Assembly (NCBI RefSeq): GCF_004010195.1
Contig: NC_057753.1
Location: 11,060,392 to 11,106,907, forward strand
DNA length: 46,516 bases
Source: Chiloscyllium plagiosum
Taxonomy: Eukaryota
Direction of reading: 5' to 3'
In this document: piece after piece, positions 1 through 46,516 of the stretch
How positions within the stretch are numbered: position 1 is the first letter of the stretch
Layout: every line of letters begins with the position of its first letter
The notes under the pieces: generated by a model
The model's input: the letters and a program-made list of their open reading frames with translations, nothing else
Told to the model about the DNA's origin: nothing
Databases searched by the model: none
Made by a program: the position numbers and the translations under genes

Positions 1-243
1 AGGGACTGGATGTCCATGGTGAAGATAAGGCGTTGGGGGCCGGGGAAGCAAAAATCATGGAGGAGGTGGAGGGCGTGGGTGGTGTCCCGAACGTAGGTGG
101 GGAGTTCTTGGATTAAAGGGGACAGGACCGTGTCAAGGTATGCAGAAATGGGTTCGGTGGGGCAGGAGCAGGCTGAGACAATGTGCTCCTGCCCCACCGA
201 ACTCATTTCTGCATACTTTGACACGGTCCTGTCCCCCTTAGTC
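1..243 (-). mobile_element. Penelope-like element RT fragment with an inverted (fold-back) terminal segment
   Basis: Reverse complement of 1-183 translates IVSACSCPTEPISAYLDTVLSPLIQELPTYVRDTTHALHLLHDFCFPGPQRLIFTMDIQS, matching the RPIVS...FTMDVxSL part of PLE RT. 184-240 is the reverse complement of 114-170. Confidence 0.85.
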
Positions 244-309
244 CATCGCAGGGGTCTTGAAGGAGTGACGGCTGAATTCCATTATCGACTGGATGGTCCA
301 CCCAGTTCT

Positions 310-565
310 GGGGACTCCCATGTTTGAATCCAGCTGCAGCAGATGGCAGAATTGGAATTCGGTCAGAAATCTGGAGTTCAGAATCTAACGATGAAACCAT
401 TTTCCGAGGGGGGGAGGGAAGAAAACCCATCTGATTCACTCATGACCTTTTTAGGGAAGAAAAATGCCGTTGCGGGAAAGGATTCACTCAGTCGTCCCAG
501 CGGCATCCTTTACCGGGGCTGGCCTACACATGACGCCAGACCCACAACAGTGTGATTGCCCTCCC
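310..565 (+). mobile_element. tRNA-derived SINE fragment (non-HE1 shark SINE); paralogs at about 6520-6745 and 26315-26560
   Basis: B-box-like gggttcgaatcc in the 26322 copy, followed by gcagatgg..gaattc..aaatctgga..aaacccatctg.ttcact.atgtcctt..agggaaggaaa..ggcctacacatgactccagacccacagc, which I recall as a common elasmobranch SINE body. Confidence 0.65.
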
Positions 566-574
566 ACCAGCAAA

Positions 575-878
575 TGAGTGGGGACACATTAGATAAAGGG
601 TTGAAATTGCTGAGTGAGGCAATACTTCCTATGGGTTAAGGCGGTACCAAGGATCCAGTTACAATGGGGCAATTCAATGCTGACCAATAGTAAAGGAGGT
701 GGCGTGGCATGGGGTGGGGTGGGTGGTTTGACCTAGAGTTGTTTTTTTTAAAAAAAGCTAGTTTTTGTGCGCTTTTTTGCTGGGGAGATTTGAAGCTGTA
801 ACGAAGTTGGGTCGCAATAAAAGTTACCTGAACTTACCACCAGGCTCAGACTCTCATTAAAAGCTGAGAGATCCAACA
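575..878 (+). mobile_element. Solo-LTR-like segment in the ZNF 3' region (paralogs about 6748-7050 and 26587-26892)
   Basis: TG start, CCAAT (tgaccaatag), TATA-like tttaaaa, AATAAA at 816-821 (6995-7000 in copy 2), U5-like ctcagactctcatt...ccaaCA end. No TSD established. Confidence 0.4.
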
Positions 879-1074
879 GGTTTTTGTTTTAAAGCTGCTC
901 ATTTCTTTTTGCCTCCAGCACGAAGTTTCCAATCTTGTGTATCAGAAGGAGCAGTGAGTGAGTAGTTAGTATCGTTAGAAATTCTAAATTTTTCATGACT
1001 GCAGGTTCATCATTTCATCAGCATTATAAAGTTTACTGACAGCAGCAGGAAGTGTGTTCACTAGAAATACAGTT

Positions 1075-1765
1075 CAAAAGTCACACAACACCAGCTTATA
1101 GTCCAACAGATTTATTTGTAAGCACGAGCTTTTGGAGCACTGCTTCTTCAACAGTTGGCTGTGGAGCAGGTTCAAAAGACACGGAATTTATAGCAATATA
1201 TCAGTGTCATGCAACTGAAATGATATTTTGAACAAACCTAGATTGTTAAGTCTTTTATCTTTTAAAATGGGTTACAGGTTTCAGTTCATTTATATGTAAA
1301 TCCCAGAACTACTTTTAAGTCACATTCTCCTTTTAAGTTAGGTTCGAGTCTACCTGTATCGCAATCTTGAGTCAGACTGGTTCTATTCCAAAGTAGGAAT
1401 TTACAAAATATTACATGGATTGACTGCCTGCAGATTGCGTATGTTTTGAGCAAAATAGAATGCATCTGCAAATGCAAATTCACCCCATAGACTTATATGT
1501 ATGTGCACATGTATGTGAGAAAGTGTGTGTTTGCGTGTGTGCATGCTTGGTAAAGTGTGAGAGAGATTAAGTACAAGCCTGTGAGAGGGTGTCAGCGTGG
1601 GGGGCGCATGTGTGTGTGTCTGAGAAAGAGCATGTGTATGAGAGAGGGTCTGTGTGAGTATGTGTGTATGTGAAAGTGTATAGTGCAGCGGGGTCACCTG
1701 TCGTGTGACATGAACCCAAGGTCCCAGTTGAGGCCATCCCGGGTTTCAGCCTCTGCTCGGCCACT
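1075..1765 (-). mobile_element. Penelope-like element 3' end: GIY-YIG C-terminus, CA/TG-rich UTR, pseudo-LTR with decayed hammerhead
   Basis: Minus strand encodes VAEQRL...RDGLNWDLGFMSHDR*. The pLTR reads ctgttgaagaagcagtgctccaaaagctcgtg...aataaatctgttggactataagctggtgttgtgtgac. Confidence 0.8.
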
Positions 1766-1839
1766 AGAAACGATTAAGCAGTTACAGAACACACGTTGGA
1801 GAGGGGTGGGTGCGATTTTTCTTTCGATTCGCAGAAGGT

Positions 1840-2350
1840 GGGAGCCTCTGGATGCTGTGATCCAGGGCAAACACATGCTGGAGGACCTTCGGCTCAGAGA
1901 GATGGAGCTGGAAACCAGGCTGCAGACACTTGGTGGGGGGAAAATTAACCAGACACTTTATTCTGGAGACGGTCATTCCCCTCTGGAGAGAGCCTTCTGA
2001 TTGGGTCAGTGGACAGGGTTAGGAGTGTGTGAGCGCGGGTCAGGCAGGTAAACGGGATCTGAGAGAGGGTTGCAAGGGAGAGGAGCAAACTGGCTGGGTG
2101 GTGGGAGTAAGAACAAAATTGAGGAGGTGGACATAGGGACAGGGATTGTCTCCGTTTTCTGCAGATGGCAACAGGAGGCCAGGTGGCATCGGTGTCTGGC
2201 GCCAGGATTCAGGAAACAATGTGTTCAGGGCCGCAGAATTGGAAAGGGGGGTTGCAGTGGGTGTGGTCCAACAATATCAGGAGGGGAGGGCCTCTGCTGA
2301 GGGCATGCAAGAAGTTGGAAGCTACAAAGGCAACGCAGAACCTCTCAGCT
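1840..2350 (+). mobile_element. CR1 LINE ORF1 remnant (coiled coil and SGNH-esterase-like region)
   Basis: LEDLRLREMELETRLQTL and FCRWQQEAR..CL/SGARIQE..SNNIRR resemble the CR1 ORF1 at 42110-42950 (vcclpGARVrDV...VVHIGxxDI). Confidence 0.6.
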
Positions 2351-2356
2351 CTGGGA

Positions 2357-2430
2357 GGCACTGTTGCTCAATGGTTAGCACTGCTTCACAGCATCAGAGC
2401 CCTGGGGTCGATTCCACCATCAGGTGACTC
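2357..2430 (+). mobile_element. HE1-type SINE 5' (tRNA-like) fragment
   Basis: ggcactgttgctcaatggttagcactgc..cacagc..gtcgattcc has A- and B-box-like motifs and matches the head of the 17147 copy. Confidence 0.7.
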
Positions 2431-2444
2431 AAAAGGTAGAAGAA

Positions 2445-5150
2445 GGAACTATGAACTTGCACTCCAAAGTTTCTTTGTTCAGCAATACTCCCTAGGACCT
2501 TACAATTAAGTGTATAAGTCCTGATATGATTTGCATTTCCAAAATGCAGCACCTCACATTTATCTGAATTAAACTCCATCTGCCACTCCTCAGCCCATTG
2601 GCCCATCTGATCAAGATCCCATTGTACTCTAAGGTAACCTTCTTTGCTGTCCACTGAACCTCCAATTTTGGTGTCATCCACAAACTCACTAACTATACCT
2701 CCAATGTTCACATCATTTAAGTAAATGATGGAAAAGTAGTGGACTCAGCACCAATCCTTGTGGCACACCACTGGTCACAGGTCTCCAGTCTGAAAAGCAA
2801 CCCTCCACCACCACCCTCTGTCTTCTACCTTCAAGCCAGTTCTGTATCCGTTTGACTAGTTCTTCCTGTGTTTCATGAGGTCTTACCTTGCGAACCATGA
2901 GGAACCTTGTTGAACGCCTGACTGAAGACTGACACCCACCACTCCTCCCTCGTCAATCCTATATGTTACTTCAAAAAAACTTGGTCAAGTTCTTGAGATA
3001 TGATTTCCCATGCACAAAGCTATGTTGACTATCCCTAATCAGTCCTTGCCTTTCCAAATACATGTAAACCCTGTTTTTCAGGATTCCCTCCAACAACTTG
3101 CCCATCACTGATGTCAGGCTCACCGATCTATAGTTCCCTGGCTTTTCCTTACCACCTTTCTTAAATAGTAGCACCACATTAGCTAACCTACAGTCTTCTG
3201 GAACCTCACCTGTGACTATCGATGATACAAATATCTCAGCAAGGAGACCAGCTATCACTCCCATGCTTCCCACAATGTTCTGTGATACACCTGATTTGTC
3301 TTGTTGATTTATTCACTTTTATACATTTCAAGACATCCAGCACCACCACCTATGTCATATGGACATTGTTCAAGATGTCCCCATCTTTATCCCCACATTC
3401 TATACCTTCCACATCCTTCTCCACATTAAATACTGATGCAAAATATTCATTTAGTTTCTCCCACATCTCCTGCACCTCCACACACAAGCTGCCTTGCTGA
3501 TGTTTGAGGTCCTATTCTCTCCCTAGTTACCCTTTTGATTCTCCTTAATCCTATTTGCCAAAGCTATCTCATGTTCCCTTTTCACTCTCCTGATTTCCGT
3601 CAACTATATTCCTACTGCCTTTATACTCTTGTAAGAATTTGTTCAACTTCTCCTGTCTATACTTGTCATATGCTTCCTTCTTTTTGTTAACCAAAACCTC
3701 AATTTCTCTAATCACCCAGCATTCCCTACACCTACCAGCCTTTACGTTCAGCCAAACAGGAATATACTGTCTCTGAATTCTCGTTATTGCATTTTTGAAG
3801 GCTTCCCATTTTCCCTTTACCTGAGAACATCTGCCCCCAATCAGCTTTTGAAAGTTCTTGCCTAATACCATCAAAATTAGCCTTCCTCCAATTTTGAACT
3901 TCAACTTTTAGATCCTTATCCCCACATTCTATACCTTCCACATCCTTCTCCACATTAAATACTGATGCAAAATATTCATTTAGTTTCTCCCACATCTCCT
4001 GCACCTCCACACACAAGCTGCCTTGCTGATGTTTGAGGTCCTATTCTCTCCCTAGTTACCCTTTTGATTCTCCTTAATCCTATTTGCCAAAGCTATCTCA
4101 TGTCCCCTTTTCACCCTCCTGATTTCCATCAACTATATTCCTACTGCCTTTATACTCTTGTAAGAATTTGTTTGACTTCTCCTGTCTATACTTGTCATAT
4201 GCTTCCTTCTTTTTATTAACCAAAACCTCAATTTCTCTAGTCACCCAGCATTCTCTACACCTACCAGCCTTTACGTTCAGCCAAACAGGAATATACAGTT
4301 TCTGAATTCTCGTTATTGCATTTTTGAAGGCTTCCCATTTTCCCTTTACCTGAGAACATCTGCCCCCAATCAGCTTTTGAAAGTTCTTGCCTAATACCAT
4401 CAAAATTAGCCTTCCTCCAATTTTGAACTTCAACTTTTAGATCCTTTTCCATTTTCAATCTAATGGAATTATAGTCACTGGCTCCAAAGTGCTCCCTCAC
4501 TGACACCTCAGTCACCTTCCCTGCCATATTTCCCAAAAGTAGGTCAAGTTTTGCACCTTCGCTCATCGGAACATGCATGGACTGATTCAGAAAATTTTAT
4601 TGTACACACAAATTCCTCTCCGTCTGAACCCTAAACTCTATGGCAGTCCCTGTCTATGTTTGGAATGTTAAAATTCCGGACCATAACTACCCTATTATTC
4701 TTAAAGATAACTGAAATCTCCTAACAAATTTGTTTCTCAATTTCCTGACTATTAGGGGGTCTATATTACAATCCTAATAAAGGTGATCATCCCTTTCTTA
4801 TTTCTCAGTTCCACCCAAATAACTTGCCTGGATGTATTCCCAGGAATATCCTCCCTAAGTATAGCAGTAATAGTTTCCGTTATCAAAATCGCCACTCCCC
4901 CCTTTGTACCCCGGAACATTCAGCTGGCAGTCCTGCCCATCCATGAGGCCACGTTTCTGTAATTTCATCAGCCTTCCCTATTAGGCCTCTTGCATTGAAA
5001 TAAATGAAGTATAATTGATCAGTCCTACCTTGTTCTCAGCTTTATCCCTTCCTGCCCTGACTGTTGGACTCACTCCCTTTCCTAACTGTACAAATCTCAG
5101 GTTAATCTCTTTCCTCACTATGTCCCTGGGACCTATCCCCCACCTTATTC
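2445..5150 (-). mobile_element. Degraded CR1 LINE ORF2 (APE to RT)
   Basis: Minus-strand peptides GAKLDLLLGN..EHFGASDYN, KPGNYRSVSLTSV, VTSGVPQGLVL, EFVDDTKIGG, WQMEFNSDKCEVLHFG with many stops and frameshifts. Confidence 0.95.
3387..4444. repeat. 529-bp direct tandem duplication inside the CR1 (3387-3915 / 3916-4444)
   Basis: Near-identical ORFs 3569..3904 and 4098..4433 are offset by 529. The two units differ by scattered substitutions. Confidence 0.95.
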
Positions 5151-5249
5151 ATTCAGCAACTTTACTGGCTTTCTTTCTGCAAGCAGTCTTGATATTTTAT
5201 TTTCATACCTTGATTCAGCACCTTTGTCGGCAGCTTATTCCAGGTTATT

Positions 5250-6227
5250 AGAACAATACAGCACAGAACAGGCCCTTCGGCCCACAATGTTATGCCGAAC
5301 ATTTGTCCTAGTTTAAGCACCTATCCATGTACCTATCCAATTGCCGCTTAAAGGTCACCAATGATTCTGACTCTGCCACTCCCACGGGCAGCGCATTCCA
5401 TGCCCCCACCACTCTCTGGGTAAAGAACCTACCCCTGACATCCCCCCTATACCTTCCACCCTTCACCTTAAATTTATGTCCCCTTGTAACACTCTGTTGT
5501 ACCCGGGGAAAAAGTCTCTGACTGTCTACTCTATCTATTCCTCTGATCATCTTATAAACCTCTACCAAGTCACCCCTCATCCTTCGCCGTTCCAACAAGA
5601 AAAGGCCGAGAACTCTCAACCTATCCTCGTACGACTTCCTCTCCATTCCAGGCAACATCCTGGTAAATCTTCTCTGCACCCTCTCCAAAGCTTCCACATC
5701 TTTCCTAAAGTGAGGTGACCAGAACTGCACACAGTACTCCAAATGTGGCCTAACCAAAGTCCTGTACAGTTGCAACATCACTTCACGACTCTTGAATTCA
5801 ATCCCTCTGCTAATGAACGCTAATACACCATAGGCCTTCTTACAAGCTCTATCCACCTGAGTGGCAACTTTCAAAGATCTATGAACATAGACCCCAAGAT
5901 CCCTCTGCTCCTCCACCTTACTAAGAACCCTACATTCCGCATTCTTATTTGTCCTTCCAAAATGGGCAACCTCACACTTGACAGGGTTGAACTCCAGCTG
6001 CCACTCCTCAGCCCAGCTCTGCATCATATCTAAGTCCCTTTGCAGCCGACAACAGCCCTCCTCACTATTCACAACTCCACCAATCTTCGTACCATCTGCA
6101 AATTTACTGACCTACCCTTTGACTCCCTCTTCCAAGTCATTAATAAATGTTACAAACAGCAGAGGACCCAGAACTGATCCCTATGGAACTCCACTTGTAA
6201 CTGGGCTCTAGGCTGAATATTTACCAT
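5250..6227 (-). mobile_element. Relatively young 5'-truncated CR1 LINE (RT C-terminus and 3' tail)
   Basis: Open 254-aa frame 5308..6072 (LYRTLVRPHLEYCVQFWSP...FFTQRVVGAWNALP), tail gggccgaagggcctgttctgtgctgtattgttct, possible TTATT TSD (5245-5249 / 6228-6232). Confidence 0.95.
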
Positions 6228-6319
6228 TTATTGTCACCTAAATGAAATTTCCCTCCATACACACTTAAGACTATCTGGCTGCATTAGAGTTTTCAGGTTT
6301 CTATGTCCTGGATAATGTG

Positions 6320-6468
6320 TGATCATTGGTTCTTCCAGCCTGCTGACCCACCAGTGGGCCCAGACTGGGGAGAGGCCATTCACCTGCTCTCAGTGCGGGA
6401 AGGACTTCACCCGCTCCTCCCACCTGCAGAGGCACCAGCAAGTTCATGTGCCATCGCAGGGGGATTGA
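6320..6468 (+). pseudogene. C2H2 ZNF gene remnant (last finger and stop)
   Basis: Translates [47 protein letters not shown], paralogous to the C-terminus of the intact gene ([20 protein letters not shown]). No upstream fingers remain. Confidence 0.9.
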
Positions 6469-8990
6469 AGGAGCCATGGCTGAGTGACATTATCGACTGG
6501 ATGATCCATCCAGTTACAGTTTGGAATCCCACCTTGGCAGATAGCAGAATTGAAATTTGGTCAGAAATCTGGAGTTCAGAATCTAACGATGAAACCATTT
6601 TCAGGAAGAAAAACAACCCCATCTGATTCACTCATGTCCTTTTTAGGGAAGGAAAGTGCCATTGCAGGAAAGGATTCACTCAGTCATCCCAGCTGCATCC
6701 TTTACCTGGTCTTGCCTACACGCGACTCCAGACCCACCCTCCTGCCACTAAGCGGGAGAAACTAACTTGGATACAGTGTGCAGGCTGAAATTGCTGAGTG
6801 AGGCAACACTTCCTACGGGTTAAGGCTGTATCAAGGATCGAATTACAAAAGGACAACTCGGTGTTGACCAATAGTAAAGGAAGCGAGGGATGGGGAAGGT
6901 GTGCACTTTGACCTTGAGCTGTTTTTAAAAGAAATAAGCTACTTTTCACATGCCTTTGCTGGGAAGATCTGAAGCTGTAACAAAGTTGGGTCTCAATAAA
7001 GGTTACCTGAATTCACCGTCTGACTCATTAAAAGGTGCAAGTTCCAAAAGGTTTTTGTTTTAAAGCAGCTAATTTCTTTCGGCCTCCAGCACTAAGTTTC
7101 CAATGTCGTATATCAGAAGAAGTAGTGAATGAGTAATTAATATTGTTAGAAATTGTAATTTTTTAGGACTGTAGGTTCATCATTTCATCAGCATTGTAAG
7201 GTTTACTGGCAGCAGCGGGAGGTATGGCTGTGTTCACTAGAAACAAAAATTAAAAGTCACACAATCAGGTTATAGTCCAACTGGTTTATTTGGAAGCACA
7301 AGCCTTTGGAGTGCTCTTCTTCATCAGGTAGTTGTGGAACAGGATCATAAAACATAGAATTTGTAGCAAGAGATTAGTGTCATGCAACTGAATTGAACAA
7401 ACCTAGATTATTGTTAAGTCTTTCATCTTTTAGAATGAGTTGCAGATTTCAGTTCATTAATATGGAAATCCTAGAACGACTTTTAAGTAATATTCTTGAT
7501 GCAATTTAAAGGTGACATTTCAGCTCAGTCAATGCATAAAAGGTGTGAGGTTAGAGTCTCTGTATCCCAATCTTGAATCAGACTGGTTCTATTTCTAAAG
7601 TAGGAATTTATAAAATATTACATGGATTGACTGCCGGCAGATTTTGTGCTTTTTGAACAAAATAGAATGTATCTGCAAATTCACCCATAGACTTTTGTGT
7701 GTGTGCATGGGTGCATCTGAGCAAAATTGAACGTATCTGCAAATATAATTCTGCAAATTCTGGCTCGAAGGTAGAAGACAGAGGGTTGTGGTGGAGGGGT
7801 GCCTTTCAGACTGGAGGCCTGTGACCAGTGGTGTGCCACAAGAATCGGTGCTGGGTCCATTACTTTTCATCATTAATATAAATGATTTGGATGTGAACAT
7901 AGGTATAATAAGTTTGCAGATCACACCAAAATTGGAGGCATAGTGGACAGCAAAGGAGGTTACCTCGGAGTACAGCATGATCAGATGGGCCAATGGGCTG
8001 AGGAGTGGCAGATGGAGTTTAATTTAGATAAATGCGAGGTGCTGCATTTTCGAAAAACAAATCAGAGCAGAACTTATACACTTAATGGTAAGGTCCCAGG
8101 GAGTGTTGCTGAACCAAGAGACCTTGCAGTTCAGGATCATAGTTCCTTGAAAGTGCAGTTGCAGGTGGATAGGATAGTCAAGAAGGCATTTGGTATGTTT
8201 TGGTTTATTGGTCAGAGCATGGAGTATAGGAGTTGGGAGTTCATGTTGCGGCTGTACAGGACATTGGTTAGGCCACACTTGGAATATTGAGTGCAATTCT
8301 GATGTCCTTCCTAACAGAAGTATGTTGTGAAACTTGACAGGGTTCAGAAAATATTTACAGGAAGTCGCCAGTGTATGAGAATTTGAGCTGAATCGGCTGG
8401 GGCTGTTTTCCCTGGCAGGTCGGAGGCTGAGGTTTATAAAATCATGAACGACATAATAAATAAGCAAAATCTTTTCCCTGGGGTGGGGGAGTCCAGAACT
8501 AGAGGGGCATAGATTTAGGGTGAGAGGGGAAAGATATAAAAGGGACCTAAGGAGCAACTTTTTCACGCAGAGGGTGGTGCATTTATGGAATGAGCTGCCA
8601 GAGGAAGTGGTGGAGGCTTGTACAATTACAGCATTTAAAAGGCATCTGGATGGATATATGATTAAGAAAGGTTTAGAGAGGTATGGGCCAAGTGCTAGCA
8701 AATGGGACTAGATTAGATTAGGATATCTGGTCTGCATGGACAAGTTGGACCAAAGGGTCTGTTTCCATGCTGCATATCTGTGACTCCAAATGCAAATTCA
8801 CTCTGTAGATGTGAGTATGCGCGCACGTGTGCACATGAGGTTGTGCGTGAGTGTGCATAAGAGAGTTTATATTTTGCATGTGCACATGCTTGGTAAAGTG
8901 AGATTATGATGGAGTATAAGCCTGTGAGAGGGTGAGAGTGTGGGGGTGTATGTGTGTGTGTGTTTGAGAGACAACATGAATGAGAGAGAT
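6450..8990 (+). repeat. Copy 2 of the ZNF-3'-end module; its Penelope segment (about 7245-8990, minus) is split by a CR1
   Basis: Same order of segments as 243-1765. The Penelope UTR resumes at 8788 (caaatgcaaattcac). Confidence 0.88.
7759..8787 (+). mobile_element. 5'-truncated CR1 LINE inserted in the Penelope UTR
   Basis: [54 protein letters not shown] and the tail ggaccaaagggtctgtttccatgctg. Absent from module copies 1 and 3. Confidence 0.95.
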
Positions 8991-8994
8991 AGGG

Positions 8995-9975
8995 ATAGGG
9001 TTGCATTTTGGTAAAACAAACAAGGGCAGCAATTGTAGTTAATGATAGGGTCTTGGGTGTCGTAGAATAGAGAGACCTGAGCGAGGTTCAAGTACATAGT
9101 TCTGTCAAAGTTACATCACTGGTAGACAGGGTGGTTAAGAAGGTGTTTAGCACACATCTGTTCATTGTTCACACTATTGAGTATGTGGAGCTGTCCAGGA
9201 TATTGCTGAGGCCACTTTTAGAGGACTGAGTACAATTCTGGTCACACCGTTAAAGGAAGAATACTATTAGAGGGGGTTCGGAAAAGATTTACCAGGATGT
9301 TGCCAGGACTGGAGGGTTTGAGTTACAAGGAAAGGCTGGGACTTTTTTCACTGCAGTGTAGGAAGTGGAGGGGAGACCTTATAGAGCATCAGAAAATCAT
9401 GAGTGGTGTAGGTAAGGTGAATAGCAAAGGTGTCTTCCTTAGCGGAGGGGAGTTCAAAACTAGGGGACATTGGTGTTCATGGTGGAGGAGAGAGATTTAA
9501 AAGGAACCTGAGGGTCTACTTTTTTTTTTTACACAGTTTGTGAATGAATGAACTTCCAGAGGAAGTGGCAGACACAGGTACACTTAGAATTTTTAAAAGA
9601 CATTTGGATGGGCACGTGAATGGAAAGGTTTAGACGGATATGGGCCAAATGCAGGCAAGTTTAGTTTGAGAATCTTGATCGACTTGGAATAGTTGGACCG
9701 TGCTGTCTGATTCTATGACACTAAGAACCAGAAGTGATTTTATTGAAATCAATAGAATTCTGAAAGGGGATTGACAGGGTAGATACAGAAAAAAATGCTC
9801 CTTCAGGGGTATCATAGAATCCTTACAGTGTGGGGACAGACCATTTGACCCACCGAGTCCTTTACCGACACTTAGAAGAGCATCCCACCCAAACACACCT
9901 CCGACTGTGTATTTCCTGTAGCCAATGAAATTTGAATTAACCTACACATTCCTGGACACTAGTATGGCCAATCCA
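8995..9975 (+). mobile_element. Old CR1 3' fragments (8995-9810, plus) and a minus-strand HE1/CR1 tail fragment (about 9810-9975)
   Basis: MLPGLEGLSYKERLGLFSL...RGDLIE..KIM; atcatagaatccttacagtgtgg is the reverse of the SINE tail. Confidence 0.8.
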
Positions 9976-10081
9976 ACCCAGGAGGTTCAAGTGTGTCAGC
10001 AGCAATCATTTCAAGCATTGTTGGTTTCCTTGGATGCAGAGAAGGCATTTGACCAGGTGGAGTGGCTATATCTTTTTTATA

Positions 10082-10173
10082 GGTAAAAACAAGGAATGCA
10101 GATGCTGGAAACCAGAGTCTAGATTAGAGTGGTGCTGGAAAAGCACAGCTGCTGTGCTTTTCCAGCACCATTC
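10082..10173 (-). mobile_element. Penelope-pLTR-derived mini insertion with a 20-bp perfect hairpin
   Basis: Flanked by the 14-bp direct repeat atatcttttttata (10068-10081 / 10174-10187). Hairpin arms are 10130-10149 / 10151-10170. Confidence 0.85.
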
Positions 10174-11009
10174 ATATCTTTTTTATACCCTGGAGCAGTT
10201 TGATCTGGGTGAAGTGTCTACGAGATGGGTAAAGGTCCTTTACAATGATCCCCTAGCAATGTTTCTCACCAATGGCGTATGGTCTAGTAATTTTACCATT
10301 GGTAGGGTCAGTCGGCAAGGCTGTCCCCTTGAACCATTATTTTTCACATTGGTGATTGACTATTTGTGGAGGCTATTTGTAGGGACCCTAACATAGTTGC
10401 TCCAGAGGTGGGATCAAAGGTACATAAGATCACATCATATGCGGATGATGTTCTTACTTTTCTTTTGTACTCAGCTGTTTCAGTGTCCCATTTGATAGTG
10501 TATGAATTTATTTGGCTCTTGCAGGTTATAAGATTAATTTTTCAAACTTGGAGGCTTTGCCTGTGGGGGGTCTTGGGGAAATACTTGACATTGAGGGTGG
10601 GTTTCCCTTTAAGTGGGCACAGGGAGGTTTTCTTTACTTAGGCCTACCTGTCACACCTGCCTTTGATCAGTTAAGGCTGATGTTGTCCACTTGTTTGACA
10701 AGATTAAACAAGATCTTCAAAGATGGGGGGGGGTCACTTCCGATATCATTAGGTCAAGTGATCCTATCAAAAGGAATGTTCTTCCTTGCTTATTATACTC
10801 TCTGTAGATGCTCCCTTTGCTTATGGAATGGTTGGTTTAATTCTTTTATTTGGTACCATAGACAGCCCTGATTAAGCTAGCAAACCTACAGTAGCCCAGG
10901 GATTTTAATTTGGGGGGGGAGGGGGGAGAGAAAGCCTTCCACGTATCAGAAGATATTGTTTAGGCTCCCTTCTATCTTTTGCAAATGATTGGGCATGTGA
11001 GGACTCAGT

Positions 11010-11212
11010 TCTGGATCAGTGGTGCTGGAAGAGCACAGCAATTCAGGCAGCATCCGAGGACAGGCAAAATCGACGTTTCGGGCAAAAGCCCTTCAGCTTT
11101 TGCCCGAAACGTCGATTTTGCCTGTCCTCGGATGCTGCCTGAATTGCTGTGCTCTTCCAGCACCACTGATCCAGAATCTGGTTTCCAGCATCTGCAGTCA
11201 TTGTTTTTACCT
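11010..11212 (+). mobile_element. Penelope-pLTR-derived fold-back mini insertion (81-bp perfect inverted repeat)
   Basis: Arms 11009-11089 / 11096-11176 with loop ccttca. 15-bp TSD atgtgaggactcagt (10995-11009 / 11213-11227). Contains the hammerhead 3' half gggcttttgcccGAAACGTC. Confidence 0.9.
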
Positions 11213-12661
11213 ATGTGAGGACTCAGTGTTGATATGGTTGGACATTGAGGCCTCTCAGCCAAAATGTCCTCTTATCAACGTGTTGTTTTCAAACAAAATG
11301 AGGACAGTTGTGAAACATTGCCGTAATCCAATAGTTACTAACACTGTCAAAGCATGGAGGGGAAACAAGGCAGGTGAAAGGTAATATGTCTAAAACATTT
11401 TCCTGCTCCCACAATTGGCATGCCGGATTTCCAGCCAGGGATAACGGATCCCAGGTTTAAACTTTGGGTGCTTAGGGGAGTTTCTTGTTTGGGTGATTTG
11501 TTTGAGGGTGAAACGATGATGTCCTTTGATCAAATAATTCGTAAATTTGGGCGATCGAGTAAGGACCACTTCTGTTTCTTTCAGATTAGAGATTTTATTC
11601 GAAAAGAGACTTTGCTTTTAGCTGAGTGTTGTAGATCTGATTGGAATACACTGAGTACTCTTTATCATCTGTTGGGGGAGGTTTTTCAGATGACATCAAA
11701 TGACTACCTGAAGTCTGGGAGAGAGTTCGGAGTTGAGCTTACTTCAGAAACATGGGAGGATATTTGTGAGAATGCGAGGAAGATTTCGATCTGTAATAGG
11801 ACCCAGACTATGCAGTTAAAGACTTTTCATAGGGTTCATCTGGCTCAGATCATCTCGCAAAATTTAAGGAGGGAGCATCTTCAATGTGCCCCCCCCCCCG
11901 CCGTGTAAAATAAGCACAGGGACCCTCGCTCATTCCTTGTGGTCCTATCACAAGCCTTGTATGTATTGGAGTGCTGTGGCACTAGTAAAGGGTCTTGGGG
12001 ACCAAAGTTAAGGTGGACCTGGTCTCTCTTCTCCTGGGGTTGCCGAATTTATCTTCGCTAGATGTGCCTGGGTGAAAGCTTTTAAACATACTTAATTTTT
12101 GTGCGAGGAAGAACATTCTAACGGGCTGCGTGTCTGTGAATCCCCAGAGTCTGTTGGGGTGGCGTAAGTTAATTATGGAACACATTCTTTTGGACTTTCC
12201 TACAACTATGGTGTTCGAAAAATGGAAAACTTTAATAAGATACGGCAGCACTTTTTGAATTACCTGGAAGCTGATTTGTCTCCCATTTTAATTAGGTCCT
12301 TTGTTTAGCCGTGATGTGAACTTGATGCCCTGAGAGGAAGAATTTCGAACAAATGTTGGTGTAATAACTGATGCTCTCGAAAGTTGAGATCTACACTCTT
12401 GTTGTGCCGAGCAGCAATATTTATTGGGCTGTATAGGTTTAATTTGTTTTGTAGAGTAGTGCAGTAGTTGCTTCACTGTTATGGTTATAATGTTATATTT
12501 TTGTTTGGTAATTTTATAATTTTGTAAAGAGAAAGTTTTCCATAAAAATATGTTTTAAAGTCTAATGCTTTGTGCCTGTGACACTGTTCTCAGTCAAGGA
12601 TAGGTTCCCCATCACCACCAATCAATATCTAATTAAGCAAACTGCCAACATCCACAGCAGT

Positions 12662-12764
12662 CATGATTTGCCGGTGTTGGACTGGGGTGTACGAAGTTAA
12701 AAATCACACAACGCCAGGTTATAGTACCTGTTGGACTATAACCTGGTGTTGTGTGATTTTTAAC
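12662..12764 (-). mobile_element. Fold-back mini insertion of a second Penelope pLTR family
   Basis: 30-bp arms 12696-12725 / 12735-12764. TSD aacatcca(c/g)agcagt (12647-12661 / 12762-12776). Same sequence as the pLTR at 27081-27110. Confidence 0.85.
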
Positions 12765-12884
12765 ATCCAGAGCAGTAGAGAAACAGCAGCTGTATTTAAG
12801 AGGGGACTCCGGAGACGTGCCGTTTATTACGACGACACATTAGGAAATAGACACTGATTTTTTTTTTGCAAATCCAGCTAGAAC

Positions 12885-13158
12885 ATTAGATTGGATTACT
12901 TACAGTGTGGAAACAGGCCCTTCGGCCCAACAAGTCTACACCTACCCGCTGAAGCGCAACCCACCCAGACCCATTCCCCTACATTTACCCCTTACCTAAC
13001 ACTACGGGCAATTTAGCCAATTCACCTGACCTGCACATCTTTGGACTGTGGGAGGAAACCGGAGCACCACGGGGAGAATGTGCAAACTCCCGGAATTGAA
13101 CCCGGGTCTCTAGCACTGTGAGGCAGCAGTGCTAACCACTGTGCCACGGTGCCGCCCA
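12885..13158 (-). mobile_element. HE1-type SINE with internal deletions
   Basis: Reverse complement of gggcggcac.gtggcacagtggttagcactgctgcctcacag...gggccgaagggcctgtttccacactgtaagtaatc. Confidence 0.92.
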
Positions 13159-13334
13159 CATGAATTACAATTTATATTTTGGATGAACAGGATGGTTGTG
13201 AACAAGTTGCAAGGGATGATGATTAAAAAGGGTTACAGGAAAGGTCGTAAAGCTTCATGGATCAGACTCAGATTAAAATACCCCCCTGAGCGGCCTCTCT
13301 CACCCACCAAAACAATCTCTTACTTTTGTTTAGA

Positions 13335-13960
13335 CCTTTATCCCGCCCGGATCCACCACCAGGACCGGCTCCTCGGACCCTCCTCCAGCTCCGGGGGGTT
13401 GTTGAGCTCCTGGGCTCCGGAGGCCGCGGGCGCCGGCTCCCTCTCCTCCACCGCCGACATTTTTAATTTGTTTTTCTCGTTCACCCGGTAACCGTCACCT
13501 CCCCCTTCCCGGGCCCCGGGAATTATACACAAATAAACAATAAACCCCACCGGGGACTGTCTCCTTTTCTTCACAACTTTTGCTTGAAAGGTTCCGGCTT
13601 CAATTTGAAATGTATTTTAAATGTATTTTCTGAGGTAAACGGTGCCTGTCTGCCCCCCTCCCTCCGTCAGAAACCGCCCGCTGAGTCGATGAGAAAACCG
13701 CAGCCTCGCGCCGCCATCTTTGTTTTTCTTCTTCTTCTCCTTCTCCTCCTTCAGTGACGCGCGTCATCCGCGCGCTCCCTCCAATCAGAGCGCACCTTAC
13801 TCCACCTGACCAATGGCGGCCGGCTTTGCGGTCCCTGTTTGTTCCGTCCCACCCCCACCCCGCCGAATGTCGCTCTCCGATTAGTCCGCACCGACCGCAC
13901 GCTTTGGGATTGACGGGGAGGTTCATGCGTACGTCACTGTCCCCGCCCCTTTCCCTTCCC
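13335..13960 (-). promoter_or_regulatory. CpG-island promoter and candidate first exon (copy A), pointing leftward
   Basis: High CpG density, YY1 motif CCGCCATCTT (about 13711-13720), CCAAT boxes (13781, 13810), CRE-like tgacgc/acgtca, GC box ccccgcccc (13941). Candidate start AAAATGTCG giving MSAVEEREPAP. Confidence 0.75.
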
Positions 13961-14067
13961 ATTCATTCATTATCAGTTCACTGCAATGGGCTCTGGGGGT
14001 AGGAGGGGGTGACCCATATTGAGGTGGAAGGTGTCCACATTCATTCAACAAAAGTGGGCTTGTTTCC

Positions 14068-14250
14068 TACAGTGGTAGTGTCCCTACCTCTGATCCTGAC
14101 GCCCAGGTTCAAATCCCACTGCTCCAGCAATGTTTAATAACATCCTCAATCATTTTTTTTGGCATAAGTGACACGACACTCAGGTTACAGTCCAACAGAT
14201 TTATTTAAAGCACAAGCTCTTGGATCATAGCCCCTTCATTAGGTGAAATC
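14068..14250. mobile_element. tRNA-like SINE fragment (about 14068-14145, plus) and decayed Penelope pLTR (about 14165-14250, minus)
   Basis: cagtggtagtgtccctacctctg...aggttcaaatccca; minus strand cctaatgaaggggc..ccaagagcttgtgc..aataaatctgttggactg. The paralog is at 31490-31660. Confidence 0.6.
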
Positions 14251-14456
14251 ATGAAAACAGCGCAGGAAACAGCATTCAGGTAAATGATCAGCCAGGGATG
14301 GTGATGAAAGACAGAGCATCACAACGGTCAATTGCCAACTACCATTCTTATTTCTGATCTTATTAATACATGACTGATAAAACATTGGGGAACAAATAGT
14401 CAAGTGCCTCAATTTTGTAAGTCTCCATTTTGTGATAAAGTTTGCCTTACAAAAAC

Positions 14457-15053
14457 AGGATCTGGACCAGATGGGCCAATGGGCTGAGTGGAAATGGAGT
14501 TTAATTCAGATAAATGAGAGGTGCTGCATTTTGGGAAAGCAAATCTTAGCAGGACTTATACACTTAATGGTAAGGTCCACTTAATGGTAAAGTGTTGCTG
14601 AACAAAGAGACCTTGCAGTGCAGGTTCATAGCTCCTTGAAAGTGGAGTCGCAGGTAGATAGGATAGTGGCTGAGGGGTGATCTTATAGAGGTTTACAAAA
14701 TTATGAGGGGCATGGATAGGATAAATAGACAAAGTCTTTTCCCTGGCATTGGGGAGTCCAGAACTAGATGGCATAGGTTTAGGGTGAGAGGGGAAAGATA
14801 TAAAAGAGACTTAAGAGGCAACTTTTTCACGCAGAGGGTGGTAAGTGTATGGAATGAGCTGCCAAAGGATGTGGTGGAGGCTGGTACAATTTCAACATTT
14901 AAGAGGAATTTGGATGGGTATATGAATAGGAAGGGTTTGGAAGGATATGGGCCAGATGCTGGCAGGTGGGACTAGATTGGGACGGGATATCTGGAAGCGT
15001 TGGACCGAAGGGTCTGTTTCCATGCTATATATCGCTATGACTCTATGACTCTA
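14457..15053 (+). mobile_element. CR1 3' fragment with internal deletion
   Basis: MRGMDRINRQSLFP...FFTQRVVSVWNELP and a (ctatgact)n tail. Confidence 0.95.
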
Positions 15054-15263
15054 AAATGGCTAAGTACATTGACCATGAGAATGAATTGAGGAATGCACAA
15101 ATCTTGGCAATAACATTGTGTCTGTCCTTTCCCAGACAGAGTTTCCACAACCTAATGAATAGAATGCTCACAGTATCTTAGATTTTATCCAAGTTGACAC
15201 AAATGGCACCAGACGGAGAAAACATTAATAACCTTGTTTTAATCTATGTGAACAACACTAAAT

Positions 15264-15302
15264 GGATTCCTGAAGAAGGGCTCATGCCCGAAACGTCGAT
15301 CC
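15264..15302 (+). ncRNA. Minimal type I hammerhead ribozyme motif (Penelope pLTR type) in an 88-bp insertion 15265-15352
   Basis: ggattc CTGAAGA a gggc-tcat-gccc GAAA cg TC gatcc has an intact CUGANGA/GAAA core, a 4-bp stem II, palindromic ACGU in place of stem III and a short stem I. TSD taaatg (15259-15264 / 15353-15358); empty site in the paralog near 31155-31170. Confidence 0.75.
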
Positions 15303-15615
15303 TCCTTGGATGCTGCCTGACCTGCTGCGCTTTTCCAGCAACATATTTTCAGTAAATGTATTAATTATCTAGTTCATATTATGGAAACTTAATTACAGCT
15401 ATCAATATTATATTGTGTCAACTAGAACATACAAAATTGTTACACTCATAAGGAGTATAAAATATGCTGCGCTTTTGTTAAAAATCAGAGATTTTCACTA
15501 GTACATACAGGGATATCTTGATTAATACTCGATTATAGACTATTGATTTCTCGATGGCTTAATTACAATTAATTTGTAACTTACGTGTGGTCTGAGAATT
15601 TCTAAGTCAACATTT

Positions 15616-15629
15616 TAGTGTCATGAATC
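15616..15629 (+). promoter_or_regulatory. Degenerate primer-binding site, tRNA-His
   Basis: TAGTGTCATGAATC lies 3 nt after the LTR end and matches TGGTGCCGTGACTC at 10/14. The paralog (30884-30897, minus) TGGTGCTGTGGCTC matches 12/14. Confidence 0.65.
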
Positions 15630-16504
15630 TTTTTTCAACATAGGGACCGTTTCTATAGGCTGATTAAGTGACCAAAAGAGTTTTGATTGGATGCAACAGT
15701 GGTGGGGGGGCCCCTTAGGTATTTTTCCTTAAGACCACTCCTTGTGTCCCAACAGATGATCTGCCCCTTACCTAGTACCTCGAAGGGATTGAACAAACAA
15801 CCTGGACCAGGATTATAAGGTAAGAAAGTTTTTGTTTTTTATGAGGTTGCTCTAGGTTGCTGCAGAGTGACCTTAGCTATTCCGTATTGTTCCTCAGATA
15901 AAACAGTTAGACTGGTGACCACAGTCAGAGAAGTGCTCCCCACTACCTGAGAAATTGGGCTTAGAGACCTGACTCCTTTGGATATGGCCAGTTAAATTTC
16001 TGAGGTTATAGAAATAGGAAGGCAGTTTCTGTAAATTTCTCACTCTGTATTATTGATATGGCCGGTTGAAATTTTTTATTGTTGAGCAAGTAATGATACA
16101 GAAACAATGGGACAGTCCCTTTATGTAGTTGGAAAGGAGACTCCCTTTCAGACTGTGTGAGAGAGAGAGAATACCTGATCAGGAAAATGATTTATAGGGG
16201 TTAGAGGTCCTCAGGGAAATTGGAAATTTTGGTAAGTTCTCTGTGAATTGGGCAACTTGTTAAATTGTAATGTACAAATTAAAGGACGTCCAGTTTGAAT
16301 TATTGAATGATTGTGATAGTGTGTGTGAGAGAAAGGCAACTGTCAATAGAATGGGGAACTGTTTCCAAAACTGTTACTTTGTCAACAAACAGATGAAATG
16401 GACACAAAAAACTGAGAAGCCATTTCCACTTGATGGCACATTTAATTGTGATTGTAGAAAACAATTGGCAGAAATTTTGAAAACTTTGAATATTCAAAGG
16501 AAAC

Positions 16505-16530
16505 ACAGAGAGAGATAGAGAGAGAGAGAG

Positions 16531-16573
<43 letters not shown>
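16505..16573. repeat. (GA)n-(CA)n compound microsatellite
   Basis: Directly visible. Confidence 0.95.
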
Positions 16574-16576
<3 letters not shown>

Positions 16577-17146
16577 GGACAGGCTTTTGGTTTAGCTCTC
16601 ACTAAACTAAGTGTTAACTCTTTGTGGTCTGTTTTGAACGTACTTTTGTTTGTTGGTGGTTACATGTGGTCCGATATAATCTTTGTTGTTTTTTGCCCCT
16701 GGAACTCAAGATCCGGGAATGTTTTGATTTAAGTCTGCATTTTGGAAAATCATGGTAATTCGTAAATGTTGTCTGTGCCTTTTAATAGGCTTGATCATGC
16801 ATGGTTAATGTTATATTCTTTTGAGGGACTTTCTACACTAATTTAAATCAATATGTGCCAGGAAAGGTTGATTTTTTAAAAATTGGGTTAAGATTGGTAA
16901 AAGTCTCTTGGAATTTGATTTTATCACGTTTGGAATTCATTTTCTGGCCAGAGTAAATGACCAAATACTGTTTGACCGGATAAGCTAATTTTTAATTCCA
17001 GAAATGCAAGGCCGTTTGAACTAGATTTTAGTAAAATGTTCTAAAATCTGAGAAAACTGATGAAGGTAGGAGGGTGATGTTGAACAATTTTCAGGTATTG
17101 AAGATGTGGGAACACCTCCTTCAATATCTGAAATTGTGGAGATTGT

Positions 17147-17457
17147 GGGCGGCACGGTGGCACAGTGCTTAGCACTGCTGCCTCACAGCGCCTGAGACCC
17201 GGGTTCAATTCCCGCCTCAGGCGACTGACTGTGTGGAGTTTGCACGTTCTCCCCGTGTCTGCGTGGGTTTCCTCCGGGTGCTCCGGTTTCCTCCCACAGT
17301 CCAAAAGATGTGCAGGGTCAGGTGAATTGGTCGTGCTAAATTGCCTGTAGTGTTAGGTAAGGGGTAAATGTAGGGGTATGGGGTGGGGTTCGCTTCGGCG
17401 GGTCGGTGTGGACTTGTTGGGCCGAAGGGCCTGTTTCCACACTGTAATGTAATCTAA
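17147..17457 (+). mobile_element. Full-length young HE1-type V-SINE
   Basis: tRNA head with A/B boxes, V-domain tgtgtggagtttgcacgttctccccgtgtctgcgtgggtttcctccgggtgctccggtttcctccca, CR1-derived tail. CpGs are intact. Confidence 0.95.
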
Positions 17458-19390
17458 CCTGCCCTTGTATGTGTTGTTGTCGATCTATAATCAGTTAAGC
17501 TATCATAATAAAAATCTCACTAGGATATTCTTAAAAATAACCTCTCCCTTCTCTGAAAGAAAAGTAGTCTGCTGCTGTGGTATTAAGATGTAGGAATTCA
17601 TAGTTACAGAGAGTGATGACATCTTGACCCTTTCAGATAGGTTCACGTGCAAATAAAACATTTATTCAATATTTAATGATGATGATTATGGTAGCCAAAG
17701 AAGCAGTTATTTACATTTTATTTGTATATCTTTACAATGGAATTACTGGAATGGACAGATTGACATGATAAGGCCAATCACAATTTGTTTGGTTAGTTGG
17801 AGATAAAATTTATTCTGTAAATGACTTTTTTCAGTTTGTCCTAATTTTGCGAATGTAAAAACAGACACGATAAATCGATTATCTCAGAGGTTATAAATTA
17901 GCATGTTTGTGCTCACAGACATGAAAATATGCATTTTCTATGTGAGACTTGACCATTTGAATTTGTATTTCTGGGCTTGGTGTCTTTTAAAATCTGTGGA
18001 ATTAATGAGGGTTAAATTGAAATTCCAGTAGTGTAAATCAGACCTACAGCATTTCAGAACACTTTAAATGGCTTTTAGTTTCTCTTTGAAGGCAGTGGCA
18101 AAGGAAATTGTGGATGTGGTTTAAATAGATTTTTAATTTGTATCAACAATGCATTATGCACAGTTTCATCCAAGCTTTGTTAGGTAGTTTAATTAACTAA
18201 CTAGGCTTATGTTAGTGGTCCACAGGAAGTATTGCACAAGTTTTTCAGATTAATTTTGAATTCTGTATCATATTTTGGAGAAAAACGTAATCTAATAGCT
18301 GAGTGGAATTGGAGTTATTTGGATGCAGGCTAAATGTTGCACTTATTAGGAAAAATTTGATACAATTTTCTGCATACGACCCTAAGCAGATTTTATTCAT
18401 TTTGTGACTTTAAAGTCTGTTTGTTATTCTTAATTAACAGTGAAATGTGTCAGCCACTTGTTCAGTTTCCATCTCTCAATTAGAGTACGTGCTTATATTA
18501 GTCAATATATATTTTACGTGCTTATATTAGTCAATATACATTGTCAGTGATCTGTGTCATTGCCTCATGGTTAATTTTAAACATGGTTGTAATAATTAAT
18601 GTTCACCTGGACCATCCCTTAAATCAAATTGAGCATTGTACATGCAATGACCATACAAAGAAAAGTATAGGAAGCAGAGCGAGAGAAGAAACGTTAAGGA
18701 AAGTGAAACTTGCAGTGTTCCTCATGCAAAGAACTGGCACTGAAAACGCAACTTTAATAACCTTCTATTCTGTAGCCATTTTGATTTAGTGTTACATGAT
18801 AAACTTGCCGAACAGTATGAAAAATCTATTTCTTGGAATTATGTACACTACTATTTCTGGATAGAATGGAGGCATTAACTCTCTTAAATGTTCAAATTGA
18901 ATGCATTAATGACAAGTCAGAAAGGAAAAATTAAAGAATTGACATCAGAAGGTGCTAAAGAAAGGTCACTCTCTTGAGAAAGTGTGGCATGAACAAACAG
19001 ATCAGCCAAAACAGCAGATGTTGTGGGTACATTGAAGATTTTAGGACTAAATAATATTGTAGTTGAGTAACTTCCATTTTAATTCTAAAATTTAAAAGAA
19101 GTGCTAAATAACTGTAAATTTTAAATTTAAACACTTTATTATACTGTGTATATGACATTTAAGTATTGATTCTGTAGCCTCTGTATAGGTCAGGAAACTA
19201 GAGACCTGGGATGTGGCATCTTGTGAACAGGCGGTAAACCTAATTTGAAAGAAAAATTGTGACAAATAGTGTAAATTATTAATTAAAACTGGAAGCACAA
19301 AGCCAATATTAAATGGAAAGATACCTTGTTGGCCAGTTGGAGGAATAATGCACGTGTATATACAACAGATGGAACTCCCAGAAATTGGGA

Positions 19391-19417
19391 GATTAGATTA
19401 GATTAGATTAGATTAGA
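19391..19417. repeat. (GATTA)5 microsatellite, the same unit as the HE1/CR1 tail
   Basis: gattagattagattagattagattaga. Confidence 0.85.
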
Positions 19418-20078
19418 TGTTAAAAGTTGAGTCTGAATGGGTAGATGAGGGGTGAAAAAGGGAACAGGAGAAACACTGGGACACTAAGGAAGATAAGAAA
19501 GGAGTTGAAGCACAGCGCTGTAAAAATAATCTAAGTTTTACTCTGCATCCTGAGCCTATGTCTGGCATACTGACACTATTTGAGGAAGGGGATGAGACTG
19601 ATGGGAATGAGCCCAGAACATCTCCTGATAGTCCCCAGCACACCCCCTAATTCTAAACTTCCCCTTTACTCGGAAGATCAAGTCGTCCAATATCGGGTCA
19701 CCAGCTTCATCATGAGGATGAGCAGCCTAGACCATTCTCAACCAAGGGCCGTCGCAGGAAACTGAGTAACCTGACCGCAAGGAGAAACCAGCCCAATTTA
19801 CTCAATATGTCCGAAGGACAATACATACTCCTCAGGACTTGTTTGCTATATGTTCCCCTGAAGAAGTTACCACATGGCAAGGACAGATGGGTCAGGGTGG
19901 TGTAGAGCCAGTCCACAGTTACGACGACTTGAAGGAGAGATTCCCTCACAATGATTCCCAGGCAGATCACTTAATCCAGTCATTAGAATGAGCTTTACAA
20001 CAACCTGTGAACATTAGTTACGTACTGGAATGCAAACCCAAACCTGGGGAGTCGGGAGGTGATTATGGAGAACAGTTT

Positions 20079-21392
20079 AGAGTTCTGAGGGAGGTGGCTG
20101 AGGAAATAGCGGAGGCGTTGGTTGAGATCTTTCAAAAGTCACTGGAGTCAGGGAATGTCCCGGATGATTGGAAGATCACTGTTGTAACCCCCTTGTTCAA
20201 GAAAGGATCAAGGCAAAAGATGGAAAATTATAGGCCAATTAGCCTAACCTCAGTTGTTGGTAAAATTCTAGAATCCATCATTAAGGATGAGGTTTCTAAA
20301 TTCTTGGAAGAGCAGGGTCGGATTAGAATAAGTCAACATGGATTTAGTAAGGGGGGGGTCATGCCTGACAAACCTGTTGGAGTTCTTTGAAGAGGTGACA
20401 AGTAGGTTTGACTGGGGAAACCCAGTGGATGTGGTCTCCCTAGACTTCCAAAAGGCCTTTGATAAGGTGCCACACGGGAGGCTGCCGAGCAAGGCGAGGG
20501 CCCATGGTGTTCGAGGTGAGCTACTGGTATGGATTGAGGATTGGCTGTCTGACAGAAGGCAGAGAGTTGGGATAAAAGGTTCTTTTTCGGAATGGCAGCC
20601 GATGACAAGCGGTGTCCCGCAGGGTTCAGTGTTGGGGCCGCAGCTGTTAACATTATATATTAATGATCTGGATGAAGGGACTGGGGGCATTCTAGCGAAG
20701 TTTGCCGATGATACAAAGTTAGGTGGACAGGCAGGTAGTACTGAGGAAGTGGGGAGGCTGCAGAAGGATCGAGACAGTTTGGNNNNNNNNNNNNNNNNNN
20801 NNNNNNNNNNNNNNNNNNNNNNNNNNNNNNNNNNNNNNNNNNNNNNNNNNNNNNNNNNNNNNNNNNNNNNNNNNNNNNNNNNNNNNNNNNNNNNNNNNNN
20901 NNNNNNNNNNNNNNNNNNNNNNNNNNNNNNNNNNNNNNNNNNGGCCCATCGGGTCCACTCCGCCATTCAATCATGGCTGATGGGCATTTCAACGCCACTT
21001 ACCCGCACTCTCCCCATATCCCTTAATTCCTTGAGAGATGGCTTGGAGAGGGTGGACGCTAGGAAATTGTTTCTGTTAGGTGAGGAGACTAGGACCCGTG
21101 GGCACAGCCTTAGAATTAGAGGGGGTAAATTCAGAACAGAAATGCAGAGACATTTCTTCAGCCAGAGAGGGTGGGCCTGTGGAATTCATTGCCACAGAGT
21201 GCAGTGGAGGCTGGGACGCTAAATGTCTTCAAGGCAGAAATTGATAAATTCTTGATGTCACAAGGAATTAAGGGCTATGGGGAAAATGCGGGTAAGTGGA
21301 GTTGAAATGCCCATCAGCCATGATTGAATGGCGGAGTGGACTCGATGGATAGAAATGGCCTTACTTCCGCTCCTATGTCTTATGGTCTTATA
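20079..21392 (+). mobile_element. 5'-truncated CR1 LINE (contains a 160-N gap)
   Basis: NYRPISLTSVVGK, LDFQKAFDKVPH, SGVPQGSVLGP, KFADDTKLGG and the tail cctatgtcttatggtcttat. Confidence 0.95.
20783..20942. other. Assembly gap (160 N)
   Basis: Run of N. Confidence 1.
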
Positions 21393-21756
21393 GTTTGTTT
21401 CCTGTTACGGAACATTTGCAAGTGATCAAGCCTTTAATTGAAAAGCTAACTCCCCTTTGTTTAACGCTATGCTTTTGCAATGTATTCCTCCTGGTATCGC
21501 TGACATGATCCAGACAAACAATATGAACTGGTCCAGGAATTCCCTGTCGCTAATGAGGTAAGCGGTAATCTTCTGGGGTGGCCAGAACGAGCCCAAACCA
21601 TGATCCGAATATGTCCAGCAACTTCGTGATCCCTATACCTCATGTGCCAACCCCAACGAGGTTCGTTGAGACCAGGATACCAACTGGGGGTGAAACCTAC
21701 CTCAGATGCCCAAGTGACCACCACTGAGTAACCCTTTCCCGATCGGAAATAATAAC

Positions 21757-22410
21757 TTGACTTTTACAATGGTTAAGCTCAGTGACCATGGGAATGGAAT
21801 AAGGAATGTACAGATTTGGCAAAAAATAGCATTTGTTTCTTTCCCATGACAGTTTTGTTGATTAGATTAGATTCCCTACAGTATGGAAACAGGCCCTTCG
21901 GCCCAACAAGTCCATACCGACCCTCTGAAGAGTAACCCACCCAGACCCATTCCCCACATATGCACCTAACACTATGGGCAATTGCTATAATGAAATGGCT
22001 AAAATACAGATGTATCCCAGGTATTAATCTATAGCTGACGTAAATAAAGCCACATAAATGGCTTTTGTTTACTTAAGGGAAACTATACTGAAAGCATTAA
22101 CTATCTGGTTCACATGCAGTGACACAAATACAGACACATCAGCAGCTATGCTTAATAATACTAAATTTATTAATTATCTAATGGGAACCTAATAAAAAAT
22201 ATTATATGGTGAGAATTAGAGAAAATAAGATAATAACGCATATTAAGGGTACAAATTATGCTGTCCCTAAGATTTAGAGATTCATTAGCATATTCAGGGA
22301 TATCTATGATTGATACTCTTGATTATTGACTATTGATCTGTCACCAGCTGAATTACAATACAGTGTGTTTTTTTTGTAACTTACTTGTGGTCTGAGAATT
22401 TGAGTTAACA
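21757..22410 (+). mobile_element. ERV 3' LTR (5' edge unclear; contains a SINE tail fragment at about 21861-21985)
   Basis: Diverged direct repeat of 15055-15612. It ends gagttAACA at 22410, abutting ZNF 3'UTR sequence. Confidence 0.75.
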
Positions 22411-22462
22411 CCCAGAACTGGACTGATAGTCCAGTCAATAACGGCACACAGCCGTAGCTCCT

Positions 22463-23404
22463 TCAATCCCTCTGCAATGGCAAGTGAACTCGCTGGTGCC
22501 TCTGCAGGTGGGAGGAGCGGGTGAAACCTTTCCCACACTCAGAGCAGATGAATGGCCTCTCCCCGGTGTGAATCTGCTGGTGTTTCTGCAGGCTGGAATA
22601 GTCCGTGAATCCCTTCCCGCACACAGAACAGGAGACCAGTCTCTCCTCGGTGTGGATCTGCCCGTGCGCCAGCAGGGCAGTTGAATGGGTGAAACCTCTC
22701 CCGCAGACGGAGCAGATGAAGGGCCTCTCCCCAGTGTGAACACGCCGGTGTCTCTGCAGGGCAGAGGAGTTAGTGAATCCCTTCCCACACTCAGAGCAGG
22801 TGAATGGCCTCTCCCCGGTATGAATGTGCCGGTGTCTCCGCAGGTCAGAGGAATTAGTAAATCCCTTCCCGCACTTGGTGCAGGTGAATGGCCTCTCCCC
22901 GGTGTGGACCCGTTGGTGTCTCCGCAGGGCAGATGAACTATTGAACATCTTCCCGCACATGGAGCAGGAAAACGGCCTCTCTTCAGTGTGAATGCGCTGG
23001 TGCATCAGCAGGGTAGACAACCGACTGAACGCCTTCCCGCACATGGAGCAGGAAAACGGCCTCTCCTCAGTGTGGATGCGCTGGTGCATCAGCAGGGTAG
23101 ATGACTGGGTGAACACCTTCCCACACACGGAGCAGGAAAATGGCCTCTCTTCAGTGTGGATGCGCCAGTGCGTTCGCAGGGTAGATGACTGACTGAACTC
23201 CTTCCCACACACAGAGCAGGTGAACGGTCTCTCCCTTGTGTGAACCCGCTGGTGGGTCACCAGGGTGGATAAATGAATGAATGCCTTCTCGCACACAGAG
23301 CAGGTGAATGGTCTCTCCCCCGTGTGACTGCGCCGATGGCGTTCAAGCAAGGATGGGAATTTGAATTCCTTCCCACAGTCCCCACATTTCCACGGTTTCT
23401 CCAT
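22463..23404 (-). CDS. Intact C2H2 zinc-finger protein, 11 tandem fingers, 313 aa, no effector domain in this exon
   Basis: Uninterrupted ORF MEKPWKCGDCGK... with 11 CxxC-x12-HxxxH units and TGERP/TEERP linkers. An in-frame TGA lies shortly upstream of the ATG at 23404. Confidence 0.93.
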   Translation of the reverse strand: MEKPWKCGDCGKEFKFPSLLERHRRSHTGERPFTCSVCEKAFIHLSTLVTHQRVHTRERPFTCSVCGKEFSQSSTLRTHWRIHTEERPFSCSVCGKVFTQSSTLLMHQRIHTEERPFSCSMCGKAFSRLSTLLMHQRIHTEERPFSCSMCGKMFNSSSALRRHQRVHTGERPFTCTKCGKGFTNSSDLRRHRHIHTGERPFTCSECGKGFTNSSALQRHRRVHTGERPFICSVCGRGFTHSTALLAHGQIHTEERLVSCSVCGKGFTDYSSLQKHQQIHTGERPFICSECGKGFTRSSHLQRHQRVHLPLQRD

Positions 23405-23484
23405 CACACGGGAATTCTCGTTTCTCTCCAGCTTTGAAACTCAGTTGAAGGACCACTCACACACGGAACGTGTTCAGTCTCTCG

Positions 23485-24290
23485 CCACTGCCATTCATCA
23501 AGCTTGCTCTGCAATTCAAGAAGATCATGTGTGTCCTGTTGTGTCCTTAATTCCATTTCCTGCCTGCCTCCATAACCTTTCATTCCCTTGTCACTCAAAA
23601 TTCTTTTCAATTCAGCCTTGAATACATTCAAAGAGCCAGTCTCTACTACTCCCTGTGGGGGAGCATTGCAAAAACTAACAAGAGAGAATAATTTATTCAT
23701 CTCTGCCTAAAATGAGATACCACGTTTTTGTAATCTGGGTCTTCAAATTCTAGATTCTCTGACAAGGAAGCATTTTATCTAAATCTACCCTTACAAGCTC
23801 AGTTCTGGTCACCCAATTATCAGAAGGGTATTATCAAACTAGAGAGAGTTCACAGGAAACTTACAAGTTGTTGCCTGGTGTGGAAGATTTGAAGAAATGT
23901 TGGATCGGCTGGGCCTTTTTTCACTGGAGTGTAAGAGGTTGTGAGAAGGGAAGTTCATAAAGTAATGAGAGGTATAAATATAGACGATTTCACAAATGGG
24001 GGCATATTTATAATGTGAGGAGAGAGATCTGAAAAAAAGACAAGGACCTTTTTTTTTCATAGAGTGTGGGTCACATGTAGAATGAACTTGCTGAAGAAGT
24101 GGTAGATGCTGGTACAATTACAACATTTAAAAGATTTTTGGATAGGTACATGAATAGGAAAGGTTTGGAGGGATATGGGCCAGGAGCAGGCAGGCAGGAC
24201 AGGTGCGATTACGTTCGGCATGGACCGATTGGACTGAACGGTCTGTTTCTGTGCTGCGTAATTCTGTGACTATAACTCTATGACTGTACT
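23485..24290. mobile_element. Old CR1-type 3' fragments in the putative ZNF intron (about 23485-23790 minus; 23795-24290 plus)
   Basis: PQGVVETGSLNVFKAEL (minus); gaagtggtagatgctggtacaattacaacatttaaaag and the tail gtctgtttctgtgctg (plus). Confidence 0.8.
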
Positions 24291-24475
24291 AGAAAAGCAC
24301 AGCAGTCAGGCAGCATCCGAGGAGCAGGAAATTTGAAGTTTCAGGCAAAAGCCCTTCATCCGGAACTTTCGCTCGAAACGTCAATTTTCCTGCTCCTCGG
24401 ATGCTGCCTGACCTGCTGTACTTTTCCAGCACCACTCTAATCTCGACTCTGATCTCCAGCAGTGCTTACTTTCGC
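24291..24475 (+). mobile_element. Penelope-pLTR-derived fold-back mini insertion (imperfect arms)
   Basis: 15-bp TSD ctctatgactgtact (24276-24290 / 24476-24490). Arms about 24292-24352 / 24366-24426. The minus strand has a mutated core cGGATGAagggcttttgcctGAAActtc. Confidence 0.88.
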
Positions 24476-24640
24476 CTCTATGACTGTACTGCCAAGCAGC
24501 TAATTATAATTTGCCGTGGCGTTAAATGCTAACCATCTCCTGGGGAAGCCCACCCCTTTAACTGCGAGTATTAACCAAACAAATAAATCTGCCGGGTGAA
24601 GGAAGCAAAGCCTGTCGATGTCTTCAACAGTGAGACCAAG

Positions 24641-24760
24641 GTAAAAACAAGGACTGCAGATGCTGGAAACCAGAGTCTAGATTAGAGTGGTGCTGGAAAA
24701 GCACAGCAGTTCAGGCAGCATCCGAGGAGCAGGAGAATTGACGTTTCGGGCAAAAGCCCA
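24641..24760 (-). mobile_element. Penelope-pLTR-derived 120-bp insertion without fold-back
   Basis: 16-bp TSD caacagtgagaccaag (24625-24640 / 24761-24776). Starts at hammerhead stem II gggcttttgcccGAAACGTC. Confidence 0.88.
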
Positions 24761-24899
24761 CAACAGTGAGACCAAGCCAACCTTTCCAGAGTCTCTCCCC
24801 TCTCCTCTCCCCTCTCCCCTTCTGGATGAATTTCATTTCCTTTCAGCTCCTGCAAGTCAACAATTGAATTCCAGAATGGAAACCGGGGTGAGAAAAGAG

Positions 24900-25300
24900 A
24901 GTGCCGTACTTACAGCTGATTGACAGAGGAACGAAGTTGCAGTCTGGGATAAAGCTCTATCTTCACTCGGATAGAGAGGAGCTGCGGCTTCTCCAACTCA
25001 TGGGTCCAACTTTGCATTACGACCCTAGGCTAGCTCTGATTGGCGGGAGGACCGGAAGAAGGCCGGTCCTCCAGCGATTCAATTGGTCAATCTCCAAGGC
25101 AGCTGACCGTAGTCTTTTGTGATGCAAAGGGTTCGGCCACCGCCGGACCAGCAATTTGGAACACGGGGTACGTCCCCGGCCGGAACCGTGGCTCCTATTG
25201 GCTCCTTCAAGGAGTTCCCGCCCCTATATTCGACGTCATAACGCCGAAGGAGCCCTCTCAGTTTCAGAGTGAAACTCCCTCCTCTGGGTAATATCTAAGA
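24900..25300. promoter_or_regulatory. CpG-rich, probably bidirectional promoter between divergent ZNF genes
   Basis: Three ATTGG (CCAAT) boxes near 25039, 25082 and 25197, CRE-like gacgtca (25232), cccgccc GC box. Minus-strand donor-like CT|GTAAGT at 24908-24913. Confidence 0.7.
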
Positions 25301-25719
25301 GTGAAGTAATATCTACTCCTTTCCATTTCTCATTCAGGAAGAGGGAGAAAGGAAGGAGGGAGAAGGGAGAAGGGAGAGAGGAGTACTGTTTACTTGTTGC
25401 AACTGGGGTAAATCCAGGGAGGGAGCAGACTCTGCAAAGGTGCTCAGATGCACTCTGACCCTCTTGGAGATATTGTCATTTTCCCCCTCAGTTTGACACG
25501 TTTATTAGAATACAATTTACACCTTGGAAAAAGATTGCCTTTTTCCTCATATTCATAATTTCATTCCATGGTTTCTCATGGAATGGAGCAGCATTTAAAC
25601 CATTAGCACATTGATATAAAATGTACATATATGTTGCTTCTTGTGGTGTACATCTGATATTATTTGCTGTTGTAAAAGCTTCATGGCTACTATTTTTCAT
25701 CTCCTAATCACTATTACGA

Positions 25720-26263
25720 TGGGGATTCCCTTCCCCAAAGGTCTCTCCCCAGATGCATTAACACTGGGGAGAGACCTTTCTCCTGCTGTCAGTGTAGGCA
25801 GACATTCATTAGTGCATCCCACCTCATGACACACCAGAGCAATCACACCCGCGACAGGCAGTTCATCTGCGGGAAAGCATTCATTGATTCTTCCAGCCTG
25901 CTGAAACACCAGCAGGTCCATACTGGATAGGGTCCATGTGTAGGCAGGGGTCAGTCAGATGGGCGATCTGTGGAAGCACCAATGGGTGTACGTGGTCAAG
26001 AGGCCATTCACCTGCCCCGAGGGAGGGAAGGGCTTCACTCATGTGACCAACTTGCAGAAGCAGGAGCAGTTCTGCATGTGGGAGAGGACCTTCAGATGCC
26101 CCGCGTGTGGGAAGGGGTTGACTTGCTCGGCTAAGCTGCTGACCCACCAGCGGGTTCACACCGGGCACAGCCCGCTCACCTGCTCTCAGTGCGAGAAGGG
26201 CTTCATTTGCTCCTCCCACCCGTGGAGTACCAACAAGTTCACATGCCATCACAAGGGGATTGA
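25720..26263 (+). pseudogene. C2H2 ZNF pseudogene
   Basis: TGERPFSCCQCRQTF..HLMTHQSNH, RPFTCPEGGKGF, FRCPACGKGL..LLTHQRVHTG, LTCSQCEKGF; stops, frameshifts and lost Cys/His residues. Confidence 0.9.
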
Positions 26264-27822
26264 AGGAGCGATGGCAAGTGACAATTTCAACTGCACTATC
26301 AACCCAGTTCTGGGGACTCCTGGGTTCGAATCCCGCTGTGGCAGATGGCGAAATTGGAATTCGGTCAGAAATCTGGAGTTCAGAATCAAATGATGAAATC
26401 ATTTTCAGGGGAAAACAAATCCCCATCTGATTCACTCATGTCCTTTTTAGGGAAGGAAACTGCCATTGCGGGAAAGGATTCACTCAGTCATCCCAGCTAC
26501 ATCCTTTACCCAGTTTGGCCTGCACATGACTCCAGACCCACAGCCGTGTAGTTGACTCTTGATATTGTCCCCCCTCCCCCGACACATGAGCAGCGAGCAA
26601 GTCACTTGGATACAGTGTGTAAGTTGAAATTGCTGAGTGAGGCAATACTTGCTACAGGTTAACGCTGTACCAAGGATCCAGTTACAAAGGGACAACTCAG
26701 CTGACGAATAGTAAAGAAAGTGGTGGCGGTGGGGGTAATGTTTGTGCTTTGACCTTGTGTTGTTTTAAAAAACTACTTTTTGTACGCCTTTTTGCTGGAA
26801 GACCTGAAGCTGTAACAAAGTTGGATCACAGTAAAGGTTACCTGAACTTACTGCCGGGCTCAGACTCTCATTGAAAGCTGTGAGACACAAAAGGTTTCTG
26901 TTTTAAAACAGCTCATTTCTTACAGCCTTGTCATGTATCAGAAAGAGCAGTGAATGAGTAGCTGTTATCATTAGAAACTTAAAATTTTCATCTTTGCAGA
27001 TACTGCATCGTTTCATCAGCATTGTAAAGTTTACTGGCATCAGCGGGAGATGTGGGCTGTATTATCTAGAAATAAAGTTTAAAAATCACACAACACCAGG
27101 TTATAGTCCAACAAGTTTATTTGGAAGAACTAGTTTTGGGAGGGGTGCACCTTCATCAGGTAGCTGTGGGGAGATCATAAGACACAAATTTATCGCAAAT
27201 GATTACAGCATCATGCAACTGAAATGATATATTGAACAAACCTAGATTTCTGTTAAGTCTTTCATCTTTTAGAATGGGTTGCAGGTTTCGGTTCATTAAT
27301 ATGTAAATCCCAGAACTTTTTCTAAGTCACATTCTTGAGATAACTTAATGTTTTATTTAAAAACGTGACATCTCAGTTCAGACTATGATGTGATGTTAGA
27401 GTCTGTCTGTATCCCAATCTTGACTGGTTCTATTTCCAAAATATTTTGCGCCTTCTGAGTAAAATATAATGGATCTGCAAATATAATTCGGCAAATGCAA
27501 ATTCACCCCATAGACTTTGATGTGTGTATGCATGCATGAGAGAGAGTGTGTGTGAGTGTGTTCACGTGATATGCACGGGTGAGTGCGCATGAGAGAATGT
27601 GTGTTTGCGTATGTGCATGCTTGGTAAAGTATGTGTGTGATGGAATGTAAGCCTGTGTCTGAGAGACAGCGTGCATATGAGAGGGTCTGTTTGAGTGTGT
27701 GAGTATGTAAGAATGTGTGTGTCTGAGAGGGAGTGTATGGTGAAGTAGGGTCACCTGCAGTGTGACATGAATCCAAGGTCCCGGTTGAGGCCATCCTCAT
27801 GGGTTCTGAACTTGGCTATCAG
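26246..27822 (+). repeat. Copy 3 of the ZNF-3'-end module, including a Penelope 3' end (about 27078-27822, minus)
   Basis: Colinear with 243-1765. The minus strand encodes LIAKFRTHEDGLNRDLGFMSHCR* and has pLTR cctgatgaaggtgcacccctcccaaaactag. Confidence 0.9.
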
Positions 27823-28327
27823 TCACTTGTCCATGACGCCCAGATATCCTAACCTAATCCATTCCCATTTGCCAGTACTTGGCTCATATCCCTCTGAACC
27901 CTTCCTATTCACATACCCATCCAAATGCCTTTTAAATGTCATAATTGTTCCAGCCTCCACCACTTCCTCTGGCAGCTCATTCCATACACGCACCACCCTC
28001 TGCATGAAAAAGTCGCTCCTAAGGTCTCTTTTATATCTTTCTCCTCTCATTCTGACCACTACCCTCTGTTTCTGGACTCATCCACACCAGGGAAAATACC
28101 TTATCTGTTTATCCTATCCATACCCCTCATGATTTTGTGAACCTCTGTAAGGTCACCCCTCAGCCTCCAATGGTCCAGGGAAAACAGCTCCAGCCTATTC
28201 AGCCTCTCCTTTTAGCTCAAATCCTCCAACCCTGGCAACATCCTTGTGAATCTTTCCTGAAGCTTTTCAAGTATCACAACATCCTTCCGACAGGAAGTAG
28301 ATCAGAATTGCATGCAATATTCCAATA
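27823..28327 (-). mobile_element. CR1 3' fragment at the junction of two duplicated blocks
   Basis: RGERYKRDLRSDFFMQRVVRVWNELP. Confidence 0.92.
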
Positions 28328-28810
28328 TTCTCAATTTTTCTTTCAAATTAGGTTTATCGCCTGTTCAGAATAGGCCACATCCCAGGTCTCTAGTTTCATC
28401 ACTCATGTCAATCTGATATTCCAGTAATTCCATTGTATATATATATATATACCAATAAAATGTAAATGACTGTTTCATTGGCTACATAATGATCATCATT
28501 AAATATTCTGAGTAAATGTTATATTTGCACATGAACCTATCTAAAAGGGTCAAAAAGTAACAATTCTCTATAACTATGTATACTGGCTGAAATGCCTACA
28601 TCTTAGTATCACATTAGCAGGCTACATTTTCTTTCCAGAGAAGGGAGTTTTTTTTTTAAAAGAATAGCCTAAAGAGATTTTTATTATGCTAGCATAACTG
28701 ATCGTAGATCTACAATAGCACGTCCAAGGGTAGCTATCCCCACATCTCCTTCAATACCTGAAAATTGTTCAACTCACCCCTACATCTTCATCTTCATCAG
28801 TTTTTTTCAG

Positions 28811-29515
28811 TGTTATGAAGGTGTAGGGCTACCCTACCTTTTAAGAGAATTGAAAAGCTAGTAGGGACTTAGAGAAGCACAGAGAGTCCGGAACAAAGTA
28901 ACTATTTAACATTTGGTCAAAACAGCCAGCAACAGCTGGGCTGCCATGAGACAAAAACACATTCAAATTTGGCCAATTAGTTTAAATTATGCCGCATGAT
29001 ACCAAACACCATTTGAATTTAGTTTTTTGATAATATTAAAACCAACAACACAATCCAATGTTTTGGCATATAAAACCAGACAGTTTGAACAGTTAGCCAG
29101 AGGGCCAAAAGAGAACGCCAGAAGACCAACAGATGTTGGCTGCTGATAAGGGCTCTCTGAGAGGTACCTGTCTGGAGAAGGCGTTTACACAGAAAGAAAA
29201 ATAGAAACCAATCTGGAGACTAGAATCTACAGAGGAAACTTGACAAAGCTGACTCATTTTGAAACATGATTATTTTTCTGTAAATCGTAATTGGGATTTT
29301 TTTTATTGGACTAGTATTGTAGAGGGGGTAAGTAAAAGATAGGGTTAAGAGAAAGGAGTTGTAAATAATTGTTAGTTAATATTCTCTGTTAGACCTTTTG
29401 AAAGTCAATTCCTACTTTAATTAGTGACTTTTTTGAAAGTTCTTTGCCTCTCGATTTTTACCAGATTAAGGCACAGTTGTTTAAATGAGCTGAGGGGTTT
29501 CCCTGTGTCATAATA
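28811..29515 (+). mobile_element. Solo-LTR-like insertion found only in copy B
   Basis: Terminal inverted repeats TGTTATGA...TCATAATA, CCAAT at 29056, TATAAAA at 29069. Absent from copy A near 17030-17050. No clean TSD. Confidence 0.65.
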
Positions 29516-30261
29516 GTTAAAATTCGGGAGGCAAACGGTATTGCATTTCTGGAATTAAAGATTACCTTATCCGTTAAAACAATATTTGGAAATCCACTCT
29601 GTCCAGAAACTGAAATTCCAAACATGATCAAATCAAATTCTAAGAGATAATTTTTACCAATCTTTACAGCCTTTTTTTAAATCAACCTTTCCTGGCAGAT
29701 ATAGATTTAAGTTAGTACAGAAAGTATCTCAAGAGGATATAGCAAAATGCAGACTTAAATCAAAACATTCCCAGATCTCGAGTTCCAGGGACAAGAAAAA
29801 ACCCACCAACAAATGAAAGTACATTCAAAACAGACCACTAAGAGTTAAGACTTAGATCAGTGAGAGCAGGACCAAAAGCTTGTGTCAGTCTCTCTCTCTG
29901 TGCATTCAAATGTCTATTCAAATTTTTCAAAATTTCTACCAATTGTTTTATGTGATTGCAATTAAAAGCCATCAGGTGGAAATGGCTTCTCAGTCCTTTG
30001 TGTCCATTTCATCCATTTGTTGACAAAGTGATAGTTTTGGAAACAATTCCCCCTTCTATTGACAGCTGTCTCTCTCCCACTCACACTACCACAATCATTC
30101 AATCATTCAAACTGGACACCCTTTACTTCATATATTACAATTTACCAAGTTGCCCAATTCACACAAAGAATTTACCAAAATGTCCAATTTCTCTGAGGGG
30201 CCTCCAACCCCTATAAATCATTTTCCTGATCAGTTATTTCAACAGACCATATCAACAATAC

Positions 30262-30467
30262 AATAGACAATAGACAATAGGTGCAGGAGTAGGCCATTCT
30301 GCCCTTCGAGCCTGCACCACCATTCATTATGATCATGGCTGATCATCCTCAATCAGTATCCTGTTCCTGCCTTATCTCCATAACCCTTGATTCCACTATC
30401 CTTGAGAGCTCTATCCAACTAATCCAGAATCTGGGCCTCCACTGCCTTCTGGGGCAGAGCATTCCAC
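30262..30467 (-). mobile_element. Short CR1 3'-tail insertion
   Basis: (caataga)n tail and gtaggccattctgcccttcgagcc. TSD acaatac (30255-30261 / 30468-30474); empty in copy A. Confidence 0.85.
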
Positions 30468-31845
30468 ACAATACGGAGTGAGATATTTACCAAGGCTGTC
30501 CTCCTCTTTCTGTAACTTCATACGTTCACCCGGCCATATCCAAAGGAGTCAGCTCTCTAAGCCAAATCTGTTACGTAATGGGGAACACTTCCCTGACCAT
30601 GGTCACCAGTCCCAACTCTTTTATCTCAGGAACATTGCAGAACAGCCAAGGACACCCCACCGCAACCTAGAGCAACCTCATAAAAAAAACCCTTATAATC
30701 CTGCTATAGGTGGTTCATTTGATCCCTTCAAGGTACCAGTCTCACGAGGCCAGGGCAGATCATCTGTTGGGACACAAGGAGTGGTCTTAAGGTAAAATAC
30801 CTATGAGGCCTCCACTGTGTTGCATCGATCCAAACTCTTGGTCATTTACTCAGCCCAGAGAAACAGTCCTGATGTTGGGAAAAGAGCCACAGCACCAAAA
30901 TGTTGACTCAGAAATTCTTGGATCACACGTAAAGTACAAATTAAATGCACTTCATTGTAATTAATCTGGTGAGAGATCAATAATTTATAATCCAGAGTAT
31001 CAATCAAGATATCCATGAATGTACTAACGATAAATCTCTGATTTTTAGCAAAAAGCCAGCATACTTTATGCCCTTATGTTCGTAACAACTTTGTATGTTC
31101 CAGTTCCCACAATATAGTTTCAATTAAGTTTGCATAATTTGAACTACATAATTAATACATTTAGTGTTGTTCACATAGATTAAAACAAAGCTATTAATGT
31201 TTTCTCCATCTGGTGCCATTTGTATCAATGCAGATAAAACCTAAGATATCAGCATTCTATTCATGAGGTTATGGAAACTCTGTCTGGGAAAGGACAGACA
31301 CAAAGTTATGTCAAGATTCATGCCTTCTTCAATTCATTCTCATGGTCAATGTACATTATCGGTCATGTATTAAGAAGATCAGAAATAGGAATGGGAGTAT
31401 GTAATTGACTGTTGAGATGCTCTGTCTTTCATCACCATCCATGGCTGAACATTCATCTGAATTCTCTTCCCTGCACGGTTTTTTTCATGACTTCACTTAA
31501 TGAAGGGGCTCCACTTCAAGAGCTTGTGATTTCAAATAAACCTGTTGGACTATAACCTGGTGTCATGTGACTTATGACTAAAAAAATGGATTTGATGTTA
31601 TTACACATCGCTGGAGCAGTGGGCCTCAGGGCTCAGAGGTAGGGACAGTACCACTGAAGCACAAAAAAACTCTGTAGTAAATAGGAGTTCCCATTCACTC
31701 TTTTGAATGAATGGGAACTCCTTCGTCCTCGACAAGGGACACTACCGTTGTACCCCCAGCCCATTGGGTCCTCTCCTGTTGAATGAGTGAATAGGAATGG
31801 AAAGGGGTGGAGACACTGACATGTGTACGAACCTCTCCACTAATC

Positions 31846-32160
31846 GGCAGCACAGTGGCTCAGTGGTTAGCACTGCTGCCTCACAGCACTAGGGTCCCAA
31901 GTTGGATTCCCCCTTCGGGCAACTGTCTATGTGGAGTTTGCACGTTCTCTCCCTGTGTCTGTATGGGTTTCCTCTGAGTGGTCTGGTTTCCTCCCACAAT
32001 CCAAGGCGCAGGTCAGGTGAATTGGCCATGCTAAATTGCCACATAGTGTTCGGTGCATGAGTCAATGGTAAATATAGGGTAGGGGAATGGGTCTCGGTAG
32101 GTCATTCTTTGGAGGATTGGTGAGGACATGTTAGGCCTGTTTCCATACTGTAGGGAATCT
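31846..32160 (+). mobile_element. HE1-type SINE inserted in promoter copy B
   Basis: Full head, V-domain and tail. TSD-like ctaatcg (31840-31846 / 32159-32165). Confidence 0.93.
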
Positions 32161-32164
32161 AATC

Positions 32165-33062
32165 GATCCCAAAGCCTACGGTTGGTGTGGACTAGTTGGA
32201 GAGCAACGTTCCATGGCGGGGGGGGGGTTGGGTTGGGTTTGGGGGGAATGAGTTCCCTAAGGCCCACAAAGCCGGCTGCCATTAGGTGGAGTAAGGTGCG
32301 CTCTGATTGGAGGGATCACAGATGATGCACGTCACAGAAGGAGGAGACAAAAAATAAGAGAAACAAAGATGGCGGTGTGAGACTGTGATTTTCTAATCGA
32401 CTCAGTGGGCGGTTTCTGACGGAGGGAGGGAGGGAGAGAGAGAGGGGACAGGCAGGCATCGTTTATCTCAGAAAATACCTTTAAAATACATTTCAAACTA
32501 AAGTCAGAATTTTTGAAACTGAAGTTGTGAAGAAAACAGTCCGCGGTGGGGTTTATTGTTTATTTGTGTATAATTCCCGGGGCCCAGGAAGGGGGAGGTG
32601 ACGGTTACCGGGTGACAAGAAAACAAATTTAAAATGCAGCGGGAGGTGGAGGAGCGGTGGCGGTGGGGGATAAAGTCCGGCGGAGCACGGTTTCTGACGG
32701 AGGGAGGGGGGCAGACAGGCACCGTTTATCTCAGAAAATACCTTTAAAATACATTTCAAACTAAAGTCAGAATGTTTGAAACTGAAGTTGTGAAGAAAAC
32801 AGTCCCCAGTGGGGTTTCTTGTTTATTTTTGTACAATTTCTGGGGCCCGGGAAGGTGGAGGTGACGGTTACCTGGTGAACGAGAAAACAAATTTAAAATG
32901 CAGCGGGAGGTGGAGGAGCGGCGGCGGGGGGTAAAGTCCGGCGGAGCACAAGCTGGGGGAGAGGCTGCACTCGGTGCTGTGCTGGACCGTGAGCCTGGAG
33001 CTACCCGCGGCTTCACTCTACCAGGTACCGGGCTGGGCCGAGGGGGAATCCGGGGGATAAGG
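32165..33062 (+). promoter_or_regulatory. Promoter and candidate first exon (copy B) with a tandem duplication (32410-32687 / 32688-32948)
   Basis: ATTGG, AAGATGGCGG (YY1), AAAATGCAGCGG start-like context twice, donor-like CCAG|GTACCG near 33024. Confidence 0.65.
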
Positions 33063-33263
33063 CGGATCGCCATTAGCCTGGAGCCACAATCACTCCCATT
33101 CCTAAAACAAACATAATTTCTATTAAAATCACCATCTTATTCTCCATACACCTTCTATAATCCCATCCTTATCCATACAGGAGGGCAGGCTGCACTATCT
33201 GACTGAACTGATACGGTATTCAGTTGTGCATAATGAATAGATATCTCTTTTTAAAAATAGCAA

Positions 33264-34128
33264 GTTTTCAGATGACACCAAAATTGGAGGTGTAGTGGAC
33301 AGCGAAGAGGGTTACCTCAGATTACAACAGGATCTTGATCAGATGGGCCAATGGGCTGAGAAGTGACAGATGGAGTTTAATTCAGATAAATGCGAGGTGC
33401 TGTATTTTGGGAAAGCAAATCTTAGCTGGACTTATACACTTAATGGTAAGGTCCTAGGGAGTGTTGCTGAGCAAAGAGACCTTGGAGTGCAGGTTTATAG
33501 CTCCTTGACAGTGGAGTCGCAGGTAGATAGGATAGTGAAGAAGGCGTTTGGTATGCTTTCCTGTATTGAATACAGGAGTTGGGAGGTCATGTTGCGGCTG
33601 TACAGGACATTGGTTAGGTCACTGTTGGAATATTGCATGCAATCCTCGTCTCCTTCCTATCGGAAAGATGTTGTGAAATTTGAAACGGTTCAGAAAAGAT
33701 TTGCAAGGAGGTTGCCAGGGTTGGAGGATTTGAGCTATTGGGAGAGGCTGAACAGGCTGGTAGAGGTTTACAAAATTATGAGGGGCATGGATAGAGTAAA
33801 TAGGCAAAGACTCCCTGGGATCAGGGAGTCCAGAACTAGAGGGCATAGGTTTAGGGTGAGAGGGGAAAGATATAAAAGAGAGCTGTGGGGCAACTTTTTC
33901 ACACAGAGGGTGGTACATGTATGGAATGAGCTGCCAGAGGATATGATGGAGGCTGGTACAATTGCAACATTTAAGAGGCATTTGGATGGGTATATGAATA
34001 GGAAGAGTTTGGAGGGATATGGGCCGGGTGCTGGCAGGTGGGACTAGATTGGGTTGGGATATCTGGTCGGGATGGACAGGTTGGACCAAAGGGTCTGTTT
34101 CCGTGCTGTACATCTCTTTGACTCTATA
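33264..34128 (+). mobile_element. 5'-truncated CR1 LINE
   Basis: ORF 33370..34047 is the RT C-terminus with internal deletions; typical tail. Confidence 0.95.
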
Positions 34129-34399
34129 CTCAATGTTATTTACTACATATTAAACATAAAATATTGCAATACTTCAACATGCACTGTAGAAGGTCACAGG
34201 CAATATTGCATGCCAGAGCCTGTGTAAACCTCTATGTGGTTATGTTTTATAAATGTGATTTGAGGTAATCACACGTAAAATGTGGTCTCATGCAATCATT
34301 GGGTAGGGTTTTTTTTTAATGTGTGTCTGTGTATATAGGTATGTTATTTGGATCATGGGGTTTTGTCTAGCCCAGTGATGGTTTGGCTATCGAGAAAGG

Positions 34400-35068
34400 G
34401 GAGTCAGGTACTAATTAATCTTTCTGCCAAATCCAGCACCTTGACCAAGAGCTTCACTTCTTTGCGATTGTCATCTTCCAAAGAATCAACCTACCCAGCA
34501 TTTATGCAGACCTATGCATATGTATGATTGTACCTGAATGCTGGAAATCTCGGTCATATTTCCGGTTCTCCATGCATGGCAAATTGGACGTGTTTGATTT
34601 TGTTTTCTTGCAAGTGTTGTGAAACCTAGTCTGATCATGTAAAAGTCGACCCTAGTTCTTCATAGATAACAGATCAATGTTTGAGGGTCAGATTGCTGGC
34701 CGTCATCTCCCGCTCCAGCTTTGCAGTCTGCCAGTTGTTCAGCTCTACAACTGTCTTCCAGTTCGCTGGCTGTTAGTTCCACTCTGGTTCTTCAGAATTA
34801 CCATAATTGTTTTCTTATTTCTTTAGTTGGACTTCTGCTCATGACAGGGTATGAATTTTGACAGGCATGAATTTCAGCCCCTCAAAAGTAGTATCCATGT
34901 AATAGTCGACCCCCTAAATTTAACTTTAAAGTAGCTTTAAAAAATTGATTATTACTCATGTATATATGGGATAAATTAATTGTTAATTGCTTCTTTGCTT
35001 TACGTTATTTTGGCTTACGAAAGGTTTCATAGGAACGCTTTACTTACGGATAGTGGGGGAAACCTGTA
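34400..35068. mobile_element. Tigger/pogo-like DNA transposon (MITE) remnants
   Basis: Repeated agtcgaccc motifs, an end resembling the CCGTATATACTCG TIR (attactcatgtatatatgg, about 34969) and a second TIR-like end ggatagtgggggaaacctgTA (35068). Left ends not identified. Confidence 0.45.
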
Positions 35069-35105
35069 TCAATACAATACAGCAAAGTCACAGGCTCTTC
35101 TTACT

Positions 35106-35417
35106 TGATTAGATTAGATTACTTACAGTGTGGAAACAGGCCCTTCAGCCCAACAAGTCCACACCGCCCCGCCGAAGCACAACCCACCCATACCCCTACA
35201 TCTACCCCTTATCTAACACTACAGGCAATTTAGCATGGCCAATTCACCTGACCTGCACATCTTTGGACTGTGGGAGGAAACCGGAGCACCCGGAGGAAAC
35301 CCACACAGACACGGGGAGAATGTGCAAACTCCACACAGTCGCCTGAGGCGGGAATTGAACCCGGGTCTCTGGCGCTGTGAGGCAGCAGTGCTAACCACTG
35401 TGCCACCGTGCCGCCCA
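35106..35417 (-). mobile_element. Full-length young HE1-type SINE
   Basis: Reverse complement is nearly identical to 17147-17457. Confidence 0.95.
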
Positions 35418-35419
35418 TT

Positions 35420-36205
35420 TGGTTTAGGTACCCCCACCTCCGAGCCTGTGCCGATTCTTAATCCTTACTTAGACCTGCTATGTATTGCCCATGCATGGTT
35501 TCTATCCCTCTGTTCGCCTCCCATTTGTGTATCAATCAAGATACGCCTTAAACATTGCTAAGGTGCCTACTTCCACTACCTCCACTGGCAGTGCATACCA
35601 GGTATCCACCTTCCCTTCCACTTCTCCCCTAGACTGACTCCTCTCACCTTGAACCTGTGTCCTTTTGTAGATGACCATTCCATCCTGGGGAAATGAAAAG
35701 GCCTCGGACGATCATAGAATCCCAACAGTGTGGAAAAGACCATTCAGCATAACAAGTGCGCACAAGGATGTATGGAAGGCGCTAGCTATGAAGAGAGGTT
35801 GAGTAGGTTAGGTTTGTTTTCATTAGAAAAAAGATTGAGGGGGGATCCTGACTGAGGTTACCAAATCATGAAGGGTTTAGACAGGGTGGATAGAGACAAG
35901 CTTTTTCCCAAGGTGAAGGATTCAATAACGAGAGGTCATGCTTTCAAGGTGAGAGGTGGAAAGTTTAAGGGGATACACGCAGCAAGTACTTCACACAGAG
36001 GGTAGTGGGCATTTGGAACGCGTTGCCAGTAGAGGTGGTAGAGGCAGGCACGGTAGATTCATTTAAGATGCGTCTGGACAGATGCATGAGTCGGTGGGAG
36101 CAGAGGGATACAGATGTTTAGGAATTGGGCGACAGGTTTAGACAGTACATTTGGATCGGCTCAGGCTTGGAGGGCCGAAGGGCCTGTTAAATTTCTTTAT
36201 TCTTA
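35420..36205. mobile_element. CR1 3' fragments (about 35420-35700 minus; 35764-36205 plus) with a SINE tail between them
   Basis: ttcacacagagggtagtgggcatttggaacgcgttgcc and the tail gagggccgaagggcctgtt. Confidence 0.85.
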
Positions 36206-36475
36206 CTTCAGGGGTTTTAGTTTTGATTGCTACATGCAATAAAGTGTAAATCATTGTTTCAGCAATTGAGTCTGTGTGTGGTTTCTGAGACAGTAGCCAA
36301 ATTAAGCAGATTCACCCACAGCCAGAGTGAGAGGCTGGGATTAATATTGTCTCCATTATATTCAGCAAGATGTCATGTCAATATTGTTATTAAGCAACGG
36401 CTGCACTCTATCCCCACCGAGATCTCAAAGTGAAACACCCAAAGAGGAGCGGGTTGCTCTATAATCTGTAAAATT

Positions 36476-36975
36476 NNNNNNNNNNNNNNNNNNNNNNNNN
36501 NNNNNNNNNNNNNNNNNNNNNNNNNNNNNNNNNNNNNNNNNNNNNNNNNNNNNNNNNNNNNNNNNNNNNNNNNNNNNNNNNNNNNNNNNNNNNNNNNNNN
36601 NNNNNNNNNNNNNNNNNNNNNNNNNNNNNNNNNNNNNNNNNNNNNNNNNNNNNNNNNNNNNNNNNNNNNNNNNNNNNNNNNNNNNNNNNNNNNNNNNNNN
36701 NNNNNNNNNNNNNNNNNNNNNNNNNNNNNNNNNNNNNNNNNNNNNNNNNNNNNNNNNNNNNNNNNNNNNNNNNNNNNNNNNNNNNNNNNNNNNNNNNNNN
36801 NNNNNNNNNNNNNNNNNNNNNNNNNNNNNNNNNNNNNNNNNNNNNNNNNNNNNNNNNNNNNNNNNNNNNNNNNNNNNNNNNNNNNNNNNNNNNNNNNNNN
36901 NNNNNNNNNNNNNNNNNNNNNNNNNNNNNNNNNNNNNNNNNNNNNNNNNNNNNNNNNNNNNNNNNNNNNNNNNNN
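36476..36975. other. Assembly gap (500 N)
   Basis: Run of N. Confidence 1.
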
Positions 36976-37640
36976 GTGGACCCACACACCAGAGACCATT
37001 TACCTCCCCAGATCGTGGCAAGGGATTCACTCAGTCATCTGGTCTGCTGACACACCGGCAAATTCACACGCCAGAGAGGCCATTCACCTGCTGTAAGTGT
37101 GGGAAAGGATTCACTGATTCATCCAACCTCTGCACTCATCAGCAAGTTCCCAGTGACGAGAGACCATTCAGATGCTCCCACTGTGGGTCTCGCTTCAAAT
37201 GTTTATTTGAACTCACCAGCCACCAGCAGACTCACACTAGGGAGAGACCATTCACCTGACCTTAGTGTGGGAAGCAGTTCACCCAGTTATCCAGCCCTCT
37301 GAGACACCAAGGATCACACCTAGGCAAACAGATTTTACTTGCTCTGAGAGTGTTATCCAGGCTGCTGAACCTGCAGGGAGTTCCTACTGACAAGCGATTA
37401 TTTAAATGCTCAGACTGTGGAAAGTGTCAAAGATTCCAGGGCATTGATGTCCCATCAATGTGTTCACACTTATGAGAGACTGTTAAGGTGCTCTTACTGC
37501 AGGACTGTAGTCACACGATCATTTCAATACATTAAACATCAGCAAATACACATTGGGGAGAGGCCATTTAACTAAATAGGTCTCAGGGAAGGGATTCATT
37601 CTGTTATCCAACATGCTGAACCGTCAGTGATTTCATCAGT
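36976..37640 (+). pseudogene. C2H2 ZNF pseudogene (5' part lies in the gap)
   Basis: [58 protein letters not shown]..., with frameshifts and stops. Confidence 0.88.
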
Positions 37641-37710
37641 AATGGCAGTGTTTGGATTTTGCTGTTAATCTCATACAAGGTGGAGCCTTGTTCACGACGC
37701 CTGCGTTGAT

Positions 37711-37828
37711 GGGCTAATGCCCGAAACGTCGATTCTTCTGTTCCCTAGATGCTGCCTGACCTGCTGCGCTTCTCCAGCAACACATTTCCATCTCTGATCT
37801 CCAGCATCTGCAGACCTCATTTTCTCTT
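37711..37828 (+). mobile_element. Penelope-pLTR-derived 118-bp insertion
   Basis: gggctaatgcccGAAACGTCgattcttctgttccctagatgctgcctgacctgctgcg...ccagcatctgcagacctc; possible TSD cgtt(g/a)atg. Confidence 0.85.
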
Positions 37829-38479
37829 CGTTAATGAACTCCAGCCCAGTTATAGTCGTTAATCACTGAAATCAGGCACCTTTGGTATTTCAGCAAACAG
37901 TCGTATGTTGCGGATATTTTCTCTTACACTCATCGGGAGAATTGTAAGAATATAAACTTAACTACAGAACCAATGTTTACACTGTATGAGAAATGAGCAA
38001 GAGTACTCTAGTGGAGGCATTGCGATGAAGGATGCATAAGCTAACAATGATTGACATTTAACTGCCAGGGGTTGAAATGGGTGGAGTGCATATACATGCC
38101 CTCTCTGTCCATGATGAACAGAATTAGTGATGTATATGTGGGCACAAATTCAGGTTGACCTATTTGATCGTGCTAATGTTTTAACGCATCTGCATACATA
38201 CAGACTGCCCTAGACACAACTAAAGCAGTCTCCCTTTTATGTTCTATTTCATTTTTGACCAGTTCTATATCACATAAAGGCGCCAAGTGGTTGCATGAAT
38301 TGCTGCAATCAGTTGTCAACAATTTTTCCATTTCCACAGGGAAAATTTCTTCCCCTTTTGCAAAGCCCATATGTGATGTCAGTATATCCAGTAATGTAAT
38401 GATCATGTGCTGAGTTGACATTGTGAGGCTATTCACCAATGAGCCATCGGCATCTGCACTGCAGCACCAGATTGAGGTG

Positions 38480-39520
38480 ATCTCGACACAGCAGCACCGT
38501 GAGAATCAGAAGTCATTGAATTTACAAGCTCGCAAATTGGCAGGACCAATTCTGGATTTACCCTGTCCAACCTCTAAGAACCTGAAATTTTCAACATGGT
38601 CTTCTGTCATTCTTCTAAACTCCAATGGGTACAGGCTCAGCCTGCTCCATCTCCTCTCCAGAGGATATCCTCCCATTCCAGGATCAATCGCCTGAACATT
38701 ATAGGAACGGTCTTTCCTAAAATAAGGAGACTAAAGCTGTTCACAGTATTCCAAGTGTGATCTTGCTAGTACCTTATACAGTTTTAGCAACACATTCCTA
38801 TTTTTTCCCTCATTCTCTTTAAATAAAGGCCAAAAGATCTCCCTGATTACCTGCTGAGCTTGGGTGCGAGATCTTTGTCTTTCAAGCACAAAGACCCACA
38901 ATGTTGTCTGTTCTGCAGCTTCAGTGTTTTTCTTCATTTAAATAATAGTTACCACCCCTAATCTTACGGTTAAGTGCATAATACTCAATTTTTTTCCACA
39001 TTATAATCCAAAAGCTGAGTTTTTGTCCACTTGCTTACCCAGTCTCTATCCCTCTGTTGGTCTCATTGTGCCATCCTCACTACTTGCCTCCATCTACTGT
39101 GTGTCATCTGCAAATTTGGCAACAGTATATTCACTTCTGTCATCTAAGTCGTTCATATAGATTGTAGATAACTTGGCCCCAGTATTGACACCTATGGGAC
39201 TCCACAAGTTACAATGTGCCATCATGAAAATGCCCTTTTTATCTCAACTCTTGCCGTCAACTCATTACCTAATCCTTGATCAACGTTAATATGTACCCCT
39301 AATAGTGTGGGTTCATGGGTTCTTAACTTCTGAAGTAGTCTTGTTATACAATACCTTACTAATTACTTTTTGGAAAACCAGATATTACATCTTCTGGCTC
39401 CCCTTTTATCTGTCTTGCTTGTTACCTCAAAATATTTTAATAAACTTGTCAGCTATGATTTCCTCTTCACAAAACCACAGTGATTGCTTGATTGCATAAT
39501 GTATTTGTAAATGCTCTCTT
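38480..39520 (-). mobile_element. Old degraded CR1 ORF2 fragment
   Basis: LLKLYKVLARSHLEYCEQL; ccaaatttgcagatgacaca (KFADDT) on the minus strand. Confidence 0.8.
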
Positions 39521-39569
39521 TCAACAGGGAAATATTGAGGAAAGAGATCAATCTGAGACTGGTACAGTT

Positions 39570-42058
39570 GAGAAAAGAAGCGAGTCAAACAGTCAGGGCA
39601 GGCAAGGACAAAGCAGAGAACCAGGTAGGACTGATGCATTAAATAAATGCAGCTGAATGTAAGAGGACTAACAGGGAAGGCAGATGTCTCAGGACATGGT
39701 TAGTAACATGGGACTGGGATATCATAGCAATTACAAAAACATGGCTCAAGGATGGACAGGACTGGCAACTTAATGTTCCAGGAGACAAATGCTACAGGAA
39801 GGACAGAAAGGGAGGCAAGAGAAGGGGGGGGGGGGGGGGAAAGAGGGGGATGTGGCATTTTTGATAAGGGATAGTATTACAGCTGTAATTAGAGACAATA
39901 GTCCTGGAAATACATTCAGGGAGGTTACTTGAGTGGAACTGAGAAATAACAAAGTGATGATCACCTTATTGGGATTGTATTATAGACCCCCTAATAGTCA
40001 GAGGGAAATTGAGAAACAAATTTGTAAGGAAATCTCCGTTATCTGTAAGAATAATATGGTTATTATGGTAGGGGATTTTACCTTTCCAAACATAGACTGG
40101 GACTGCCATTGTGTTAAGGGTTTAGATAGAGAGGAATTTGTTAAGTGTGTACAAGAACATTTTCTGATTCAGTATGTGGATATACCTACTAGAAAAGGTG
40201 CAAAACTTGAACTACTTTTGGGAAATAAGGCAAGGCAGGTGACTGAGGTGTCAGTGGGGGAGCACTTTGGGGCCAGCAACCATAATTCTATCAGTTTTAA
40301 AATGGTGATGGAAAAGGACAGACCAGATCTAAACGTTGAAGTTTGAAATTGGAGGAAGGCTAATTTTGACAGTATTAGGCAAGAACTATGAAAAGAGAGA
40401 TTGGGGCAAATGTTCGCATGTAAAGGGACGGCTGGAAAATGGGAAGTCTTCAGAAATGAGATAACGAGAGTCTAGAGACAGTATATTACTGTTCGCATGA
40501 AAGTAAAGGCTGGTAGGTGCAGGGAAGACTGGATGACAAGAGAAATTGAGGGTTTGGTTCAGAAAAAAAAGGAAGCATATGTCAGGTATAGACAGGTGAG
40601 ATCGAATGAATCCTTAGAAGAGTATAAAGGCAGTAGGAGTATACTTAAGAGGGAAATCAGGGGTGCAAATAGGGTTAAGCAGAATCCAAAGGGTTTTTAC
40701 AAATATATTAAGGACAAAAGGCAACTATGGAGAAAACAGGGTCCTTCAAAAATCAGCAAGGCAGCCTTTGCGTGGAGCCGCAGGAAATACTAAATGAGTA
40801 TTTTGCATCAGTGTTTACTGTGGAGAATGACATAGAAGATATAGAACATAGGGAAATAGATGGTGACATTTTCAAAAATGTCCATACAACAGAGGAGGAA
40901 GTGCTGAATCTCTTGAAATGCAGAAAGGTGGATAAATCCTCAGGATCTGATCAGGTGTACCCTTGAACTCTGTGGGAAGCTAGGGAAGTGATTGCTGGGC
41001 CTCTTGCTGAGATACTTGTATCATTGATAGTCATAGATGAGGTGCCGGAAGACTGGAGGTTGGCTAATGTGGTGCCACTATTTAAGAAAGGTGGTAAGGA
41101 CAAGCCAGGGAACTAGAGACCAGGGAGTCTGACATTGGTGGCGGGCAAGTAGTTGGATGGAATCCTGAGGGACAGGATTTACACTTTTTTTGTGAGGGTA
41201 AGGACTGATTGGAGATAGTCAGCTTTGTGCATAGGAAGTCATGTCTCATGAACTTGATTGAGTTTTTTGAAGAAGTAACAAAGAGGGCACAGCGGTGGAT
41301 ATGGACTTCAGTAAAGTGTTCTACAAGTTTCCCCATGGGAAGACAGGTTAGCAAGGTTAGATCTCATGGAATACAGGGAGAACTAGCCATTTGGATACAC
41401 AACTGGCTCGAAGGTTGAAGACAGAGGATGCTGGTGGAGGGTTTTTTTTCAAACTGGTGGACTGTGATCAGTGGAATGCCACAAGGATCGGTGCTGGGTC
41501 CACTACTTTTCATCATTTCCATAAATGATTTGGATGTGAACATAGGAGGTTTAGTTAGTAAGTTTGCAGATGACACCAAAATCGGAGGTGTAGTGGACAG
41601 TGAATATGTTTACCTCAGATTACAACAAGATCTTGATCAGTTGGGCCAATAGGCTGAGGAGTGGCAGACAGAGTTTAATTTAGATGAATGCCAGATGCTG
41701 CATTTTGGGAAAGCAAATCGCAGCAGGATTTATACACTTAATGGTAAGGTCCTAGGGAGCACTGTTAAACAAAGAGACCTTGGAGTGTAGTTTCATAGCT
41801 CCTTGAAATGTAGAGTCATAGGTAAATAGGATAGGGAAAAAGGCGTTTGGTATGCTTTCCTTTATTGGTCAGAGTATTGAGTACAGGAGTTATGAGGTCA
41901 TGTTACAGCTGGACATGACATTGGTTAGGCCACTGTTGGAATATTGCGTGCAATTCTGGCCTCCTTCCTATCGAAAGGATGTTGTGAAACTTGAAATGGT
42001 TCAGAAAAAATTAACAAGGATTTTGCCAATGTTGGAGGATTTGTGCTTTCGGGAGAGG
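39570..42058 (+). mobile_element. CR1 LINE ORF2 (APE and RT), degraded
   Basis: [67 protein letters not shown]. Confidence 0.95.
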
Positions 42059-42881
42059 TATAAGTTTCTAGTTCTTTTTTCAATAGTCTCTTTGGGAATT
42101 CAGAACAATGGGAATGAACGTTAAGGTTGTTGCATGCTCCTCCTGTAGAATGTGAGAATTAAGTGTCACCACTAGTATGACACTGACTTCATCTGCGGGA
42201 AGTGCACCCAACTCTAGATTCTCAGAAACCATGTGCGGAAACTGGAGCTGAATGAACTTCGGATCATTCGAGAGGCTGAGGGGGTAATTGAGAGGAGGTA
42301 GCACACCTTAGGTACAGGAAAAAGGTAGATGGATTACAGTCAGGATACGGAAAGGGAACAGGCAAGGATCCCCTAGATTTTGGATACTGTTGAAGAGGGA
42401 CAACCTACCAGGGAAAAGCCAAAGTGGCCAGGACTGTGACACTGAGCCTGGTTCTGTGGCTCTGAAGGGAAGCGGGGAAGAATAGAAAAGTGCTAATGGA
42501 GACTCAATAATTAGATCAACTGAAGGGAGATTCTGTGGTCGCAGATGGCACTCCCGGAAGGTATGTTGCCTCCTAGGTGCCAGGGTCCGGGATGTCTCTG
42601 ATCCAGTCTACAAGATTCTGAAGGGGAGAGGGTGGACAGCCAGAAGTCGTGGTGCACATTGGTATCTATGACATAGCTAGGAAAAGGGATGCAATTCTAA
42701 AAAGTGATTTCAGGGAGTTAAAGTTGGAAGCTAAAATGCAGGACACGCAGAGTACTACTGATTACTACTGGTGTCGCATGCAAATGAGGTGAGGAACAGG
42801 GAGCAAGTGCAGCTAAACACATGGTTACAGGACTGGTGCAGGAGGGAGGGCTTCAGATAGGCAAATCATTAGGGTACCTTC

Positions 42882-44165
42882 TGAGTAAGGTAGGACCTGT
42901 CCATGAAGGATGGGTTGCACTTAAACTGGAGGGGCACCAATGTCCTGGGTGGGAGTTTTGCTAGAGCACTTCAGGAGGGTTTGAACTAGTTTGGCAGGGG
43001 AATGGGAACCAGAGCAACAGATCAAATGAGAGTGTAGTTGTTGAACAGGCAGAAATAGAATGCAGAGAGTCTGTCAGGAAGGATACACAGTTGATAGGGC
43101 AAAGGGATGGCTCAATGTGAGTCAGTTTCAATGCAAGGAGTGTCAGGAATAAGAGTAATGAACTTCGAGCATGGAGGATCAGTACGTGGAACTATGACGT
43201 CGTGGCCATAACAAAGAGTGCATCACTGCTGCAGAAAAGAAGGTTGATGAGGAGAGTTCGTCTACTCAATCAGTATGGGTGGAAGTCATGAACAGGAAGG
43301 GAGCAGTCATTTGAGAGGGAGCGGGGAAGGAGAGCTCCCCCTCAATCTTGGAAAGGTGTAGATGTAACAGAATTGTTGTTATGGGTGACTTCAACTTCCT
43401 CAATATTGATTGGAACCTCTTTAGTGCAGGATGGATGGAGCCGATTTTGTCAGGTGTGTCCAGGAAGGATTCCTGACCCAATATGTAGATAGGCTGAGTG
43501 GGGGGAGGCCATATTGGATTTTGAGTAAGGTAGGACCTGTCCATGAAGGATGGGTTGCACTTAAACTGGAGGGGCACCAATGTCCTGGGTGGGAGTTTTG
43601 CTAGAGCACTTCAGGAGGGTTTGAACTAGTTTGGCAGGGGAATGGGAACCAGAGCAACAGATCAAATGAGAGTGTAGTTGTTGAACAGGCAGAAATAGAA
43701 TGCAGAGAGTCTGTCAGGAAGGATACACAGTTGATAGGGCAAAGGGATGGCTCAATGTGAGTCAGTTTCAATGCAAGGAGTGTCAGGAATAAGAGTAATG
43801 AACTTCGAGCATGGAGGATCAGTACGTGGAACTATGACGTCGTGGCCATAACAAAGAGTGCATCACTGCTGCAGAAAAGAAGGTTGATGAGGAGAGTTTG
43901 TCTACTCAATCAGTATGGGTGGAAGTCAGGAACAGGAAGGGAGCAGTCATTTGAGAGGGAGCGGGGAAGGAGAGCTCCCCCTCGATCTTGGAAAGGTGTA
44001 GATGTAACAGAATTGTTGTTATGGGTGACTTCAACTTCCTCAATATTGATTAGAACCTCTTTAGTGCAGATGGTCTGGATGGAGCCGATTTTGTCAGGTG
44101 TGTCCAGGAAGGATTCCTGACCCAATATGTAGATAGGCTGAGTGGGGGGATGCCATATTGGATTT
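42882..44165. repeat. 640-bp tandem duplication (42882-43521 / 43522-44165)
   Basis: Both units start tgagtaaggtaggacctgtcc. They differ by a few substitutions and small indels. Confidence 0.95.
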
Positions 44166-44580
44166 GGTGCTAGGCAACGAGTCAGGCCAGGTGTCAGATA
44201 TCTCAGTGGGACAGCATTTCAGCAGCAGTGACAGCTTTACCAGAGCCATGGAGAGGGACAGGAGCAGACAGTATGGGAAGGTATTTCATTGGGGGAAGGG
44301 AAATTATACTGCTATTAGACAGGAGCTGTGGAATATAAATTGGGAACACTGACCCAATATGTAGATAGGCTGAGTGGGGGGATGCCATATTGGATTTGGT
44401 GCTAGGCAACGAGTCAGGCCAGGTGTCAGATATCTCAGTGGGACAGCATTTCAGCAGCAGTGACAGCTTTACCAGAGCCATGGAGAGGGACAGGAGCAGA
44501 CAGTATGGGAAGGTATTTCATTGGGGGAAGGGAAATTATACTGCTATTAGACAGGAGCTGTGGAATATAAATTGGGAACA
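44117..44580. repeat. 232-bp tandem duplication (44117-44348 / 44349-44580)
   Basis: Units look identical. The ORFs at 44158 and 44390 are offset by 232. Confidence 0.95.
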
Positions 44581-45534
44581 ATTATTCTACAGGAAAGGTT
44601 CAACAGATATATGGAGGCGAGTGTTGGATAACTTTGTCCCAGAGCCAGGCAAGGAATGGAAAGGTGATGGAGCCTTGGATGACAAGAGCATAGGAGTTTC
44701 TCATCAAAAGGAATAAAGGAAGCTTACGCAAGGATGAGGAAGCAAAGATCTAGCACAGTTTTAGGGGATTACAGGGTAGCTAAGAAAGAACTTAAAAAAT
44801 GGACTGAGAAGAGCTAGGAGTGGGCACCAAAAAGCCTTGGCGGGAAGGATTAGGGAAAATCCAAAGGCGCTCTAAACTTATGTGAGAAATAAGCGAATGA
44901 TCAGAGAGAGAGTAGAGCCAATCAGGGATAGTGGAGGGAACTTGTGCCTGGAACCTGAAGAGGTTGGGGCAGCCCTAAATTAGTTTTTTGCTTCAGTATT
45001 CATGAGAGAGGGGACCTTGTTGATAGCAAGAACACCTTGGACTGGGTTAATAGGCTTAAACAGATTAATATTAAGGAAGTGGATGCGTTGAAATTTCTGG
45101 GAAGCATCAAGATAGATAAGATCCCAGGCCGGATATATCCAAGGTTACAGGGAAAGTGAGGAAAGAGATTGCTGCACCTCTGGTGATGATCAATGTAACC
45201 TCACTCTCCATGAGAGTAGTACTGGCTAATTGGAGGGGGATGAATGTTGTTCAGCTGTTCATGAGGGGGAATAGGGAAATCCCTGGGAATTACAGACCGA
45301 TATGTCTTACGTCTGTGGTAAGCAAGGTACTGGAAAGGATTGAGATAGGATTTATGACCATTTGGAAAACACAGTTTGATTAAAGAGAATCAGCATGGCT
45401 TTGAGGGGGGCAGGTCATGCCTCACAAGCCTTGTTGCATTCATTGGGGATGTGACGAAACAAATTGACAAAGGTCGAGCAGTGGATGTGGTGGATATGGA
45501 TTACAGTGAGGTATTTAGGATTCAGTAAGGCCCC

Positions 45535-46516
45535 ATGTTGGGCGATGCCAAATTGGGGAATGAACTCAGCCAGGTGATAGATTTGGAGGTAGCTGAGTAC
45601 TTTGGGGAATGTGACCATAATCCGGTTATGTTTACAATAGCAGTGGGCAGGGACAGGTATATACTGCAGGGAAAGAAGTATAACTAGCGGAAAGGCAATT
45701 ATGATGCGAAAAGGCAGATTTAGGAAGCGTAGGATGGGGAAGGAAACTGTACGGGGTGGACAAACTTGAAATGTGCAGCTCATTCACGGAACAGCTACTG
45801 CGGGTCCTTGATTAGTATACACCTATAAAGGTAGGGAAGTAGTTGTTGAAAGGGGGAGCCATGGTTTACTAAAGACGTTGAAGCTCTTGTCGAGAGAAGA
45901 AGGAGGGTTATGTGGGGATGAGGCGGCAGGGTCAAATGAGGGGTTGAGTGTAATAGGTTAGCCAGAAAAAGATCTAAAGAGGGCTGAGAAGAGCCAGGAG
46001 GGGACATGAGAAGTTGTTGACAGGTAGGATTAAGCATAACCCTAACACTGAAATATTTGTATCATCAATAGGTGAGGTCCCGCAAGACTGGAGGTTGGCT
46101 AATATGGTGCCACTGTTTAAGAAAGGTGGTAAGGACAAGCCAGGGAACTATAGACCAGTGAGCCTGACATCGGTGGTGGGCAATTTGTTGGAGGGAATCC
46201 TGAGGGGCAGGATGTACATGCATTTGGAAAGGCAAGGACTGATTAGGGATAGTCAACATGGCTTTGTACGTGGGAAATCATGTCTCACAAACTGGATTGA
46301 GTTTTTTAAAGAAGTAACAAAGAGGATTGATGAGGCCAGAGCGGTAGATGTGACCTATATGGATTTCAGTAAGGCATTCGACAAGGTTCTCCATGGGAGA
46401 CTGGTGAGCAAGGTTAGAGCTCACAGGATACAGGGAGAACTAGTCATTTGGATACAGAACTGGCTCAAAAGTAGAAGACAGAGGGTGGTGGTGGAGGGTT
46501 GTTTTTCAGACTGGAG
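45535..46516 (+). mobile_element. Further CR1 ORF2 fragments running off the window edge
   Basis: FGECDHNPV (APE end); KPGNYRPVSLTSVVG, SQHGFVRGKSCLTN, YMDFSKAFDKV. Confidence 0.9.

What the first reader, a model, noticed from the sequence alone, without database searches (positions are those of the whole stretch)
10068..37836. Family of tiny hammerhead-associated, often fold-back insertions with long TSDs
Seen: six related 88-203 bp insertions (10082, 11010, 15265, 24291, 24641, 37711) share GAAACGTC..ggatgctgcctga.ctgctg.gcttttccagca (10082 has only the distal part). A seventh (12662) comes from a second family. Five have 14-16 bp TSDs and four are fold-back hairpins. Established: Penelope-like elements carry minimal type I hammerheads in their pseudo-LTRs and often have inverted 5' segments. 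Inference: these behave as a non-coding, PLE-mobilised short retroelement class (retrozyme/SINE-like) that is dense here (7 in about 28 kb), or as systematically abortive PLE insertions.
Basis: partly seen in the sequence, partly recalled or inferred. Interest (0 to 1): 0.8.

Follow-up and report, generated by a model that had tools for sequence, protein, structure and literature searches.

The report
Penelope retrotransposon end-stubs in a shark
These seven short insertions are real but are likely dead-end stubs of Penelope-type jumping genes, a known pattern, rather than a self-spreading ribozyme family; their ends suggest that both cut DNA strands copied the front of the element's RNA, a predicted step that is testable and still unexplained in print.

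Summary
Observation confirmed: seven insertions, five with 14-16 bp TSDs (0 of 300 random placements reach 14), four fold-backs; empty sites verify 11010 (15-bp TSD) and 15265 (6 bp). The retrozyme/SINE reading is not supported: 1 of 7 insertions keeps an intact hammerhead core, none is a head-to-tail tandem, none starts at the cleavage site, all four hairpin junctions differ, and polyA reads show read-through on both strands. The 'abortive PLE' reading holds. Family 2 (12662) is attached in this window to the C-terminus of an RT + GIY-YIG ORF; the ORF link of family 1 is inferred only. Inverted end, 37-nt one-sided tail and TSD are published PLE signatures. Less ordinary: 5' ends crowd at the ribozyme's 5' edge, and in 4 of 4 short hairpins each arm has sequence the other lacks, so neither is a snap-back copy. 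Best model: both nicked strands prime on the RNA's 5' leader at two start sites and run off near the transcript start. The scan noted this same pattern and model many times before (243 findings, at least 33 genomes); that is not independent support.

The parts
10082..10173 (-). Family-1 fold-back stub, 92 bp: tailed arm 10082-10148 (-), tail-less arm 10149-10173 (+); no ribozyme part; sits in a decayed RT-coding LINE frame
   Evidence: TSD 10068-10081/10174-10187
11010..11212 (+). Family-1 fold-back stub, 203 bp: tail-less arm 11010-11095 (-), tailed arm 11096-11212 (+), arms 80/80 identical, 37-nt tail; ribozyme core truncated
   Evidence: TSD 10995-11009/11213-11227; empty site in run X18 record 10
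12662..12761 (-). Family-2 fold-back stub, 100 bp: tailed arm 12662-12725 (-), tail-less arm 12726-12761 (+), 37-nt tail; starts downstream of the ribozyme
   Evidence: TSD 12647-12661/12762-12776
15265..15352 (+). Family-1 single-arm, tail-less stub, 88 bp, the only copy with an intact minimal hammerhead pattern (15270-15297); first letter G where the family majority has C
   Evidence: 6-bp TSD 15259-15264/15353-15358, empty paralog near 31154-31166
24291..24475 (+). Family-1 fold-back stub, 185 bp: tail-less arm 24291-24365 (-), tailed arm 24366-24475 (+); core altered
   Evidence: TSD 24276-24290/24476-24490
24641..24760 (-). Family-1 single-arm tailed stub, 120 bp, starting at stem II of the ribozyme
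   Evidence: TSD 24625-24640/24761-24776; a paralogous contig 13% diverged stops aligning at 24640 (X8 record 17)
37711..37828 (+). Family-1 single-arm tailed stub of a more diverged subfamily (93/117 identical to 24641), ends approximate, no clear TSD
27073..27825 (-). Longer family-2 copy: C-terminal peptide of an RT + GIY-YIG ORF (27754-27825), about 600 nt of 3' UTR, TATA-like position 27194, ribozyme core at 27159, tail-less 3' end; links family 2 to an autonomous PLE
1070..1790 (-). Paralogous duplicate of the longer family-2 copy; exact TATAAA at 1192, 38 nt upstream of the (mutated) core at 1154
7245..7720 (-). Third paralogous duplicate of the longer family-2 copy (5' part missing)
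14163..14245 (-). Old short family-2 copy starting about 2-3 nt upstream of the ribozyme core; duplicated at 31495-31577 (+)
1..245 (-). 5'-truncated PLE RT fragment (3-182) running off the window start, with a 63-nt head-to-head inverted arm (183-245); a different PLE family from family 2

Best explanation
The seven insertions are real short retro-insertions with target-site duplications, and they are likely one-off, dead-end products of autonomous Penelope-like elements (shown for family 2, inferred for family 1), probably made when the element's enzyme copies only the 5' leader of its RNA from one or both cut DNA strands. Shown: TSDs, empty sites, two 3' end positions about 37 nt apart, head-to-head arms each holding sequence the other lacks, 5' ends crowded at the ribozyme's 5' edge, attachment of family 2 to an RT + GIY-YIG ORF end. 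From the literature: a PLE protein nicks and extends both target strands and starts reverse transcription inside the RNA at two sites flanking the tail, on uncleaved RNA (PMC11167929). Inferred: the staggered nicks (6-16 bp) each prime a cDNA, one at the proximal site (tail-less arm, with a few bases of microhomology to the target) and one at the distal site (tailed arm); when this happens on the pLTR copy at the front of the transcript the enzyme runs out of template 90-130 nt later, just upstream of the ribozyme; the two cDNA ends are joined head to head (fold-back) or one is lost (single arm). The ribozyme is a passenger here, not the agent of spread.
For: TSDs far above chance and two verified empty sites. 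Family 2's repeat is the 3' end of a copy whose upstream peptide is 81-85% identical over 26 aa to the last residues of proteins bearing GIY-YIG (P0165) and RT (P0167). A PLE RT fragment with a head-to-head arm lies at 1-245 (92% to a Chiloscyllium protein; relatives P0008, P0010 carry RT + GIY-YIG). One-sided 37-nt tail in 11010 and 12662; opposite-strand joints pairing 24637-39 with 24674-75 in other copies. In 4 of 4 short fold-backs the tail-less arm reaches 3-14 nt further 5' than the tailed arm, so neither arm can be a full snap-back copy of the other. 5' ends of 7 of 7 GAAAC-bearing arms lie at -9 to -25, the cleavage site would be +8. Genome-wide, upstream loose ends (1302, 1325, 340 contigs; 744 raw reads) share only about 13 letters across the four runs, agreement 0.49-0.52. 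An exact TATAAA lies 38 nt upstream of the core in 1 of 3 paralogous family-2 long copies, one mismatch in the other two.
Against: No ORF link for family 1 was obtained. n is small: 4 of 4 arises with probability 1/16 under equal odds, and arm boundaries were set by hand. The RT-fragment hairpin at 1-245 has the opposite geometry (long arm reaches 13 nt further 5', inverted arm ends inside the ORF), which fits snap-back copying. 10082 and 12662 stop well short of the proposed RNA start. Loose-end agreement of 0.5 could also come from several subfamilies with different upstream UTRs, and contig counts over-represent junctions. The TATA and extra-G signs are one event each and were looked for after a lead. 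A stall at the folded or protein-bound ribozyme explains the clustering without any transcript start. PMC11167929 found no difference in start site between the two strands and did not address inverted arms in the parts I read.
Confidence: 0.7

Rival explanations
1. Ordinary severe 5' truncation of 3'-end-primed PLE cDNA, with the enzyme stalling at the ribozyme structure; hairpins by snap-back/self-priming or antisense-template priming as proposed for Adineta Penelopes. Same identity (PLE stubs), different mechanism.
For: PLE copies are known to be mostly 5'-truncated with an adjacent inverted copy (PMC8557442, PMC3846280, passages). The hairpin at 1-245 fits snap-back. Four tailed arms end at -9 to -13, inside or at stem II. 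A longer family-2 copy reaches the ORF end.
Against: In 4 of 4 short hairpins each arm has sequence absent from the other; a 4-bp stem is a weak block; upstream sharing ends about 13 letters beyond stem II in all four runs.
Confidence: 0.2
2. A distinct non-autonomous short retroelement (SINE-like or retrozyme-like) derived from the family-1 pLTR, transcribed on its own and mobilised by the PLE enzyme in trans.
For: Very high abundance and a fairly fixed 5' edge; family 1 not linked to an ORF here; non-LTR retrozymes derive from pLTRs in vertebrates (10.64898/2026.07.22.740005, parts 1-3); some DNA contigs show go-back joints, i.e. partial tandems exist elsewhere, and one RNA go-back joint had 5 reads from 2 starts.
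Against: 1 of 7 intact cores, no tandem in the window, 0 of 7 arms starting at the cleavage site, four different junctions; no tRNA, 5S or 7SL head at these coordinates; RNA reads on both strands (1194 vs 788 at the peak bin), 99 in 100 run on into unlike sequence, no start/end peak, 187 per million records. The promoter candidate lies upstream of, and is absent from, the short copies.
Confidence: 0.08
3. Assembly artefacts or post-insertion palindromes (chimeric reads, later gene conversion).
For: Arms of 11010 are 100% identical; conversion between arms could homogenise them.
Against: Each hairpin is bounded by one TSD; empty site at 11010 lacks both arms; the other arms differ at 1-7 positions.
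Confidence: 0.02

Closest known systems
Endonuclease-positive Penelope-like element insertions with inverted pLTR, one-sided 30-40 bp tail and TSD (Adineta Pen2a_Av, PMC3846280: passages and Discussion read; PMC8557442: passages incl. Fig. 2 legend read)
   Same: Head-to-head inverted end, tail on one arm only, TSD around the whole unit, heavy 5' truncation
   Different: Here the whole insertion is only 88-203 bp and has no ORF; TSDs are 14-16 bp against 8-10 bp in the Adineta examples; 5' ends are clustered
PAc, Poseidon of Anolis carolinensis, in vitro (PMC11167929: parts 1-2 of 4 read)
   Same: Two internal RT start sites flanking the tail; both strands cut and extended; uncleaved RNA is the template
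   Different: The parts read do not describe run-off stubs or explain inverted arms; PAc prefers AT-rich targets, only 2 of 6 TSDs here are plainly AT-rich
Solo minimal hammerheads of metazoan PLEs (PMC4209133: parts 1-2 of 4 read; one supplementary file could not be searched)
   Same: Minimal type I pattern, mostly single motifs ascribed to truncated PLEs, pairs on opposite strands 100-700 bp apart
   Different: No shark term was found in the two searchable supplements; most copies here have lost the core
Animal non-LTR retrozymes (PMC7229834: passages; 10.64898/2026.07.22.740005: parts 1-3 of 5; its supplements closed)
   Same: pLTR-related sequence, type I hammerhead, TSDs longer than 4 bp
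   Different: Those are head-to-tail tandems of 150-450 bp with a ribozyme in every unit and circular RNAs; these are single or head-to-head, mostly coreless
Twin priming of LINE-1 (recalled, not read here)
   Same: Second target strand primes on the RNA through microhomology, giving an inverted segment
   Different: L1 arms are largely non-overlapping; here both arms cover the same sequence and form a palindrome

Membership tests
EN+ Penelope-like element (3' end / pLTR stub) | Repeat adjoins an ORF with RT and GIY-YIG endonuclease (family 2) | tested here: met
   ORF C-terminus at 27754-27825, continuous to the repeat at 27073-27165
EN+ Penelope-like element (3' end / pLTR stub) | Repeat adjoins an ORF with RT and GIY-YIG endonuclease (family 1) | tested here: inconclusive
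   No genome held; scans gave chance hits only; protein search empty; a second PLE family is present at 1-245 but its 3' end is outside the window
EN+ Penelope-like element (3' end / pLTR stub) | Minimal type I hammerhead pattern in the terminal repeat | tested here: met
   Pattern intact at 15270-15297, core letters upstream in most family-1 contigs, core at 27159 and 7327 for family 2; no Rfam hit; cleavage not assayed
EN+ Penelope-like element (3' end / pLTR stub) | Optional 30-40 bp tail on one end | tested here: met
   37 nt in 11010 and in 12662
EN+ Penelope-like element (3' end / pLTR stub) | Inverted 5'-truncated copy head to head, one TSD around the unit | tested here: met
   4 of 7 insertions
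EN+ Penelope-like element (3' end / pLTR stub) | Placement in a named clade (Neptune, Poseidon) | not tested
   No tree with reference clade members was built
Animal non-LTR retrozyme | Head-to-tail tandem units, each with a complete hammerhead | tested here: not met
   0 of 7 insertions tandem, 1 of 7 with an intact core
Animal non-LTR retrozyme | Unit ends set by the cleavage site | tested here: not met
   0 of 7 arms start at +8; all start at -9 to -25. A minor loose-end group at 24738 cannot be separated from mismatch clipping
Animal non-LTR retrozyme | Discrete linear and circular monomer RNAs | tested here: inconclusive
   One polyA single-cell run, about 2 in 100 of it read: no start/end peak; such a library cannot show short or circular RNA
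Animal non-LTR retrozyme | Self-cleavage in vitro | not testable with these tools
   needs an assay
SINE | Head derived from tRNA, 5S or 7SL with internal promoter | tested here: not met
   No such Rfam match at these coordinates at E up to 1; promoter boxes not scanned separately
SINE | A fixed unit copied as such to many loci | tested here: inconclusive
   Four hairpins, four junctions; 3' ends at two sites, 5' ends within 16 nt for 7 arms; too few copies, no tree

The most novel reading that the evidence does not exclude
Shark Penelope elements mostly fail in one specific way: two enzymes, one on each nicked target strand, start at the two tail-flanking sites on a single RNA's 5' leader; the leading one (tail-less arm) runs off the capped RNA start just upstream of the hammerhead and the trailing one (tailed arm) stops about 10-14 nt behind it. 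The stubs would be strong-stop-like cDNAs that map the element's transcript start and explain the inverted pLTR, the one-sided tail and the need for tandem copies.
Probability: 0.4. Interest if true: 0.55.

Novelty: new member of a known kind. Interest (0 to 1): 0.3.

Why it matters
As objects the stubs are ordinary PLE debris and should not be catalogued as a new ribozyme retroelement class; counting them as hammerhead genes would inflate ribozyme censuses, since most lack the core. Their value is as a natural record of a step that the papers read call unresolved (formation of tandem/inverted PLE ends): very many independent insertions with TSDs allow start sites, stop sites and arm asymmetry to be tabulated in one genome.

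Tried and rejected
No whole genome was held, so copy number, TSD spectrum and trees could not be computed. Pattern scans: 27 metagenome loci, 0 viral, 62 genome loci; none matched the element beyond the pattern itself or encoded a PLE protein; the search for related loci gave none of 69 stretches. A profile of 29 PLE C-termini from the family of P0002 scored the family-2 peptide at 4.3 bits, below shuffled maxima of 4.6-10.1: not significant; the link came only from the direct search. Search for proteins joining the family-1 repeat to an ORF: 0 of 231 candidates (weak evidence). Rfam miRNA-precursor hits over the hairpins are far below gathering scores and reflect the palindromes; rejected. 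No RNA holder was listed on record. Summed contig depth was not used as copy number. Contigs X5 record 17 and X8 record 25 stop at 10994 with 110 and 130 unplaced letters, suggesting empty alleles of 11010 within organism A, but the far side was not shown. Full-text search for element motifs gave only unrelated primer matches among 20 listed of 44 papers. Searches (listings only) showed no paper describing these shark stubs or twin priming in PLEs; subscription papers and Repbase/Dfam were not searchable, so absence from print is not established.
Full report
Setting. The window is repeat-rich vertebrate DNA with C2H2 zinc-finger genes in segmentally duplicated blocks. A translated fragment at 3-191 is 92% identical to a Chiloscyllium punctatum protein, so a bamboo-shark-like genome is inferred. 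Labels such as CR1 or L1-like for neighbouring repeats are recalled, not tested, apart from a weak RT hit at 9941-10393 (E 0.009).

Observation. Five TSDs of 14, 15, 15 (one mismatch), 15 and 16 bp stand against a background maximum of 11 in 300 random placements. Two empty sites confirm true insertion: a 2364-nt contig of run X18 (organism C, about 5% diverged) joins 10994 to 11213, skipping 218 = 203 + 15 letters, and the in-window paralog near 31154-31166 has the 15265 target once, giving a 6-bp TSD. The LINE frame around 10082 reads on from the left flank to the right flank when each is translated separately. 37711 has no clear TSD. Four copies are hairpins with arm identities 80/80, 21/22, 54/61 and 26/27.

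What they are attached to. Family 2 (the 12662 hairpin) has five more copies in the window, representing two older events duplicated with their flanks. One event extends about 750 nt upstream, through a minimal hammerhead core and about 600 nt of UTR, to a peptide at 27754-27825 that is 81-85% identical over 26 aligned residues to the very C-terminus of shark proteins with GIY-YIG (P0165, Pfam above cut-off) and RT (P0167) domains (7 hits of 8 candidates). So the 12662 element is the extreme 3' end of an autonomous PLE. A different PLE family (30-35% protein identity to P0167) is represented by the RT fragment at 1-245, whose long relatives carry RT + GIY-YIG and whose 5' end is itself a 63-nt head-to-head hairpin. 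It may be the partner of family 1, but its 3' end lies outside the window and no search linked family 1 to an ORF. That link is inference from shared anatomy.

Retrozyme or SINE? Published animal retrozymes are head-to-tail tandems with a ribozyme in every unit (PMC7229834, passages; 10.64898/2026.07.22.740005, parts 1-3). Here 0 of 7 are tandems, 1 of 7 keeps CUGANGA, and the 7 GAAAC-bearing arms start 9-25 nt upstream of GAAAC, none at the predicted cut at +8, so the templates were uncleaved, as found in vitro for PAc (PMC11167929, parts 1-2). The four hairpin junctions all differ, and other copies show further junction positions. In one polyA single-cell run (about 2 in 100 read), 2,419 of 12,955,460 records matched the 24641 copy, on both strands (1194 vs 788 at the peak bin), 99 in 100 running on into unlike sequence, with no start or end peak: read-through of host transcripts. 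That library cannot show short or circular RNA. In the other direction, one search lists several go-back joints in DNA contigs and one in RNA (5 reads, 2 starts), so partial tandems exist somewhere.

What is not random. Tailed arms end 5' at -9, -10, -12, -13; tail-less arms at -18, -23, -25 (boundaries set by hand, 37711 uncertain); the old short family-2 copy begins 2-3 nt before its core. Across four runs the sequence upstream of stem II is shared for only about 13 letters, then differs, with agreement 0.49-0.52, also in 744 raw reads. Contig counts favour junctions and several subfamilies could blur the consensus, so this is supportive, not decisive. In 4 of 4 short hairpins the tailed arm has the 3' extra and the tail-less arm a 3-14 nt 5' extra; each arm therefore needed the RNA or a longer template. 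The joints of the tail-less arms with the target show partial matches of a few bases to the sequence the element has next (not tested against chance). Following a lead from an earlier scan note, I found an exact TATAAA 38 nt upstream of the core in 1 of 3 paralogous family-2 copies (one mismatch in the other two; chance about 0.004 per 10-nt slot) and a G at the first position of 15265 where the majority has C; each is a single event.

Mechanism. Shown: insertion with staggered cuts, two 3' end sites 37 nt apart, mutual arm extras, clustered 5' ends. From print: both-strand cutting and extension and two internal start sites (PMC11167929); inverted end, tail and TSD as general PLE features whose origin is called undefined (PMC8557442, passages), with self-priming on an antisense template proposed for Adineta (PMC3846280, Discussion). 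Inferred: both strands prime on the leader copy of the pLTR and run off near the transcript start; ends are joined head to head or one cDNA is lost. Against: the hairpin at 1-245 has the opposite geometry; 10082 and 12662 stop early; identical arms in 11010 fit one RNA, one source locus or later conversion equally; stalling at the ribozyme is not excluded.

Novelty. The class of object is known. I found no paper on these shark stubs or on twin priming in PLEs in searches (listings; five papers read in part as stated), but Repbase, Dfam, subscription papers, the bioRxiv supplements and one supplementary file of PMC4209133 were not seen and may hold them. The scan's own notes hold this pattern 243 times in at least 33 genomes, several with the same double-priming and run-off model. 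My notebook entry had the run-off idea before those look-ups; the arm-asymmetry table was run. Those notes are unchecked and are not counted as support. Verdict: real, ordinary in kind, modest mechanistic interest.

Noticed in passing
window 1-245: PLE RT fragment whose 5' end folds back for 63 nt inside the ORF; paralogous flanks at 6451, 26246 and 22480 begin at window 243, i.e. look empty. Geometry is opposite to the short hairpins.
   Followed up: partly
window 11010-11212: Absent in organism C; two organism-A contigs stop at 10994 with 110 and 130 unplaced letters, so the insertion may be polymorphic and the family recently active.
   Followed up: partly
window 9941-12300: A decayed RT-coding LINE (L1-like by recall) received two family-1 insertions within 1 kb.
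   Followed up: partly
window 24276-24290: The 24291 insertion sits at the tandem-repeat tail of another LINE (CR1-like by recall); its TSD includes tail repeat letters.
   Followed up: no
window 22466-23440 (-), 25700-26430, 36980-37310, 6320-6520: C2H2 zinc-finger arrays, one with a 325-aa open frame, in segmentally duplicated blocks that also carried old family-2 copies.
   Followed up: no
joint 24738 to 24699: RNA go-back joint of 40 nt starting next to the predicted cleavage site, 5 reads from 2 starts; could be a genomic tandem or a small circle.
   Followed up: no
proteins P0014, P0166, P0168, P0169: PLE sequence appears in a protein annotated as Proteus mirabilis (likely contamination) and as C-termini of predicted shark host-gene isoforms (FAM204A, XRCC5, a pyrin-domain protein).
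   Followed up: no
window 42879-43818, 44117-44580, 3383-4211: Near-perfect direct repeats (98-100%) with spacings 640, 232 and 529, possibly recent duplications or assembly artefacts.
   Followed up: no

What the first reader, a model, noticed from the sequence alone, without database searches (positions are those of the whole stretch)
15259..15358. Intact minimal hammerhead ribozyme inside an ERV LTR
Seen: CTGAAGA-a-gggc(tcat)gccc-GAAA-cg-TC with short flanking complementarity (ggattc/gatcc). It is an 88-bp insertion with a taaatg TSD, and the paralogous LTR near 31160 shows the empty site. It is the only copy in the window with all catalytic core bases. Established: PLE hammerheads lack helix III and use the ACGU palindrome to cleave as dimers. 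Inference: it could cut plus-strand transcripts after 15297.
Basis: partly seen in the sequence, partly recalled or inferred. Interest (0 to 1): 0.7.

Follow-up and report, generated by a model that had tools for sequence, protein, structure and literature searches.

The report
Penelope hammerhead stub in decayed ERV
This is a real 88-base end-piece of a very abundant jumping gene (likely Penelope-type) that carries a known tiny self-cutting RNA motif and landed in what is likely the long terminal repeat of a decayed retrovirus in a shark-like genome; it is one of tens of thousands of such pieces and likely does nothing at this spot.

Summary
Observation confirmed. A complete minimal type I hammerhead core lies at 15270-15297 inside an 88-bp insertion (15265-15352) with a target-site duplication. 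Two paralogs show the empty site (31158-31163 on -, 22162-22167 on +). It is the only intact core of its family in the window. About 30,000 contig pieces per DNA run lay on the 88 bp. Family variation in the motif falls on N7, loop II and CpG sites, as a hammerhead predicts, and the same core covaries and sits beside Penelope RT/GIY-YIG sequence in unrelated animals. The host is likely a long, decayed ERV LTR (Gag remnant downstream, same-orientation repeat beyond it); the 31160 copy is an inverted segmental duplicate. Cleavage at this locus is unlikely: the 5-bp helix I is a private accident, the catalytic register is a minor fold (11% or less), a dimer cut after 15297 needs a partner's core, and no RNA read crossed the unique flanks (one sample, weak test). 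Known kind (Cervera and De la Pena 2014). The scan has noted such stubs many times in this and other genomes.

The parts
15259..15264 (+). Left copy of the target-site duplication (6 bp; 15259-15268 if read as 10 bp with one substitution)
15265..15265 (+). G found in neither the empty site (T) nor the family's upstream sequence (C): untemplated G or a point change in a 10-bp TSD
   Evidence: (loose ends before 15266)
15265..15352 (+). 88-bp Penelope-like pLTR stub; carries a private 6-bp deletion and a private T-to-C change at 15301; ends where the family's optional tail begins
15264..15269 (+). Helix I 5' arm (C2.1 = 15269); G15264 and G15265 come from the target or junction
15270..15297 (+). 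Minimal type I hammerhead core: CUGANGA, extra A, 4-bp helix II, GAAA, palindromic CG, UC; predicted scissile bond 15297/15298
   Evidence: features as listed in PMC4209133
15298..15302 (+). Helix I 3' arm
15353..15358 (+). Right copy of the target-site duplication (15353-15362 if 10 bp)
15052..19213 (+). Host block A: likely long 5' LTR (or LTR plus leader) of a decayed ERV, with later insertions; AATAAA at 17507 kept in paralog B; termini not found
19214..19231 (+). Primer-binding-site-like 18-mer starting TGG (label from recall, tRNA match not tested); similar sequence in paralog B
19770..21627 (+). Degraded Gag-like frames (19770-20078, 21394-21627) split by a CR1-like LINE fragment
21765..22420 (+). 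Block C: same-orientation homolog of 15052-15610, likely a truncated 3' LTR; empty site at 22162-22167
   Evidence: 79% identity
28329..32921 (-). Block B: inverted duplicate of 13440-19262 including the CpG island; empty site at 31158-31163
   Evidence: 82-87% identity

Best explanation
The 88 bp are a short retrotransposed copy of the hammerhead-bearing end repeat of a very abundant, likely Penelope-type retroelement family, inserted with a target-site duplication into a likely decayed ERV LTR, and the motif is likely inert here. Shown: the insertion, two empty paralogs, the intact core, the family's abundance, free variation at N7 and loop II, the Gag remnant. Inferred steps: (1) the element's GIY-YIG endonuclease nicked an AT-rich site; (2) reverse transcription began internally, at the tail-less start site that matches 15352; (3) it stopped 88 nt later at the first letters of the hammerhead, either by running off the 5' end of an uncut RNA (G15265 would then be cap-derived, a reading taken from earlier scan notes) or by annealing at a 3-nt ATT match with the target; (4) since the copy spans the scissile bond, its template was uncleaved RNA. 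Order of events (inferred from identities): proviral integration (A vs C 79%), inverted duplication (A vs B 82-87%), then the stub. The core is kept by selection in the mobile masters, not in stubs like this one.
For: 32,943, 30,253, 2,810 and 3,525 contig pieces laid in four DNA runs, with depth concentrated on 15265-15352. Listed variants of 2% or more across 15270-15298 fall only on N7, the four loop II positions and CpG dinucleotides (3 of 43 rows not shown). Core CpG sites differ in 3.6-9.2% of X1 depth, like a CpG outside the motif (8.0%), as neutral decay predicts. Sister copies in the window show the Penelope layout: fold-back pairs with a tail on one arm only, and TSDs of 8 (1 mismatch), 14, 15 and 16 bp; tail and inverted pLTR are described in bioRxiv 2021.04.23.441226 and PMC11167929. 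In 101 distinct motifs from metagenome contigs found by the core alone, helix I pairs in 96, 94, 83 and 69 of 101 at positions 1-4; over 18 clusters 54 pairs against 32.4 shuffled, 0 of 10,000 shuffles as high. 37 of 121 such loci match a Penelope-like ORF by tblastn (two are the query's own contig), and that ORF has weak RVT_1 and GIY-YIG hits. Against local activity: C2.1-G1.1 pair probability 0.11 in isolation and 0.002-0.03 with 100-400 nt of context; the double-hammerhead fold scores -21.1 against -26.6 kcal/mol for the best dimer fold.
Against: No full-length member of this family with an RT-endonuclease frame was seen, so the Penelope label rests on structure and on the shared core; no genome was held. 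The family's own helix I is weak (C-G, U-A, U.U, A-U, read from the majority letters), so covariation in helix I within this family is not shown. Folding energies ignore tertiary contacts and protein help. The RNA test is one sample at about 2% of the run. The LTR reading lacks TG...CA termini, a polypurine tract and a proviral TSD, and implies an LTR of over 2 kb; Gag_p30 hits in the homologs are below Pfam's cut-off.
Confidence: 0.85

Rival explanations
1. The copy is a working ribozyme at this locus: the junction G's and the private T-to-C change gave it a longer helix I than its family has, and it cuts plus-strand RNA (for example an upstream antisense transcript from the CpG island at 13.3-14.0 kb), with help from the element's protein or a partner copy.
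For: All core letters intact; helix II pair probability above 0.9 in every context; catalytic register only 1.3 kcal/mol above the best fold of the isolated 45-mer. A contig of a related species shows no change over 15219-15293 (X16 record 9). The anole Penelope hammerhead cleaves with protein help (PMC11167929).
Against: Catalytic register 3% or less in context; no helix III; no intact same-strand partner in the window; no read on the unique flanks and no end pile-up. An unchanged 30-nt core is expected by chance at the 2-4% divergence of that species.
Confidence: 0.06
2. The repeat is an independent non-autonomous SINE- or retrozyme-like family of about 90-130 nt that copies itself from its own short RNAs, not a by-product of full-length Penelope elements.
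For: All pieces in the window are short; many genomic contigs run into unrelated sequence before 15266 (agreement 0.36). Non-LTR retrozymes are proposed derivatives of pLTRs and were found in the one chondrichthyan sampled (bioRxiv 10.64898/2026.07.22.740005, passages).
Against: No tandem array here; RNA reads continue upstream of 15266 and downstream of 15352 into shared family sequence (agreement 0.57 and 0.70); fold-back pairs with a one-sided tail are Penelope insertion marks.
Confidence: 0.07
3. On the host only: block A is not an LTR but ordinary spacer DNA of a duplicated zinc-finger gene unit, and the Gag remnant is an unrelated neighbour.
For: A-B homology runs on into a CpG island; no LTR termini found; C covers only 560 bp of A and abuts a zinc-finger exon; block A has no Pfam hit in six frames.
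Against: A and C lie in the same orientation on either side of a PBS-like site and a Gag remnant; AATAAA is kept about 280 nt before the PBS-like site once an A-only 1.4-kb block is set aside; parts of the block have some 10-30 times single-copy depth.
Confidence: 0.3

Closest known systems
Minimal hammerheads (min-HHR) in pLTRs of metazoan Penelope-like elements; Cervera and De la Pena 2014, PMC4209133 (parts 1-2 of 4 read; 2 supplement files searched, file 1 not searchable)
   Same: Type I core without helix III, extra base between 9 and 10.1, G10.1-C11.1, palindromic 15.2-16.2, short helix I, thousands of dispersed single copies from truncated elements, fish Neptune/Poseidon/Xena included.
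   Different: Helix II is 4 bp (7-8 bp in the schistosome families); the family's helix I is weaker than the 4-5 bp described; 'shark' and 'Callorhinchus' did not occur in the two supplement files searched.
Poseidon element of Anolis carolinensis (PAc); Frangieh et al. 2024, PMC11167929 (parts 1-2 of 4 read)
   Same: Hammerhead in the pLTR, AT-rich target, two internal RT start sites giving an optional 30-40 nt tail, uncleaved RNA as the main template, no RNA-seq ends at the cut site.
   Different: No ORF is linked to this stub; no start codon opening a long frame lies in it; activity untested here.
Non-LTR retrozymes (PMC7229834, listing only; bioRxiv 10.64898/2026.07.22.740005, passages)
   Same: Non-coding, type I hammerhead, pLTR-related.
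   Different: Retrozymes are tandem repeats that can form dimers and circles; this is a single dispersed stub.
Shark ERVs with p30-like Gag (CmiERVs: Han 2015, PMC4422223, abstract only)
   Same: Host context: Gag-like remnant whose homologs include shark proteins with a CCHC knuckle and weak Gag_p30 similarity.
   Different: No pol or env seen, termini undefined, lineage not assigned.

Membership tests
Minimal type I hammerhead (min-HHR) | Conserved core C3 U4 G5 A6 N7 G8 A9, G12 A13 A14 A15.1, U16.1 H17 | tested here: met
Minimal type I hammerhead (min-HHR) | Extra base 9/10.1, G10.1-C11.1, helix II, palindromic 15.2-16.2 | tested here: met
   A15277; 4-bp helix II with pair probability 0.91-1.0; CG at 15294-15295
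Minimal type I hammerhead (min-HHR) | Helix I closing directly on C3 and C17 | tested here: inconclusive
   C-G and U-A can form, then a bulge and 3 pairs from locus-specific letters; register probability 0.002-0.11; family majority has only 3 pairs around a U.U
Minimal type I hammerhead (min-HHR) | Covariation in helices among copies | tested here: inconclusive
   Met across unrelated animal families sharing the core; within this family the helices are near-invariant and only N7 and loop II vary
Minimal type I hammerhead (min-HHR) | Self-cleavage | not testable with these tools
   No read-end pile-up at 15297/15298 in one RNA sample; library not suited to ends
Rfam hammerhead families | Match to a curated covariance model | tested here: not met
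   No hammerhead family among 21 matches at E up to 5
Penelope-like element (EN+) | RT plus GIY-YIG frame flanked by this repeat | not testable with these tools
   No genome held; none beside the stub. The same core lies 132 nt behind such a frame in L003/L004; an unlinked Penelope-like RT fragment lies at window 3-243
Penelope-like element (EN+) | 5' truncation, inverted partial pLTRs, optional 30-40 nt tail on one end, AT-rich target | tested here: met
   Fold-back pairs at 11010-11212 and 24290-24475, tail present in 37708 and 24759 copies and absent here, AT-rich site
ERV LTR (host) | Direct-repeat pair flanking PBS and gag | tested here: inconclusive
   A and C in the same orientation around a PBS-like site and a Gag remnant, but C covers only 560 bp
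ERV LTR (host) | TG...CA termini, polypurine tract, proviral TSD | tested here: inconclusive
   Not found by eye; the left end is overlaid by a CR1-like insertion and C is truncated
ERV LTR (host) | PBS complementary to a host tRNA 3' end | not tested
   Resemblance is from recall; no tRNA set was available
Non-LTR retrozyme | Head-to-tail tandem units | tested here: not met
   Single copy with unique flanks

The most novel reading that the evidence does not exclude
The insertion junction by chance completed a helix I that the mobile family lacks, creating a locus-specific working hammerhead that trims plus-strand (upstream antisense) RNA from the neighbouring zinc-finger-type CpG promoter, and it has been kept intact in related shark species: a ribozyme switched on by where it landed.
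Probability: 0.04. Interest if true: 0.6.

Novelty: new member of a known kind. Interest (0 to 1): 0.13.

Why it matters
As a single locus it matters little: it is one of a very large number of hammerhead-bearing stubs of a described kind. Its use is as a clean dated example, with two empty paralogs that fix both junctions and order three events (provirus, duplication, stub). It also shows that the copy was made from uncut RNA and ends at the tail-less start site, in line with the anole in vitro data. Three paper searches found no study of these motifs in sharks beyond one chondrichthyan genome in a 2026 retrozyme preprint, whose supplements I could not see; most subscription papers are outside the library.

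Tried and rejected
Whole genome: none held, so copy counts come from contig pieces and are not copy numbers. Rfam: no hammerhead match. A custom covariance model was not built, since training motifs were found with this copy's own core and a match would be circular. Family-tail pattern: 0 hits in metagenome contigs; core patterns: 0 in viral contigs. Sequencing-run search: no RNA holder listed. Run X22 laid 0 reads, no test. Presence of the insertion in other individuals and in a related species is suggested by contigs carrying 26-30 element letters joined to unique flank, just under the tool's 31-letter bridging rule, and no joint skipping the 88 bp was listed in 4 of 4 runs. My first reading, that the host is not ERV-derived at all, was dropped after the Gag homologs; Pfam on the broken frames, a word-seeded search and PDB had found nothing. 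The descriptor hit at 1021 (-) was rejected as chance. The 17 outside motifs in alignment A2 (90.3% paired, covariation 0.57 against 0.14 shuffled) were hand-picked for diversity from 103 distinct ones; the unselected counts are those. Lunse et al. on Penelope hammerhead dimers was not held and is known to me only through PMC6765202 (passages). A paper search on cap-derived G gave nothing usable; that idea rests on recall and on earlier scan notes. The bacterial promoter scan is not informative for this genome.

Full report
Setting. The window is repeat-rich vertebrate DNA with CR1-like LINE pieces, SINEs and C2H2 zinc-finger exons. The named relatives of one of its broken frames are all shark proteins (4 named of 10 looked up), so I call it shark-like. 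No assembly was held.

The motif. At 15270-15297 the plus strand reads as a complete minimal type I hammerhead core. It has the features that Cervera and De la Pena list for Penelope minimal hammerheads and that their search did not ask for: an extra base after A9, G10.1-C11.1, and a palindromic 15.2-16.2 (PMC4209133). The bare sequence pattern is at chance level, but a structural descriptor expects 0.057 hits per shuffled window, and with the strict features only this site passes even with one mismatch allowed. Rfam's models do not pick it up.

The insertion. Against the inverted paralog the filled site has 88 extra bases plus a 6-base duplication. A third copy of the host sequence at 22162 is also empty. 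The left junction has two readings: a 6-bp TSD followed by a G that is in neither target nor family, or a 10-bp TSD with one substitution whose last three letters, ATT, also match the family. Sister insertions in the window have TSDs of 8-16 bp, which slightly favours the second; earlier scan notes on this genome report an extra G at a shared start point and read it as run-off from a capped RNA (e1-8159767), which fits the first. One locus cannot decide. The right end, 15352, is where the family's optional tail begins: reads continue there into shared sequence (381 reads, agreement 0.70), the 37708 and 24759 copies keep the tail, and the fold-back pair at 11010-11212 has it on one arm only. 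That matches the tail and inverted-pLTR layout of Penelope insertions (bioRxiv 2021.04.23.441226, passages) and the two internal RT start sites of the anole element (PMC11167929).

The family. 32,943 and 30,253 contig pieces were laid in two large DNA runs of the species, with summed depth of millions on the 88 bp against about 10 on unique flank. Across 15270-15298 the listed variants of 2% or more are N7 (A to T, 95 of 534 RNA reads), all four loop II positions, and CpG sites (3 of 43 rows hidden). CpG sites in the core decay at 3.6-9.2%, like one outside it at 8.0%. So the masters kept the core and the inserted copies rot neutrally. Reads needed 85% identity to be laid, which hides heavily decayed copies. 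To test the fold independently I scanned metagenome contigs with the core alone: 121 loci, 103 distinct motifs, 101 with both flanks. Helix I, which the pattern did not specify, paired in 96, 94, 83 and 69 of 101 at its first four positions with several pair types; collapsed to 18 clusters the excess over shuffles held (54 against 32.4, 0 of 10,000; relatedness can inflate this). The window's C-G at 2.1-1.1 is a pair type absent from those 101. 37 of 121 loci match a 595-aa frame with RT and GIY-YIG similarity, mostly its C-terminal end. These are other families: they share only the 28-nt core with the window.

Would it cut here? Probably not. Even so the best fold slips by one base; the catalytic pair C2.1-G1.1 has probability 0.11 in a 45-mer and 0.002-0.03 in longer context, and A15.1-U16.1 does not form. 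A double hammerhead scores 5.5 kcal/mol above the best dimer fold; these energies leave out tertiary contacts. If two copies pair through ACGU, each core faces the other copy's scissile bond (my inference from the geometry), so the cut after 15297 needs an intact partner, and none lies on this strand in the window. Published monomers of this class do not cleave and dimers cleave weakly (PMC4209133; PMC6765202, passages); the anole motif needs its protein and is not required for insertion in vitro (PMC11167929). In one single-cell RNA sample (about 2% of the run) 1,983 family reads were laid in both orientations, none covered the unique flanks beyond the TSD, and no starts or ends piled up. That is a weak test.

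The host. I first rejected the ERV label, because the 31160 copy is inverted and its homology covers 13440-19262 including a CpG island (82-87% identity): it is a segmental duplicate. But 15052-15610 also recurs in the same orientation at 21765-22420 (79%), and between the two lie a PBS-like 18-mer and broken frames at 19770-20078 and 21394-21627. The second frame found 17 relatives at E up to 0.001; 7 of 17 carry a Pfam zinc knuckle, 2 of 17 a sub-threshold Gag_p30 match, and 8 of 17 match both frames in order across a LINE insertion. An AATAAA shared with the duplicate lies about 280 nt before the PBS-like site once an A-only 1.4-kb block is set aside. The likely reading (about 0.65-0.7) is a decayed provirus with a long 5' LTR, an internal deletion and a truncated 3' LTR. 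The stub then sits near the left end of the LTR, likely upstream of the LTR's own start site, and arrived after both integration and duplication. Termini, polypurine tract and tRNA match were not established. The CpG island carries a promoter motif (label from recall) that points away from the stub, at 13720 on - and at 32366 on + in the duplicate, so plus-strand RNA over the stub would have to be upstream antisense transcription (inference).

Verdict. The scan has recorded such stubs many times (1,136 findings hold the search words; unchecked notes, not used as evidence). Nothing here marks this copy as functional.

Noticed in passing
window 1075-1150 (-), about 7250-7330 (-), 12693-12765, 14163-14238 (-), about 27070-27160 (-), 31505-31580 (+): Degenerate pieces of a second short repeat family with a hammerhead-like 5' half; none keeps a full core.
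   Followed up: partly
window 3-243 (-): Fragment similar to a Penelope-like RT (tblastn E 2e-20, 62% identity) inside a fold-back at 109-245.
   Followed up: partly
window 19770-21627 (+): Degraded Gag-like frames split by a CR1-like fragment; relatives are unnamed or uncharacterized shark proteins.
   Followed up: yes
window 22463-23440 (-); remnants at 6320-6515, 25944-26393, 36991-37320 (+): An open 325-aa frame with 11 C2H2 fingers and three decayed paralogs: a zinc-finger cluster with duplicated flanks.
   Followed up: partly
window 11010-11212, 24290-24475, 24641-24760, 37712-37828: Four more insertions of the same family with TSDs of 15, 14, 16 and 8 bp; two are fold-backs joined inside the hammerhead region.
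   Followed up: yes
joints 15264-15269 to 15300-15303 on opposite strands: Some genomic contigs and RNA reads join the start of the motif to the reverse strand just past the predicted cut; such fold-backs could supply a long helix I. Few contigs, not examined further.
   Followed up: no
window 17768-19193: 1.4-kb AT-rich block present in A and absent from duplicate B, with no match elsewhere in the window.
   Followed up: partly
window 41962-42070 and 33652-33708 (+): Weak U6 snRNA matches below Rfam's cut-off, inside CR1-like sequence; probably chance.
   Followed up: no
window 42879-44580 and 3383-4450: Near-identical tandem duplications (640, 232 and 529 bp periods, 98-100%) inside LINE fragments: recent duplications or assembly artefacts.
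   Followed up: no
L004:1005-3663: Penelope-like element in a metagenome contig: 595-aa RT/GIY-YIG frame between inverted 130-bp repeats, each with the same hammerhead core.
   Followed up: partly
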